Positions 1 to 54,808 of a stretch of DNA of 54,808 nucleotides are shown here, piece after piece; position 1 is the stretch's first letter, and each line of letters opens with the position of its first letter. The position numbers and the translations under genes were made by a program. This DNA is from an uncultured Clostridia bacterium. GTDB taxonomy: Bacteria > Bacillota > Clostridia > Christensenellales > CAG-314. A model generated the notes under the pieces. The model did not search any database. It was not told the origin of the DNA and was given only the letters and a program-made list of their open reading frames with translations. The DNA is taken from contig CAKQXG010000002.1 of the NCBI GenBank assembly GCA_934281515.1, positions 1 through 54,808 of the forward strand. Reading direction: 5' to 3'.

Positions 1-799
1 CATTAAAACCGGGGTCGACAAGCCCTTGCGAAGTGTAGTATTCGCGCACAAAGCTGGAATCGACGTTCCATCCGCGCGAGAAACGATGCGCCCACGTATT
101 GCCCCAGTCGTAGATACGGTAGTAGTCTTTCAGCGAATATGCGCCGTCTTCGTCGGTGGCATGTAACAAACCTATGCCCCAATCGCGACCTTGGTTTTCG
201 CCTTTGTCCACGCTGTCGAATGTCGCTTCGGCGTAGTACACGTCGCTACGTTCTATGTTGAACCAACTAAGTGCAAAGCCGGGGTTGTTGGTACGCAAGG
301 TAGGCTCGTCGGACAATTCGCCCGTCAACACGTCCTTGTTGCCAAGCACCTTAAACAAACTCCGATATACGTTGAGATACACATAGTAGTAGTTGACCAA
401 TGCGGCGTTATCGCAGTCGGTAACGGCAAAAATAAACGTGTGTTGCCCTACGGCATAGTAGGTGCGGCGGCTTGCGCCGGCCTTGTAAGTGACGCTGTTG
501 TCAATCTGTCCGTTGTACATGTGCGTGATTGACACATAGCTGTCGTCCATTGTTTTGCCCAAACGGCTTGTCGCCACGTATTGCGGCAACACAATTTGCG
601 ACTTGTTGGTAACGGACATCACCAACGTGTTGTTTTTCGGAGTTTCGCCGTCAAATGTCATCGTCGGCAGATCGGTAACCGTTGCGGGTTCGGGCTTGAC
701 GGGCACGATGTCCGCGTTGTTACCGCCGTTACACGCCACAAACACGGACAGGCACATCAGCACGACTACGGCAAGTGCAAGTATTTTGATGTTTTTCAT
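1..799 (-). CDS. lipoprotein of unknown function; 3' end cut by the window edge (first 266 codons present)
   Basis: ATG at 799 with AAGGAG 6 nt upstream. The frame is open to position 1, so it is absent from the ORF track because no stop falls in the window. N-terminus MKNIKILALAVVVLMCLSVFVAC is a signal peptide plus lipobox Cys. It starts 13 nt after the ATPase stop, so it is probably the last visible gene of the ABC operon. Confidence 0.75.
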   Translation of the reverse strand, partial: MKNIKILALAVVVLMCLSVFVACNGGNNADIVPVKPEPATVTDLPTMTFDGETPKNNTLVMSVTNKSQIVLPQYVATSRLGKTMDDSYVSITHMYNGQIDNSVTYKAGASRRTYYAVGQHTFIFAVTDCDNAALVNYYYVYLNVYRSLFKVLGNKDVLTGELSDEPTLRTNNPGFALSWFNIERSDVYYAEATFDSVDKGENQGRDWGIGLLHATDEDGAYSLKDYYRIYDWGNTWAHRFSRGWNVDSSFVREYYTSQGLVDPGFN

Positions 800-812
800 T
801 GTAATCTCCTTG

Positions 813-2522
813 TCACAGACAAATTCTTTCGCCCGAAACGGGGTCGAACACAAACATATCTTCGGCGGTAAAACGCAGCGCAAGCTTCGTTTGCTCGTCG
901 ATTTTGTTTTTGGCAGGCATTTTGGCAATCATTTCTTCGCCCTGGAAGTCAAAATGCACGTAAAACTCGCTGCCCATCAGCTCTACAAGAGTGGGTTGCA
1001 CGGCTATGCAGTCGCCATGAGTTGCACGGTCGTAGATCTCCACGTGCAACGACTCGGGGCGCAATCCCACCGTCAGCGCTTTGTCGCCTTGGCAGTAGCT
1101 TTGCAACAATTCGGTTTTTTCGCGCAGTCTGAGCAGAGTGTTGTCCTCGACCTGTTGCACGGTTTGTTTCTTTTTAAACAAGCCGACGATTTTTTGCCAC
1201 AAAGTTGCCTTACGCTTGATTTCCACACCCGTCTTGTCGGCGGTTGCAGACAAGACTTTCAGAATAAATTCCTTGGATTTGTCGCTGCCGTCGTATGCGG
1301 CAAGTTGCTCGGCAAACTGCCCGGCAATGCGGTCGTAAAACTCGTTTATCTTTGTTCCGCTCGCTTCGCTCAACGGCAGTCGATAGTCGCCTACCGTCAG
1401 TTCGGTTCCGTCGAAATGCGCATGCAGCAGATTTATCGGCGGAGTACCGACAAACTTCGCCACAAACAAATTGCAAGGATTGTTGTAGATTTGCTCGGGC
1501 GTGTCGATTTGTTGCACAAAACCCTTGCTCATGACGACGATCCTGTCCGCCATGGTCATAGCTTCGGTTTGGTCGTGGGTTACGTATATCGTGGTTGCGT
1601 TGATACGCTTGTGTAGCTTGACAATTTCGCTACGCATTGTCAGGCGCAGACGGGCGTCAAGGTTGCTTAACGGCTCGTCCATCAGAAACAACGGTACGTT
1701 TTTGACAATGGCACGTCCCAGTGCAACGCGTTGCATTTGTCCGCCAGACAATTCCTTGGGCAGACGATTGAGATACTGCCCCAAATCCAACACGTCGGCG
1801 GCGGCAAAAACTTTGTCCTGTATTTCCCACTTGTTCATTTTGCGTAGTTCTGTCACTACGTTGCCTTGTTCGTCAAGCAGTTGCGCGTGCTCGTTTACGC
1901 GTTTACCTTCGGCTTGCAAAGTTTGTTCTCGTTGCGAAATTTTCGATACGTATTCGTTTTTTAACGTAGTCAGGTACTCGGCAATGTCGCCTTTGTCCGT
2001 AAGCTTGCATTGCAGGATACGTTCGGCTGCGACCCGCGCAACGCCCAACTTTTTGCCCAGCCACGAAGCGTCGTCCACGCGGTCACCTCTCACCTTATCG
2101 GCTTCCGCCACGGCGGTAAGAAGCTCGTCGGCGGTGTGATTGTCAATCGCTTGCACCACTCCGCGGGCGGCAAGTAACTCTTCGTCCACAACGGGGAACA
2201 CATACTTGTTGACCGTCAACGGAAAAGCAATGTTTTCGTAGACGTTCATTTGCGGATACAGCGCATAGTTCTGAAACACAATCGCCAGACTTCTGTCCTT
2301 GCTGGGTTTGTAGTTGGCAAACTCGCCGTCTATGGTCAACTCGCCCGAAGAAATATCCTCCAACCCGGCAATCATACGCAGCATTGTCGACTTGCCGCAA
2401 CCCGACGGTCCGACAAGGACTATAAACTCGTTCTTTTGTATGTCAAGGTTGAAGTTGTACACCGCTTTTACGCCGTTGGGGTACACCTTTTCCAAATTTT
2501 CTATCTTTACAAAACTGTTCAT
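813..2522 (-). CDS. sugar ABC transporter ATP-binding protein, MalK/MsmX/UgpC type, with two large insertions (569 aa)
   Basis: Walker A GPSGCGKST, Q-loop FQNYALYPQM, signature LSGGQMQR, Walker B LFLMDEPLSNLD and H-loop YVTHDQ are all present. The C-terminal MalK-like regulatory domain ends in FVFDPVSGERI. The ORF ends with TGA. Confidence 0.93.
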   Translation of the reverse strand: MNSFVKIENLEKVYPNGVKAVYNFNLDIQKNEFIVLVGPSGCGKSTMLRMIAGLEDISSGELTIDGEFANYKPSKDRSLAIVFQNYALYPQMNVYENIAFPLTVNKYVFPVVDEELLAARGVVQAIDNHTADELLTAVAEADKVRGDRVDDASWLGKKLGVARVAAERILQCKLTDKGDIAEYLTTLKNEYVSKISQREQTLQAEGKRVNEHAQLLDEQGNVVTELRKMNKWEIQDKVFAAADVLDLGQYLNRLPKELSGGQMQRVALGRAIVKNVPLFLMDEPLSNLDARLRLTMRSEIVKLHKRINATTIYVTHDQTEAMTMADRIVVMSKGFVQQIDTPEQIYNNPCNLFVAKFVGTPPINLLHAHFDGTELTVGDYRLPLSEASGTKINEFYDRIAGQFAEQLAAYDGSDKSKEFILKVLSATADKTGVEIKRKATLWQKIVGLFKKKQTVQQVEDNTLLRLREKTELLQSYCQGDKALTVGLRPESLHVEIYDRATHGDCIAVQPTLVELMGSEFYVHFDFQGEEMIAKMPAKNKIDEQTKLALRFTAEDMFVFDPVSGERICL

Positions 2523-2531
2523 TTGTCACTC

Positions 2532-3458
2532 CTATCCTTTTACGCCCGTGGACGACAAGCCGTCGATCATCTTGCTTTGCGTAAAGAAGTACATCAGCAT
2601 AAGCGGCAATATGCTCATCACGCATGACGCCATTGCTTTGCCGTGGAACTCCACGCTTTCGTTCTTGATCCACCCCATCAACGCAACGGTGATTGTGTTG
2701 TGCATCTGCACGTCGGACTGCGCCGCAACGACAAGTTGAGGGAATACAAGGTTGTTCCAACAGCCGTTGAAAGAAAACAACGCGCACACAAGTATGCTCG
2801 AACGAGCCAACGGCAACACCACTCTGCGGAAGATTTCCGTTTCGCTTGCGCCGTCACTACGTGCGCTTTCGACAATTTCCTTAGGCATCGAGCGGAAACA
2901 ATTGTGCATTATCATCAGGTTGAACGCGCCCGCAACCCCCGGGAAAATAATCCACGAGTAGAAGTACCACAGGCTGTCCAGCACGCCGCTTTGCTTACCT
3001 ATACTGATGTACATAGAATACATCGGCGCAAACCCGATGACGCTCGGTATCGGCATCACGAAGATAATCAACGCGTAGATAAACGCTCTGCCTTTGTAGC
3101 GCATAAACACAAAAGAATACGCCGCAAACACGGTGATAATCATGCTGACAAGCACGTGGATCAATGTTGTGATTGTCGAGTTGATAAGCGCGCTCATCAA
3201 CGTGTCCATGTTTCCGCCGTCGTGTAAACGAAAGAAGTCTACATAGTGATTGAACGTCCAACCGCCTGCATGCGGAAAGATCGAACTGGGATACAACACA
3301 AGGTCCTCGGTCGTACGCAACGACATACCGAACACGTACACAAACGGAAACAACCACAGCAAGCACACCAAAAGCAGAATTACAAACGCCTTTATTTTGT
3401 TACGACGGCTTTCGCGTTCACTTTTGGACAGACTTGAACGCGGCAAAGGTTTTTTCAT
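2532..3458 (-). CDS. carbohydrate ABC transporter permease (MalG/CUT1 type)
   Basis: 308 aa and multi-TM, with an EAA-like loop (ESARSDGASETEIFRRVVLPLA). AAGGAGG lies 7 nt upstream of the ATG. It overlaps the upstream permease by 41 nt. Confidence 0.9.
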   Translation of the reverse strand: MKKPLPRSSLSKSERESRRNKIKAFVILLLVCLLWLFPFVYVFGMSLRTTEDLVLYPSSIFPHAGGWTFNHYVDFFRLHDGGNMDTLMSALINSTITTLIHVLVSMIITVFAAYSFVFMRYKGRAFIYALIIFVMPIPSVIGFAPMYSMYISIGKQSGVLDSLWYFYSWIIFPGVAGAFNLMIMHNCFRSMPKEIVESARSDGASETEIFRRVVLPLARSSILVCALFSFNGCWNNLVFPQLVVAAQSDVQMHNTITVALMGWIKNESVEFHGKAMASCVMSILPLMLMYFFTQSKMIDGLSSTGVKG

Positions 3459-4401
3459 AGCCGTGACCTCCTTTTTGCTTGCCCATAAGGCGTGTTTCCG
3501 CTATGCTTACAGCCAACACGATCAGCCCGAACACCACCGCCATTGCACAGATAAATCCCGTCCAACGGGGCAGTACTTTAAGGCTGTTCTGGATAAGCAT
3601 CATCGGCGAATCGTACATGGTGTCGTAGATTGTCGAGCCGCGTATAACGGTAGGTTGACCGTACAGATTGAGATAGTTGATAAGCGTGGAAAACAAGCAC
3701 AAGTCGATTTGTCCGCGCAATCCGGGCAAAGTGACGTGGAAAAACTTGCTTGCCTTGCCGCCGCCGTCGGCTTCGCATGCTTCGTACAGGCTTTTGGGAA
3801 TATCGCGCAAACCTGCCGAAAAGATGACGAAGTTGGTGCCCGTCTGCCACCACACCGACAGCAAAATCATTACAAACCAACGCCAACCCGTGTCGGTCAG
3901 AAACTTGACGTTTGTGCCGAACAGTCCGTTGATAAGTCCCGTCGAGCTTTCGCCGAAGATGGACGTAAACATCATACCCGCAACGGTAATGGACACTATG
4001 ACCGGCATGTACAGCACGGCGCGGAAAAATTTGTATCCGGGCGGTTGGTAGTTGATAAGTTGCGCCAGCAGCAACGGAATGACCATCAACAGCGGCACTG
4101 CGATAAGGTCAAACAGAATTGTGTTAAGCAGGCTTTCCCAAAACGGTTTTACGAAGGTTATTTCCAGACTTTCGTTTGTGGTACCGAACAAGTCGGCGTA
4201 ATTAAGCAGTCCCACAAAAGTCATTTCTTCGGGCTTGTTGGGGTTGTAGTCGAAGAATGACAACCCCACGCCCATAAGAAGCGGCACAAGCGTGTACAGT
4301 ACAAAAAACAGTACAAACGGCACGACAAACACCATGCCCAGTCCCTGACTGCGCCACATACTGCGCCTGTACGCTTTCTTTTTGTCGTCGGACAAGTTCA
4401 T
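3418..4401 (-). CDS. carbohydrate ABC transporter permease (MalF/UgpA type)
   Basis: 327 aa and multi-TM, with EAA loop EACEADGGGKASKFFHVTLPGL. Confidence 0.9.
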   Translation of the reverse strand: MNLSDDKKKAYRRSMWRSQGLGMVFVVPFVLFFVLYTLVPLLMGVGLSFFDYNPNKPEEMTFVGLLNYADLFGTTNESLEITFVKPFWESLLNTILFDLIAVPLLMVIPLLLAQLINYQPPGYKFFRAVLYMPVIVSITVAGMMFTSIFGESSTGLINGLFGTNVKFLTDTGWRWFVMILLSVWWQTGTNFVIFSAGLRDIPKSLYEACEADGGGKASKFFHVTLPGLRGQIDLCLFSTLINYLNLYGQPTVIRGSTIYDTMYDSPMMLIQNSLKVLPRWTGFICAMAVVFGLIVLAVSIAETRLMGKQKGGHGYEKTFAAFKSVQK

Positions 4402-4414
4402 TGTCTGCTCCTCT

Positions 4415-5887
4415 CTACGCCAGACCGATTGCGGCGTTTATTTTCTTTTGTGCGTTCGTCAGTTCCGTGCGAATGTCGTACTCGTTGCTTGCGTTGCGCA
4501 GGCAATTGAGCAGCGCGGTTTGCATATCGGAGAAAATCAACGTGTAGTTGGGCGTTTTGCCTGCGGTGACAAAGTTGTTGATGTCGCCGTAGAAAGCGTT
4601 GCTGAATTCCGTCACGTAGCTGTCTGCATTGTAGGCGGCGGCACCTCGGATTGTGTATGAAGCCGTCGTGTGACCGAGCTTCGCCCATTCGATACCGACG
4701 TCCACATTGGTGGTAAACCAGTTGACAAACACCGCAATTGCAGCCTTCTTGGTAACGTCGGTGACAGTCTTGCTCATGGTAAACGCGTGGGAGTCTCCGA
4801 AAATCTTGTTTTTGCTACTTTCGGGTGCACCGTCGAGCGCAAACAGACCTGCCGTGGAGAAACCGCCGATGTCTTGCGTTTTGACAACGTCTACGGAGTG
4901 ACCCGAGTTGGACGCGTATGCGCCGAAAATAGCGTTGGCGTCGAAGGGCAGAGAGATGTAGAACAATGCGTTGTCCTTGCAGAACTTGGCGCGTGCGCTT
5001 TCGTTGCTGTCGTTACTGTCCCACAAACCGTCGTCGGCAAGTTGTTTGACCGCCTTTATACCGTTGCTGAACGCGGTAAAGTTGTCGCCTTCCGTCCAGT
5101 GGACACGCCCGTCGCTTCCGTACAACTCGCCGCCGTTTTGCAACACTGCCGTCGGCAACAGGTACATCTTAAAGAAGTCGTAGTCTGCGCCGCACGTTAC
5201 GGCATTGAATTGGGAATTGTTTGCGGCGCGTTCGCCGCTTTGCACAGTTTTGCACAGTTGCAGAAACTCGGCACGATTTTGCGGCAACTCGGCGTTATAC
5301 TTTTTGAGAAGATTTTTGTTGTAGTAGATTACCATGCTTTGTGCGTCGACGGGAATGGTAAACATACGTCCTTCGTAGCCTAGATCGCAGTAGTCGGCGA
5401 AGTTAGGCAGGAAGTCGCTCTTTTCGACCTTAATCCCTGCAAGCTCGTACGCGTAGTCCATGGGTTGGTTGATTTTGTTTGCCGCGTAGTATGCATGCGT
5501 TTTTTGGTGAGTCAACACAAGATCGGGAGCGTTGGTGTTGTTTTGAATCTGTTGCATGACAAAGTTGTCGATTTCCGTTTGCGAATACGTTTGATGCGAA
5601 ACGGTGATTTGTCCCTTGTATTGCTTGTTGAATTGATCAAGCAACGCTTCGAATCCGTTTTGGTCGTAGCCGCAAATAACCGAAGTCAACTTGATACTTA
5701 CGTCGTCGAAAACGATGTTGCCGTTGTCGTCCTTGGCAATCTCGCCGGTGTCGGTCCACCACGGATTGTCTATCGACGGCAAACCGCCGTTATTATCTTC
5801 GTCGGGACGGCGCGTAACGCAACCGCCCAACACAAACAGTAACATGACTACCGCCAGTGCGGCAAAAATTCTGATACTCTTTTTCAT
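4415..5887 (-). CDS. extracellular solute-binding lipoprotein (CUT1 family SBP)
   Basis: The signal peptide ends in lipobox LGGC. The SBP-like N-terminal lobe reads FEALLDQFNKQYKGQITVSHQTY. It sits directly upstream of the two permeases. Confidence 0.88.
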   Translation of the reverse strand: MKKSIRIFAALAVVMLLFVLGGCVTRRPDEDNNGGLPSIDNPWWTDTGEIAKDDNGNIVFDDVSIKLTSVICGYDQNGFEALLDQFNKQYKGQITVSHQTYSQTEIDNFVMQQIQNNTNAPDLVLTHQKTHAYYAANKINQPMDYAYELAGIKVEKSDFLPNFADYCDLGYEGRMFTIPVDAQSMVIYYNKNLLKKYNAELPQNRAEFLQLCKTVQSGERAANNSQFNAVTCGADYDFFKMYLLPTAVLQNGGELYGSDGRVHWTEGDNFTAFSNGIKAVKQLADDGLWDSNDSNESARAKFCKDNALFYISLPFDANAIFGAYASNSGHSVDVVKTQDIGGFSTAGLFALDGAPESSKNKIFGDSHAFTMSKTVTDVTKKAAIAVFVNWFTTNVDVGIEWAKLGHTTASYTIRGAAAYNADSYVTEFSNAFYGDINNFVTAGKTPNYTLIFSDMQTALLNCLRNASNEYDIRTELTNAQKKINAAIGLA

Positions 5888-5903
5888 TGCTGTACTCCTT
5901 GTA

Positions 5904-7922
5904 CTACTCTATTATCATGGTAAATCCGCCGCCCTTTTGCACGGTAAGGCTCATCCTGGAGGCGTTTGTTACAGATTGACTGCTTTGCGCTACATTGTTG
6001 TAGGTACTGTCCTGCCATATACGCGCGGTGTGGTTGCCATCGCCGAGGAAAGACAGGTCGAAGTCGATTGTACCTGCGTAACTTGCGGTGCAACCGACAT
6101 ACCACTTGTTTCCGCTGCGACGAGCAATGACAACGTAGTCGCCGAGGTCGGCAGTGACAAGCTTGGTCTCGTCCCACACGACGGGCATATTGCGGTAGAA
6201 GTCAAGGTACTCGCCGCTTGTAAAATGCTCGGGCACGTCGGAGAAAGTGGGCATACCCGACTCCAACGTTACGGCAAGACCCATGTTGTGAGCCACCGTC
6301 ACCGTGTCGGGAAGATAAGGTATGATTGCCGGGGTAAAGTCGCTGGGACCTATCGCGCCGCGAGTAAAGGGCAAGTATGCCGTTTGTTTGCTGTCGACGC
6401 TCTTAAATTCGTATCCGCGGATAGCTTCGCGGTTGATGACGTGCGGATATTGACGGCGTTCGCCCGTGGGCTTGTTGCAACCGTGGCAATCTACTATCAT
6501 TTTGTATTTTGCCGCCACCTGATAGAACATCTCGTAATGCTCGTCGAGGCTTTGTTGGGATTCGAGTTTCCATTTGTCGGACAGCGAAGGTACGCCCTGG
6601 CCGTCGAAGAAGTCTATTTTTACTCCTTCGATACCCAGACTTGCCCACTGCGCGAGTTTTGCTTCGGTTTGCGTGCGAGTGTAGAAAGAAGAGTAGGAAT
6701 CCGCCCACACCATGATGTGCACGCCCTTGGAATTGGCATACCGTACGAAATCGGTAAACAACGCTTCCGTATAGGAACCCGTATCCCAACCTGCGTCAAG
6801 CACAAGCCATGTCCAACCAAGCTCGGATATTGCGTCCACGTATTGACGTTGCAACGCGTAGTTGCTTTGCGCCGCCTGCTTGGCAGGGTCGCCGTCGAAA
6901 TTGAGATAACTCCACGCCGCAACGCCCGGTTTAACCCAGTCATAGGTGTAAATCTGCTTTCCTTCCGCGCTCAGACTGTCGTAGTTGTCGGGTTTCCACG
7001 GCTCGATTTCGTCGTACACGTCTTCCACAAGAGTGGATTCGACCGCCGTATCCAATCCACCTACCGTCGCCACACGCCAGGGGGATGTAAAGGGGTAGCT
7101 TGCCGCCATGGACGCTTCGTCGCCGCAAGCAGGCATGTGGATTGTTTTCAGTCCGTCGTTACCGTCCATCTGCAACGCCGAACCGTGGTAGCTGTGACCG
7201 TAAATATCCGACTCGGAAATAAGGCTGTACACCTCTTTGCCGCCGTCTGTTACGCTGTACAACACGGGGAAACCGAGTTTCTCGTCGCCGAGATTTTTGT
7301 AGCTGCGAGCTTGATACTTGTCCTCGTAGGAGTAGTATGCGCCGCCACCCAACACGCCGATGTTTGCAACCACCGCCATTGCGTAGGTTTTGGCGTTGGA
7401 CGGCAATGCGAAGTGGGTAAACTCGTCACTGACGGTAAAGTCGCCCGTACCGCCGTCCGCCTTGCGAATGTTGTAACGGAATGCATACCCGTCGTTGTAT
7501 GCGCGAAACACTACGTCCAGCAGGTAGTCGCCTTCGGCAAAGGTAAGAGTGTTCTGCTTGTAGGAAGTAGTCACTTGCTTTACCTTGCCGCTGACGTTTG
7601 TGTAGGAAATTGTTTTGCTGTCTGTCTGCGACTCGACAAAACTCAGGTCGACAAACTCGCATTGATTTGTTGCCATGCCCAGGTTGGAACGTTCCACCAC
7701 GGTAACGTCGTCGGTTGTCACCGTGTAGGAAATCTGTCCGTTGACAAAATACACGTCAAGGGCAATCTTGCCGTCGGGCGAAGTCAACGTCCAGTTTGGC
7801 TTGTTTTTATCGTCGGGCGGCTTGACTGGATCGGTTGTATCGTTGCACGCAGCAAGTGCAAAAGTCAACAACATCACTGCCGCAAGCAGACAAATTGTCC
7901 ACAATCTTTTGGTGTTTTTCAT
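5904..7922 (-). CDS. glycoside hydrolase family 97-like lipoprotein (alpha-glucosidase/alpha-galactosidase type)
   Basis: Lipobox LAAC. GH97-like motifs occur in the expected order: PWRVATVG, ELGWTWLVLDAGWD, GVHIMVWAD, GIEGVKIDFFDGQ, HGCNKPTGERRQYPHVINREAIRGYE. Confidence 0.8.
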   Translation of the reverse strand: MKNTKRLWTICLLAAVMLLTFALAACNDTTDPVKPPDDKNKPNWTLTSPDGKIALDVYFVNGQISYTVTTDDVTVVERSNLGMATNQCEFVDLSFVESQTDSKTISYTNVSGKVKQVTTSYKQNTLTFAEGDYLLDVVFRAYNDGYAFRYNIRKADGGTGDFTVSDEFTHFALPSNAKTYAMAVVANIGVLGGGAYYSYEDKYQARSYKNLGDEKLGFPVLYSVTDGGKEVYSLISESDIYGHSYHGSALQMDGNDGLKTIHMPACGDEASMAASYPFTSPWRVATVGGLDTAVESTLVEDVYDEIEPWKPDNYDSLSAEGKQIYTYDWVKPGVAAWSYLNFDGDPAKQAAQSNYALQRQYVDAISELGWTWLVLDAGWDTGSYTEALFTDFVRYANSKGVHIMVWADSYSSFYTRTQTEAKLAQWASLGIEGVKIDFFDGQGVPSLSDKWKLESQQSLDEHYEMFYQVAAKYKMIVDCHGCNKPTGERRQYPHVINREAIRGYEFKSVDSKQTAYLPFTRGAIGPSDFTPAIIPYLPDTVTVAHNMGLAVTLESGMPTFSDVPEHFTSGEYLDFYRNMPVVWDETKLVTADLGDYVVIARRSGNKWYVGCTASYAGTIDFDLSFLGDGNHTARIWQDSTYNNVAQSSQSVTNASRMSLTVQKGGGFTMIIE

Positions 7923-7932
7923 AACTCCTCCG

Positions 7933-9753
7933 TTACTTGATTACTCGCGCCGTAGCGTCGGCAATACCTGCGATTGCCGCACGGATAAGCTCGTCCTGAT
8001 CGATTTGCGTAGCGCCTACCCTTGCAAGCGACTGCACACATGCCTGATTCTGATAGTTGTAACAATAGTACTCGCTTTGTCCGCCGGGCAGTGTGACGAA
8101 TAGAGACGGATCGCCGACCGATTTAAGCACCTTGAAGTATCTTGTCGTGCCTTGCGTAAATTCTTCGGATTTTTGTCCCGTTTTGCTTGCGGGATAGCAA
8201 TCGTTGTAGGCAAGACGTCCGCTGTGCCTGGACAGGTAGTCTGCAAACACGCCGATTGCCGCAAGTTGCTCGATATCAAACGTCGCGTCGGTGTCGTTGG
8301 GCAAACACAGCGAAATACCCTTTACATAAATCTTGGCGTTGTCCGTGTTGCCGTAGTTAAACAGATTGGTGATGGGCAGTATGCCGATCTTTTTAAACAG
8401 CTGTTGGTCGTAGTTGTTGAGATAGTATGTGTACATCTTGGGGTAGCTGACAATGCCCATAAAGGCGTTGCCGTCCACCACGTCGTTGAAACCTTGGCGC
8501 GACTCCCACAATACTTCGCCGTTCAGGCTGATTTTGTCGTTGTTAAACAGCTCGGCGTAACCCTTGACGGCATTTGCCGCCTTTGTGTAGTTGGACTGTT
8601 GCGCGTAGTTGTTGACGTACACCTTGTTTGCTTTGTCGTAGGAGTAGAACAGCAAATCGTTGTTTGCCCAGATGTTGTTGGAACCCATCTCGAACCACTG
8701 CCACTCGTTGCCTTCGTAGGCAAGCGACGCGGTGTAACCTTCTCTGTCGCCGAACGTCTCGGTTGCCTTTTCCAACAGTCGTACAAAGTCGGCGTGGGTT
8801 TGCGGAGCCTGTTCACCAAGTTCGTCAAGCAACGCCTTGTTGTACATCACGCTGGGCACCATATGTCCGACGGGATAGGTCATAAGCGATTCTCCGACGT
8901 AGTTTTCGGCAATAGCGCCTGCGTAGTAATCGCTGTCGTCAAAGTCAATTCCGATAAGGTCCAGCAATTCGCCAAAACGGTAGTTGTTTTGCAAATACGA
9001 ATTGGTCATAGCGGGGTCTTCGAAACGCGCCACTTCGTTGCTGTAAGCCGACGTCCAGTTAAGGTGAATCTGCCCTGCGTATTCTTCGTTGAAGTCGTCA
9101 ACGATTTCCGCAAGACTGCGCTTGCCCGTCCAGGACAAAAACTGTATGGATATGTTGGCTTCAACGTTGTTAAGCACCACTTTGCCGTCGCTGTCATACT
9201 GCAGATTTGCCATATAGTTGTACTTGGCGTACAAGTCAATATCGCCTTTCAACACGTCGTTTGTCATGTCCCACTTGTCGGTGCACTTTTGATCGGTGTA
9301 CCAACCTTCGACCTCGTAACCCAAACGCTTGGGGTCGGGTATCGTTTGCGGATCGACGACCTTGCCTTCTTCTCCGTTGACGGTGACAGGCGCAAAGCAC
9401 TTGTCGTAGTTGTAGTGGAAGGTTACATCCACTGCGTTGCCCTTCTTCTCCCACAGCGCATAGACGGTGTAGTCCTGTTCTATCTTGACGGAGAAGTCGA
9501 ACTCCTCTTTGTAGTCCTTGTCTGTATACCAGCCTTTCAGCGTGTAGCCGCTACGTCTTGCGGCGTAGTAGTTGGCGCGGTAGCCTGCCTTGACGGTGTC
9601 CACACGATTGTTGCCGCCCTCGTAGTTGACGTCGAAAGTAAACGTGTATTCGTCCTTTTGGACAGGGGTTTGTTGACATCCGACCACGGCAAACAGCGTT
9701 GTCAGGCACAGCGTCAATGCCAGAATAAGCGAAATAAATTTGGTCTGTTTCAA
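7933..9753 (-). CDS. lipoprotein: two Listeria-Bacteroides (Flg_new) repeats fused to an extracellular solute-binding domain
   Basis: TTG start at 9753 with AAGGAG 7 nt upstream. Lipobox VVGC. Two Flg_new-type repeats are present (YTLKGWYTDKDYKEEFDF...YALW and YEVEGWYTDQKCTDKWDM...YAKY). An SBP-like body follows (FLSWTGKRSLAEIVDDFNEEYAGQIHLNW). Confidence 0.85.
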   Translation of the reverse strand: MKQTKFISLILALTLCLTTLFAVVGCQQTPVQKDEYTFTFDVNYEGGNNRVDTVKAGYRANYYAARRSGYTLKGWYTDKDYKEEFDFSVKIEQDYTVYALWEKKGNAVDVTFHYNYDKCFAPVTVNGEEGKVVDPQTIPDPKRLGYEVEGWYTDQKCTDKWDMTNDVLKGDIDLYAKYNYMANLQYDSDGKVVLNNVEANISIQFLSWTGKRSLAEIVDDFNEEYAGQIHLNWTSAYSNEVARFEDPAMTNSYLQNNYRFGELLDLIGIDFDDSDYYAGAIAENYVGESLMTYPVGHMVPSVMYNKALLDELGEQAPQTHADFVRLLEKATETFGDREGYTASLAYEGNEWQWFEMGSNNIWANNDLLFYSYDKANKVYVNNYAQQSNYTKAANAVKGYAELFNNDKISLNGEVLWESRQGFNDVVDGNAFMGIVSYPKMYTYYLNNYDQQLFKKIGILPITNLFNYGNTDNAKIYVKGISLCLPNDTDATFDIEQLAAIGVFADYLSRHSGRLAYNDCYPASKTGQKSEEFTQGTTRYFKVLKSVGDPSLFVTLPGGQSEYYCYNYQNQACVQSLARVGATQIDQDELIRAAIAGIADATARVIK

Positions 9754-9792
9754 AATAGTTCTCCTTGTATTACTCTGTCGATGTAAGCGAAA

Positions 9793-9990
9793 TCAATGTA
9801 CGTATATATTTTTTCCGCATGCAAGACGGGATTCCTTCGCGGCAATGGCAACCGCGTCGGCGTTGGTGTCGCACAGCGCGACAACCTTAAACTTGTCCGA
9901 CAACTTGTGCATCAATCTGCCATATGTGCGAAAGCCTCTGCCGCCACAGCCCAATATACTGACTGTAAGTAGTTTGGTCTTTTGTTCCAT
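9793..9990 (-). pseudogene. 65-codon N-terminal remnant of a Gfo/Idh/MocA-type oxidoreductase
   Basis: MEQKTKLLTVSILGCGGRGFRTYGRLMHKLSDKFKVVALCDTN is the Rossmann beta-alpha-beta start (GxGxxG) of this roughly 330-aa family. The ORF stops after 65 aa. Only 39 nt separate that stop from the next gene. The likely start is the ATG at 9990 (GGGAGA upstream), not 10041. Confidence 0.6.
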
Positions 9991-10065
9991 ATAAATTCTC
10001 CCGTGCGTTTCACTGTCGCATACATCGCTTTTTTGCCTCATTACAGCAATACGTTGTCACCTGTA

Positions 10066-10142
10066 AAAATACCAAAAACCTCTCGAAACGCAAAGAGGTT
10101 TTGGTTGTTGCGCGCCGTTCGGACTTGCCCCCGACAAGTCCG
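10066..10142 (-). terminator. two hairpins downstream of the 1184-aa gene; the distal one is a canonical rho-independent terminator
   Basis: On the minus strand the proximal hairpin is CGGACTTGtcgggggCAAGTCCG. The distal hairpin is AACCTCTttgcgtttcgAGAGGTT, followed by TTTTTGGTATTTTT. Confidence 0.7.
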
Positions 10143-10167
10143 AAACAGCTAAACGCTATTGTTGATG

Positions 10168-13100
10168 TTACTTCTCGACAACTGTAAGGTTGCTTACTTC
10201 GTAGTCGATTGCATGGGACAGGAAGTGGATACGTAAATCTTTTCCGTCATAAGTGGCGGTAAGCACTTCTTCTATTTTCCTTACTTCTTCTCCGGTCTCG
10301 CGGTTGCTGACAATTACAACAACCTTGACTTGATTATTTTCGTCCGTTGTCAAATCAAATTTTATATGGAGTTTTTCAGGGAAAGAGTCTCCCGCATCAT
10401 GATATTTACCATTGTTTCCATCGTAGAAATCGTATCTCCAAGTACCATTGGCATCCCAAAAGTTTATTCCGACAACAGTCAAGTCATCGACAAAATTGTT
10501 TTTATCCGTCCAACCGTTCCCGTCGTTTTGTGCAATGTTTATACCAAGATGTCCGTTTACGTTAGTACTATTATTTACGTTTACATCCATATCGATTGTG
10601 GTATTTGCATTAAACAAAATTTCTTGGGTTACAGAAGCTCTCCATGCTGCATCACTGCTGTCTACACCGTTAAAGCGGAAAGCGGAACTGTCATCCGCAA
10701 TGGTTGCAGGTTTGTAGTTACCGTTGAAAACACGCGAATAATGTAGCAGTCTTGTTGCGCCGTTTATCTTGTTCGTAACAGTCTCGCCGTCAAGAAAAAC
10801 AACATCGCTGATGGTAATATGGCTGTCGCCGATAGATTGCAAATACAAAGCGGGGATTGTGTCAACGTCTTTAAGCGCGTCGGCAATGTTTGCTTGCAGA
10901 ACAATCACGTCGTTGACAAACGTATAAATGTAGTTACCGCTACGTGCAATACCGATTGTGATTGCGCTGTTGTTTGTCGCTGCCTGAATAAGCCAATTTT
11001 TGGATACGCCGAGTACGTCATCATAATGATTGACTATCAAGTTTTTATCTGCAACGCCATAGCCGACAGCCAAACGGTGCCAATAACCTGCGGCAGCGGC
11101 ATTGTTATTGTTACCACCGCCAAGGTACATTGAATACTTGTCAAACATAAACGTATCGCCACCGAGGTGCGCCATACCAAATGCCTTGTATTGGTCATCG
11201 TTGATGTACAAACCGTTGAGGGTGTACTGTGCGTAGTACAGTTTGCTTGCTTCCAGACCGGTGTTAAACGCGTTGACTGTTTCGTCGCCGGAAGTAATTG
11301 TGATCGTGTTCTTGTAGGTACCGTCTTCGTCGTACTCCACGTTTACACCGTTGCTTGTGGCAAGCGGACTAACCGTTACGGTGCACTCTATATCGACGCC
11401 GTTGACCGTTGCGGTGATTGTCACTTTACCGTAAGCCTTTGCGGTAATCTTACCGTCGTCGACGACTACTATACCTTCGTCAGAGCTATTGAAAGTGACG
11501 GGTTGAGTGTTGTCGGAACCTTCGCCGTAGACAAGAGTAAGTTCTTCTGTGCCGTTGAGTGCCAACAAGTAATTTTGTTGTTCAAACTTGACGTCTACGA
11601 CCTTGACGGTAACTTCCGCCTTTACGTCGTCGATTTGCGCCGTAATGATTGCGGAGCCTGCCTTGACAGCATTGACTACGCCGTTTTCTACCGTGGCAAC
11701 GCTTGTATCGCTGCTTGTCCACACAATTCTGCTTGCAGCATACGTCGGGTCTACGGTAGCGGTAAGCGGTTTGGATTCGTCCTTGGTAAGGGTCAATGTG
11801 TTTTCGTCAAGTTGCAACGAATTTATCAGCATTTTGCTGTCGTCGATTTTCTTTGCTGCGGTTTCGCCGTTGAGATAAACGATGCCGTTTATCGCGCGAG
11901 TGTCGCCCGATGTGGAATTCATAAAGATTGCAGGCATCGTGTCTACGTCGGCAAGACCTTCGGCAATCTGCGTTTTGTACACAATTACGCCGTTGAGCAA
12001 TGTATAGATGTCGCTGCCGTTACGAGCGATACCCATTGTGACGGACTTGTTGTTTTTCAACATGTCGATAAGCCAATTCTGTACCGCGCCGAGTTGTTGG
12101 TTAGCCATGTTCAGCAACAAATCGTTTTCCAAATCCGACTTGTTGTTCATACGGTGCCAATAACCTGCGGTAGCGGGGTCGTTTCCGTTAAGGTACATGT
12201 GGAACACGTCAAACATAATGCTTTCGTCGGTTGCAAAGTGCGCCAGACCGAAAGTCTTGGATTGACCATTGTACAGATTCATTCCGCTAAGTTTGTACTC
12301 TGCGTAGTAAACCTTGCTTGCGGCATTGTCGCCAAGATTCAGCGCATTGATATGCATACCTTCAAGCGTTTTGATTGTGTAACCGTTTTCACCGTACTCC
12401 ACCGTTACGCCGTTGTTGGTTGCAAGCGGACTTACGGTCACGGTGCAAGTTACGCTAAATTTGTTCGCAACGCTCGCCGTGATTGTAGCTTGACCGTAGG
12501 CGAGTGCCTTGACCTTGCCGTTGTCGTCCACGCTGACTACATCGGAGTCAGCGCTAGTGTAGACGATGTTTGTTTCGGCTGCGTCGGAAGGATCGAATGT
12601 CAAAGCAAGTTGTTCCTCGACATTCAACGCAAGCGAGTAGTTTTGTTGCTCAAAAGCAACGCTGATTGCGCTGACCGTTACGCTTGCCGTAACGCCGTCG
12701 ATTGTTGCCGTGATTGTTGTCGAGCCTGCGCCGACAACGGTAATAGTGCCGTGTTCATCGACGGTGGCGACTTGGGTGTTTTCCGAAGCGAACTGCACTG
12801 CTTTTACGCCAGTGGCAGGGTCGGTTGTGACAACCAATGTGTGCGTTTCGCCCGTATACAACGCAAGGGTTGCAACGTCAAGCAAGATTGTCCTGACTCG
12901 GTTGTATACCCTGACGGTGCAAGTTTGCGTAACGCCGTCAAGGCTTGCGGTTATACTTGCCGTACCTGCGGCAACCGCGACGATTTTGCCGTTGTTGTCG
13001 ACTGTGGCAATTGTTTCGTCACTGCTGGCAAACGCAACTGCGCGTGTGCCTTGCGGCGTGACCGTGGCAACGATTGTTTGTTCTTCCTCGACGTACATGT

Positions 13101-13722
13101 CGACGGCGGTTTTGTCAAGGGCAATTGCCGTAGCTTTGGCGTACACCGTGACCGCGCAACTGTCGGACTTGGTTCCGCTCGAATCGCTGACGGTAACGGT
13201 TGCCGTACCTGCCGACAATGCCGTAACCTTGCCGCCCTCTACCTTGACGATACCGACGGGATCGCACTTCCAGACAAGTTTGTCGGCGGCGGTCGTCGGG
13301 TCGACGGTGGCTGTAAGTGTTTGCTCTTCGCCTACAAGCAACTCCAACGTCTTTTTGTCAAGCGTTACGGAGTTGAATTTTTCTTCTACAATGATTGTGC
13401 AGGAAGCGTACACCGTGCCGCTTTTGTTTTGTGCGGAAACGACTGCCGTACCTGCCGCAAGGGCGGTCACTTTGCCGTTTTCTACCTTGACGACCGATTC
13501 CTTGTCGCACGTCCACACGATGTTTGCCGCCTGTTCGACGGGCTCCACCGTAGCGGTAAGGGTCGCTTCGTCGCCTACCTTCATCGACAAAGTGTCCTTA
13601 TCCAGCGTAATCTTTGTAATTTCGACTTCTGTCGGAGTTATTTCGCAAGCCGCAAATACAAAGCTCATGCACAACAACAATACAAAACAAACGATACCAA
13701 TTGCTTTGATGTTTTTTTGCAT
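10168..13722 (-). CDS. 1184-aa surface lipoprotein with at least 7 Big_2 domains, two jelly-roll/LamG-like modules and a C-terminal CBM-like domain
   Basis: Lipobox FAAC. Big_2 signatures recur (for example LTATVEPVEQAANIVWTCDKESVVKVENGKVTALAAGTAVVSA). Own promoter and terminator. Confidence 0.9.
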   Translation of the reverse strand: MQKNIKAIGIVCFVLLLCMSFVFAACEITPTEVEITKITLDKDTLSMKVGDEATLTATVEPVEQAANIVWTCDKESVVKVENGKVTALAAGTAVVSAQNKSGTVYASCTIIVEEKFNSVTLDKKTLELLVGEEQTLTATVDPTTAADKLVWKCDPVGIVKVEGGKVTALSAGTATVTVSDSSGTKSDSCAVTVYAKATAIALDKTAVDMYVEEEQTIVATVTPQGTRAVAFASSDETIATVDNNGKIVAVAAGTASITASLDGVTQTCTVRVYNRVRTILLDVATLALYTGETHTLVVTTDPATGVKAVQFASENTQVATVDEHGTITVVGAGSTTITATIDGVTASVTVSAISVAFEQQNYSLALNVEEQLALTFDPSDAAETNIVYTSADSDVVSVDDNGKVKALAYGQATITASVANKFSVTCTVTVSPLATNNGVTVEYGENGYTIKTLEGMHINALNLGDNAASKVYYAEYKLSGMNLYNGQSKTFGLAHFATDESIMFDVFHMYLNGNDPATAGYWHRMNNKSDLENDLLLNMANQQLGAVQNWLIDMLKNNKSVTMGIARNGSDIYTLLNGVIVYKTQIAEGLADVDTMPAIFMNSTSGDTRAINGIVYLNGETAAKKIDDSKMLINSLQLDENTLTLTKDESKPLTATVDPTYAASRIVWTSSDTSVATVENGVVNAVKAGSAIITAQIDDVKAEVTVKVVDVKFEQQNYLLALNGTEELTLVYGEGSDNTQPVTFNSSDEGIVVVDDGKITAKAYGKVTITATVNGVDIECTVTVSPLATSNGVNVEYDEDGTYKNTITITSGDETVNAFNTGLEASKLYYAQYTLNGLYINDDQYKAFGMAHLGGDTFMFDKYSMYLGGGNNNNAAAAGYWHRLAVGYGVADKNLIVNHYDDVLGVSKNWLIQAATNNSAITIGIARSGNYIYTFVNDVIVLQANIADALKDVDTIPALYLQSIGDSHITISDVVFLDGETVTNKINGATRLLHYSRVFNGNYKPATIADDSSAFRFNGVDSSDAAWRASVTQEILFNANTTIDMDVNVNNSTNVNGHLGINIAQNDGNGWTDKNNFVDDLTVVGINFWDANGTWRYDFYDGNNGKYHDAGDSFPEKLHIKFDLTTDENNQVKVVVIVSNRETGEEVRKIEEVLTATYDGKDLRIHFLSHAIDYEVSNLTVVEK
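10753..12876 (-). repeat. in-frame tandem duplication (about 350 aa x2) inside the 1184-aa gene
   Basis: aa 283-630 and aa 636-990 align end to end. Matching pairs include VAFEQQNYSLALN / VKFEQQNYLLALN, TVSPLATNNGVTVEYGENG / TVSPLATSNGVNVEYDEDG, AGYWHRMNN / AGYWHRLAV, VQNWLIDMLKNNKSVTMGIARNGSDIYTLLNGVIV / SKNWLIQAATNNSAITIGIARSGNYIYTFVNDVIV. Confidence 0.85.
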
Positions 13723-13827
13723 TATACGTTACCTCCTATAAAAATTCAATATAAGGATAGAAAACTATCCGTATTAACACAGTAACGGTTTTCTCGTGCA
13801 CCGTAGTACACTCCCGATAGTAAATAC

Positions 13828-13857
13828 ATTGTACCATAAGGCAAAAAGCGTTTTCAA
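13828..13857 (-). promoter_or_regulatory. sigma-70-type promoter of the 1184-aa lipoprotein gene
   Basis: Minus strand reads TTGAAA-N18-TACAAT with TGg immediately upstream (extended -10). It lies about 100 nt upstream of the ATG. The leader contains the perfect hairpin GGATAGttttCTATCC. Confidence 0.55.
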
Positions 13858-13963
13858 CCCACTATCTCCGCGATTATTTTCAAATTTACATATTTTGGGC
13901 AAAATTTCTCCGTTTATTATCCACTTTAACACATTTTGTACACGTTTTTTATTCCATTTACCG

Positions 13964-13992
13964 TTGACAAACATTGCAGAAAACCATATAAT
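13964..13992 (+). promoter_or_regulatory. consensus sigma-70 promoter of the AraC-family gene
   Basis: TTGACA-N17-TATAAT exactly, about 95 nt upstream of the ATG at 14090. Confidence 0.65.
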
Positions 13993-14089
13993 AAGTTTGA
14001 AATACAACCAACCGTAACCGCTTGTTACGTTACACAACACAGATTGCGTAACCGTGACAAAAATAAACGCATGCAAGGAGAACATCGTT

Positions 14090-14932
14090 ATGCCGCGTAA
14101 GTCGAAATACTTTTTGTTTGAGATTGTAGGCGACGTGCCCGACTTTTTCTACTCCAACCGCTACGTCACGCAAGGGACCAAACTGCACTTCCATCGCAAT
14201 TGGGAAGTGTTTTGCGTGTTTGAAGGCGTGGTTTCGGCAACGGTGGACAACAAATCCTATCTGTTGGAGCCGGGTATGGCGGTGGTAGTGGACAGCCTTG
14301 CGCCGCACTCGTTTGAGTGTACGTCGGCGGAGATATCCTACACCATTATCGGCACCGAGTTGATGCAACTGTTTTTTCAACTGTACCCCAACCGCACGTT
14401 ACCGCGCCTTTTGCCCGACAAACAGGCAAACCGACCGCTGCTTGACTTTGTGACAAGCATTGCAATGCAGGTTGCAAACTACAGTCCGCTGGAAAAATAT
14501 GCCTACGCGTGCACGGTGCTTAACAAAATAGTGCAAGCCTACGGCACAATACCTGCCGACGTGATGTTGCACCGAGCCAACAGCACCATTTACAAGGCGA
14601 TATCCTACATCTACGACAACTACACGCAGGACATATCCCTTACCACCATCGCCGACTACCTGCACATACAGCCGCAGTCGCTGTCCAACTTGTTGAGCAA
14701 ATACTTAAAAACCGACCTGCGCAACTACATCAACAACCTGCGTATACAGGAGTTTTACGTGTTGCAGAAACGCCCCGAAAACAAAGATTTGTCGGTGTTG
14801 GAGTTGGCAACGCTATGCGGATTTTCCAGTCTGACGACATTTTACCGCGCACAGAAAAAATACGTCGACAGCTCGTCTGCGGAACCGCAAGTGCTGTACG
14901 AATACCTGCCCACCGACCCGACCAAGTTGTAA
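14090..14932 (+). CDS. AraC-family transcriptional regulator (cupin sensor domain plus HTH_18)
   Basis: The C-terminal double HTH reads ISLTTIADYLHIQPQSLSNLLSKYL...LSVLELATLCGFSSLTTFYRAQKKY. The N-terminal cupin-like region contains HFHRNWEVFCVFEG. I moved the start to the ATG at 14090 (AAGGAG at 14075-14080, 9 nt upstream of the ATG) instead of the track start at 14054. Confidence 0.9.
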   Translation: MPRKSKYFLFEIVGDVPDFFYSNRYVTQGTKLHFHRNWEVFCVFEGVVSATVDNKSYLLEPGMAVVVDSLAPHSFECTSAEISYTIIGTELMQLFFQLYPNRTLPRLLPDKQANRPLLDFVTSIAMQVANYSPLEKYAYACTVLNKIVQAYGTIPADVMLHRANSTIYKAISYIYDNYTQDISLTTIADYLHIQPQSLSNLLSKYLKTDLRNYINNLRIQEFYVLQKRPENKDLSVLELATLCGFSSLTTFYRAQKKYVDSSSAEPQVLYEYLPTDPTKL

Positions 14933-14944
14933 AAACGGCATACT

Positions 14945-14983
14945 AAAAAACGCCTGCATCTCGCAAGAAATGCAGGCATTTTT
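14945..14983. terminator. bidirectional rho-independent terminator between convergent AraC and GH29 genes
   Basis: AAAAAAC-GCCTGCAT-ctcgcaagaa-ATGCAGGC-ATTTTT: an 8-bp stem flanked by an A-run and a T-run. Confidence 0.8.
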
Positions 14984-15014
14984 ACATACGTATTGATTTT
15001 TTTGTTACGCCGAC

Positions 15015-16832
15015 TTACAGTTTGCCGTTGTCGACAAGGTACTTTTTAAGACGTTCTGCAATCATGTGGTGACCGTGATTGTTTGGGTGCAGTCCGTCCA
15101 CCGTATACTCGTCGCCTTGAGTTTTCGGTTCGGGGAATATGTCGCAAATGTCAATGCAATCCACGCCGTAGTGTCCGCACATTTCGGCAATTTTGTCGCG
15201 ATACACGACTAGCGGCTCGCCGTCAAGCTTGTTTCCCGCACCGTGGCGGCTGTCCTGGTTGTACCTGTTTAGCGGAAGCACAAAGCAGATTTTTTGGCGC
15301 GGATAGTTGTCGGTCAACCATTGCAACAGGTTGTTGAGCGCGCCGCAGAAGGTGTAGTCGGATATATCTCCGTCGTGACCGAAAGGCGCGTCGCCGTGTC
15401 CGAAGTCGTTGGTACCGCCAAACACAAACAGGAAGTCGACATTCCTGTCCATCTTGCGCGCACGTTGCAAAAAGTACTCGTCGTACGACGGATTGGCTGA
15501 CGGCGAACGTTGCGCCGCAATACGAGTGCCGCCAACGCCGTAGTTAAGTTCGGTAGCGTCCAGCATACGGCACAGCACGGTTGTGTACATATCGTCCACG
15601 CTTTCCGCGCCTGCGCCTTGAGTTATGCTGTCGCCCAAAAATGCGATTCTCGTCTTGGGCACAACCAACTTTGCCACGCGAGAGCCGAGACTTGTGCCGT
15701 AATCGAAGGGCGCAACCACAATGGCATTACCCGTCAACTCCACAGCCTTACCGTTGTCCAGCCAGGTTGCCGATGTTATCAGCCGGCTTGTACCAAGCTT
15801 TACGGTGCGTTTGTCGCTCGCTCTGGTCACGTTGACGTTGTTTTCCATAGGCACGTCGTTTATACACACATACAAATCCTCGCCGCGTTGCAACACTGCC
15901 GCGCCGTCGGCGGTAATTTCCGACGGGACGGCTTCGTACAAAAACTTACCCGTGTATTCTATCCACCTGCCAAGTCCTTCCAGCACCGATTTTTCGGCGG
16001 CAGACACAGATCCGTCCCCACGCAGTCCGGTGTTGAGCAGCAAATTACAACCGCACTTACGACAGTCGATGTAGGTTTCCACCACTTGTTTGACCGACTT
16101 GACGCAAATGTCACGCTCGGCATAACCCCAGTGATCGGTCAGTCCCTCGCACACTTCGCCGGCGCGCGGTTTGTCGGTACAGTCCACGAAGCAAGGCTTA
16201 CCACGCTCGAAAGTAACGCTGTCAATCTCCTTGTGCGACACCTGTCCGAGCATATTCAACCCCGTGTTGTTGATGATCATTGCAGTGGGTTGTAATTCGC
16301 GAATGGTACCGTACAAACGGTCGAACTGCCAATCGGCGTCGGGCTTGTCCCAATAGCCGTCAAACCAAAAACCGCCGATTTTACCGTAGTTTTTGCACAA
16401 CAATTGCACGCTTGCGACAAGGTTGTCGTTGTAGTCCGGATTGTGCCAGTCGAGCAACGTGTGGTAGAAAAACGGCACTATGCCCTGCGCATTGCACTCG
16501 TTTACAAATTCCGCGACAAGGTCTCGTCCGCTTGCGCTGTGCGGTGCGTCGAAGTCGCTCAGACCGCAGGTATCAAACAGACTGAATCCGTCGTGGTGAC
16601 GCGTGGTCAACGTAATATATTTTGCTCCTGCCGACTTGGCTGTCGCGACAAGTTTTTTTGCCCAGTCGGGTTTGACCTTAAACTTGTTTGCGGTAGCCTC
16701 GTAAGCGGCTTTCTGATTGCCGTCAAGGTTGTACGCATACCACTCTCCCTTGCCGACAACACTGTACAAACCGAAGTGCACAAACACGCCCAGACCGAGT
16801 TTTTTGAAATCCTTTATGTATTCGTAAGACAT
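15015..16832 (-). CDS. GH29 alpha-L-fucosidase fused to a C-terminal SGNH/GDSL hydrolase; no signal peptide
   Basis: GH29 motifs: GVFVHFGLYSV, GEWY, AGAKYITLTTRHHDGFSLFD, GGFWFDGYW, CNLLLNTG. SGNH blocks: FLGDSITQGAG (I), FVFGGTNDF (III), DGLHPNNHGH (V). The start is set to the ATG at 16832 (GGAGAG 6 nt upstream) rather than 16850. Confidence 0.88.
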   Translation of the reverse strand: MSYEYIKDFKKLGLGVFVHFGLYSVVGKGEWYAYNLDGNQKAAYEATANKFKVKPDWAKKLVATAKSAGAKYITLTTRHHDGFSLFDTCGLSDFDAPHSASGRDLVAEFVNECNAQGIVPFFYHTLLDWHNPDYNDNLVASVQLLCKNYGKIGGFWFDGYWDKPDADWQFDRLYGTIRELQPTAMIINNTGLNMLGQVSHKEIDSVTFERGKPCFVDCTDKPRAGEVCEGLTDHWGYAERDICVKSVKQVVETYIDCRKCGCNLLLNTGLRGDGSVSAAEKSVLEGLGRWIEYTGKFLYEAVPSEITADGAAVLQRGEDLYVCINDVPMENNVNVTRASDKRTVKLGTSRLITSATWLDNGKAVELTGNAIVVAPFDYGTSLGSRVAKLVVPKTRIAFLGDSITQGAGAESVDDMYTTVLCRMLDATELNYGVGGTRIAAQRSPSANPSYDEYFLQRARKMDRNVDFLFVFGGTNDFGHGDAPFGHDGDISDYTFCGALNNLLQWLTDNYPRQKICFVLPLNRYNQDSRHGAGNKLDGEPLVVYRDKIAEMCGHYGVDCIDICDIFPEPKTQGDEYTVDGLHPNNHGHHMIAERLKKYLVDNGKL

Positions 16833-16856
16833 CTTTTTCTCTCCGTACAAGTCGCT

Positions 16857-16904
16857 GACGGGCAGTTGTCAATCAAACACTGGCGGCATTGACAACCGAC
16901 CGTC
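16857..16904 (-). promoter_or_regulatory. 17-nt imperfect inverted repeat (perfect 9-bp core) in the GH29 5' leader
   Basis: GACGGgcaGTTGTCAAT-N14-ATTGACAACcgaCCGTC. It ends about 12 nt before the SD of the GH29 gene. Confidence 0.5.
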
Positions 16905-16928
16905 CGACGGTAATTTTTAAACGTATAT

Positions 16929-16957
16929 ACAATACTAGATTTCCGACAAATTGTCAA
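16929..16957 (-). promoter_or_regulatory. candidate promoter of the GH29-SGNH gene
   Basis: Minus strand reads TTGACA-N17-TATTGT. Confidence 0.4.
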
Positions 16958-17110
16958 TCTAAAATAGTTTTATAATTATATATCCGATTGCGATATAATG
17001 TGGACACGTCGCGTCGCTGTCAACTGCAATTTGTTTACCCGTTACTGTTTTGCCGGACAAACCTACCGCTGTTATGTTGCCGAAATCCGCATACGCATCT
17101 TAATTTTGCC

Positions 17111-17145
17111 GACAAAATATGCCTGCCCGAAAAACAGGCAGGCAT
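17111..17145 (-). terminator. rho-independent terminator after the holin-like gene
   Basis: Minus strand reads ATGCCTGCCtgtttttcgGGCAGGCAT followed by ATTTTGT. It starts 5 nt after the stop codon. Confidence 0.7.
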
Positions 17146-17149
17146 ACAC

Positions 17150-17467
17150 TCACTCCGAATTTTTTTCTTTGTTTTGTTTATCTTCGTTTTTTTTGGACAG
17201 TTGCTTAAACACCTGATTGGTGCCGGTCGCCGTCAGACCGCTTGCGCCGCCGATTACTATCGCCGTCACTATGTTGTGCGACGGCAAAATGGACGGCAAC
17301 GCAAAGTAGCACACCACTCCGCACACAACGCCGAGTCCTGCGGCAATAAGAGGCACAAACCTGTCAAATTTGTCGTTTTCGCCCACGGCGTGGCGCACTA
17401 GTTTTATCACCCAATACACCACGGCGGCAATTGCAGGCACGCTTACCATGCCGAGATAGTCCTCCAT
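17150..17467 (-). CDS. small holin-like membrane protein (Cph1 / Phage_holin_5_2-like)
   Basis: 105 aa with 2-3 hydrophobic helices. It has the motif IGGASGLTATGTNQVFKQL, which I recall from clostridial phage holins, and a highly charged tail KKNEDKQNKEKNSE. SD is AAGGAGAG. Confidence 0.65.
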   Translation of the reverse strand: MEDYLGMVSVPAIAAVVYWVIKLVRHAVGENDKFDRFVPLIAAGLGVVCGVVCYFALPSILPSHNIVTAIVIGGASGLTATGTNQVFKQLSKKNEDKQNKEKNSE

Positions 17468-17694
17468 AATTCTCTCCTTGATAATATACTATGTATCTGC
17501 AGCGTACAATACCTTTACGGAGAAAACAATGGCGCAACAACCCGTTTCAACTTTTGCCGAGCTGAAGTCGGCAGTAACACTTACCACCCGACCGCACGAC
17601 AAGTCGCGTTGTATACTATGAAACAACTGCAATATGTGTTAAAACTACCACCAATCGCAACAAAAAAGCGCATACGTATTGATTTTTCGTTACA

Positions 17695-17726
17695 CAACAA
17701 AAACCGCCGCAGTTGCCTGCGACGGT
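17695..17726 (-). terminator. rho-independent terminator after the 1072-aa gene
   Basis: Minus strand reads ACCGTCGCAGgcaaCTGCGGCGGT followed by TTTTTGTTG. Confidence 0.7.
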
Positions 17727-17747
17727 AATTTGTGTTGTAAATTGTTG

Positions 17748-20700
17748 TTATTCGGCAGTAGCGTAAGCAACTGTTGCGCTTGCGGAGTACTCCAAAGTGA
17801 TACTACGGAAATTAAGAGTCGTACCATATTGGTATTCCGCCATATGAGCATAAACAATTGTAATTGTATTCTCTCCTGCCACAAGGTCATACGTACCGAT
17901 GAGAATAGTATCGTATTCTTTCCAAGGTTCGCCGGCTACATACATAGCGTCACTGGATATTGCACTACCATTGATGCTGACGTCGTAGGCTTCTCCGACA
18001 AGCTTGTGCGCTACGGGTGAACGGCTTACTGTAAAGTACAATTTTACACTTGTTGCCTTGCTTGCATTAAGTTTATAAGTGATTGTTACAGGTTGGTACT
18101 GTGTTCCGTCGTGTGCCGCACCCACGCAATCCTCATTTGCATCATAAGTCTTACCCTCAATCGTAACGCCTGTGCCGTTAAGTTTAAACTCCGTCTTGGT
18201 CTTGGGATCGGCAACGGTAATAGCCACAGTAGTAGTTTTGGTCACATCACCTTCGGTATAGCTGATAACCATAGCGGTTTCGCCTTCCTCCAGAGCATCC
18301 GTGTTGTAAACAAAGCCTGCTTCCATCAAGCGAGTTGTATTGTCGCTGTAGGTAGCCTTGATACGCAAACCGCTAGCGTCAAATACATCGCCCGCATTGT
18401 ATTCCGTCTTTTTGGGATTGTTGACAATCTCAATGCTTTCAAGAACGGCAGTCTTTTCCGCAAAGGTTACATTTGCAGCTGTGTTCAATGCAATATACGC
18501 GAAGTTGAGTGTTCGCCAGTCGCCGGGATTGTAGGTCAACACAATAATGTTGTCGCCTTGTACAAGCTCGATAACGGAAATAAATTGCTCCACTGCCGCA
18601 CCCCACATATCGCCTACAGGCGTGCCTGCCGTACTCGTAACGGCTTTTCCGTTGACTGTAATACGGTAAATGTCGGTAAGCGTACCCAACACATCGGGCC
18701 ACGTTGTGATTGCAAGATACAATTCCGCCTTACGCGCCTTATCGGCAAAAAGATTGAATGTGATTGTGTTGTCGGTTCCTACTGCGGCATTGTCGACAAT
18801 GCCGTTTTTGACAACCCATGCGGACGACAATCCGACTCTCACATCGGTGCCGACAAAAGTTTGCTTTGTTTTGGGGTCGGTAACGGTGATTGCAACGGTT
18901 ACGGTCTTTGTTACTTCGCCCTCGGTGTAGCTTACTTCGATGCTTGTAGCACCTTCCACAAGGGTTTCTTCGCTGAATGTAAATCCGCTGTCCACAATGC
19001 GCGTTGAGCCGTCTTCGTAGGTAAGCTTGAGTTTGAGACCAGTGCTGTCAAACACTTCGTCTGCGCCGTAGTCGGTCTTGGTGGGGTTTTGTTCGATTTC
19101 GACATTGGTAAGCGCACCGCGAGTGGCAAAGTCGATTGAAACTGCCGCAGAGTGTTCGAGTGTGATACAACGGAAGTTGAGCGCGCCACCGTCCTGATTA
19201 ATCGCATGAGCGTACACGATTACAATTGTATTTGCACCTTTAACAAGCTCGTAGGTACCGACATAAATTCTGTCGTATTCTGCCCAGGGCGTACCTGCAA
19301 CGTATTGTGCTTCGCTTGTGATTGCTTCGCCGTTGATAGTTACGTCGTATGCGCCGCCGATGAGTTGACCTGCCGAGTAGAAACGAGTCACCGTCATATA
19401 CAACTTGACCTTGGTAGCTTCCGCAACCGTCAGTTTGTATCTAATCGTTACGGGTTCGTAACCGTTTTCTGCAGTCCACTTGCAACCTACGCAATCTTCC
19501 TTTTCATTGTAGGTTTGGTTGTCAATCGTTACGTTGCCGCCGTTAAGTTTAAACTCCTGCATTGTGCAATCGCACTTTGTCTGACATTCTTCCTTGTCAC
19601 ATTCGGTATTTTTGCAACCGCCGCACACTGCGCAAACGCTTTCGCAAGTATGAGCGCAACTACACTTTGTTTCACATGCGTCTTCTTGACAAGCTTCGTT
19701 TTTGCAGCCGTGGCAAACGTCACATTCGGACAAGCACACGTGAGCTTCGGGGGTTTGTTCGTCAAATCCGATGTTAGCGTCGGTGTCAATGATAATACCG
19801 CGCAGATTGTAGTAAAAGTATGCGTCAATATTTGCCAACAGCGCATCAGACAACGACAAAATTATATTGTTCAATCCAGCGTCAAGAATACAATCAGAAA
19901 CCTCAACCACTTTATAATTTCCCCAAGGTTCGGGACCATTAGGCATTTCAGCGCTACTAGTAATCTTACGACCGTTTACAGTCCAATTATAGTGGGTTGT
20001 AACAGCAATATTTCTCGGCATGCTATTTGTAATTAAATACAGTGTTGCCTTTGCCTGACGAGAAGAATATACAGGAAAAGTTGCAGATCCTGCTTTTTGA
20101 TAGCCTGCAATTCCTATGCAATTCTCCATGGGATTAAGTTTGAACGCTTCACCTTCAACAATAACGTGATCATCAAGTCCGTAAAATACTTTACCGTCAA
20201 TTCCGTGCATATCGTTCCACTCCAACTTTGCTTCCTCTGTGGAGTAGAAGATAACCGCCGAAAAGTCAAAGTTCTTGATTGTGGATTGCGGTGTAATAGT
20301 AATTACGTTTTTCCCGGCGGAAAGCCAGAATTGTCCCAGGTTTACCTCAACAAAGTCTGCCGTTTCGCCTTCTGCGGAAGAGGGAACCTGCGCTTCGCTT
20401 TCCAATACGTCACCGTTGACATTGACCATAATCTGGTGTGTCAAAGTGATCACTTCTTCGGTCTTGCGCACCTTGATTACAAGGTCGCCTTGTACGTCAT
20501 CGGTGGCATTGCACCAAACTTCCATGGTGACAGAAGACTTCTTCTCCCATGAAAAATTAGTAACGTAACTTTCCTTGTCACCCTTGCTGCTGACGTCGGC
20601 GTTGGATATCTTGGCAAAGCCTTGAATAACGCCCAGGTCGTAGCGCACTTTGCCGGTAATGGGTATCTTGACCACTTCTTCTTCGTGACCGGCGCACTTA

Positions 20701-20966
20701 TCTTCGCAAACAGGGTCCTTGCAAGAGGGATCCTTGCACTTGTTGCACTTGTCACAAACGTGCTCGCACTTGTGTGTGGGCGCAGGTTCGCATGTACATT
20801 TCTGTTCGCAAACCGGGTCATTGCACTCCGCGTCGGTGCATAGTCCGCATGTTTCGCATTTATGTTGGCAAACATGGGCTTTTTTGCACGCGACCATGGC
20901 GACGCAACTAGCCACCATTACAAGTGCAAGAACAATTGCAACCATCAGTCGAATGTTCTTCTTCAT
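17748..20966 (-). CDS. 1072-aa surface lipoprotein: 8-Cys modules, repeated CBM-like beta-sandwich domains and Big_3-type Ig domains
   Basis: Lipobox MVAC. Two Big_3-like domains are present (NPTKTDYGADEVFDSTGLKLKLTYEDGSTR and NPKKTEYNAGDVFDASGLRIKATYSDNTTR). Domains of the form YKLxxxxATxVKLYxTVxR...INGxAIxS...YD recur. It lies 81 nt downstream of GH3 with no obvious terminator between them. Confidence 0.9.
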   Translation of the reverse strand: MKKNIRLMVAIVLALVMVASCVAMVACKKAHVCQHKCETCGLCTDAECNDPVCEQKCTCEPAPTHKCEHVCDKCNKCKDPSCKDPVCEDKCAGHEEEVVKIPITGKVRYDLGVIQGFAKISNADVSSKGDKESYVTNFSWEKKSSVTMEVWCNATDDVQGDLVIKVRKTEEVITLTHQIMVNVNGDVLESEAQVPSSAEGETADFVEVNLGQFWLSAGKNVITITPQSTIKNFDFSAVIFYSTEEAKLEWNDMHGIDGKVFYGLDDHVIVEGEAFKLNPMENCIGIAGYQKAGSATFPVYSSRQAKATLYLITNSMPRNIAVTTHYNWTVNGRKITSSAEMPNGPEPWGNYKVVEVSDCILDAGLNNIILSLSDALLANIDAYFYYNLRGIIIDTDANIGFDEQTPEAHVCLSECDVCHGCKNEACQEDACETKCSCAHTCESVCAVCGGCKNTECDKEECQTKCDCTMQEFKLNGGNVTIDNQTYNEKEDCVGCKWTAENGYEPVTIRYKLTVAEATKVKLYMTVTRFYSAGQLIGGAYDVTINGEAITSEAQYVAGTPWAEYDRIYVGTYELVKGANTIVIVYAHAINQDGGALNFRCITLEHSAAVSIDFATRGALTNVEIEQNPTKTDYGADEVFDSTGLKLKLTYEDGSTRIVDSGFTFSEETLVEGATSIEVSYTEGEVTKTVTVAITVTDPKTKQTFVGTDVRVGLSSAWVVKNGIVDNAAVGTDNTITFNLFADKARKAELYLAITTWPDVLGTLTDIYRITVNGKAVTSTAGTPVGDMWGAAVEQFISVIELVQGDNIIVLTYNPGDWRTLNFAYIALNTAANVTFAEKTAVLESIEIVNNPKKTEYNAGDVFDASGLRIKATYSDNTTRLMEAGFVYNTDALEEGETAMVISYTEGDVTKTTTVAITVADPKTKTEFKLNGTGVTIEGKTYDANEDCVGAAHDGTQYQPVTITYKLNASKATSVKLYFTVSRSPVAHKLVGEAYDVSINGSAISSDAMYVAGEPWKEYDTILIGTYDLVAGENTITIVYAHMAEYQYGTTLNFRSITLEYSASATVAYATAE
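19566..19736 (-). repeat. second pair of 8-Cys modules (aa 411-467 of the 1072-aa protein)
   Basis: CLSECDVCHGCKNEACQEDACETKCSC and CESVCAVCGGCKNTECDKEECQTKCDC. Both have spacing C-x3-C-x2-C-x2-C-x4-C-x4-C-x3-C-x-C. Confidence 0.85.
20691..20870 (-). repeat. first pair of 8-Cys modules (aa 33-92 of the 1072-aa protein)
   Basis: CQHKCETCGLCTDAECNDPVCEQKCTC and CEHVCDKCNKCKDPSCKDPVCEDKCAGH. Same spacing as the second pair. Confidence 0.85.
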
Positions 20967-21047
20967 ACAGTTTCTCCTTATTTTTTTTATTTCGGGACAA
21001 TGCGCCCGTTGTTTTAAGCGGACGCCTGCCCCGTAAATTACATTGTT

Positions 21048-24000
21048 TTACGCAACCTGACCTTTGCGTTTGTCCACGAAATGGATCACAAACGAAGCCA
21101 CAGCCATTGCAAACATGCAGCCCGTCACAATACCGAGTGCCAGTTGCACCTTGTTCAATGCGTCAATCCACCACGGCGTGACGTACACAATGCGACTGTT
21201 TGCCGTGATACCGTTCATTGCCATGGAGTGTGCCTGTGCGTACAACATACCGTGTACCGCTTCGCGCACGGCGTTGACGATTGTCGGGTTGTCTTTCCAT
21301 GCTCCCCATTGCTCCCAGGCAGTGCCGTCCATCCAGAAAGCAACGCCTGCATACACGCCTTCGGCACGACCCGTGCCCTTGGTCATGTAGTCCTGGTTAA
21401 ACGCGGAGTCTGTTTCGACAAAGCCTTCAAATCCCCACTCGCCGCGGAGAATGTCGGTAAACAGTCCCTTGCATGCGCCTACCCACTTTGTGCCGAGACG
21501 GGGGAAACTTGCCATAAGGCTGAGTATCCTGGCTTCCACAATGCCGCCTTCAAATGCGCGCAGATAGATTTCGCGAGCCGTTTGTTCGTTCATCCATGTC
21601 GCAACGCCGCAACGGTTGATTTCCTGATCGTTAAAGGCAAAGTGCTTTGCACACACAATTACGCCCTTATTTTGCAAGCCGAGACTTTCGGCGCCCAACA
21701 TCTTTCCCGACATGTACGGGTCTTCGCTGTAGTACTCCCAGTTACGTCCGCCGTACGGGGTGCGATGTGTGCCTGCGCAAGGTGCGTACAACTCGATAAC
21801 GCCCGTATGCAAGCACTCGTGACCGAACGCGTCGCCAAGCTTGTTGATAAGCGCGGTATCCCATGTTTGCGCCATGACAGTTGCCGACGGGAAGCCCATC
21901 AGGTCTCCCGTAGTCGGGTTGTTGGTGCGAACGCCGCTCGTGCCGTCGTTTGCTTTGCCGCCGGGTACACCGTTGTTTGTGTTACCCTGTACGGTAAGAT
22001 AGCCGCCGCTAAGCAGGTAATTCATTTCCGCCCAGGTAAGTTGGTCAATGAGATTTTGCCAAACGGGGTCGTTGTAGTCCTTGTCCTTCAACAAAGCAAG
22101 GTTAAGGCGTTTTTCCTGACCTTCTTCCAGCACAATGTCGTCCCAGAAAGAATCGGGCACGGTCACTTTGCCTTGTGTGGGCATTGTGGAGCCGTCATCG
22201 GGCAGCGTGTGACTGTACTGCATGTCGGACACCATTGTAGAATTGACGCACTCCAACTGCACGGGCACAGGATATGTTTGCTCCCAATCGTTGCGCGACA
22301 GGTAAGTTATGCTCTGGTCGTCCTTTGTACCCTTGTACAGATTAAGGTCGGCGTCGGACAGTTGGTTTGTAATTTCGTAATCGGTGTACTCCGACTTGGC
22401 ATAGGTCGTGTAGTCATCCTTGGCAACCGTCACCTTGTGAACAAACGCAGAGTTGCCGTCGGTGGCGTTACCCAGACTGTCTACCATGCCGTTGGACTTG
22501 TTGTAGCCCTTGGCTGCAAGTATATTGTTCAGCGCGTCATGAGCGTCGGTACCGAAGGACAGGTAGTAGTCGCCCTTTTCCAAAATATAGGTGCCTTTGC
22601 CGTAGGCGTCGTAGGTTTTAAACTCCGAACCCTTTACCGTAACGGTGACCGTTTCGCTGCCGTCGGGTTGCAACAATGCCGTCTTGGCAAAGCCGACAAG
22701 CTCGACTGCCGACTTCTCGATGTGCATCACCTTGTCGTAGTCGGTGTATGGCTTTTGCAAATAAATACCGACAATACTCTTGCCTGCCACCTTACCCGTG
22801 TTTTTGACGTCGACGGTAATCGTGTACGTGCCGCCGAACGCGCCGTCCGTATGCGTCACCTTGTAGTTACTGAAACCGAAAGTTGTATAACTTTGTCCGT
22901 AGCCGAACGGGAAAGCAACTTCTTCCGCGTAGCTCCATCTGTCGGCACTCTGCTTGGTACCCTTGGTAGAATCGGCGTTACCGTTGCCCATAACCACATC
23001 TTCGTAGCGGGTTTCGTAGTAGCGGTAACCAACATATATACCTTCCTGATAGACAACGTAAGCGTTGTTGTACGTGCCGATGTCGGTGCCGGGCAAACCT
23101 GTGGAATTGGTCCACTTGAAGTCGCCGAAGTTGACCGTTGCAGGCGCGGAGTAGTTGTCGTAGGCCATTGTGTCGACAAGAGCGCCGTTGGGGTTGGTTT
23201 TGCCTGTAAGGATATTGGAAATAGCTTCGAAGCTTTGCACGCCGCCTGCGCCCACATGCACGCACGCGTCAATGTCGTATTGCTTGATGTGCTTCATTTG
23301 CATAACGGAGTTGGTGTTCATCAGCAGTACTATTTTGCCGATGGTGCCTGCCTCCTTGAGCGACTGCAACTTGCTTAAAATCTCCGCTTCCTGTGTGGAC
23401 AAGTCAAGGTAGTTGTTGTCCAGACACTCGTTGCTGTAAAACCAGGTATCGCCGTCCTCGGCGCCGTCGCGCGTTATGACCATGATTGCTGCGTCGCCGT
23501 AACCGGGAGCGTTTTTGCTGCCGACAAGGGTACTTTCGATGGTTTTGCCACCGCTCATCTTGTCTTCGACCACGCTCCACGACGGTTCGTTGACGTAAAA
23601 CTCGCGATAGCGTTCGTCGGTGTAACCGTTTTTGCCATTGTATTTATTGTCGTTTGTCTGTACGCCCTGCACGTTGCGAGAGCCGTAGTTGTCGCGCAAT
23701 GCGGCATAAGCCTGAAACAGTGTGCCGTTGACCTTGATAGTAGAACTCTTTTCCAATGCCGCTTTAAAGTTGTCGGCAGGCGATGACTTTATTTCGCCCG
23801 ATCCACCGCCGGAAAACTTGTAATTGACGGTGCCTATACCGAACAGACTTACGCGAGAGTTTTCCGCAAGGGGCAGCGCATTGTTGTTGTTCCACAACAG
23901 TATCGATCCGTCGCTTGCCGTTTGTGCGGCAACTTCCATGCTGTTTTTGCGCATGGCAACGTCATCGTATTTGCCGTCGGCGGTAAGATAGTCCGATGCA

Positions 24001-24173
24001 TAGTAGGTTGCGTCGCCGCCGCCCACCACTTCGTACGGGTTGATACCCAACAAATTGTTGATTGTGGACGAGTACTGCACCGCGTATGTTTCACCGACGA
24101 TGGCAATGACAAGCCAAATTGCAAAAAAGCTTGTCAACAGGCTCCACAAAGAGCGATTAAACAGTTTTTTCAT
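21048..24173 (-). CDS. GH3 beta-glucosidase/beta-xylosidase-type enzyme with reversed domain order and a TM helix at each terminus (1041 aa)
   Basis: Sandwich-domain motifs sit in the N-terminal half (ILLWNNNNALPL, DAAIMVITRDGAEDGD, TGKTNPNGALVDT, YVGYRYYE, FPFGYGQSYTTF, then an Fn3-like segment TVDVKNTGKVAGKSIVGIYL). Barrel motifs sit in the C-terminal third (GGRNWEYYSEDPYM, KHFAFNDQE, GFVETDSA). N-terminal TM is SLLTSFFAIWLVIAIV. C-terminal TM is LALGIVTGCMFAMAVASFVIHFV followed by KRK. Confidence 0.88.
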   Translation of the reverse strand: MKKLFNRSLWSLLTSFFAIWLVIAIVGETYAVQYSSTINNLLGINPYEVVGGGDATYYASDYLTADGKYDDVAMRKNSMEVAAQTASDGSILLWNNNNALPLAENSRVSLFGIGTVNYKFSGGGSGEIKSSPADNFKAALEKSSTIKVNGTLFQAYAALRDNYGSRNVQGVQTNDNKYNGKNGYTDERYREFYVNEPSWSVVEDKMSGGKTIESTLVGSKNAPGYGDAAIMVITRDGAEDGDTWFYSNECLDNNYLDLSTQEAEILSKLQSLKEAGTIGKIVLLMNTNSVMQMKHIKQYDIDACVHVGAGGVQSFEAISNILTGKTNPNGALVDTMAYDNYSAPATVNFGDFKWTNSTGLPGTDIGTYNNAYVVYQEGIYVGYRYYETRYEDVVMGNGNADSTKGTKQSADRWSYAEEVAFPFGYGQSYTTFGFSNYKVTHTDGAFGGTYTITVDVKNTGKVAGKSIVGIYLQKPYTDYDKVMHIEKSAVELVGFAKTALLQPDGSETVTVTVKGSEFKTYDAYGKGTYILEKGDYYLSFGTDAHDALNNILAAKGYNKSNGMVDSLGNATDGNSAFVHKVTVAKDDYTTYAKSEYTDYEITNQLSDADLNLYKGTKDDQSITYLSRNDWEQTYPVPVQLECVNSTMVSDMQYSHTLPDDGSTMPTQGKVTVPDSFWDDIVLEEGQEKRLNLALLKDKDYNDPVWQNLIDQLTWAEMNYLLSGGYLTVQGNTNNGVPGGKANDGTSGVRTNNPTTGDLMGFPSATVMAQTWDTALINKLGDAFGHECLHTGVIELYAPCAGTHRTPYGGRNWEYYSEDPYMSGKMLGAESLGLQNKGVIVCAKHFAFNDQEINRCGVATWMNEQTAREIYLRAFEGGIVEARILSLMASFPRLGTKWVGACKGLFTDILRGEWGFEGFVETDSAFNQDYMTKGTGRAEGVYAGVAFWMDGTAWEQWGAWKDNPTIVNAVREAVHGMLYAQAHSMAMNGITANSRIVYVTPWWIDALNKVQLALGIVTGCMFAMAVASFVIHFVDKRKGQVA

Positions 24174-24427
24174 TTATTTTCCTCCAATGCGTCGGGCTTT
24201 TTCTTGGCGAGGTGCTTCATGACAAAGCACGCGACCGCACCGCCGACAAACAACACGTCGGCAATAAACAGCAGCGTTTGCCACCAGTTTGTAAAGATTG
24301 TTATCGATCCGCTGGTTGCCCCGGCAATTCCGTTGAGAATAAGGAACGCCACTACAATGCCGAAAGTGAGGAAAAACGCCACTTCCAGACAAATCCAGGC
24401 AAACAGACCCCAAGGTAGTTTTTTCAT
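24170..24427 (-). CDS. 85-aa two-TM membrane protein, translationally coupled to GH3
   Basis: ATG at 24427 with GGAGAA upstream (the track start at 24517 has no SD). Its stop overlaps the GH3 start as ATGA (24170-24173). The sequence MKKLPWGLFAWICLEVAFFLTFGIVVAFLIL...LLFIADVLFVGGAVACFVM contains the two helices. Confidence 0.7.
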   Translation of the reverse strand: MKKLPWGLFAWICLEVAFFLTFGIVVAFLILNGIAGATSGSITIFTNWWQTLLFIADVLFVGGAVACFVMKHLAKKKPDALEENK

Positions 24428-24476
24428 ATCGTTCTCCGTTGTTGTATTGACGGCAGGTAGTGCAACCGTCGCGGAA

Positions 24477-24505
24477 AGTATAAAAAAGCGACAAGGCGAA
24501 GTCAA
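24477..24505 (-). promoter_or_regulatory. sigma-70 promoter of the small-membrane-protein/GH3/1072-aa operon
   Basis: Minus strand reads TTGACT-N17-TATACT, about 45 nt upstream of the ATG at 24427. Confidence 0.6.
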
Positions 24506-24617
24506 TACCCGTCGCATATGCTGAAAAAGTCAGCGCATATTTTGATTCCGACCACACGCGCGGTGACGGGCATACGCGCGACACGACTTACGAAATTACA
24601 AACCAACTGTCCGAAGC

Positions 24618-24682
24618 GGGGGAAGGAAAACTTTTTGAAAAAAGCTTTTCCTTCCCCCGTACCCCTATCTTTTCAAAAACTT
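24618..24682 (+). repeat. long-hairpin intergenic repeat, copy A
   Basis: GGGGGAAGGAAAACTTTTT-ga-AAAAAGcTTTTCCTTCCCCC forms a 19-bp stem with one bulge. The tail is GTACCCCTATCTTTTCAAAAACTT. Confidence 0.8.
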
Positions 24683-24810
24683 GTCTACGTGGTAAGAACA
24701 AAACTAAAAATATTTAATTGCTTTTCTGACAACATTTCAACAATCGCAGGAAACCACACTTCTTTTTTAATACAAAAATGACATCTTAAAAACAATATTT
24801 TACTACAATA

Positions 24811-24846
24811 CAAAAACGCCCGTGACGTTTAAGTCACAGACGTTTT
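24811..24846 (-). terminator. hairpin terminator after the histidine kinase gene
   Basis: AACGccCGTGACgtttaaGTCACaGaCGTT is flanked by CAAAAA and TTTTG. It lies 11 nt beyond the stop at 24857. Confidence 0.5.
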
Positions 24847-24856
24847 GAAATCTGGT

Positions 24857-26188
24857 TTACTTCAACGGAAAGAAAATGCTCAGCGTAAACACGCCGTTGT
24901 CCGTTTCTATCGACATTGTGCCGTCGTACTTGTCCACTATTGCCTGCACGCTACGCATGCCGTAACCATGGTAGTCGCTGTCGGATTTGGTCGTGGCAGG
25001 CAATCCGTCGGCGGCAAAGTTGACCTTGCCCACAAAGTAGTTGTCTATCTTGACCGAAACAAACCTTTTTACCGTGTGGACGTTTACGCCTATCACTCGC
25101 TTGTCCTCGTCCTCCACCTGCGACACCGCCTCGATACTGTTGTCCAGCACATTGCCGAACAGCGCATACAAGTCGCCTTCCTTGATACGGTTAAGTCCGC
25201 TTGCGTCCACCATACAACTAAGCTTGATGTTTTTGCTGTGGCACAACAGAGATTTTTCCGTCAGTATTATGTCCACAACTTCGTTGCCCGTCTTGACGGT
25301 GCTGTCGTAGATGTTGATCATGTCCTCGATTTCGGCAATGTACTGTTTGTCTATGCCGCCTGCCGTTGCAAATTGACGGATTTGATGTTTGAGGTCGTGG
25401 CACTTGATGTTGATAAGGTTTATGTTTTCTTTCTGCAGTGTGTACTGCCGTTGCGCCTGCCGCAATGCCTCCTGCATACGCTCGATCTCGATGTTCATAT
25501 CCTTGGTTTTGATCATGGTGTACTGTATGTAGAAAATCAAAAAGCAACACACCACGTTGTAGATCGCCACTACATAGTTGTACACTTCCACGCGCGGATC
25601 GTACACCACAATGGCGTTAAGCACAATATCCACAACAAACATCAGCGACACAAGCAGTAGAAATTTACCTTTAAGTTTAAGGTCGGCGGCATTTTTGAGC
25701 CACGGTCCCAGCAACAGGTAACTTGCCCAGTAAATAAGCAAAAAAATGCTTACGTATGCCAAAATTACGATCACGCTGCCTGCGTCGAAGGTGGAAAAGT
25801 CAAACCCTGTTTGCACGTACATAGAATGCAGGTCTATGTGCGCCACCGACGAAAACAAAATGGAGTTCAGACCGTAGGCAAGGTGCTGTATGGTGTACGC
25901 CGTCACTCCGCAAAAGAACGCTCTGTCCCACGTGATGTCAAATACAAACACAATGGCAAAAAACGTAACGGCAAACAGCACAAAAAACATTAACGAACTG
26001 TACCAACCCGTGACGGTAATTTTGCCGCCGACAGGATACAGAAACGCCACCAGATAACACGCCGCGATTGCCGCAAACACGCGCCAACCGAAGTTTTTGC
26101 GACGGGGCAAACGCACGGTAAACAACATTTCGGCGACGATAATCTCCGTCATAAACAGCAATTTGTATTGACTAAGCCCAAGCATCAT
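24857..26188 (-). CDS. AgrC/HPK10-like sensor histidine kinase (polytopic N-terminus plus GHKL ATPase)
   Basis: About 6 TM helices. H-box IKCHDLKHQIRQF, N-box LFGNVLDNSIEA, G-box HGYGMRSVQAIVDKYDG. Its ATG overlaps the regulator stop as ATGA. Confidence 0.88.
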   Translation of the reverse strand: MMLGLSQYKLLFMTEIIVAEMLFTVRLPRRKNFGWRVFAAIAACYLVAFLYPVGGKITVTGWYSSLMFFVLFAVTFFAIVFVFDITWDRAFFCGVTAYTIQHLAYGLNSILFSSVAHIDLHSMYVQTGFDFSTFDAGSVIVILAYVSIFLLIYWASYLLLGPWLKNAADLKLKGKFLLLVSLMFVVDIVLNAIVVYDPRVEVYNYVVAIYNVVCCFLIFYIQYTMIKTKDMNIEIERMQEALRQAQRQYTLQKENINLINIKCHDLKHQIRQFATAGGIDKQYIAEIEDMINIYDSTVKTGNEVVDIILTEKSLLCHSKNIKLSCMVDASGLNRIKEGDLYALFGNVLDNSIEAVSQVEDEDKRVIGVNVHTVKRFVSVKIDNYFVGKVNFAADGLPATTKSDSDYHGYGMRSVQAIVDKYDGTMSIETDNGVFTLSIFFPLK

Positions 26189-26904
26189 ACCACACCGCCG
26201 CCTCCGCGCCCGAGAAATTTAGCGACCGCTTGCAAAAACTCCTTTTTGCGAGGCTTGCTTATAAGCAGTCTGTCGCCCGCAACTTCGACATAGTTGCCGT
26301 CTATGGCGTCGACATAGTTCAGGTTGACCAGATAACACTGATTGCACAGCGCAAACGGGTAGGCGGCAAGTTGCTCGGACACAGACTTTAACGTGCCGCT
26401 GCACTGTTGCACTTCGCGCCGCATGTGGAACAACAACACGTGACGTTCCACCTCCACGTACATAATCTCCTTGACGGACAGCACTCGCTTGCCCGCACGC
26501 TGACTGATTACTATCTCGCCGCCGCGCCGAGCCTGCAAGTTGTCATATATACGGTTGAGTTTCAACTCGAAATTGGCGTACGAGACGGGTTTGACGACAA
26601 AGTCGAAAGCGTCGACGGAGTAACCCTCGATGGCGTACTGCGCCAGATTGGTGACAAACACGATAAGCACCTTTTTGTCCACCTCGCGCAGGCGGTGTGC
26701 CGCAGTCATGCCGTCCATTTCCTTCAATTCTATGTCCATAAACGCCACGTCGAAATCGGGCGTATACTTGGTAAGGAATGTTTCGGCGTCGGCATAGCGC
26801 GTGACGGTAATATGCTCGTCGTGCTTGTCTGCCCAAGCCGAAAGATAATTTTTTATGCGAGCAACGACCGAATCGTCGTCTTCCACTATTACCGCTTTGA
26901 TCAT
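26185..26904 (-). CDS. LytTR-family response regulator (REC plus LytTR DNA-binding domain)
   Basis: MIKAVIVEDDD...DVAFMDIELKEMDG is the receiver domain. The C-terminal LytTR region includes IMYVEVERHVLLFH...CNQCYLVNLNYV. The start is set to 26904 (AAAGAGG upstream) rather than 26937. Confidence 0.88.
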   Translation of the reverse strand: MIKAVIVEDDDSVVARIKNYLSAWADKHDEHITVTRYADAETFLTKYTPDFDVAFMDIELKEMDGMTAAHRLREVDKKVLIVFVTNLAQYAIEGYSVDAFDFVVKPVSYANFELKLNRIYDNLQARRGGEIVISQRAGKRVLSVKEIMYVEVERHVLLFHMRREVQQCSGTLKSVSEQLAAYPFALCNQCYLVNLNYVDAIDGNYVEVAGDRLLISKPRKKEFLQAVAKFLGRGGGGVV

Positions 26905-27023
26905 AAACGTTGACACCTCTTTGGTTAATTTGTGCATATGCCGCGCCTATATGCAAACACCGCTTGCGCGGACCGCCCCAAGCAACCGCGATGTTGCATT
27001 GTAAAATACAGCCTATTTTAAAG

Positions 27024-27052
27024 ATTGTAACAAAATCGTGCCACCCAAACAA
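27024..27052 (-). promoter_or_regulatory. candidate promoter of the regulator/kinase operon
   Basis: Minus strand reads TTGTTT-N17-TACAAT with TGt upstream (extended -10). Confidence 0.35.
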
Positions 27053-27213
27053 CCTCTAGCGCACAAACTGATTGTGCCGTCGCATATTTTCAACAGGGTA
27101 GACAACGTAACCGCGAATTGCGCCGCCTTTGCGCAGATTCCCGCTTGTTGTCCGACGAAGTTCATTCAACTTGTCGAATTTCTCCGTGCAAAGCAAGATT
27201 TAATTTTTCTCTG

Positions 27214-27225
27214 CCCCCCCCCCCC
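27214..27225. repeat. C12 (G12 on the minus strand) homopolymer in the divergent intergenic region
   Basis: Counted directly: ctg-cccccccccccc-taaaa. It is the only G/C run this long that I noticed in the window. Confidence 0.95.
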
Positions 27226-27311
27226 TAAAATCCCACTATATTGTACCGCGCCGCAAAGCGTTTGTCAATACACACTTATCCGTTGACCTGCCGAGAAATT
27301 GCCGTTTAATG

Positions 27312-27400
27312 CCGAAAAATTTGCAATACACTGCAAAAACTTTCAATTTTTCAAAGTTTTTGCAATTGATTGCAAAAACTTGTTGTAAAACTCCGCAAAA
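27312..27400 (+). promoter_or_regulatory. helically phased TGCAA(T/A)/A-tract direct repeats upstream of the ATPase promoter
   Basis: TTTGCAATACACTGCAAAAACTT (27320-27342) and TTTGCAATTGATTGCAAAAACTT (27359-27381). TGCAA boxes fall at 27322, 27332, 27361 and 27371. GCCGAAAAA and CCGCAAAAA flank them in the same roughly 10-bp register. Confidence 0.6.
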
Positions 27401-27411
27401 AGTGCTACAAT
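27383..27411 (+). promoter_or_regulatory. sigma-70 promoter of the AAA ATPase gene
   Basis: TTGTAA-N17-TACAAT. The SD AAGGAG follows at 27423-27428. Confidence 0.6.
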
Positions 27412-27437
27412 AGTTACAATACAAGGAGATTTTGTCC

Positions 27438-28646
27438 ATGATACAACGCACAAACTACATTTCCCTACTGCGCAAATGGCAAAAACAACCGCTGATCAAG
27501 GTCGTTACCGGCATACGACGTTGCGGCAAGTCTACTTTGCTGAAGATGTTTGCCGACCAACTTCGCGCCGACGGCGTTGCCGACCGACAAATAATTTATC
27601 TCAACTTCGAGGATTTGTCCAACGAACATCTAACCGACTACCGCGCCATGCACGACTACATCACACAACGGGTGTGCAACGACGCATACACCTACATATT
27701 TCTGGACGAGGTACAGTGCGTAAAGGATTTTCAACGGGCGGTGGACAGCTTGTACGTGCGAGACAATGTGGACATCTACATAACCGGTTCCAACGCCTAC
27801 ATGCTATCAGGCGACCTGGCAACATTGCTCAGCGGACGTTATGTTGAGATACTCATGTTGCCGTTTTCCTTTGCGGAGTACCGCCAACTTGACAGCAGCG
27901 TTTCGGACGACGAAGCCTTTGGACATTACCTGTCCACGGGCGGATTTCCGTACGTTGCCACGCTTGCCGACAAACAAATGTCCGACGCATACCTGGAAGG
28001 CATCTACAATACAATCGTCGTCAAAGATGTGGAGTACCGCCAAACGCGTAAACCCCTGCAATCGGCAACCGACGTAGCCCTGATACGCCTGCTTGCACGC
28101 TACCTTGCCGACGTGACAGGCAACCTTGTATCGGTAAAAAGCATTGCCGACTACCTGACAAGCAACGGACGTAAAGTATCGCCGCACACCATTGCCGACT
28201 ACATCGACGCGCTTGTCGAAGCCTTTGTTCTGTACCCTGCCGACAGATACGATGTATCGGGCAAGAAATTGCTAAAAACCAACAAAAAATACTACATTGT
28301 GGACACCGGTCTACGCCGTCATCTGGTAGGCAAACGCGGCTACGACATCGGTTGCGAGCTTGAAAACGTTGTGTACCTGCAACTACTACGCCTTGGTTAC
28401 AAAGTATTTGTAGGAAAGGTGGGAACCAAGGAGATTGACTTTGTTGCAAAACGAGGCGATGTGACGGAGTACTACCAGGTGTCGGCAAGCATAGTAGCCA
28501 AAGAGACCTTCGAACGAGAAACGTCATCGCTGCTTGCCGTTAAAGACAACTACCCCAAAACGATACTGACCCTTGACCGCTTTACCGAAGGCAACTACGG
28601 GGGGATTGTAGTAAAAAATGTCGTAGATTGGCTGTTGGATAAGTAA
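27438..28646 (+). CDS. COG1373-type AAA+ ATPase (AAA_14 plus DUF4143) with a nuclease-like C-terminus
   Basis: Walker A GIRRCGKST and Walker B YIFLDEVQ. The C-terminal motif KEIDFVAKRGDVTEYYQV resembles the ExDF(V/I)...Q(V/I)K PD-(D/E)xK-like tail of this family. The start is set to the ATG at 27438 (9 nt after the SD) rather than the TTG at 27432. Confidence 0.85.
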   Translation: MIQRTNYISLLRKWQKQPLIKVVTGIRRCGKSTLLKMFADQLRADGVADRQIIYLNFEDLSNEHLTDYRAMHDYITQRVCNDAYTYIFLDEVQCVKDFQRAVDSLYVRDNVDIYITGSNAYMLSGDLATLLSGRYVEILMLPFSFAEYRQLDSSVSDDEAFGHYLSTGGFPYVATLADKQMSDAYLEGIYNTIVVKDVEYRQTRKPLQSATDVALIRLLARYLADVTGNLVSVKSIADYLTSNGRKVSPHTIADYIDALVEAFVLYPADRYDVSGKKLLKTNKKYYIVDTGLRRHLVGKRGYDIGCELENVVYLQLLRLGYKVFVGKVGTKEIDFVAKRGDVTEYYQVSASIVAKETFERETSSLLAVKDNYPKTILTLDRFTEGNYGGIVVKNVVDWLLDK

Positions 28647-28665
28647 CTACAATTACAAAAATTTG

Positions 28666-28694
28666 TTGCAAAACGGCAAAAATTGCGCTATAAT
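28666..28694 (+). promoter_or_regulatory. sigma-70 promoter of the YegP-like gene
   Basis: TTGCAA-N17-TATAAT, starting 20 nt after the ATPase stop. The surrounding sequence (TTGTTGCAAAACGGCAAAAATTGC) resembles the ATPase promoter (TTGTTGTAAAACTCCGCAAAAAGTGC). Confidence 0.6.
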
Positions 28695-28788
28695 TAGTTT
28701 AGAAAGCAGCAACGGGACGGCAGACATCACATACGCACTTTGCGTTGCGTACCGCCGGTCGCCGTTGCTTTACAAAGGAGTTGCAAAC

Positions 28789-29184
28789 ATGGAATTGAAG
28801 GGCAGATTTGAGTGTTACAAAACGGCAAACGGGTACTTCAACTACAGACTGAAGGCACCCAACAACGAAACCCTTGCGGTTAGCGGCAGTACCGGCTACA
28901 GCACCGCAAGCAACTGCAAAACGGGCATCGAAGCCATGAAGAAATGGCTCAACAGCCCCATAGAGGATCAGACTCTCAAAAAGCCTACGCCCTTGGGTTA
29001 CCCCAAGTTTGAGCTATACCAGGACCGCGAAGGCAAGTTCCGCTACCGTCTGTTTGCCAGCAACGGAGAGCTTGTGGTGCGTTGCGAAAGCGGTTACGCC
29101 ACCAAAGACGCCTGCAAAAAGGGTATCGTAAGCCTTGCCAAGTGGGCAGACGGCGCCGAAGTTGTAAAGGTTGACAACAAATAG
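28789..29184 (+). CDS. tandem YegP/DUF1508 (UPF0339) protein, 131 aa
   Basis: Two repeats are present: FECYKTANGYFNYRLKAPNNETLAVSGSTGYSTASNCKTGIEAMKKW and FELYQDREGKFRYRLFASNGELVVRCESGYATKDACKKGIVSLAKW. The ATG at 28789 follows AAAGGAG; the track start at 28663 has no SD. Confidence 0.85.
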   Translation: MELKGRFECYKTANGYFNYRLKAPNNETLAVSGSTGYSTASNCKTGIEAMKKWLNSPIEDQTLKKPTPLGYPKFELYQDREGKFRYRLFASNGELVVRCESGYATKDACKKGIVSLAKWADGAEVVKVDNK

Positions 29185-29201
29185 TTTTGTGAGAGATTTA
29201 C

Positions 29202-29255
29202 GGGGAAAACCTTTTTAGACAAAAAGGTTTTCCCCGTACCCCTTTCCAAAAACTT
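29202..29255 (+). repeat. long-hairpin intergenic repeat, copy B
   Basis: GGGGAAAACCTTTTT-agac-AAAAAGGTTTTCCCC forms a perfect 15-bp stem. The tail is GTACCCCTTTCCAAAAACTT. Orientation matches copy A. Confidence 0.8.
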
Positions 29256-29493
29256 TTAGTAAGGTACTCGGAAGTCGTTTGGCGCAGTCCAAATCGATTT
29301 GACGGCGTAAAAATTGTTCTACAGGGGTAGAAAAAATACGTAAGGGGCGGTAAAAGATAATTTTGCCGTGGAAGGTACGGCAAACTAACCGTAAAAACTT
29401 TGCGGATATACAGGCGAATTGACAAATACCGCATTGCGCTTTGGACAAATTTTGTCGCGAAATTCCACCACCGTTACCAAAATTTAGTTACAA

Positions 29494-29531
29494 AAGAAAA
29501 AGGACGAGAAAAATTTTCTCGTCCTTTTTTG
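29494..29531. terminator. bidirectional rho-independent terminator downstream of the 2118-aa gene
   Basis: AAAGAAAA-AGGACGAGAA-aaatt-TTCTCGTCCT-TTTTTG: a 10-bp perfect stem. Confidence 0.8.
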
Positions 29532-29549
29532 TTGAGTTGTCAATAGATG

Positions 29550-32500
29550 TTACAAAGAGAAACCTTCACATGTATAAACAGTTCCTACTACAAGGTCATA
29601 TTCAGAAGTAAGGTTTGTATTAAGTCCCGGGCAACTCGCTACGGTCAATGTGTTTCCGGAAACCGTAAATGTTATTGTTTTTCCGACATTACCCAAATTT
29701 GCTCCCTGTGCCGTTACAGTAACTGTAAGTTCATTTCCTACAAGTACACCATTTGCAAATTCCACATAAAATCCGTATGAGCCAAATTCCATACGTCCTT
29801 CAATTCCGACAGCATCCGCAAATTGAATGGTTCTTGCAGTGTGAGTACCCATTACAAACTTGTAGTTTGCAAACACACTCTTGCCCAGCAGTTGCTTATT
29901 GTCAACATCAATGCCGTACGTCGTGCTACCGTCTGCCGTGTAGATTGTAATATTTGTTCCGCTTACTACGTAGGTTGCACTTTCTCCGGCATTGCCGTAA
30001 CCGTCAAGCACGATTGTACCTGCATCGTCGGGCAATGTGTACGTGCCTTGATAGCCGTCCTGAACCTTGGTATAGCTGCCTTCGCCAAGTTCCACAACAC
30101 GCATTGCGTTTGCCGCAATAAAGGTAATTTTGTTACCATCGGCAGTGTAAACAACCGATTGACCGCCGATTGCCAACGTGCCGTAGCCGTCAAGCTCGAT
30201 TGCGCCGTATTCACCCGTGTAGGTACCTGCTAAGCCGTCGGCAACAAGAATATTACCATTGTCGTAAGCATACAACAAGTTTCCGTTTGCTTCGGAAATA
30301 GTCATCTTTGTAGCCTTTGTAAGTTTAGTCACGTCGTTGTAAACCGTGCTACCCGATGAGAAAACAACGTCGTATATCACTTTCTCTTCGTAACAGAACA
30401 CCATCTTAGTCGTGCCGTCTTTGTACTCTACAGCTATCCACAAAGCGTAGTGAGATTTACCGGTTGCAGCGTTTTTGACACTCTTTACAGCAAATACGGA
30501 TGCTTTGCTTACACGGGCTTCATCAAAGCCGATCATGGTATCGTTATTTACACCTGTTTCGGATGAGGAATAACCATACCACACGATACCTGCAGCCTTG
30601 TTGAAGTAGATGTATCTTCCCAATACCATAAATCCATCGGCAATTGCCGCCTGTTCGTCGGTAAGAGTACCCGAAGTCAATCTACTTCCGCTGTACTTGC
30701 CTACAACATCGACTTTAAAGACTACGGTGCTTAATTTACTAATTTCGTAGCTCTCGCTCTTTCCATCTTCGTCCATATTCCAACCCTTGAAAGTACCATA
30801 AGACTCGGGAGCGCTAACCCACTTTGCAAAGAAGGTTGTGTTGCCTGTAAGTTTGTAACTTGTCGAAGCCTGTGCACCCCAGTTTTCACCGTCCTTAAGG
30901 AACCAACCTGCAAACGCCTTGCCTTCGTAGGTCAAAGCACTTGCATCGGGTATATCGCTGACATAATCGCCGACATACTTATTGTTTATACTTACTGCCG
31001 CGGTGCCTTGTCCGTTGTAGTCAAATATCAACTCCACTGCAGGATCGTACTTGGCGTAGTAGGTTTTGTTTTCCTTCAGTGTTACAGTGGTTTTTGCGGA
31101 TCCGCTAAACTCTGCGTTTTCGTACCAACCGCGGAACTTGTAACCTTCGATTGTCGGAGCGGTGTTAAGTTTTGTCGAAATATCATAAGGAATCGTTTGA
31201 TCGGCAAACACTCCTGCCAACTCGGCAAGGTCACCGAAATCGAACGACACGGTCACGTTGTAGGCTTCCATTGTGTACGCAGAACCGCTCAACGTAATCT
31301 TGTATGCTTGAGTATTGGTCATGGCAAGCAACGTGTAACCAGCTTCTTCGGCGGCTTTTGTATATGTGCCGCTGATATCGCCGACAGTAAAGTCGCCAAA
31401 GCCGTTAAGCGACAATGTTCCTTCACCAGTGTATTCGCCCATCAAACCGTCACTATTCAAAACCTTGTTGTTTGCAAGTTTGACAAATGCAATGCCGTCT
31501 TTGCTTACAACAACCGAACCCGACAAAGCATTTGCGAAAGTCTTTCCTTCGGGCAAAGTTACGTTTGCAACAATCTTGTTGTTGTACAGAAGCGCAGTCT
31601 TTACATCGCCGTTTGCGTAAGTTATTTGCATCAACGAAACGTAACTACCGCCGACAAAGTCACGACTTCCGCAATAATCGACGTTAGTAACGGTTCCTTC
31701 GAGGAAAGCAAGGTCGGTGTCGACGCCAACTCTTTTAGCATTGCCGCCGTTGTATTTTCTCCACATTGCGCCGAGTTCTTTGTTGAAGTAGTAGTAGGTG
31801 TCTTCCAATACCATGGAACCGTCCACAATTTGCATTTGTTCAGCTGTCAAGGTTCCCGTCTTTGAACTGTAGGCGAATGTGCCGTCCATATTAACGGTCA
31901 AAACGTCTTTCGTAAAACTCGACTGCGTGGAACCGCTTTTATTTCCGTACAAGTTCCAGCCTTTGTACACGCCTACCGATTTGGGCGCATCTGCCCACTT
32001 TGCATAGTAGGTTACGGAGTTTTGAAGAATGGTGTCGGCAGTTGCTTTTTCGCCCCAGTTTTCGCCGTCTTTAAGGAACCAACCGACAAACGATTGTCCG
32101 TCCTTTGTCAATTCGCTTGCATCGGGGATTACGTTGCCAATTGTATCGCCCTTAAATTTGTCGTTTATTACGACGTTTTCCGTGCCTTGTCCGTTGTAGT
32201 CAAATGTCAACGTCACTGCCGGATCGTACTTGGCGTAGACCGTTACGTCGGTGGTCAATTCGACGGATGTAATCTCGTTGCCAAAACCTGCCTCACTGTA
32301 CCAGCCGCGGAAAGTGTAGCCGTCTATCGTAGGCGCTATTTCTTCGGTCAGTTGATAGGTCGTGCCGTAAGCAAGGGTTGCGCTGTCTTTGGTTTGTCCT
32401 TCTACGCCGAGGTTGAAGGAAATGGTTACGTTCCATTCTTCCGCAGTGTAGGTACTGCCGTTCAACGTCACTTTGTAGGTCTTGTTTGCCGTCTTGGCAA

Positions 32501-35500
32501 GCAAGGTGTAGCCTGCGTCATTTGCCGCAATTGTGTAAGTCAACGCTTCGCCGCCGATAGTACCTGCGCCAAAACCGTTAATAACAAGGTTGCCAAGCGT
32601 TTCGTTGGTGTAGGTTCCGTCTTTGTAGTCGGGACTGTTTGGCGTGGTGATTGCAACGCCGTTGATAGTAAGGTTGGTCAACGCCACGAAACTTGCGGAG
32701 TTCAACATACTCTTCTTAAAATCAATCTGAACATGTTGTTCCGTTCCGTCGGAAGTTTTGCAGATAATTCCGACAAATTTTCTGCTTGTAATGCTGTCCT
32801 TAATTGTTTCGCTTTCGCGTTTTCCGTCTTTATAATATCTAAAATACAGTTCGTCCGAACCTGTCTTTACAAATGTCAGTTCGAACTCTACTTCCAACGG
32901 AGTGCCGCTCTTTGCAATAATCTCCAATTGAGCATGCGACGTTGCATATCCCGAACCGTTATTGGAACTCTTCCATGTTCCGCTTTCGGAATCATACACA
33001 AACGGATAGTTGCTTCCGCTACCCAGCTTGATTTCCCAACTTACGTCTTCGTTCCACTTGGCAACAAGGGTCATATTGCCACTGCAAACGTCGCTTTCGG
33101 TCAGCAACGCTTCTTCGGCGTCAACGATACCATTGCCGTTAGTGTCGATGTACCAAGCAACAAACGGACGTCCGGCGTTGTACTTGATATTAGCATTAGC
33201 CGTTGCGATGAGTTCGGCAATGTTGTCACCGTCGCCCATATACAAAGTTTTGTTGTCAATACCATGCCCGTACACAAGCGTAAGAGTTTTGAGAGGTGCC
33301 CACTTGGCGCGGATTGAAATAGAGCTGCCGCTTTCTTCAAGCAATACAAGATCTTCGCCCTCGACAAGCAACGATTCATCTTCTCCATCAACATAGTACC
33401 AACCGACAAACAACTTGGTGCCGTCTTTACTCTTGGTTTCATTGATTACATAGCCGGGCATTGCGGCAAGAATACTTTCGCCGACATTGACAAGGATCTC
33501 TCCGCTGTTACTTCCGTCGTCAAGATTGTAGAACGTCACCTTGGCAGGAGCAGCAAACAAAGCATAGTAAGTGTGGTCGCCTCCAGCTTGTTCAAGCGTA
33601 ATGGTCTCTACTCGTGTGTCTTCGTCAAACGTCGGAGTTGTGTACCAACCGAGGAATTTGTAACCTTCTTTTGTGGGCGTAGGCAAAGTAAATTCTACCT
33701 TGATGTTGACTGAGTCGCTTGTCTTGCCGTCGGGTAGTGTTCCTCCGTCGAGATCGTAGTTGATGGTAGTCATTACCTTTGTTTTGGTGTAGGTGTTGCC
33801 CTTAACCGTGACAAGGTAGTACTCCATACCGCCGTTGTCCAGCAGTACGTCAAACTCGTTGTCACTGCCTTCCACCTTGTTGTAAGTGCCGACAAGTTCG
33901 TAACCCAAACCCTTGACAGTGATGCCACCAACACCGTTGATGTACGCTTTTTCGCCGAGACCATCTGTGTAAATGCCTTCGTAACCGTCGCATACAACGT
34001 AGTCGGCTTTGCCGTCGGCGGAAACGACGCGCGCAAATGCGCCCACCTTGGTGCCGCTGGCGTCATTGACAATGACAACGGTGCTATCTGTGTAGTTGGC
34101 AATGGTCAACGCATTGCCTTCGAGGTCGACAAGAGTTGCGCCGAACACTACATTGTTTTCGTCGACAAAGAACATCGTGCTGCCGAGTTGCAAACAAACG
34201 GCTTTGTTACCGTAGAGCAAAAGGCTTGCGGCTTGCGCTTGCGTACCGGATACGGCAATTTGTTCGGTGCCTGCCACTGCGAAATAGTGACTTGCGGTCC
34301 TGCCGCTACCGCCCTTGTATATGTACAAGGCACTGCCGTCGGCGGAAACACAACCCCATGTGGTTTCTTCTTTGCCTACTGTTTCTTCGGTGTCCCAACC
34401 ATAGTCGTCGTAGCCCCAGCCGGCATTCGTTTTTTGTTTCCACGCAAAGGTTACGTTAAACTTGCCGGTAGAAGCATCATACCCACTGAATTGTACCTTT
34501 CCGTCTGTGTAGTAGTCAGCATCGCTTCTGTAGAATGTATCCGTAGACAATCCTGCTTCACCGACAACAAAACTGTATGTTATGTAGTATGATACGGAAT
34601 CGTTGTCGGGATCTTTGAAGTACTTACCGTTGATGTTGCCGTTGGCATTGCCGAAACTGACAAGCTGATAGGTCTTGCCTTCGTAGGGAGCAATGTGACG
34701 CGCGATTGCCACGTTGATTGTTTGTTCCGAACCGAACACCGTTGCCGTGTAGGCTTTGTTGCCTGCCGCGTCGTAGGTTGCGGGCGTTTCGGTCTTTGTC
34801 CACATCGGGTTGGTAAGCGCAGCTACTTCTTGTGTAAGTTCGGCATTGCACTTGCCGCATTTCACGTTGGCAACGCCTGCCGCCGTTTCGGTAGGTTCGG
34901 TTTCCCAACTGACAAATTGATACTCGCCGTGACCCGTTGCGGGAATTACTTCGTTGTCAAGCTTGGCATCGCAATACTCGCAGTGATGAGATTTGCTGCC
35001 GTTTTGCGTGCAGGTTGCAGGAGTGTCGATTGTCCAATCTGTCTCTGCTTTGTGCGCATTGGGGTCTACAGAAACAGTTTCCGTACGCGTGTGGTTGGAA
35101 TTATGTGCACAAGTATAGGTCTTGACGCCTGTGGCAGAGCAAGTTGCCGGCGTAGTGATTACGCCATCGTTCCACTCGTGTGCGTCGGGGTCTATTGCCA
35201 CCGATTCTGTCTTGGTGTGGTTGCTGTCATGCTTGCAGGTGAATGTTTTTACACCTTCGGCAGAACAAGTTGCAGGCGTGGTGATTGTGCCTTCGTCCCA
35301 GTCGTGCGCATTGGGGTCAATGGCGAGTGTAATAGTCGTGACTTCGTCACAACGTGAGCACTTTACCTTGTATTCGCCCTCGGCAATACATGTTGCCGCT
35401 TTACGACTGCCAGCCACTTCGGTACCATGTTCAAAGTCATGTCCGAGCGCTTCGCCTGTAGTAAAGGTTTCACCGCCGTGTTCCTTGCTCGACTCGCCGC

Positions 35501-35906
35501 ATGCGCAGCTCTTGTAGTAAACCGCCGCTTCCGTGCAGGTTGCTTCGCTCTTGAGATACTTGGCGTCGACAACTTGCTTGTCGAACACGTGGTTATCTGC
35601 AAGCTTGGGCAACTTGATTTCCACCGTGCCGTAGTCCGACGTGTACACCGTCTTGCCGTCCTCGGTGTGGGTTGCCGCAGTTGTGCTTGCCGTCCACACG
35701 GTCGTGTCGGACAGCGCCGCTACGGTAACCGTTTCTGCTTCGCCACATTCGGTGCAAGTGCGCGTAGCCTCGCCCGTGGCGGTCTCGGTAGGTTGCGTGG
35801 TAAGCGTCCACTCGCCGTAGGTATGCGTATGACTGTCGCATGCCGCCAACGAAAGGCACAACACCACTACCGCTACCAACGCCAGTAGTAATTTGGTCCG
35901 TTTCAT
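29550..35906 (-). CDS. 2118-aa surface lipoprotein: 7 Cys/His knuckle repeats, 7 Flg_new repeats and large uncharacterised beta-rich modules
   Basis: Lipobox LAAC. SD GGAGGAGG. Flg_new signatures include GYKFLGWYTTPTFDED...YYALF, GYTFRGWYSEAGFGNE...VYAKY and SFVGWFLKDGENWGEK...YYAKW. Own promoter and terminator. Confidence 0.92.
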   Translation of the reverse strand: MKRTKLLLALVAVVVLCLSLAACDSHTHTYGEWTLTTQPTETATGEATRTCTECGEAETVTVAALSDTTVWTASTTAATHTEDGKTVYTSDYGTVEIKLPKLADNHVFDKQVVDAKYLKSEATCTEAAVYYKSCACGESSKEHGGETFTTGEALGHDFEHGTEVAGSRKAATCIAEGEYKVKCSRCDEVTTITLAIDPNAHDWDEGTITTPATCSAEGVKTFTCKHDSNHTKTESVAIDPDAHEWNDGVITTPATCSATGVKTYTCAHNSNHTRTETVSVDPNAHKAETDWTIDTPATCTQNGSKSHHCEYCDAKLDNEVIPATGHGEYQFVSWETEPTETAAGVANVKCGKCNAELTQEVAALTNPMWTKTETPATYDAAGNKAYTATVFGSEQTINVAIARHIAPYEGKTYQLVSFGNANGNINGKYFKDPDNDSVSYYITYSFVVGEAGLSTDTFYRSDADYYTDGKVQFSGYDASTGKFNVTFAWKQKTNAGWGYDDYGWDTEETVGKEETTWGCVSADGSALYIYKGGSGRTASHYFAVAGTEQIAVSGTQAQAASLLLYGNKAVCLQLGSTMFFVDENNVVFGATLVDLEGNALTIANYTDSTVVIVNDASGTKVGAFARVVSADGKADYVVCDGYEGIYTDGLGEKAYINGVGGITVKGLGYELVGTYNKVEGSDNEFDVLLDNGGMEYYLVTVKGNTYTKTKVMTTINYDLDGGTLPDGKTSDSVNIKVEFTLPTPTKEGYKFLGWYTTPTFDEDTRVETITLEQAGGDHTYYALFAAPAKVTFYNLDDGSNSGEILVNVGESILAAMPGYVINETKSKDGTKLFVGWYYVDGEDESLLVEGEDLVLLEESGSSISIRAKWAPLKTLTLVYGHGIDNKTLYMGDGDNIAELIATANANIKYNAGRPFVAWYIDTNGNGIVDAEEALLTESDVCSGNMTLVAKWNEDVSWEIKLGSGSNYPFVYDSESGTWKSSNNGSGYATSHAQLEIIAKSGTPLEVEFELTFVKTGSDELYFRYYKDGKRESETIKDSITSRKFVGIICKTSDGTEQHVQIDFKKSMLNSASFVALTNLTINGVAITTPNSPDYKDGTYTNETLGNLVINGFGAGTIGGEALTYTIAANDAGYTLLAKTANKTYKVTLNGSTYTAEEWNVTISFNLGVEGQTKDSATLAYGTTYQLTEEIAPTIDGYTFRGWYSEAGFGNEITSVELTTDVTVYAKYDPAVTLTFDYNGQGTENVVINDKFKGDTIGNVIPDASELTKDGQSFVGWFLKDGENWGEKATADTILQNSVTYYAKWADAPKSVGVYKGWNLYGNKSGSTQSSFTKDVLTVNMDGTFAYSSKTGTLTAEQMQIVDGSMVLEDTYYYFNKELGAMWRKYNGGNAKRVGVDTDLAFLEGTVTNVDYCGSRDFVGGSYVSLMQITYANGDVKTALLYNNKIVANVTLPEGKTFANALSGSVVVSKDGIAFVKLANNKVLNSDGLMGEYTGEGTLSLNGFGDFTVGDISGTYTKAAEEAGYTLLAMTNTQAYKITLSGSAYTMEAYNVTVSFDFGDLAELAGVFADQTIPYDISTKLNTAPTIEGYKFRGWYENAEFSGSAKTTVTLKENKTYYAKYDPAVELIFDYNGQGTAAVSINNKYVGDYVSDIPDASALTYEGKAFAGWFLKDGENWGAQASTSYKLTGNTTFFAKWVSAPESYGTFKGWNMDEDGKSESYEISKLSTVVFKVDVVGKYSGSRLTSGTLTDEQAAIADGFMVLGRYIYFNKAAGIVWYGYSSSETGVNNDTMIGFDEARVSKASVFAVKSVKNAATGKSHYALWIAVEYKDGTTKMVFCYEEKVIYDVVFSSGSTVYNDVTKLTKATKMTISEANGNLLYAYDNGNILVADGLAGTYTGEYGAIELDGYGTLAIGGQSVVYTADGNKITFIAANAMRVVELGEGSYTKVQDGYQGTYTLPDDAGTIVLDGYGNAGESATYVVSGTNITIYTADGSTTYGIDVDNKQLLGKSVFANYKFVMGTHTARTIQFADAVGIEGRMEFGSYGFYVEFANGVLVGNELTVTVTAQGANLGNVGKTITFTVSGNTLTVASCPGLNTNLTSEYDLVVGTVYTCEGFSL
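30240..32621 (-). repeat. tandem duplication of a roughly 390-400-aa super-module inside the 2118-aa gene
   Basis: Unit 1 is 31452-32621 and unit 2 is 30240-31451. Conserved DNA islands sit 1176 nt apart: ccccagttttcgccgtctttaaggaaccaacc at 32053 versus ccccagttttcaccgtccttaaggaaccaacc at 30877. At protein level, YTLLAKTANKTYKVTLNGSTYTAEEWNVTISF matches YTLLAMTNTQAYKITLSGSAYTMEAYNVTVSF, among others. Confidence 0.85.
34815..35831 (-). repeat. seven roughly 35-45-aa Cys/His repeats (aa 26-364 of the 2118-aa protein)
   Basis: Examples are HDWDEGTITTPATCSAEGVKTFTCKHDSNHTKTE, HEWNDGVITTPATCSATGVKTYTCAHNSNHTRTE, HDFEHGTEVAGSRKAATCIAEGEYKVKCSRCDEV and HKAETDWTIDTPATCTQNGSKSHHCEYCDAKL. Confidence 0.8.
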
Positions 35907-35945
35907 AGAGAATCCTCCTCCATAATATGCTGTTACTTACTCTTG

Positions 35946-36093
35946 AAAAACAAAAGCTCGGGCGTCGCATACAATGCCCCGCCTGAATCGGCGCGACAAC
36001 GATGGCAGAATCCTGAGCTTGTCCGAAAGTACTTATTCAGTTTGTGGCTAAAAAACGTATTTTCGGAAAGCTCGCGGAATTGCACCGCAGCTT
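35946..36093 (-). promoter_or_regulatory. structured roughly 200-nt 5' leader of the 2118-aa gene with mutually exclusive helices and a U-run (attenuator-like)
   Basis: Hand-folded RNA segments: A AAGCUGCGG (36085-93), B CCGCGAGCUUUCCGAAA (36061-77), C UUUCGGACAAGCUCAGG (36012-28), D CCCGAGCUU plus UUUGUUUUU (35946-62). A:B gives 9 bp, B:C gives 13 bp and C:D gives 8 bp. Neighbouring helices share nucleotides. Confidence 0.4.
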
Positions 36094-36120
36094 GTTTCTC
36101 GAAAAATAAATATTGTAAAT

Positions 36121-36149
36121 ATTATATATCCGTCGATGTTACAAGTCAA
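36121..36149 (-). promoter_or_regulatory. consensus sigma-70 promoter of the 2118-aa gene
   Basis: Minus strand reads TTGACT-N17-TATAAT, about 215 nt upstream of the ATG at 35906. Confidence 0.65.
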
Positions 36150-36220
36150 CCGATTGAACAGAAAAATGCAAAAAAACAAGCAAATTTGTAGCCGACAACG
36201 CCACACAACGCCCGAAGTGC

Positions 36221-36260
36221 AAAAGAAAACAAGGTCACTACTGACAATGACCTTGTTTTT
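36221..36260. terminator. bidirectional rho-independent terminator downstream of the 1600-aa gene
   Basis: AAAAGAAAA-CAAGGTCA-ctactgacaa-TGACCTTG-TTTTT. Confidence 0.75.
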
Positions 36261-36310
36261 GCCGACACTACCATCCGATGCCGAAGATATCCTTTGGTTA
36301 AAATGAAATC

Positions 36311-36341
36311 GGGGAGAAACCTTTAGTAAAAGGTTCTCCCC
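36311..36341 (+). repeat. long-hairpin intergenic repeat, degenerate copy C (hairpin only)
   Basis: GGGGAGAAACCTTT-agta-AAAGGTTCTCCCC, 9 nt beyond the stop of the 1600-aa gene. It lacks the GTACCCCT tail. Confidence 0.6.
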
Positions 36342-36349
36342 GCGATTAC

Positions 36350-39300
36350 TTATACAAAGTGAAACAGACAACCGACCGTCACTGCTCCGTGAGTGTAACG
36401 ATCCGTCATGCTGCTTGACGTGCAAGTAAGGCTTGACGGTGACAATCTGTCGTCCAGTGTAAGCGTAAAGGTAAACGTTACGTCTTCGCCGTCGACCTTG
36501 CCGACAAATGTCAGCGTTACTACGCCGTCTGCCAACGTGTACTTGCCTGCAAAGCCGTCCTTGGTGCCGAACGGGCACTCGTATATATCGCCGTTGCATG
36601 CGTAGTCGCCTTCGTCGTGCATGGGAGAAACCGACACGCACGTCACTACGCCGTCCGAGCCGAATACAAAGGTCGTGTTTGCCTCGTAAGCGGACGAACC
36701 GCAGTAAAAAGATACCGTGCCGCTTACCGTTTTGCCGACGATCAACTCTTCCATCGTCGGGATAGAGACAACTTTGTATTGTTCGCCGTCCAAAGCAAAC
36801 GCCTTGCGGACATCGCCAAACACGGCAAGCAATGTGCCCTTGCGCGTAATTGTGTAGGTACCCGACTGCTCGCCCAGCGTAGCATTGCCGAAGCCGTCAA
36901 GCACAAGAGTATCAGCGCCGCCGTCAACGTCTGTGTAGCTGCCCTGCAAACCGTCGGCTTCCAACAAGCCGTTGCGCGAATCGTTCCAGTCCACTATACG
37001 GAACAGCCTGTACTTGCCGCCCATAAGCACCGTGATTGTGTTGTCGTCAGGCTCGTCACACTGTTTCGTCATAGTGTTGGCGGTAAGGAAGTACACAAAA
37101 CTGCCGCCTGCCGAAATGCGCGTAAGATAAACGTCGTTGCCGTTGCCTGCCTGAGCAATTTCGTACCCGGTGACGAACATCGTGCCGTGATTAGGCACCG
37201 AAAGACACAGCGTTTTGTTGAGCCATTTGTAGCCCGTAACGACCATTGTAGTGCCGTCGGCTTGCGACGTCAAACGAATGACAACGTTGTCTGTAAAGGG
37301 CACAAACTGCCCGACGTACTGCACGCCACTGAGAGTCAGGTGCGCAACGCCGGTGTTTTCCAGCGTAAGGTTGGCTTGTTCGCCGGCAAAACTGTTGGGA
37401 TAGCTACCGACAAACTCGTTGCCACTGTAAATGTCGCCAAGCACTTCGACAGAGTAGTAACTGGTGACCGTGGTATCGCCGACTTTTACCTTGACCGCAT
37501 AGCGATACACGCCAGCTTTGTTACAATACACGGCATTGACGTCGATGTTAGATTTTTTGTCGGTAAGCGACCATGCGCCGTCCGCCGTAATCACGTTAAT
37601 GGCATTGTAGAAGGTTTCGTCGGGTGCCTTGGTTGTACCTTTCTTGATATAGCTGACGCCGATGTCGACAACCGCTCCGTCGACGATTTCGCTGTTGACA
37701 AAGCGTTGTCCGCCGACATCGATTGCACCGTCGTCCGTATTGACAAGGGGCATTTGCTTGACAATAAGCAGATTCAACAGATCGGACAGGTAGAATTGCG
37801 CCGTCCTTGCATAAGGGAAAGTGCTTGTTGCGCCGACAAAGTCCACAAACAACTCGTTGCCGAATTGTTCGTAGGTGAGCTTGGTAACAACATAGGTGTT
37901 TGTTGCCAGCGAGATGTGACCGCCACCGTAGCCGTCCAGGAAGATTGCCATGTTGCCGAGACGGTAGTAACCGAACAGATTGTCCCTGTCGAGTACGCTA
38001 AACGTACCGTTGGCGGTGTCGAGCACAAACTTGTAGCTGTAGTACAGCTCGTCGGCAGTGCCGACGCGTTCGGCACGACTTGCCGTGTAGGTGCTGTCGG
38101 CAACGTTTGCGCCGCTTATGTCGGTAGAGTAGGTGATGTCTACCAACTTGTCGGTTTGGGAATTGAAACCGAAGGAGATTTGTCCCGTTTCGCCCAAAAC
38201 TAGAGTTGCCGCCAAACCGTTGTACTTTCCTTTGTAGGTACCTTTAAGCGGATTTTTACCGCCCGTAAGGTCTACAATGGTGCCGACAATGTCGGTGTTC
38301 ATCACAAACGACTTGGTCTCGCCGAGAAATTCGTAGGTGCTTTGCACGTCCTTGTTCGGCTCGAAGTCGGCTGCAAAATTGACAACGCCATGGGTAACTT
38401 CGTAGTAGTAGTTGCTTGCCGAGAAGCCGCCCGAAGCCAATTCTTTCATCAGGGTTTTGGCACCGTACCAGAAAGACGCGCCGCCATTGTTGGACGTGAC
38501 ATGCATTGCTTCCAGAGTGTAGGGACCTGCATACTGACACAAAACAACGTGATTCTTTCTGCTGTTGATTTGCACAATGCCGTCAATCGTGTACAAATCC
38601 GTGCGAGCGTACATCAAAGGACGATTGAGCGTGTCCGTGCCGAACTGCATGCGCATTTCGTTGGTCGGTTGCAAAAATACGATACCGTTGTCAAAAAACA
38701 TGGTAAAGTTGTTGCTTGCTACACGCACCGTCAACACTCCGTTGTCGTCGCTGCCGAGTAACTGACCGAGATTGCTGCCCAACTTCAATGTACCGTCGGA
38801 GTAGACGGTAAGATTCGGATAAGGACGTGCCGCCGAACCTTCGGAAATATAGCCGTCGGAGTCTTCGTCCGAATCGGTTGCCACGGTAAGAGTGCCTGCT
38901 TCGTACTCGCCGACAATGCCGCTGTCGATGACGGTGACATACGCCGACTTACTGACTCCGCCGTAGCTGACTGTAACGACATATCTGCCGGCTGTAAATA
39001 CGTCTACTTTGCCGCTGACATACTGCGGCAACACGGTTACCGACTGACCGTCGGCGTAAATTTCAAACAGGTCGACCGTGCGGATGGTCTCGCCTGTGAA
39101 AATGGTAGCGTCATTGGCGACAATCTGCAAGTCGGCTTTGATTTCCACATCGTAACTTACAGTGACGGGGGCGGATTCGGGTCCGTTGACGTAAACGTCC
39201 ACCGTGACGGTTTGCCAACTTGCCTTGGGATCGAATGTCGTGCGCGCAACGGCGTACAGGGTCATGCTGTCGATCCAATCTTTGTTGAACGTCAGGTTTT

Positions 39301-41152
39301 TTGCCACTGTTTGTCCGTTGAGATACACCTTTATGTTGCTAAGCACATTGTAACCGTCGCCGTTGTCCAGCGACACAACGTCTTTTACAAGGTCAATCGT
39401 GTAGGTATTTGACACCGTGCGGTAGGTAATTGTTTTAGTAACGGTTTCATATTTGGGGACGCGACCGGTTGTCGTTACATTGTAGTTGATGGTAATCGTA
39501 ACGGGCATTTCCGTCGAAAAACCGACGTTGCCCAATTGCGACATGGTCTGACCTTCGTAGCCGAATGTCAGGTAGCGCGTTACGTCGGTCAGCATGACGC
39601 CGTTGACAACCACTCGAATATCCTTGTTGAAGTCGTAGGTTGCCACCATCGTGCCGCTCTTGACTTCTATCTCCTCGGCGCGGGTTACTATCACCACGCC
39701 GTCCTTGACCACAATGGTAACCGTCGCAGACACGCCTTCGTAGGTGCATGTTACAGGGTAGCTGCCTGCTTTGGTGTAGGACACCGTACCCGTCAGCATG
39801 TCCGCAGTGACCGTCACTTCGTTGCCGTTGTCCGTAACGACAAACAACCCGGCGACGTCTACGGGTGCGGAGTTGGTGTACACTTCGACGCTTTCCTTAC
39901 GCGCGACAACCGTTACAGGCTGTTCATTCGTGACAGTAACCGTTGTTGTAGCCACGTTTTTGTCACCGTAAACAAGTTTTACCGTGTAGTCACCTGCTGT
40001 TGTTGCTTGTTTAAGCTCGGCTGCGTCCACCATTTCGGCGGTAACCGCAACTTCCTTTTCGTCGACATACAAGCTGAACAGCCTCGTAACGTCAAACTCC
40101 GCGACCTGATTGATGTGCAGTTTCAGCGACGGATAGCAGGCAACGCCTTCCATCACTTCGCCTTCCACCACGTTGACGTCAACATTGACTGTCATGCCGT
40201 CCACAGACAACGACAGCGTGTACTTGCCTGCCGCAGCGACGACGGTTCCGTCCAGCATATCTTGCGTAACCGCAACGTCTTCGCCGTCGATTTTAAGCCC
40301 GAACAGCTTTGTGAAGTCGTAACTATCCACCCTTGCAACGTTGATACTGAGCGACGTTGTGCGTACCGACGGCAAATACACGTTAGGCGTGACGGTAAAC
40401 TTGATTTCTTTGCTGTAGTTGCCCACGTTGCAAACAAGCTTGCCCTCACCGCCCCAACGCTTGACGCCTGACAGGTCGATGTCTGCATCCGTAACGTCAT
40501 AGGGTTCACCGTTTTTGGTGACGGTAAACAGCGCGGCGTAGTCGTAATTAAACAAATCCTTGCTTGCAATTGTCACCGACGAACGGCTTGTTTCAATTGT
40601 GTAGATGTCCTGCACACGTACCTTCAACGTGCGTATAACGCCGTGAAAGTTGACCGTGTAGGTGTAGTCGCCTTCGGTTGCGGCAACGTCGGAAGTTACC
40701 ATGTCGTCGGTTATCTCCGCCGTCTGACCGTTGTGCGTGGCGCGGAACAACGACTTGTAGTCGTAGCTTACCGCCTCGGCAGGGGATACAATCACACGCT
40801 CGGTAGACAGCGACAAGCCGTACTCGGTGTGTTCGATTACGATTTCCGCAGTTGCGGAAGTTTCCTTGTAGGTACATTTGACCATGCCGCCCGTTGCAGT
40901 CAATCCCGACATGTCCAGCATATCGGCAGTTACGGCGACATGGTTGTCGCCCTCTGTTACGACAAACAACTTGCCGTAGTCGAAACCGCTTGTTTCTTCG
41001 TCGACAATGTAAAACTTTCCTTGCCAATAATGCAATTCGAAGTCGTTTACTTCGACGATGACCTTGCCTTGGTCGACACGGTTGTCGCAAGCGGCAAGAA
41101 CAAGCAGGGCAGAGAGCAAAATAAGCAATATGGTAAATACTTTTTTGTTCAT
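36350..41152 (-). CDS. 1600-aa surface lipoprotein: N-terminal array of Ig-like repeats plus an approximately 850-aa uncharacterised C-terminal region
   Basis: Lipobox LAAC. SD GAGGGA. Confidence 0.92.
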   Translation of the reverse strand: MNKKVFTILLILLSALLVLAACDNRVDQGKVIVEVNDFELHYWQGKFYIVDEETSGFDYGKLFVVTEGDNHVAVTADMLDMSGLTATGGMVKCTYKETSATAEIVIEHTEYGLSLSTERVIVSPAEAVSYDYKSLFRATHNGQTAEITDDMVTSDVAATEGDYTYTVNFHGVIRTLKVRVQDIYTIETSRSSVTIASKDLFNYDYAALFTVTKNGEPYDVTDADIDLSGVKRWGGEGKLVCNVGNYSKEIKFTVTPNVYLPSVRTTSLSINVARVDSYDFTKLFGLKIDGEDVAVTQDMLDGTVVAAAGKYTLSLSVDGMTVNVDVNVVEGEVMEGVACYPSLKLHINQVAEFDVTRLFSLYVDEKEVAVTAEMVDAAELKQATTAGDYTVKLVYGDKNVATTTVTVTNEQPVTVVARKESVEVYTNSAPVDVAGLFVVTDNGNEVTVTADMLTGTVSYTKAGSYPVTCTYEGVSATVTIVVKDGVVIVTRAEEIEVKSGTMVATYDFNKDIRVVVNGVMLTDVTRYLTFGYEGQTMSQLGNVGFSTEMPVTITINYNVTTTGRVPKYETVTKTITYRTVSNTYTIDLVKDVVSLDNGDGYNVLSNIKVYLNGQTVAKNLTFNKDWIDSMTLYAVARTTFDPKASWQTVTVDVYVNGPESAPVTVSYDVEIKADLQIVANDATIFTGETIRTVDLFEIYADGQSVTVLPQYVSGKVDVFTAGRYVVTVSYGGVSKSAYVTVIDSGIVGEYEAGTLTVATDSDEDSDGYISEGSAARPYPNLTVYSDGTLKLGSNLGQLLGSDDNGVLTVRVASNNFTMFFDNGIVFLQPTNEMRMQFGTDTLNRPLMYARTDLYTIDGIVQINSRKNHVVLCQYAGPYTLEAMHVTSNNGGASFWYGAKTLMKELASGGFSASNYYYEVTHGVVNFAADFEPNKDVQSTYEFLGETKSFVMNTDIVGTIVDLTGGKNPLKGTYKGKYNGLAATLVLGETGQISFGFNSQTDKLVDITYSTDISGANVADSTYTASRAERVGTADELYYSYKFVLDTANGTFSVLDRDNLFGYYRLGNMAIFLDGYGGGHISLATNTYVVTKLTYEQFGNELFVDFVGATSTFPYARTAQFYLSDLLNLLIVKQMPLVNTDDGAIDVGGQRFVNSEIVDGAVVDIGVSYIKKGTTKAPDETFYNAINVITADGAWSLTDKKSNIDVNAVYCNKAGVYRYAVKVKVGDTTVTSYYSVEVLGDIYSGNEFVGSYPNSFAGEQANLTLENTGVAHLTLSGVQYVGQFVPFTDNVVIRLTSQADGTTMVVTGYKWLNKTLCLSVPNHGTMFVTGYEIAQAGNGNDVYLTRISAGGSFVYFLTANTMTKQCDEPDDNTITVLMGGKYRLFRIVDWNDSRNGLLEADGLQGSYTDVDGGADTLVLDGFGNATLGEQSGTYTITRKGTLLAVFGDVRKAFALDGEQYKVVSIPTMEELIVGKTVSGTVSFYCGSSAYEANTTFVFGSDGVVTCVSVSPMHDEGDYACNGDIYECPFGTKDGFAGKYTLADGVVTLTFVGKVDGEDVTFTFTLTLDDRLSPSSLTCTSSSMTDRYTHGAVTVGCLFHFV
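38927..41065 (-). repeat. array of at least 8 Ig-like repeats, roughly 75-aa period (aa 30-742 of the 1600-aa protein)
   Basis: Recurring pattern (Y/F)D(Y/F)xxLFxxxxxGxxVxVTxDM(L/V)...G.Y......V.V. Examples are YDYKSLFRATHNGQTAEITDDMV, YDFTKLFGLKIDGEDVAVTQDML, FDVTRLFSLYVDEKEVAVTAEMV and VDVAGLFVVTDNGNEVTVTADML. Confidence 0.8.
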
Positions 41153-41168
41153 TTTATCCCTCGGATAG

Positions 41169-41251
41169 GTAATGTCGATATTGACGTTATGAAACGCAGG
41201 ACATTGTTTGCAGTCCCGACGAAAGACAAAACGTCAGGTATCGACATTTAC
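41169..41251 (-). promoter_or_regulatory. long imperfect inverted repeat in the leader of the 1600-aa gene
   Basis: GTAATGTCGATATTGACGT (41169-87) pairs with ACGTCAGGTATCGACATTTAC (41231-51): 18 matched positions and a 43-nt spacer. It ends about 10 nt before the SD. Confidence 0.5.
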
Positions 41252-41404
41252 GACAATACCACGTTTCGCCGACAAACGTTGCGTCCGACATATAAGCATG
41301 TCGAATCCGAAGCCTGTCGTCGGAAACATGGTATTGCGTGAAAACTTTACACGATACAATTTGTTTGTCCGCAACGACAAAACGCCGTCGCGGACAAAAT
41401 CCGA

Positions 41405-44400
41405 TTAATCGTTTGTGCGACTCCACTCGCCCGTGGTGTATACGTAGACGTACACATAGCCGGAGTGAATGTTGTTGAAAACAATCGTAAGACCGTCGCT
41501 GACAAACACGGCGTATCTGCCGCTCATGTCGTCGTCGCTGACTGCTTCGGGAGTACTCATGGAAGAAGAGTACTTCCAACCGCCGCTGTTTTCGGCCATT
41601 CCGTTTTCCTTGTTCCAAGTGCCGAACGCCTTTTTAAGGTTGCCGACAATCTTTTGCCACTCGTCGTTGAGCAACACTTTGTTTTCGTCAAGGCCGCCGA
41701 TTTGCATGGTAATGCTGATGAAGTCAATGTAGCCGTCCTCGACCGCCGCGCTTTCGGTGTAGTTGTACCAAGGGCCGCTCATGTTGTCGTCAAATAAACC
41801 GAGGAAGAAACTCGGGGCGGGCATGTATTTAGCTTTTTCTTCGCCGAATACACGTTCGATTACTTGTTGCATGTTGGAGCCTGACAAAATCGGATCCTTG
41901 GATTGATCGTATTTGTCCGTTTCTTTGTCATAAACGCCGGGATACTCTTTGAGGACGCTTGTGTGCAGGTAGTAGAAGGGGAACAAGCTGCTGTTTGCAC
42001 CGCCGTGTTTGATTTCTGCCCAAGTTTCGGGTAGCACGCGACGTTGGTAGTTGGCAAACACCTTGGCGGAATTTACCTTTTTGTCGGTTGTGCCGATATC
42101 TTGGTAAACGGTTTCGATTGTACCGGCATATGCGCCGCCCGCAAACGAGTAGGGATAGCTTGTGCTGTAAATCCTTGCCTTGTTGTCGGCGTCCACCACG
42201 ACTCTGATATTGACAGTGTTTTGAGCGTCGGTGGCTGCGCTGTTACGGCTGCCGTCCAACGAAAGCTGTTGCACTACGTCAAAGGTAAGAGCATTGTCCC
42301 TCAGGCGGAACGTGTAGGTGTCCAAGCCTATGTCCTTGGGTACTTCGTAGCCGGCAAACTCGAAGATTTCGGCAGCGAAGTCAAATGTGGGCAACACCGT
42401 AGCGATGTCTTTCTTGACGACGCGCGTACCCTTGAAGCCGTCGATAGATGCGTCGTAAGCGAATTCCTCGTAGGTACCGTCGCTAAATCCGCGGTATCCG
42501 CTGTACTCGAAACGATACAGCTTGTCGTCCATAGCGTAACTGTACTTGCTGACCTTTTCGATGATGATATACGGGTCGGAGGTATTGGCAACTACGTATC
42601 CGACGGTACCCGTAGCAGTGCCGCCGTTGATACCTACGCTGTCTTTGTGATCGTAGAATGTCGAGGTGTGCGTTGCGCTGCCCGAAGTCGAACCGCCGCC
42701 GACAGAACCGCCTGCGTTGCTGCCGCTAAGCGTGTAATCGTCATCGTTGGAGGTAGGAGTGCGCGTTGCCTTGTCCGATGCGACGAAGGTGTAGTTTTTG
42801 GCGTTGTTGATGTCGGCAAGAGCTTCTTGCAAGTACTTGTAAGCCACCTTTTGTACAGGCTTGTTGGTTTCCAGAGTGTACAAAGCGGGATCGGGAACCT
42901 TGCTTGTGCCGATGTCGGAGAAGGTCAGGCAAATTTCTGTCCAGGACGTGCTGATAGGACTGCCGTCTTGTACGGGAGTGTTGTCCTCGGTACCCCAGTA
43001 CTTGTACACCTCGGTGATGGCGTAGACGCCGACTATGCCGTTGGCGTCGCACACAAGGTACAACGATTCCAAACGGTCATCGGTGGTTGCAAGCGGAGTG
43101 AGCGATTGGCAAATGAAAGTAAACAATTCCAACGCTTGCATGTTTGTCGTCGGTATCGAGTATTGGAAAGCCACCAAAGTGCCGTCGTTGGCGTCGGAAG
43201 AAACAAATCCCAACTCGTTGAGCTTTGTCGTGTCGTAGTTGGCGTTGTACTTGAACGTGTCTACGCTCATGTACTCACTTGTCAAATGATTCCACAAGTG
43301 TTGGTTTTCCCACAAAGCGGGTATACTTTGGTAGTCGGTTACAACTTTGCTTTTAAGTTGGTTGTTGATGTCGATGTACTCGCGCTCCATCACGGGACCC
43401 TCGACATAGTGAGAAAATTTCCCGTCCGACGTGTACATACCTACTTTTGCCGTCTTGGTTGTCGACTTGATGTAAGTGTCGCGAGTGACGATTTTGGCGG
43501 GGGAATTACTTGCGATGTTCCACTGACCGTACCATCTGTCGGGTTCCATGATGACTTGTATGTCGTAGTTGTTTGACGAGATACGCTTGTTTGCCGTTTC
43601 CTGCGTTTTGTCGACAAGACTGCCGGTAGCCGTAATGGACGGAACGGAGATAGATTGGAGCCATTCCTTTGTAAGGCTGATGCCTGTGGTGCCTGCGGCA
43701 ACGGGTTCGCCCGTGGAACGAGTTTGTTTGAGCGTAAGGGACAGAGTCTTTTTGATGTTTTCGTTGTCCTTGACCTTGACCGTGATCACGGCGTCCTGAT
43801 CGAACAAAATCTTTTGTTGGTTCTTTACCTTGATTTCAAATTTGCCGTCGCCTTTTTCGACGATTTCTACAAGGCTGCTGCCGCAAGATACGACAAGATC
43901 CTCTCCGCCTTCGGCCTTTGCCGTAAGCGTTGCCGTTTCGTCGTTGTGGATTTCCGTTTTGTCAAGCGACAATGTCATGTTGACAAGTCCCTTGACGGTA
44001 AACATTCTCGTGCCGTACATGACGGGCGAAGTCTTGTCGGTAAACTTGACGATTACGGACTTGTCCGTGTCGGGCATTTCGGCAAGAGAAAGTTTCTTGG
44101 TCGTCTTGCTGTACGTCAGGTAGTCGCACTTGTCGGAAAAACTTTCTCCGTCGTCAAGCGAAAAACTGATGTCGTAGTTGCCTTCGGGATTGAATGTGAT
44201 TGTGGCAGGTTTGCCCGTTGCAATGGTATAGTTGTCGGCCATAATCTTGACCATACCGGTTGCCTTGCTGGGAGCAATTGTCACTTCGATCGTCTTGAAC
44301 ACCGAGGGATTGTCCTTGGAAGATATCTTCAATTCGATTACTTTTTGTTCCTTCGGGTCGCCTATTACGGTAACTCTGGTGCCTTCCACCTTGACTAGAG

Positions 44401-44617
44401 CCTCGTACTTCTTGTCCACCGACAAGACAGGTTCGCTACCGTCGGACAGTACCATCGAAACGTTAAAACTTTCTCCGACGGAGAACGGTCCTTCGGGTAC
44501 CGCCGCAAGAATTTGCACGTTGTCGTTATTTTGACATGCTACAAGCGCAACGCTGACAAATACCAAAATTGCCAACAGCGCAATCGCAATGTTGCGTGAC
44601 TTGTGATTGTATTTCAT
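41405..44617 (-). CDS. 1070-aa surface lipoprotein, uncharacterised (paralogue of the 825-aa protein over its C-terminal roughly 600 aa)
   Basis: Lipobox LVAC. Strong SD AAGGAGG. The N-terminal roughly 300 aa look like beta-sandwich/Ig-like domains. Confidence 0.9.
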   Translation of the reverse strand: MKYNHKSRNIAIALLAILVFVSVALVACQNNDNVQILAAVPEGPFSVGESFNVSMVLSDGSEPVLSVDKKYEALVKVEGTRVTVIGDPKEQKVIELKISSKDNPSVFKTIEVTIAPSKATGMVKIMADNYTIATGKPATITFNPEGNYDISFSLDDGESFSDKCDYLTYSKTTKKLSLAEMPDTDKSVIVKFTDKTSPVMYGTRMFTVKGLVNMTLSLDKTEIHNDETATLTAKAEGGEDLVVSCGSSLVEIVEKGDGKFEIKVKNQQKILFDQDAVITVKVKDNENIKKTLSLTLKQTRSTGEPVAAGTTGISLTKEWLQSISVPSITATGSLVDKTQETANKRISSNNYDIQVIMEPDRWYGQWNIASNSPAKIVTRDTYIKSTTKTAKVGMYTSDGKFSHYVEGPVMEREYIDINNQLKSKVVTDYQSIPALWENQHLWNHLTSEYMSVDTFKYNANYDTTKLNELGFVSSDANDGTLVAFQYSIPTTNMQALELFTFICQSLTPLATTDDRLESLYLVCDANGIVGVYAITEVYKYWGTEDNTPVQDGSPISTSWTEICLTFSDIGTSKVPDPALYTLETNKPVQKVAYKYLQEALADINNAKNYTFVASDKATRTPTSNDDDYTLSGSNAGGSVGGGSTSGSATHTSTFYDHKDSVGINGGTATGTVGYVVANTSDPYIIIEKVSKYSYAMDDKLYRFEYSGYRGFSDGTYEEFAYDASIDGFKGTRVVKKDIATVLPTFDFAAEIFEFAGYEVPKDIGLDTYTFRLRDNALTFDVVQQLSLDGSRNSAATDAQNTVNIRVVVDADNKARIYSTSYPYSFAGGAYAGTIETVYQDIGTTDKKVNSAKVFANYQRRVLPETWAEIKHGGANSSLFPFYYLHTSVLKEYPGVYDKETDKYDQSKDPILSGSNMQQVIERVFGEEKAKYMPAPSFFLGLFDDNMSGPWYNYTESAAVEDGYIDFISITMQIGGLDENKVLLNDEWQKIVGNLKKAFGTWNKENGMAENSGGWKYSSSMSTPEAVSDDDMSGRYAVFVSDGLTIVFNNIHSGYVYVYVYTTGEWSRTND

Positions 44618-44774
44618 ACATGCCTCCTTATTTACCGCGAGTTCGGCGCATAGTGCGATGAGTACGCGCCGCCTCGTTGTAATTGTGTGATGTCGGGTTG
44701 TGCGCCCCGACGCGCGCTACAGCTACGGCTTACGGTGTTTGTGCCGAATTTGCCGCCACGTTGTCGTTTTTTGT

Positions 44775-47252
44775 TTACAAAGCACCCAATTGTCCATTGT
44801 CTGTGATGCTCTTGTTCCATGCATAGATGGTCAAATCCAAGCCTTCGTCGCTGACAAACACTATCACGTTGCCGTTGACGTATTCTCCGTAGGAGTTTTG
44901 CGTAAATCCGTTGTCGGTAAGCAATTTTTTGATCTTTACCATCGAGCTGTCGATTGTGTAGTTGATGTCCAACGGAACGTCGTAGTAAATGCAGACGCAG
45001 GGCATCGTGTATTTTTCGCCGCCGCGCGCACGAAGCGTTTCGTAGGCGAAACCGAATGTGTCGGCAAGGCAATCCGTTGCTCCGAAGAAGGGTATCGGGT
45101 TGTCGATGCCCGCAAACAAACGCTTTGCAAAGTAATTTGCCGCGCGCACAGGTACGTCGTGTCCGTTTTCGTCGTCGTCGCTTTTCTTTATCAAAACGTT
45201 GACGGTCGACCAATCGGTAGGCACGCTGCGAACTTCCAATGCGCCTATACGTGCCGCCTGCGCCTCGGGCACCGTCGTTGCGGAGGTCAACTCCTCGCCT
45301 TGCGACACGAAGTTGCCGTAGTTGATTTCCACCGTGCCGTACATATTACCCAGGTAGTAGAAAAACTCCGCGCGGGTAATGTAGTACTTGCCGTTGATCT
45401 TTTCCACGTCGACGCTTGTCGGATCGTACATTCCGCTGAAAATACCGTCGCTGGCAAACATGCCGTACAACGCAACGTCATTGCCTATGCCGTAGTACAT
45501 TGTCGTGGCTACGTTGCACATGTCGGCTACGACAAAGTAGCGATTGTAGGAAACGTCGTGCTTGTCGGCGTCGTACTTCGTTTGTTCGACGACTTTGTCA
45601 AACAACTGTTCGGAGAAATCAAACGTCGGCTTGGCATTGTCGAAACTGCCGTCGTATGCGCGATCGGGACGCAAGGTGCGAGTCTTTTCGTCCAAGCTGT
45701 CAAACTTGTCGGGGTCGACATAGTAGATACTGTCGGCGGCGTAGTGGTAGGAGTTGTAACTGTCGTCCGTAATCTTGCGGAATCCGTACACGTTTTCTTC
45801 GTCGAACTTGTACGTTTTGTTACCTTCGGAGTCTTTGCCCGGAGTGTAGTCGCGGAAGAAACAATCGGTAGGATTGACTATTTCGTAAAAGCCCGTCTGG
45901 CGGTTGCCTCCGGATCCGCTTAGGTAAATCGTTTGCATAAAGTCAAGCGTGTACGCTTTGAGCGACTTCATGTTGGCAATGGCTTCCCGCAAATTTGTCT
46001 GCAATTCCGCCGAAAGGGGCGACTCGTACTTTTGTATGGCCTTGACTTCGACCGAGCTGTCGGTGTTGGCTGCGGCAATCAACCTTTGTTCCGCCCAATA
46101 AATATTGGACAAGCTGTGGTCCACACCGCTCTCGACACACACGCCCAACACGCCGTCTTCGTCCACAAGCAACGAAAACGAATTTTCGTCGTCCACGACA
46201 AAGTTGTACGGGTCGGCTGCCGCCACGATCTTTTTGGTCAATTCGTAGTAGTCGGAAGCGACATACGTCCAACGCCAAGTATCGTTGTCAAATCGGAAGT
46301 CGGACAGCGACAATCCTTGCAAGCTGTTGTACAAACCGGCTTGTTCCCAAGTGATTTCACGGTCATTTTCCGTCATGCGAATTTGTTGCACGTTGTTGGC
46401 AAAGTCCACCGAATCCTGACAAGCGTAGCCTTCGCTGTCCTTGGAGAAGAATATCTCTTTTGTAATGCCTGCCGAACTGTTGGTGTACTCGGCGTACCAA
46501 TGTTCGCCGTCCATGGCAGTGTGCAGCGGTAAGGTGTTTGTGCCTTTGTGTTCGTTAGAGCCGTACGAGTAGTAGTCTATCGTCAAAAAGCCCTCGAACG
46601 CCACTTTTGCATTGTTGGCAAAGTCGTCCAACATTTGTTGAGTAAGTACGGTTTTTGCCAATACGGTAAGTGTTTTTTCGGCATATTTGGTGGTATCTTC
46701 CACACTTGTCGCACGGATAAGAACCACCTTGTCACCCTTGACGTCGGCATTTGCAGTAACGTTGCCTTCGTCGTCGACGGTGACGTATTCGCCGCCTTCG
46801 ACAACCTTCCAGGTAACACCCTGTCCGGAGCCGTTGACCCGTGCGCTAAGTTGTACGGAGTAGCCGGCACGTACTTCGGTAGTACCGCTGATGGCTACGC
46901 TCAACTTGGTGTCGTCGGGAGTAATGCTTTTGCCCGTAAAGGTAACAATGTCTGAAGGAGAACTTTCCTTGTAACCTTCGGCAACGGCAATTACGGCAAT
47001 GGTTGTCGTCTTGTCCGTTGAAGGCAATTGGTAACTTGTTTCGGTAAGCGTGGATTGTTGACGTTGTCCGTCGACAATCAGCACATAGCCTGTGGCGTGT
47101 TCCACTGCCGACCATACGACAAGTCCGTTTTCGTCAACCGCTACGTTTTGCGGAGTTGCAAGAGTTTGCGGAGTGTTGTCCTGGCACGCGGCGAATATTA
47201 CACCGGGCAACAGCAGAACAACCGCAAGAAGCAAAGAAATAAATTTTTTCAT
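44775..47252 (-). CDS. 825-aa surface lipoprotein: Fn3-like domain, Big_2 domain and an uncharacterised roughly 600-aa region
   Basis: Lipobox FAAC. Big_2 segment: VQLSARVNGSGQGVTWKVVEGGEYVTVDDEGNVTANADVKGDKVVLIRATS. Confidence 0.9.
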   Translation of the reverse strand: MKKFISLLLAVVLLLPGVIFAACQDNTPQTLATPQNVAVDENGLVVWSAVEHATGYVLIVDGQRQQSTLTETSYQLPSTDKTTTIAVIAVAEGYKESSPSDIVTFTGKSITPDDTKLSVAISGTTEVRAGYSVQLSARVNGSGQGVTWKVVEGGEYVTVDDEGNVTANADVKGDKVVLIRATSVEDTTKYAEKTLTVLAKTVLTQQMLDDFANNAKVAFEGFLTIDYYSYGSNEHKGTNTLPLHTAMDGEHWYAEYTNSSAGITKEIFFSKDSEGYACQDSVDFANNVQQIRMTENDREITWEQAGLYNSLQGLSLSDFRFDNDTWRWTYVASDYYELTKKIVAAADPYNFVVDDENSFSLLVDEDGVLGVCVESGVDHSLSNIYWAEQRLIAAANTDSSVEVKAIQKYESPLSAELQTNLREAIANMKSLKAYTLDFMQTIYLSGSGGNRQTGFYEIVNPTDCFFRDYTPGKDSEGNKTYKFDEENVYGFRKITDDSYNSYHYAADSIYYVDPDKFDSLDEKTRTLRPDRAYDGSFDNAKPTFDFSEQLFDKVVEQTKYDADKHDVSYNRYFVVADMCNVATTMYYGIGNDVALYGMFASDGIFSGMYDPTSVDVEKINGKYYITRAEFFYYLGNMYGTVEINYGNFVSQGEELTSATTVPEAQAARIGALEVRSVPTDWSTVNVLIKKSDDDENGHDVPVRAANYFAKRLFAGIDNPIPFFGATDCLADTFGFAYETLRARGGEKYTMPCVCIYYDVPLDINYTIDSSMVKIKKLLTDNGFTQNSYGEYVNGNVIVFVSDEGLDLTIYAWNKSITDNGQLGAL

Positions 47253-47267
47253 GTTTCGGCGCCCTCC

Positions 47268-47819
47268 TTAATATTCGAAGGTGTAGACGTAAGTTACGTC
47301 CTTGCCGTCGGCTGTCTGAAAATTGCAGGCGATTGTCTGAGCCTTGTCTTTGTCGAATACACATGTAAGCGTTGCGCTTCCGACGGGTGCGCCTTGCGAC
47401 AGTTTAAGCACTTCCGCAAGTTTGTCGGCATTGACAAGGCAGGTAAACTTGCCGTCTTTGTAGGAGTAGCCTACGATGTTTTCTTCCGTAACGGCTACCG
47501 GAACGACGATTGTCGCCACCTTGCGCGAGGAAGTAGTTTCCTCAAACGCAAAGTTGCGGCTGAACTCACCTTCGGTAACGGTAGCGTCAAAACCATCGTC
47601 GGCTTTGGCGTATTCCGCTTTGTAACTATACACGGTTGTCGTTTTGTCGGCAGAGACATCGTTTATCGTCAACTCCGCCGTGTAGCGTCTGACGTCCTTG
47701 ATCGATTGTTCAATCGCCTTCATACGACCTTCGACGGAGTTGTCCGTGGCGCAAGCGCACAAACATGCCGCCGCAAGTGCCACGCACAACATAGTAAGCA
47801 AAATCTTTTGTATCTTCAT
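47268..47819 (-). CDS. 183-aa lipoprotein of unknown function
   Basis: The ATG at 47819 gives MKIQKILLTMLCVALAAACLCAC (lipobox). It lies 1 nt after the stop of the S8 gene and 15 nt before the 825-aa gene, so it is tightly packed in the operon. Confidence 0.8.
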   Translation of the reverse strand: MKIQKILLTMLCVALAAACLCACATDNSVEGRMKAIEQSIKDVRRYTAELTINDVSADKTTTVYSYKAEYAKADDGFDATVTEGEFSRNFAFEETTSSRKVATIVVPVAVTEENIVGYSYKDGKFTCLVNADKLAEVLKLSQGAPVGSATLTCVFDKDKAQTIACNFQTADGKDVTYVYTFEY

Positions 47820-47820
47820 A

Positions 47821-50800
47821 TTACATAACCCCCTTTTTCTTTGTGAGGGCAACTACTGCCGCCGCAAGGGCTATCGGCAATATGCCTGCCGTCGCGGCTG
47901 CGTTTGTACGGGTTTCTTCACCCAAAGACGGTTTGAGCGTTTCGGCATAGTCGGCAACGGTAGCGATGTACTTGTTGTACTCGGCAACCAGGGAGTCGTA
48001 CTTGTCTGTAGTCAACGCAGCCACCTGTTCGGAGGTAAGCCGTTTGATACTCTTGTTTACTTCGGCAAGTTGTTCCACGGAGTTTATGTCAAACTCTACC
48101 GGCAGTGCGTCGATTTGCTTCTGCACGTCCTTGACGACCTGCTCCGCCTTGGCAAAACGAAGTGCCGTTACACGCTGCTTTGCTTCAAACAAAATCTCTT
48201 CGTAGCGCGCCCATTCGGCGTCGGTAACGCCAAACTGCACGGGTTGTTGCGTAATCGACTTGTAGTTGACAAGCGCGCTGTCGATAAGATCGCCGTCACC
48301 GAGAGTAATTACGTCGATTGCCGATATTTCCGCCACTTCGTCGATAAAGTCGCGCAACGCCTTTTGCGTTGTTTCCTCGCCGCGTGCGCCGATTTCGCCG
48401 AAGTAGGCAAGGTACACAAGCGAATCGTACCCGAAGATATCCTCGTTAGAGGGTACAATCATCTGCAAAGGCTTGTTTTTGCCGACAAGGTCGACAAAGT
48501 TGTAGTAGTACAGATAGAACCCGAACATGTTGTACATCTTTTGCAACACATCGTAGCCGGGGTCGGTTTCTTCAAGCTTGGTTTTGTAGTTGTAGCCGTC
48601 GTCGAGAGAAGGCGCTTCGATGCTGCGGAATACCACCGTTTCCAGCGAGGTGTATCCGTAGAAAGCGTACTCGCCGATGTTGCGCATGGTACTAGGAAGA
48701 TCGATTGTCTTGATGTGGGTATTTTGGTTGCCGGCATATGCGTCTACGCGACGAGTGCCTTCGGCAACCACCAACTTCTCCGCGTCCAACGCCGCAGGAA
48801 CGCTTGTCAACTGCCACGAGCCGTTGGTAAGCTTGGTGTACAGCACACCTTTGTCCAACTTGGCGTAGTCGTTGATTTGTCCGTCGGAAACAAGTTTGTC
48901 ACCTTGGTAGAAACTGATTGCCGCAAGACGGTTGCAACCGAGCAATACGAAGGATTCCATCTTGGCAAGTTTGTTGCCGATGACGAACCCGGACAGGTTT
49001 GCGTTTTCGCGGAATGCCTCTTCGCCGATTGTGACAACGCTGTTACCGACAAAATACCTGAGGTTGGTAAACGCAAACGACGACGCGCCGATTGTTTGCA
49101 GATTGTCGGCGATGATACCGCCGTTCATACTGAGGTCAGCTTGATAGAATGCGCCTTCGCCCGTCTTGACCAGGTTCGCCAGATCCACGGTTTTGAGCGA
49201 CGTGCACGCACGGAAACCTTCCGCGCCGATTTCCTTGACATTGCCAAGGTTGATTGTAGCTAGTTTTGTGCAACCTTTAAACGCGTTGTCGCCGATTTTG
49301 GTAAGGCTGTCGGGCAATTCCACCGTTGCAAGATTTTTGCACAATCCGAATGTGTTGTCTTCGATTTTGCTTACGCCTTCGGGAATCGTAACGGATACAA
49401 GTTCGGTACAGGAGATAAACGCCGCCTGACCGATAGACTGTACCGTAGAGGGCAAATCCATCGTACTTACCGCCACGCCACCCACATTGTTGCCGCCGAA
49501 TGCGCCGTCGCCGATAATACGTACCTTAGTCATAATGATACGACTTAGCGACGTGCAGTCGGAAAAAGCATATCTGCCGATTGTTTCCGCCTCGGACAAG
49601 TCAACCCCTTTCAATTTGTTGCAACCGAGGAATGCCAATTCGGCGATACTCTTCAATCCGCCGAGATTGATGTCTTCGAGCGACGTGTCGTAGGCAAACG
49701 CCGCAGTACCGAACGTTACGCTGCCGTCTTCGGGCAACACAACCTTGGTAAGACCCAACATGCGTTGGAACGCGCCCAACCCGTAGGAAGAATTGTCGCC
49801 GAGCGTCAGGCCGGTTACGCCGTTTACACGGAAGAACACGCCTTCGCCGTACTCTGCGTTGTCGGCAGTAACAAGACTGCCCTTGATTGCCGTATTGGAA
49901 AATGCGTAGTCGCCGACTTTGACAACTTTGTCCAGATTTACTACGTCCGTCAACCGAGATTCTCCCTCGGCAATTGCTTCGTCGTCGTAAGTGTCGCTTT
50001 CCAACTGGTAAGTAAACGCATAGTTGCCTACCGTCGTGCCGGTTTGGTCGGCAAACGTCACCTTGGTAAGGGCGGGACAATTGTAAAATGCGTAATCGCC
50101 TATTGCAACTGCGCCCTCAAACGTTACCGATGTTATCGCCGTGCCTGCGTAAGCCGACGGAGCAATCTTTTTGACGCTTGACGGTACCACTACGTCGCCG
50201 CTTGCATTGTTGAGCGCAAACACAAACGTTTCGCCGTCCTTGGTGACAAGATTACCATTGCTGTCGGTTTTGTACAGATTGCTGGCTGTTGCGTCGATTT
50301 CCGCCAGGTTAGTCTTGCGGAACAAAGGTCCGTACACCTGGTCGAACTCGGCGTTGCCCTTCAGTACAAGTCTGGTAAGACCGCTACGGAAGAAGCACAG
50401 GCTACCAAAGCTTACTTTACCTTCGGGCATTGTAAACGTAGTGAGAGACGGCGTTTTGTAGAATGCTTGCGTGCCGATGGCTTCGCATGTACCTTCAAAC
50501 GTCACTTCGGCAAGCTTTGCGCACTCGCTGAAAGCATTGTTGCCTACGCCGAGGCTGTCCGCGTGCAACGTTACAGACACAAGATCGTCACAGCCGCTGA
50601 AACAACCGTAAGGTATGATGTCGCGGTTGTAGATGTCTACTTCGACAAGTCCCGAATTGTGGAACATACCTGCAGACAACTTGGTGTTGCCGTGAGTATC
50701 GAACTGTACCGATGCAAGGGACAAACATTCCTTAAAGGCTTCCGCACCGGTGTTGCGCAACGACACAAGGTTGATTTCGCTCAGCGTCGTGCACTTGGCA

Positions 50801-53800
50801 AACGCTCTTACGCCGATTGCGTACACATGTGACAAGTCAACGTTGTCGAGCGTAATGCAGTTGTAGAAAGCTTCTCTTCCGATTGTTTCTACATCGGTGC
50901 CGGCAAATGTTTGCGGCGTTTCGCCACTTGTAAAGACAAACTTGGCAGGGATGCGCGGAGTTTCGTCCGTTGCCGGTACTTCGGGCGTCATCTCGTATTT
51001 GTCTTTCATTTCGATCTTCTTGTCGTCGGTGCTTTCAGTCAGCTTGAGGTTGTCCAGCAATACGACTCTTTCTAGTTGTTTACAACCGTAAAACGCGTAT
51101 TCACGCACGTACTTGACCTTTTTGGGAATTGCCACTTCGCGCAAATCCGAGCAGTTGGCAAATGCATATTTTTGTATTTCCGTTACGCCTTCGGGCACGA
51201 CTACCGACGTTACCGACGTATTGGCGGCAGGAATCTTGTTGGCGTCGTAATCGTCGTCGGGCAACTCGATTGTGTTGTCCGTCGTGTACAAACAGAACGC
51301 GTATGCGCCTATGTACAGAATACCTTCGTCGTCGGGTATGACTACGTGTCCGCCAAGTCCCTTGTAAGCGACCAACGTGCGGTTTTCGATGACAAATTCG
51401 CTCTTGACGTTGATTGTTACGGTGGTTTCGACGGGGGTCCCGGCAATGTGCAACGTTATTTGCGCCGAGCCTTCTTTAAGCGCGGTTATGCGCCCTGCCT
51501 TGCCGTCCTCGGTTTTGGCAACCGTTGCTACGGATTTTTTGTCGGTCAGCCATTCCAACTTGTCGGCGTATTCGTCCTCGGTGTACCACGGGTCACAGCG
51601 ATAGCTGAGGTCGATTGTCTCGCCGGGGTACATGGATATGACGCCGTTCAGCGATTGCATGTACTTGCGATCGCCGGTCGCGCCGATTTCGCTTGTTTGC
51701 GCCGCACGCGAGTAGGCAAATACCGTGTCAAAGTAGGTAAATCGTAACGATTTCAACGAATCGTCGGACAAATCGTCGCCGCTGCCGTTGTTTTTGTTAC
51801 TGTCGTTCCGTGCCTTGACGTTGACAATCAGTACCGCCGAAGCGCCGTAAACTCGCTCGGTGACGGTTACCGTCGCCTTACCTGCAGAAACGCCCTTGAC
51901 AACGCCGTCTTCGACGCGAAGTACGTTTTCGTTGGAGGACTTCCATGTGAGTTTTTGGAGATAGGTGCGGTCAAGCTCCGTCTCGCCCTCGTTGGTACGC
52001 ATGTCCGTCGTGCACAGGTAACGTGTTACGTCAAGGATTTCGTCCTCGTACATGGACAGGAACAACTTGTCCGTGCCGTCCGACATACCGTTGCTTGTAA
52101 ACTTGAACTCGCCGTCGGTACCGGGCAACTGCACAAGGAAAATGTTGGTGTTGAGCGCGTAGTCGTCAACGATAAATGCAAGCGCGTTATTGACGATCTT
52201 GTCGGAGAACAGGTCGTCCAAGTAGTCGGTGATTTCCACACGCACCACTGTGTCGCTGTTGCGCTCGCCGTAGATAGGGATCGGGTTGTCGGTAAGGTAG
52301 GTGTAACTGCTTGCCGAAGTGAAGATGACCGGAGCAACGCTCATTGCGTAGTGGTTGTCGTAGATGGTCAGGTTGACGTAGTAGCGATCCTTGTTGAGCG
52401 ACTTGTCGTACACTTTTTCAAAGCTTGCGTCCTTGATGACGGGAGCCTGATCGTCCATGTAGAAGTCGAATTGGAAGCTGTTGCGCACGTTGGTGGTCAA
52501 TCCGTCGGACTCGTAGTCCAGCAAGCCTTGCATCTTAAAAGTATACTGACGGTTGTTGAGCAATCCTGCGCGTAGCGATTTGACCTTGATAAACTCGTAA
52601 TACGGCACAGGTGAGCCGCCGTTACTGAACGCTTTATTGGCGTTGTAGTAGGTTTCGTTCCAGATCGTGTCGCCCGTAGTCTTGTCCGTAATAGAGAAGC
52701 GCATTTCCTTGGCGTTACGCAACAAACCTGCGTACACCGCCGAAATACCGTCTATTGCGCCCAGAATGTTGGACACCGCGATGTGCTCTTCGGTTGCAGG
52801 AATGGCGTCGTAGGTGCTTTCGTCAATGTCGTACAAGTACGTGCCAAGGGGAATCATGTAGTTGTAGTAGTAACTGCCGTAAGGGGTTGTAGCCCAGTAG
52901 TCGGCTTTGATTTTGTCATCGTCGTCCAAGCCCTTGTTGTGTGCCGTGGACTCTACTTCGTAGTAAGTTTTGTCAAACATGGGCGGTTCCGACCAGTCGC
53001 CGTAGTAGGCAAGGAAAGGAACGTTAAGTGGGACAACTTCGTCGCCTGCCGTCAACTTGACAAAGCCTTCGACATACATACCGTACTTAAACAGACCGTC
53101 GATGTAGTTTTTGTCGCCGTCGGTCAAGGTGTACACCGCCTTGACGGTGACAGTGCGGCCTGCGTCGACCGTGATCTGGTTACCGCTGACCGAGCCGTTG
53201 CCGGAAACAAAGGAAATCTTCGCCGTACCATCCAGTACTTTACCCGTTTCGGCTACGTGCTTGGTGTCGTACTCGCTGACGCTTTCGCTCATGCCGACGA
53301 TGTCGAAGTTGTAGGTAAGCGCGGTTGTACCGACGTTGACTACGTTAAACTCCATTTCGTATATGCCTGTACGCGTCGGGTCGTCGCCGAGTTCGAGCTT
53401 GGTTTTCGTCTTGATTTGCCTGGTTGTTACGCCGTCCTTGGTCACTTCTTCGTCTACCGTGATGTAGGCGTTTGTGTTGACGACGTTGCGCGCGCTTGCA
53501 AGACCTGCGCCCTGTTTACGCGGAGAGTAAGGCACGCCTTCTTCGTTAAGCGCGATGGTTGCCGTACTCATCAGCATCTGATTGACAACGTTGTTGACGG
53601 CAACGGGGTCGGGAGTGCCGTTTGTGACAGTGATACCGAACTTGGTTGCGTTTTCCTTGACGTAGTCACGGATAAGCACAATCACGCCGCACAGGTTGGG
53701 GGTTGCCATTGACGTACCGCTCAGACGGTCATAGCCGTTGTTGGGAATAGAGGAGTAAATCTCGCCGCCGTGAGCGGTGATTTCCGGCTTCAATCTGAGG

Positions 53801-54808
53801 TCGGGAGTGGGTCCCCAACTGGAGAAGTCCGACATAAAGGGACCTGCAAGATTTTTGCCGCTGACGGTCATTGTGCCGCTTTGCTTTTCAGCGAGTTTCA
53901 TACCGTCGTCCTTGCTGACGGAAATCGTAGGTATGTGCGCCGATTTGCCCATGGACATAAGTATGTCGCCGTCGATGTTGTTGTAGATGATGCAAGCAAT
54001 TGCGCCATACTGTTTGGCGAGTTTCGCCTTTTCTTCAAAAGAGTTTACGCCACGCTTAACAAGAGCAATCTTGCCCTGCAACTTTGCTTTGCCTAACTTG
54101 GAGAAGTCGCTTTTGCTACCCGTACCGCTGACTGTGACGTACTCGAAGGTCTTTGTTTCGTCCTGATTGAGATTGCCTGCCGCGATAAGTTCCTTGACAA
54201 AGTCGTTGGCTTCGCCGCTGATACTGTTGGATTGGTTGTAGAAGAAGATTTGCTTGTCGCTTGCGGCGTTGGCTACGATGTAGTTGCTCTTGACGCCGCT
54301 GATACTTGCAACGGACAAAGCCGCGTCGTAGGTAGAGGGCGAACCGACGGTACCGCTGTCGGGGTTGGTGACGAAGTTGGTGTTACCCTGGTCGCCGCCG
54401 AAACCCGAACTGTAGCTGTTGCTTGCCGCCGTGACAAGGGCAATGCCGCTAGCCTTGATTTTGTCGTAGACGTAGTTGACTTCCACCTTGTCGACTTCAC
54501 GAGAGAAACCGCAACTGCTACCCAAAGACATATTGATTGCGTCAACGCCGAGTTTTACCGCGTCTTCGAGAGCAAGCAGAATATCTTCCGTTCTGCCGCC
54601 TGCGTCAAGGTCGGGGAATACCTTCATCAACACAAGTTGCGTATCGACGGCAATACCGGTAAAGTCGATACCTTCGTCGCCGGTGTTTGCCACGGCTTGA
54701 CCGCCGATGATACCTGCAACGTGCGTGCCGTGCTCGCTGTCATAGGGGAACACGTCGACATCCTTGTCCGCGTAGTCGTACACGAACGGAATTTTGTCGG
54801 TGTAGTAC
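47821..54808 (-). CDS. giant S8 subtilisin-type cell-envelope protease (PA insert, two Big_2 domains, about 900 aa of BspA-type LRR, C-terminal TM anchor); 5' end outside the window
   Basis: His motif HGTHVAGIIGG and Ser motif SGTSMATPNLCG. PA domain GKIALVKRGVNSFEEKAKLAKQYGAIACIIYNN. The ORF is open to position 54808, and the catalytic Asp region must lie upstream of the window. C-terminus AGILPIALAAAVVALTKKKGVM. Confidence 0.92.
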   Translation of the reverse strand, partial: YYTDKIPFVYDYADKDVDVFPYDSEHGTHVAGIIGGQAVANTGDEGIDFTGIAVDTQLVLMKVFPDLDAGGRTEDILLALEDAVKLGVDAINMSLGSSCGFSREVDKVEVNYVYDKIKASGIALVTAASNSYSSGFGGDQGNTNFVTNPDSGTVGSPSTYDAALSVASISGVKSNYIVANAASDKQIFFYNQSNSISGEANDFVKELIAAGNLNQDETKTFEYVTVSGTGSKSDFSKLGKAKLQGKIALVKRGVNSFEEKAKLAKQYGAIACIIYNNIDGDILMSMGKSAHIPTISVSKDDGMKLAEKQSGTMTVSGKNLAGPFMSDFSSWGPTPDLRLKPEITAHGGEIYSSIPNNGYDRLSGTSMATPNLCGVIVLIRDYVKENATKFGITVTNGTPDPVAVNNVVNQMLMSTATIALNEEGVPYSPRKQGAGLASARNVVNTNAYITVDEEVTKDGVTTRQIKTKTKLELGDDPTRTGIYEMEFNVVNVGTTALTYNFDIVGMSESVSEYDTKHVAETGKVLDGTAKISFVSGNGSVSGNQITVDAGRTVTVKAVYTLTDGDKNYIDGLFKYGMYVEGFVKLTAGDEVVPLNVPFLAYYGDWSEPPMFDKTYYEVESTAHNKGLDDDDKIKADYWATTPYGSYYYNYMIPLGTYLYDIDESTYDAIPATEEHIAVSNILGAIDGISAVYAGLLRNAKEMRFSITDKTTGDTIWNETYYNANKAFSNGGSPVPYYEFIKVKSLRAGLLNNRQYTFKMQGLLDYESDGLTTNVRNSFQFDFYMDDQAPVIKDASFEKVYDKSLNKDRYYVNLTIYDNHYAMSVAPVIFTSASSYTYLTDNPIPIYGERNSDTVVRVEITDYLDDLFSDKIVNNALAFIVDDYALNTNIFLVQLPGTDGEFKFTSNGMSDGTDKLFLSMYEDEILDVTRYLCTTDMRTNEGETELDRTYLQKLTWKSSNENVLRVEDGVVKGVSAGKATVTVTERVYGASAVLIVNVKARNDSNKNNGSGDDLSDDSLKSLRFTYFDTVFAYSRAAQTSEIGATGDRKYMQSLNGVISMYPGETIDLSYRCDPWYTEDEYADKLEWLTDKKSVATVAKTEDGKAGRITALKEGSAQITLHIAGTPVETTVTINVKSEFVIENRTLVAYKGLGGHVVIPDDEGILYIGAYAFCLYTTDNTIELPDDDYDANKIPAANTSVTSVVVPEGVTEIQKYAFANCSDLREVAIPKKVKYVREYAFYGCKQLERVVLLDNLKLTESTDDKKIEMKDKYEMTPEVPATDETPRIPAKFVFTSGETPQTFAGTDVETIGREAFYNCITLDNVDLSHVYAIGVRAFAKCTTLSEINLVSLRNTGAEAFKECLSLASVQFDTHGNTKLSAGMFHNSGLVEVDIYNRDIIPYGCFSGCDDLVSVTLHADSLGVGNNAFSECAKLAEVTFEGTCEAIGTQAFYKTPSLTTFTMPEGKVSFGSLCFFRSGLTRLVLKGNAEFDQVYGPLFRKTNLAEIDATASNLYKTDSNGNLVTKDGETFVFALNNASGDVVVPSSVKKIAPSAYAGTAITSVTFEGAVAIGDYAFYNCPALTKVTFADQTGTTVGNYAFTYQLESDTYDDEAIAEGESRLTDVVNLDKVVKVGDYAFSNTAIKGSLVTADNAEYGEGVFFRVNGVTGLTLGDNSSYGLGAFQRMLGLTKVVLPEDGSVTFGTAAFAYDTSLEDINLGGLKSIAELAFLGCNKLKGVDLSEAETIGRYAFSDCTSLSRIIMTKVRIIGDGAFGGNNVGGVAVSTMDLPSTVQSIGQAAFISCTELVSVTIPEGVSKIEDNTFGLCKNLATVELPDSLTKIGDNAFKGCTKLATINLGNVKEIGAEGFRACTSLKTVDLANLVKTGEGAFYQADLSMNGGIIADNLQTIGASSFAFTNLRYFVGNSVVTIGEEAFRENANLSGFVIGNKLAKMESFVLLGCNRLAAISFYQGDKLVSDGQINDYAKLDKGVLYTKLTNGSWQLTSVPAALDAEKLVVAEGTRRVDAYAGNQNTHIKTIDLPSTMRNIGEYAFYGYTSLETVVFRSIEAPSLDDGYNYKTKLEETDPGYDVLQKMYNMFGFYLYYYNFVDLVGKNKPLQMIVPSNEDIFGYDSLVYLAYFGEIGARGEETTQKALRDFIDEVAEISAIDVITLGDGDLIDSALVNYKSITQQPVQFGVTDAEWARYEEILFEAKQRVTALRFAKAEQVVKDVQKQIDALPVEFDINSVEQLAEVNKSIKRLTSEQVAALTTDKYDSLVAEYNKYIATVADYAETLKPSLGEETRTNAAATAGILPIALAAAVVALTKKKGVM
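48600..51380 (-). repeat. roughly 40 BspA/TpLRR-type leucine-rich repeats (about 23-aa period) inside the S8 protein
   Basis: Recurring units include IGxxAFxxCxxLxx(V/I)xLPxx(V/L). Examples are VTEIQKYAFANCSDLREVAIPKKVKYVREYAFYGCKQLERVVL, IGRYAFSDCTSLSRIIM and IGDNAFKGCTKLATINL. Confidence 0.8.

Follow-up and report, generated by a model that had tools for sequence, protein, structure and literature searches.

A conserved gene cluster of an Opp-type importer, a cell-envelope-type S8 protease and giant lipoproteins in gut bacterial genomes

The window, i.e., the whole stretch of 54,808 nt that was analysed, holds six co-directional genes for an S8-PA-Fn3-Big_2-LRR protease and five lipoproteins. 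When the open reading frames were re-read, the sizes, junctions, terminators and promoter reported in an initial annotation were reproduced. In order of transcription, the locus comprises:

47821..54808, running past the window end (-): S8-LRR protease
47268..47819 (-): p183, small lipoprotein
44775..47252 (-): p825, lipoprotein
41405..44617 (-): p1070, lipoprotein
36350..41152 (-): p1600, lipoprotein
36222..36340 (-): two terminator-like hairpins with T-runs, 3' of p1600 (sequence read)
36121..36149 (-): promoter-like site of the p2118 gene, TTGACT-17-TATAAT (11/12 consensus matches)
35907..36120 (-): structured 5' leader of p2118, 209 nt (folding vs. shuffles)
29550..35906 (-): p2118, lipoprotein

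The successive junctions from the protease gene via p183, p825 and p1070 to p1600 measure 1, 15, 157 and 252 nt. Read directly, the first is TAA-T-ATG, i.e., p183 starts 1 nt past the protease stop codon and translational coupling is therefore likely, and the second is TAA-GGAGGGCGCCGAAAC-ATG. A terminator scan detected none in these four junctions, which agrees with the earlier statement that the first ones contain no convincing terminator. The 157- and 252-nt gaps could hold internal promoters. Past p1600, two terminator-like hairpins are found (36340-36310 and 36255-36222); one reads GGGGAGAACC...GGTTTCTCCCC, then GATTTCATTTT, the other CAAGGTCA...TGACCTTG, then TTTTCTTTT. The promoter-like site of p2118 is the top scorer in the scanned region, where the total number of such sites is not above chance (17 found vs. 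16.7 expected), and it is kept in two related loci (L011, L048). Another terminator-like hairpin follows the p2118 gene (29529-29497). Within the window, p2118 is thus a separate transcription unit, and its own promoter and structured leader stand as initially described.

The p2118 leader folds with an MFE of -72.2 kcal/mol (z = -5.4 vs. shuffled sequence). Its 3' end is a terminator-like hairpin immediately before the ribosome-binding site, and blocks of its sequence are kept in a species whose p825 is only 53% identical. The window, the leader and the sequence 5' of the Opp genes in related loci gave no Rfam match; in particular, no T-box or other riboswitch that would tie the cluster to amino-acid supply was found in these regions. 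The leader is a candidate new cis-regulatory RNA.

The initial annotation took the protease to be encoded first. This did not hold in related loci, where the genes of an Opp-type ABC importer come first, then a small membrane ORF and only then the protease gene. The conserved cluster measures about 35 kb; the window cuts it, and the six genes make up its distal two-thirds. The head of the cluster runs [Flg_new lipoprotein], OppA-like binding protein (879 aa), OppB, OppC, OppD, OppF and a 75-aa membrane protein, and the tail S8-LRR protease, [p183], p825, p1070, p1600 and [giant Flg_new protein]. Three loci from the window's own lineage (L001, L002, L003), a conspecific contig among them, with p183 identical to that of the window, carry two ABC_tran+oligo_HPY ATPase genes and the 75-aa membrane ORF directly before the protease gene. 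No promoter or terminator was detected between the Opp genes and the protease gene in this lineage, and co-transcription of the cluster with the Opp genes appears likely. An OppF-like gene lies 5' of the protease gene in 57/61 loci; in four loci (L082, L083, L086, L089), the available flank of roughly 1.2 kb on that side contains none. In locus L093, the protease gene is preceded by Flg_new, SBP_bac_5 (879 aa), OppB, OppC (OppC_N), OppD, OppF and the small ORF, such that the importer domains are one SBP_bac_5, two BPD_transp_1 (one with OppC_N) and two ABC_tran+oligo_HPY. Locus L096 agrees with this order over the stretch that begins with the binding protein and ends with the protease, and L094, although it lacks p825, has the protease gene beside those of Flg_new, the binding protein and OppB.

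With regard to the substrate, the binding-protein profile comes closest, among solved structures, to AppA (1.8e-11) and OppA (5.9e-9), both of which bind peptides; nickel and sugar binders are in the list as well, and all scores are weak. The protein is very divergent: phmmer yields a single PDB match (1e-6), and the NCBIfam model Opp4A scores 73 bits vs. a cut-off of 650. Family-5 binding proteins and Opp-type importers are known to carry nickel or oligosaccharides as well. We propose peptides as the cargo.

Relatives of p825 occur in 109 GTDB species genomes. Among the 79 loci examined, the order S8-LRR, [p183], p825, p1070, p1600 is invariant. Where the flank is long enough, the protease gene lies 5' of p825 (75/75), p1070 directly 3' of p825 (70/70) and p1600 3' of p1070 (65/65), with median intergenic gaps of 7.5, 12, 43 and 35 nt. 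This synteny spans species with a GC content of 28-60% and a p825 that is 32-54% identical to the window's. Thus, the homologues are linked throughout rather than scattered, as expected for the single conserved surface system that had been proposed. All genome records carrying the cluster among those found are MAGs or bins, obtained from gut metagenomes of roe deer, goat, sheep, chicken, rabbit and human, and part of the host range is labelled Mollicutes, Acholeplasmatales or Anaeroplasmataceae. Since MAG titles and NCBI lineages cannot be trusted (Myxococcota for one Bacillota-like MAG, Acidiphilium or Bacteroides in the titles of others), we relied on GC content and the p825 tree. Our literature search found no description of the cluster and no source that names any of its members; it is apparently a conserved, undescribed surface system.

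The full-length protease has 2631 aa, from which the window holds residues 304-2631. The N-terminal 303 aa past the window end, taken from the related locus L001 (98% identical to the window over residues 304-2631), add a signal peptide and an extra lipobox. A subtilase domain with an inserted PA domain is followed by an Fn3-like domain and Big_2, then by about 900 aa of BspA-type LRR_5, a helical stalk, a C-terminal membrane helix and KKKGVM; no LPXTG was seen in the C-terminal sequence. Respective Pfam E-values are 2.4e-34 (Peptidase_S8, 21-435), 1.1e-16 (PA, 232-305, within the S8 match), 1.4e-8 (fn3_5, 483-599), 7.4e-8 (Big_2) and 2.5e-119 (LRR_5, eight stretches). Among solved structures, C5a peptidase, SpyCEP and CspA come closest (E 1e-50 to 1e-55), and the alignment to C5a peptidase and SpyCEP covers residues 289-935. 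The LRR region matches BspA-like LRR proteins and TpLRR in the PDB as well as, below the NCBIfam cut-off, the adhesin HupY/LrrG (6.9e-40). The motifs LD[ST]GF, HGTHV[AS]G and GTSM[AS] occur together in 66/67 orthologues, the Asp-His-Ser triad (D226, H332, S669) is invariant in the alignment (A2), and at least 52/67 orthologues end in a hydrophobic run. Judged by sequence, the protease belongs to the cell-envelope proteinase (CEP)/C5a-peptidase group with intact catalytic motifs. Its score against the NCBIfam SGO_0316/0317 family (3.5e-65; 220.5 bits vs. a cut-off of 1400) marks it as a relative of this family placed outside the subfamily itself.

A p183-sized gene with a lipobox or an N-terminal membrane helix is found at the same position in 48/76 related loci and is absent from 28/76. 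The co-occurrence of p183 with the paralogue pair and the protease, which the initial annotation had suggested for inspection, is thus frequent and not universal. For p183, neither a Pfam match nor a PDB sequence match (including its profile vs. PDB) was obtained, and no rotamase/PrsA (PPIase) domain was found with Pfam and NCBIfam. Its best hint is a sub-threshold match to NCBIfam LolA3_fam (E = 0.002). A relationship of p183 to p825 was considered and discarded, as the profile alignment covers the lipobox only, i.e., there is no profile similarity.

The lipoprotein p825 starts with an Fn3/Ig-like domain and Big_2 (borderline in Pfam), followed by about 600 aa of a novel sequence family; p1070 has a longer Ig-like N-terminal part. 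BLASTP among the six proteins showed almost nothing, and the paralogous 600-aa domain, which had been claimed initially, is invisible to it (E = 0.01 for p825 vs. p1070). It is borne out by profile-profile comparison (hhalign, A3 vs. A4: probability 100%, E = 1.3e-51, 726 aligned columns). On these profiles, p825 and p1070 are true paralogues in which Ig-like domains precede about 600 residues outside any Pfam family. Over p825 residues 200-825, Pfam reports no family in any of 31 members, and LolA, LppX_LprAFG, DUF4367 or similar models do not match these members even at E <= 1. For p1070, Pfam and NCBIfam give no match, and PDB profile searches with both proteins return nothing but Ig-like domains. 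An HMM search of 1.84 billion representatives identified about 90 clusters (50% identity) of full-length p825 relatives, beyond which Ig-array proteins dominate the output.

The AF2 model of p825 (mean pLDDT 79) was compared with the PDB using Foldseek. LprG, LppX, LolA, LolA3 and DUF1329 structures are matched with probability 1.0 (3mh9, 2byo, 2w7q, 9tp6: E 3e-6 to 5e-4, target-normalised TM 0.40-0.57), while a Sap S-layer assembly domain is among the weak matches (probability 0.6). The 600-aa part of p825 is thus predicted to form LolA/LprG-like half-barrel domains, and by paralogy the same fold is predicted for p1070. In the model, the likeness to LolA, LprG and LppX is one of an unclosed beta-barrel with helices and holds at the level of the fold only.

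The N-terminal 745 aa or so of p1600 are an array of Big_3-like Ig domains, and Big_3 is the one Pfam family seen in its relatives (30/31 members, lax thresholds). The C-terminal part (about 855 aa) has no PDB match by sequence profile, nor does the rest of the protein. Its AF2 model (residues 745-1600; pLDDT 81.5, pTM 0.41) is all-beta and weakly resembles multi-beta-propellers in Foldseek (probability 0.6-0.9, TM about 0.1). That is, the region may be propeller-like, with a match too weak for a fold assignment. The last protein, p2118, combines Cys-rich repeats of about 40 aa, Flg_new repeats (Pfam 9.3e-44, five stretches), G-x-Y...DG(F/Y)G modules and a tandem duplication of about 400 aa (1097-1495 vs. 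1490-1899, about 50% identity), the latter seen in a self-BLAST once the diagonal was masked. It is encoded by the variable last gene of the cluster, with a BLAST-detectable counterpart 3' of p1600 in 39/50 loci.

All six products are membrane-tethered, as had been stated. The five smaller proteins carry lipoboxes (LCAC, FAAC, LVAC, LAAC, LAAC), which recur among the orthologues of p1070 (66/69), p825 (64/79) and p1600 (51/60), and the protease has its C-terminal membrane helix in addition to the lipobox of the full protein. The proposed sharing of modules proved narrower. The paralogous domain is real, while Flg_new occurs in p2118 only, the G-x-Y...DG(F/Y)G module (G-x-Y...LxLDG(F/Y)G in the C-terminal part of p1600) is confined to p1600 and p2118 rather than widely shared, and Big_2 is found by Pfam in the protease and at the borderline in p825. 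Most residues indeed match no family in Pfam, NCBIfam and wider member scans. SLH, CWB2 or other wall-binding or S-layer modules were absent from the six proteins in the Pfam and NCBIfam scans, and Pfam found no DUF31 or MIB-like domains.

Because an Opp importer precedes the protease, the likeliest function shifts from the surface layer, adhesion or glycan capture proposed initially to protein and peptide foraging. We give about even chances to the cluster being a membrane-tethered machine that captures and cuts proteins and imports the peptides via Opp; its hosts are best read as wall-poor or sortase-independent gut Bacillota. Proteins or glycoproteins would be held at the surface by the BspA-type LRR region of the protease and by the heads of the Ig-stalked lipoproteins, i.e., the predicted half-barrels of p825 and p1070 and the all-beta region of p1600, which would serve in capture or hand-off. 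The CEP-type subtilase would then cleave the captured proteins to oligopeptides, to be bound by the lipid-anchored OppA-like protein and imported by OppBCDF. A PrtM-like role of p183 in maturation is conceivable. Elsewhere in the window, giant lipoproteins with Flg_new, Big_2 or Big_3 adjoin glycoside hydrolases and a sugar ABC importer; the organism thus repeatedly combines a tethered binder, a hydrolase and an importer, which we count in favour of foraging. On the other hand, we count against it that LolA/LprG-like folds classically bind lipids or acyl chains rather than proteins or peptides, that C5a peptidase and SpyCEP act in immune evasion and not in nutrition, and also the four Opp-less loci, the 157- and 252-nt gaps, the divergent binding protein and the weak fold match of p1600. 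Nothing that we tested supports a processing of the lipoproteins by the protease or a glycan role of the cluster, both of which had been suggested.

The relatedness of the catalytic module to C5a peptidase, SpyCEP and CspA also speaks for a host-interaction or immune-evasion complex, in which the LRR region and the Ig-like lipoproteins bind a host protein (immunoglobulin, complement factor, chemokine or mucin) and the protease inactivates it, with C5a peptidase, SpyCEP and the mycoplasma MIB-MIP pair as precedents. Opp would then merely salvage the products or be linked for other reasons. The HupY/LrrG-like LRR region, the exclusive origin from gut MAGs and the Mollicutes-type labels on part of the host range fit this explanation, as protease-plus-binder lipoprotein pairs are known from Mollicutes. 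Nevertheless, we regard it as unlikely: a near-universal, tight Opp linkage is unexpected for an evasion factor, the many animal hosts make one host-specific target improbable, and Pfam found no DUF31 or MIB-like domains. The Opp linkage is left unexplained by a structural coat replacing an S-layer, the idea of the initial annotation, in which the membrane would be covered with giant lipoproteins that the protease matures or trims. Tethering of all products, the very large proteins with Ig-like stalks, a fixed gene order suggestive of physical interaction and the weak match to the Sap domain would suit such a coat. We rate it as quite improbable given that Pfam and NCBIfam found no SLH, CWB2 or other S-layer domains and that p2118, its outermost component, is the least conserved; moreover, CEP-family enzymes are not known as maturases of partner proteins.

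The predicted half-barrels could instead shuttle acylated molecules (lipids or lipoproteins that the cell scavenges, or glycolipids of its own) which the protease frees from carrier proteins. Foldseek probabilities of 1.0 to LprG, LppX, LolA and LolA3, the weak LolA3_fam match of p183 and the hosts labelled Mollicutes, Acholeplasmatales or Anaeroplasmataceae, lineages that are often lipid scavengers, are in line with such lipid handling. Yet the TM scores are moderate only, membership in the LolA clan is lacking at the sequence level and an Opp-type importer with a peptide-binder-like binding protein would have no explanation, such that we find this distinctly improbable. Peptide signalling, i.e., a secreted pro-peptide that is processed by the protease and imported by Opp as a mature signal, would account for the tight protease-Opp linkage and is modelled on Phr/CSF or pheromone systems; in Firmicutes, signalling peptides enter the cell via Opp importers, and Phr peptides are processed by subtilases. 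Here, the cluster shows neither a small secreted precursor (the 75-aa ORF is a membrane protein) nor an RNPP-type cytoplasmic receptor, and signalling would hardly call for the more than 7000 codons that encode accessory surface proteins, such that we find it very improbable. Finally, the longer gaps and the separate p2118 promoter of the window would permit independent transcription of neighbours without joint function, brought together by chance or assembly artefact. The identical order with short gaps in 79 independently assembled species genomes of 28-60% GC effectively refutes this.

Within the foraging interpretation, a more far-reaching version is possible, albeit rather doubtful. All products, each lipid- or helix-anchored, might physically assemble into one protein utilisation machine, in which the LRR arm and its Ig-stalked partner lipoproteins, with their tandem LolA-like half-barrels and a propeller-like head, capture host or dietary glycoproteins and the products are passed directly to a dedicated giant OppA and Opp. 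If so, Gram-positive bacteria would have their own, protein-directed version of the Sus paradigm, and the machine would serve whole uncultured gut lineages (Christensenellales-like Clostridia, low-GC Mollicutes-like Bacilli) as a core nutritional organelle, which might help to explain why these lineages resist cultivation.

The cluster occupies about 35 kb of the genome in more than 100 species-level gut lineages and holds more than 4000 residues in families without a Pfam model, a name in any source or a solved relative. A tethered foraging machine would show how abundant, health-associated and poorly understood bacteria acquire nitrogen and would hint at what to feed them in culture. It would extend the proteolytic paradigm of lactic acid bacteria to a new architecture with dedicated capture lipoproteins, and it would define new protein families, i.e., the tandem LolA-like module on an Ig stalk and the all-beta head of p1600.

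In lactic acid bacteria, a CEP, the lipoprotein PrtM and Opp form an established paradigm of nitrogen nutrition, and the CEP domain order is pre-pro, catalytic domain with insert, Fn3, long extension, helical stalk and anchor (PMC8037685). The S8-LRR protease mirrors this order of the PrtP/PrtS/PrtH, PrtM and Opp system (PMC8037685). Both have a giant tethered S8 subtilase with PA insert, Fn3-like A domain, helical stalk and anchor, a lipoprotein gene that adjoins the protease gene, an Opp importer with lipid-anchored OppA and the same logic of extracellular cutting followed by oligopeptide import. In contrast, the cluster unites protease and Opp in one conserved gene string, while we know of no operon-level protease-Opp fusion in lactic acid bacteria. 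Its protease is anchored by a lipobox and a C-terminal membrane helix instead of LPXTG or a W domain, and about 900 aa of BspA-type LRR replace the B domain. Unlike PrtM, p183 has no PrsA/PPIase domain, and it is missing from 28/76 loci. For three to four further giant lipoproteins of new families, lactic acid bacteria have no equivalent, and the OppA-like protein has 879 aa vs. about 550.

The streptococcal CEPs (ScpA/ScpB, SpyCEP, CspA, SGO_0316/0317) are the best matches for the catalytic, PA and Fn3 module. They differ in that the S8-LRR protease lacks LPXTG, has the LRR extension, scores far below the cut-off (220 vs. 1400 bits), sits next to Opp and lipoproteins and is found in uncultured gut commensals. 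With the LolA/LolB/LprG/LppX superfamily, p825 and p1070 share the predicted half-barrel and, as for LprG and LppX, the lipid anchor; in contrast, they do not belong to its sequence families, carry several domains in tandem on an Ig-like stalk and occur in monoderm or wall-poor Bacillota. Polysaccharide utilisation loci (PULs; Bacteroidota Sus-like and Gram-positive) show the same design of surface lipoprotein binders, a hydrolase and a dedicated importer, and the window itself holds glycan versions of it. The cluster, however, combines a protease as hydrolase with an Opp-type importer, presumably acts on protein and has no SusC/SusD; neither a TonB-dependent transporter nor a SusD domain was found in the window, and the hosts are Bacillota. 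Finally, LRR_5 is common to the S8-LRR protease and BspA-type LRR proteins (Tannerella BspA, GBS HupY/LrrG, Treponema TpLRR), whereas here the LRR is fused to a CEP protease that is membrane-anchored at both ends.

All six genes proposed as an undescribed surface system are co-directional on the minus strand according to the ORF listing and translation, as the initial annotation had stated. The lipoproteins are named here by their length in aa, and the protease is a giant subtilase (S8) with BspA-type LRR whose gene is cut by the window end. The features of the cluster and its surroundings are:

47821 to beyond 54808, minus strand: S8-LRR protease ORF, truncated by the window end
47268-47819, minus strand: p183
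44775-47252, minus strand: p825
41405-44617, minus strand: p1070
36350-41152, minus strand: p1600
35907-36149, minus strand: p2118 leader and promoter region, structured, with a terminator-like hairpin
29550-35906, minus strand: p2118
24857-26937 (minus strand) and 27432-29184 (plus strand), next to the cluster end: LytTR-type two-component pair (GHKL kinase and response regulator), AAA_14/DUF4143 ATPase and DUF1508 protein

The junctions from the protease via p183, p825 and p1070 to p1600 measure 1, 15, 157 and 252 nt; direct reading of the 1- and 15-nt junctions gives TAA-T-ATG and TAA-GGAGGGCGCCGAAAC-ATG. Two hairpins, each with a T-run, lie 3' of p1600, and TTGACT-17-TATAAT upstream of p2118 is the top consensus match in the scanned region, where the total count of promoter-like sites is not above chance. 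Each of the five smaller proteins has an N-terminal signal peptide with a lipobox. Modules are shared less widely than had been proposed, i.e., the G-x-Y...DG(F/Y)G module is not common to all six genes, and among the six Pfam finds Flg_new in p2118 only (five stretches).

Nor is the protease, as had been assumed, the first gene of the set. In conspecific contigs, found by exact p183 look-up (including locus L001), two ABC ATPase genes carrying oligo_HPY (OppD/OppF type, as in oligopeptide-type ABC importers, Opp) and a membrane ORF of 75 aa lie upstream of the protease. At the Opp-protease junction in the window's lineage, neither promoter-like nor terminator-like sites were detected. Scanning metagenomes with the N-terminus of the protease yielded loci that include 10 kb upstream. 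The order in locus L093 is Flg_new lipoprotein (382 aa), SBP_bac_5 protein (879 aa), OppB, OppC (with OppC_N), OppD, OppF, 74-aa ORF, protease, p825 and p1070; L096 shows the same order from binding protein to protease. The binding protein is very divergent, and the closest solved structures to its profile are the peptide binders AppA and OppA. In the variant locus L094 (1725-13124), an S8-LRR protease (43% identical in the best aligned segment) is followed by a Flg_new lipoprotein, a binding protein of the 879-aa type and OppB, while p825, p1070 and p1600 are absent between the protease and the Opp-side genes. The protease-Opp pairing therefore reaches beyond the lipoprotein-bearing clade. 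An ORF of 74-100 aa with one C-terminal membrane helix and no family match invariably lies between OppF and the protease (57/61 related loci; L001 1721-1948, L093 9759-9983), frequently overlapping OppF.

We studied the conservation of the cluster based on p825. A word-indexed search of 5.8 billion proteins yielded just 12 clusters at 90% identity, and full-length members form about 90 clusters at 50% identity among 1.84 billion representatives. A pattern scan with one genome per GTDB species found a p825 relative in 109 genomes, from which 79 loci were retrieved. For all 79, ORFs were called and compared with the window proteins, using as denominators the loci with long-enough flank. The protease is upstream of p825 in 75/75 loci (two apparent exceptions are coordinate-threshold artefacts), with p1070 (70/70) and p1600 (65/65) downstream. 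An OppF-like gene precedes the protease in 57/61 loci, a p183-sized gene lies between protease and p825 in 48/76, and a BLAST-detectable p2118-like gene is present in 39/50. Median gaps within the core are 7.5, 12, 43 and 35 nt, the gap to the last gene is about 120 nt, and locus GC spans 28-60%. Given this invariant order, the short gaps and the wide compositional range, the comparison shows that the cluster genes are under selection as one unit.

For the 18 low-GC loci, the record titles are of Bacilli, Mollicutes or Erysipelotrichaceae type in all cases but one, which is labelled only Bacillota. In the p825 neighbour-joining tree these loci fall mostly together, nested within Clostridia/Christensenellales-type diversity, which argues for a long and largely vertical retention. 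Every record with the cluster is a MAG or bin. Many of their taxonomic labels are plainly wrong ('Acidiphilium sp.', 'Bacteroides sp.' and 'Butyrivibrio crossotus' on near-identical architectures, L014-L092), such that record names are unfit for inferring host range; Candidatus Fimimonas is filed under Myxococcota in NCBI taxonomy.

Within the protease, Pfam identifies Peptidase_S8 with inserted PA, fn3_5, Big_2 and eight LRR_5 stretches. The module of catalytic, PA and Fn3 domains matches the solved C5a peptidase, SpyCEP and CspA (E 1e-50 to 1e-55); the SGO_0316/0317 family is hit at 3.5e-65, far under the family cut-off, and the LRR part resembles BspA-type LRR proteins and HupY/LrrG. Catalytic motifs are kept in 66/67 orthologues. 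The L001 protease is 98% identical to the window protease over residues 304-2631. It also refines the proposed tethering: the C-terminal membrane helix stands, and the full-length protein of 2631 aa is itself an N-terminal lipoprotein. Most orthologues share the helix, while a few clades lack it or extend beyond it with a long acidic, in some cases basic, tail (L036, L050, L053, L071, L072, L074; for variant anchoring also L019, L022, L032, L088). Anchoring of the protease differs between clades. L082-type proteases have no N-terminal lipobox, and their available upstream sequence of 1.2 kb contains no Opp gene.

BLASTP similarity between p825 and p1070 is marginal, Pfam reports a borderline Big_2 for p825 and no domain for p1070. 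Profile-profile comparison of 31-member alignments gives a probability of 100% (E = 1.3e-51, 726 columns), i.e., the two are paralogues, which bears out the paralogous domain of about 600 aa proposed earlier. This region is covered by no Pfam family in any member, and matches of both profiles to the PDB are restricted to Ig-like parts. In the AF2 model of p825 (pLDDT 79), two beta-sandwich domains at the N-terminus precede alpha/beta domains, and for the latter Foldseek retrieves LprG, LppX, LolA, LolA3 and DUF1329 (probability 1.0, target-normalised TM 0.4-0.57).

A Big_3-like array (Big_3 in Pfam) spans about 745 aa of p1600, and the roughly 855 aa after it are all-beta. For this second part, neither PDB nor Pfam gives a sequence match, and structural matches to multi-propeller proteins are weak and of low TM; its model reaches pLDDT 81.5 with a pTM of 0.41, which leaves the arrangement of domains uncertain. 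Small and fast-evolving (mean column identity 22%), p183 is a lipoprotein or membrane-anchored protein without detectable relatives in Pfam, PDB-profile or p825-profile searches, apart from a sub-threshold LolA3_fam match.

Besides its Flg_new repeats, p2118 comprises Cys-rich repeats, a 400-aa tandem duplication and modules also found in p1600. Residues ~25-385 (window 34750-35830, minus strand) form Cys/His-rich repeats of about 40 aa (H.W..G..TTPATC...G..T.TC type) without a matching model in Pfam or NCBIfam. The gene's 209-nt leader folds far more strongly than shuffled sequence (z = -5.4), and its 3' end is the terminator-like hairpin directly before the ribosome-binding site. Leader blocks such as TTTTTAGCCACAAACTGAATAAGTACTTTCGGA also occur in a species with p825 only 53% identical, the core AACTGAATAA(A/G)TA is also found in L015 and L021, and counterparts lie at about 20700-20960 in L011 and L048. 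With no match in Rfam, the leader is a candidate for an unclassified attenuator or riboswitch-like element.

The window also holds glycan versions of the same design, i.e., three further large lipoproteins beside GH97, GH29+GDSL and GH3 genes and a sugar ABC importer:

7933-9753, minus strand: 606-aa lipoprotein with Flg_new
10168-13722, minus strand: 1184-aa lipoprotein with seven Big_2
17748-20966, minus strand: 1072-aa lipoprotein with Big_3

These sets fit an organism that builds tethered binder-hydrolase-importer modules, and giant tethered binders beside hydrolases look like its general habit. The 606-aa lipoprotein is weakly similar to a neighbouring 490-aa lipoprotein (E about 2e-6), and the 1072-aa protein opens with a CxxC-rich stretch similar to that of p2118.

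The conserved unit holds a complete Opp-type importer and an intact protease of the cell-envelope proteinase (CEP) type. In lactic acid bacteria, a CEP cuts proteins, Opp imports the oligopeptides and the lipoprotein PrtM assists the protease (PMC8037685). The pair found here corresponds to the two extracellular components of that proteolytic system (PMC8037685), and because of this match we favour a nutritional role over the capture and cleavage of host factors, a structural coat, lipid handling or peptide signalling. Among these, lipid handling is touched by the p825 model, whose LolA/LprG-like fold points to lipid-like ligands as much as to peptides. Overall, we give a membrane-tethered protein-foraging machine an even chance. 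In such a machine, the LRR arm and the Ig-stalked lipoproteins would hold substrates or hand products on; what p183, p825, p1070 and p1600 each contribute we can only infer. That the parts assemble physically into a 'protein utilisation' organelle, core to whole uncultured gut lineages, seems rather unlikely to us.

Our literature search found no description of the cluster, and among the sources searched none names any family member. By sequence, the accessory lipoproteins are new families. The logic of protease plus Opp is known; to our knowledge, no case has both in a single conserved gene string. The protease itself is best described as a new relative of known CEPs with unusual anchoring and an LRR extension. 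The helical segment before its anchor, with a weak EzrA-like match at residues 2484-2577, has a parallel in the H domain of CEPs from lactic acid bacteria (PMC8037685).
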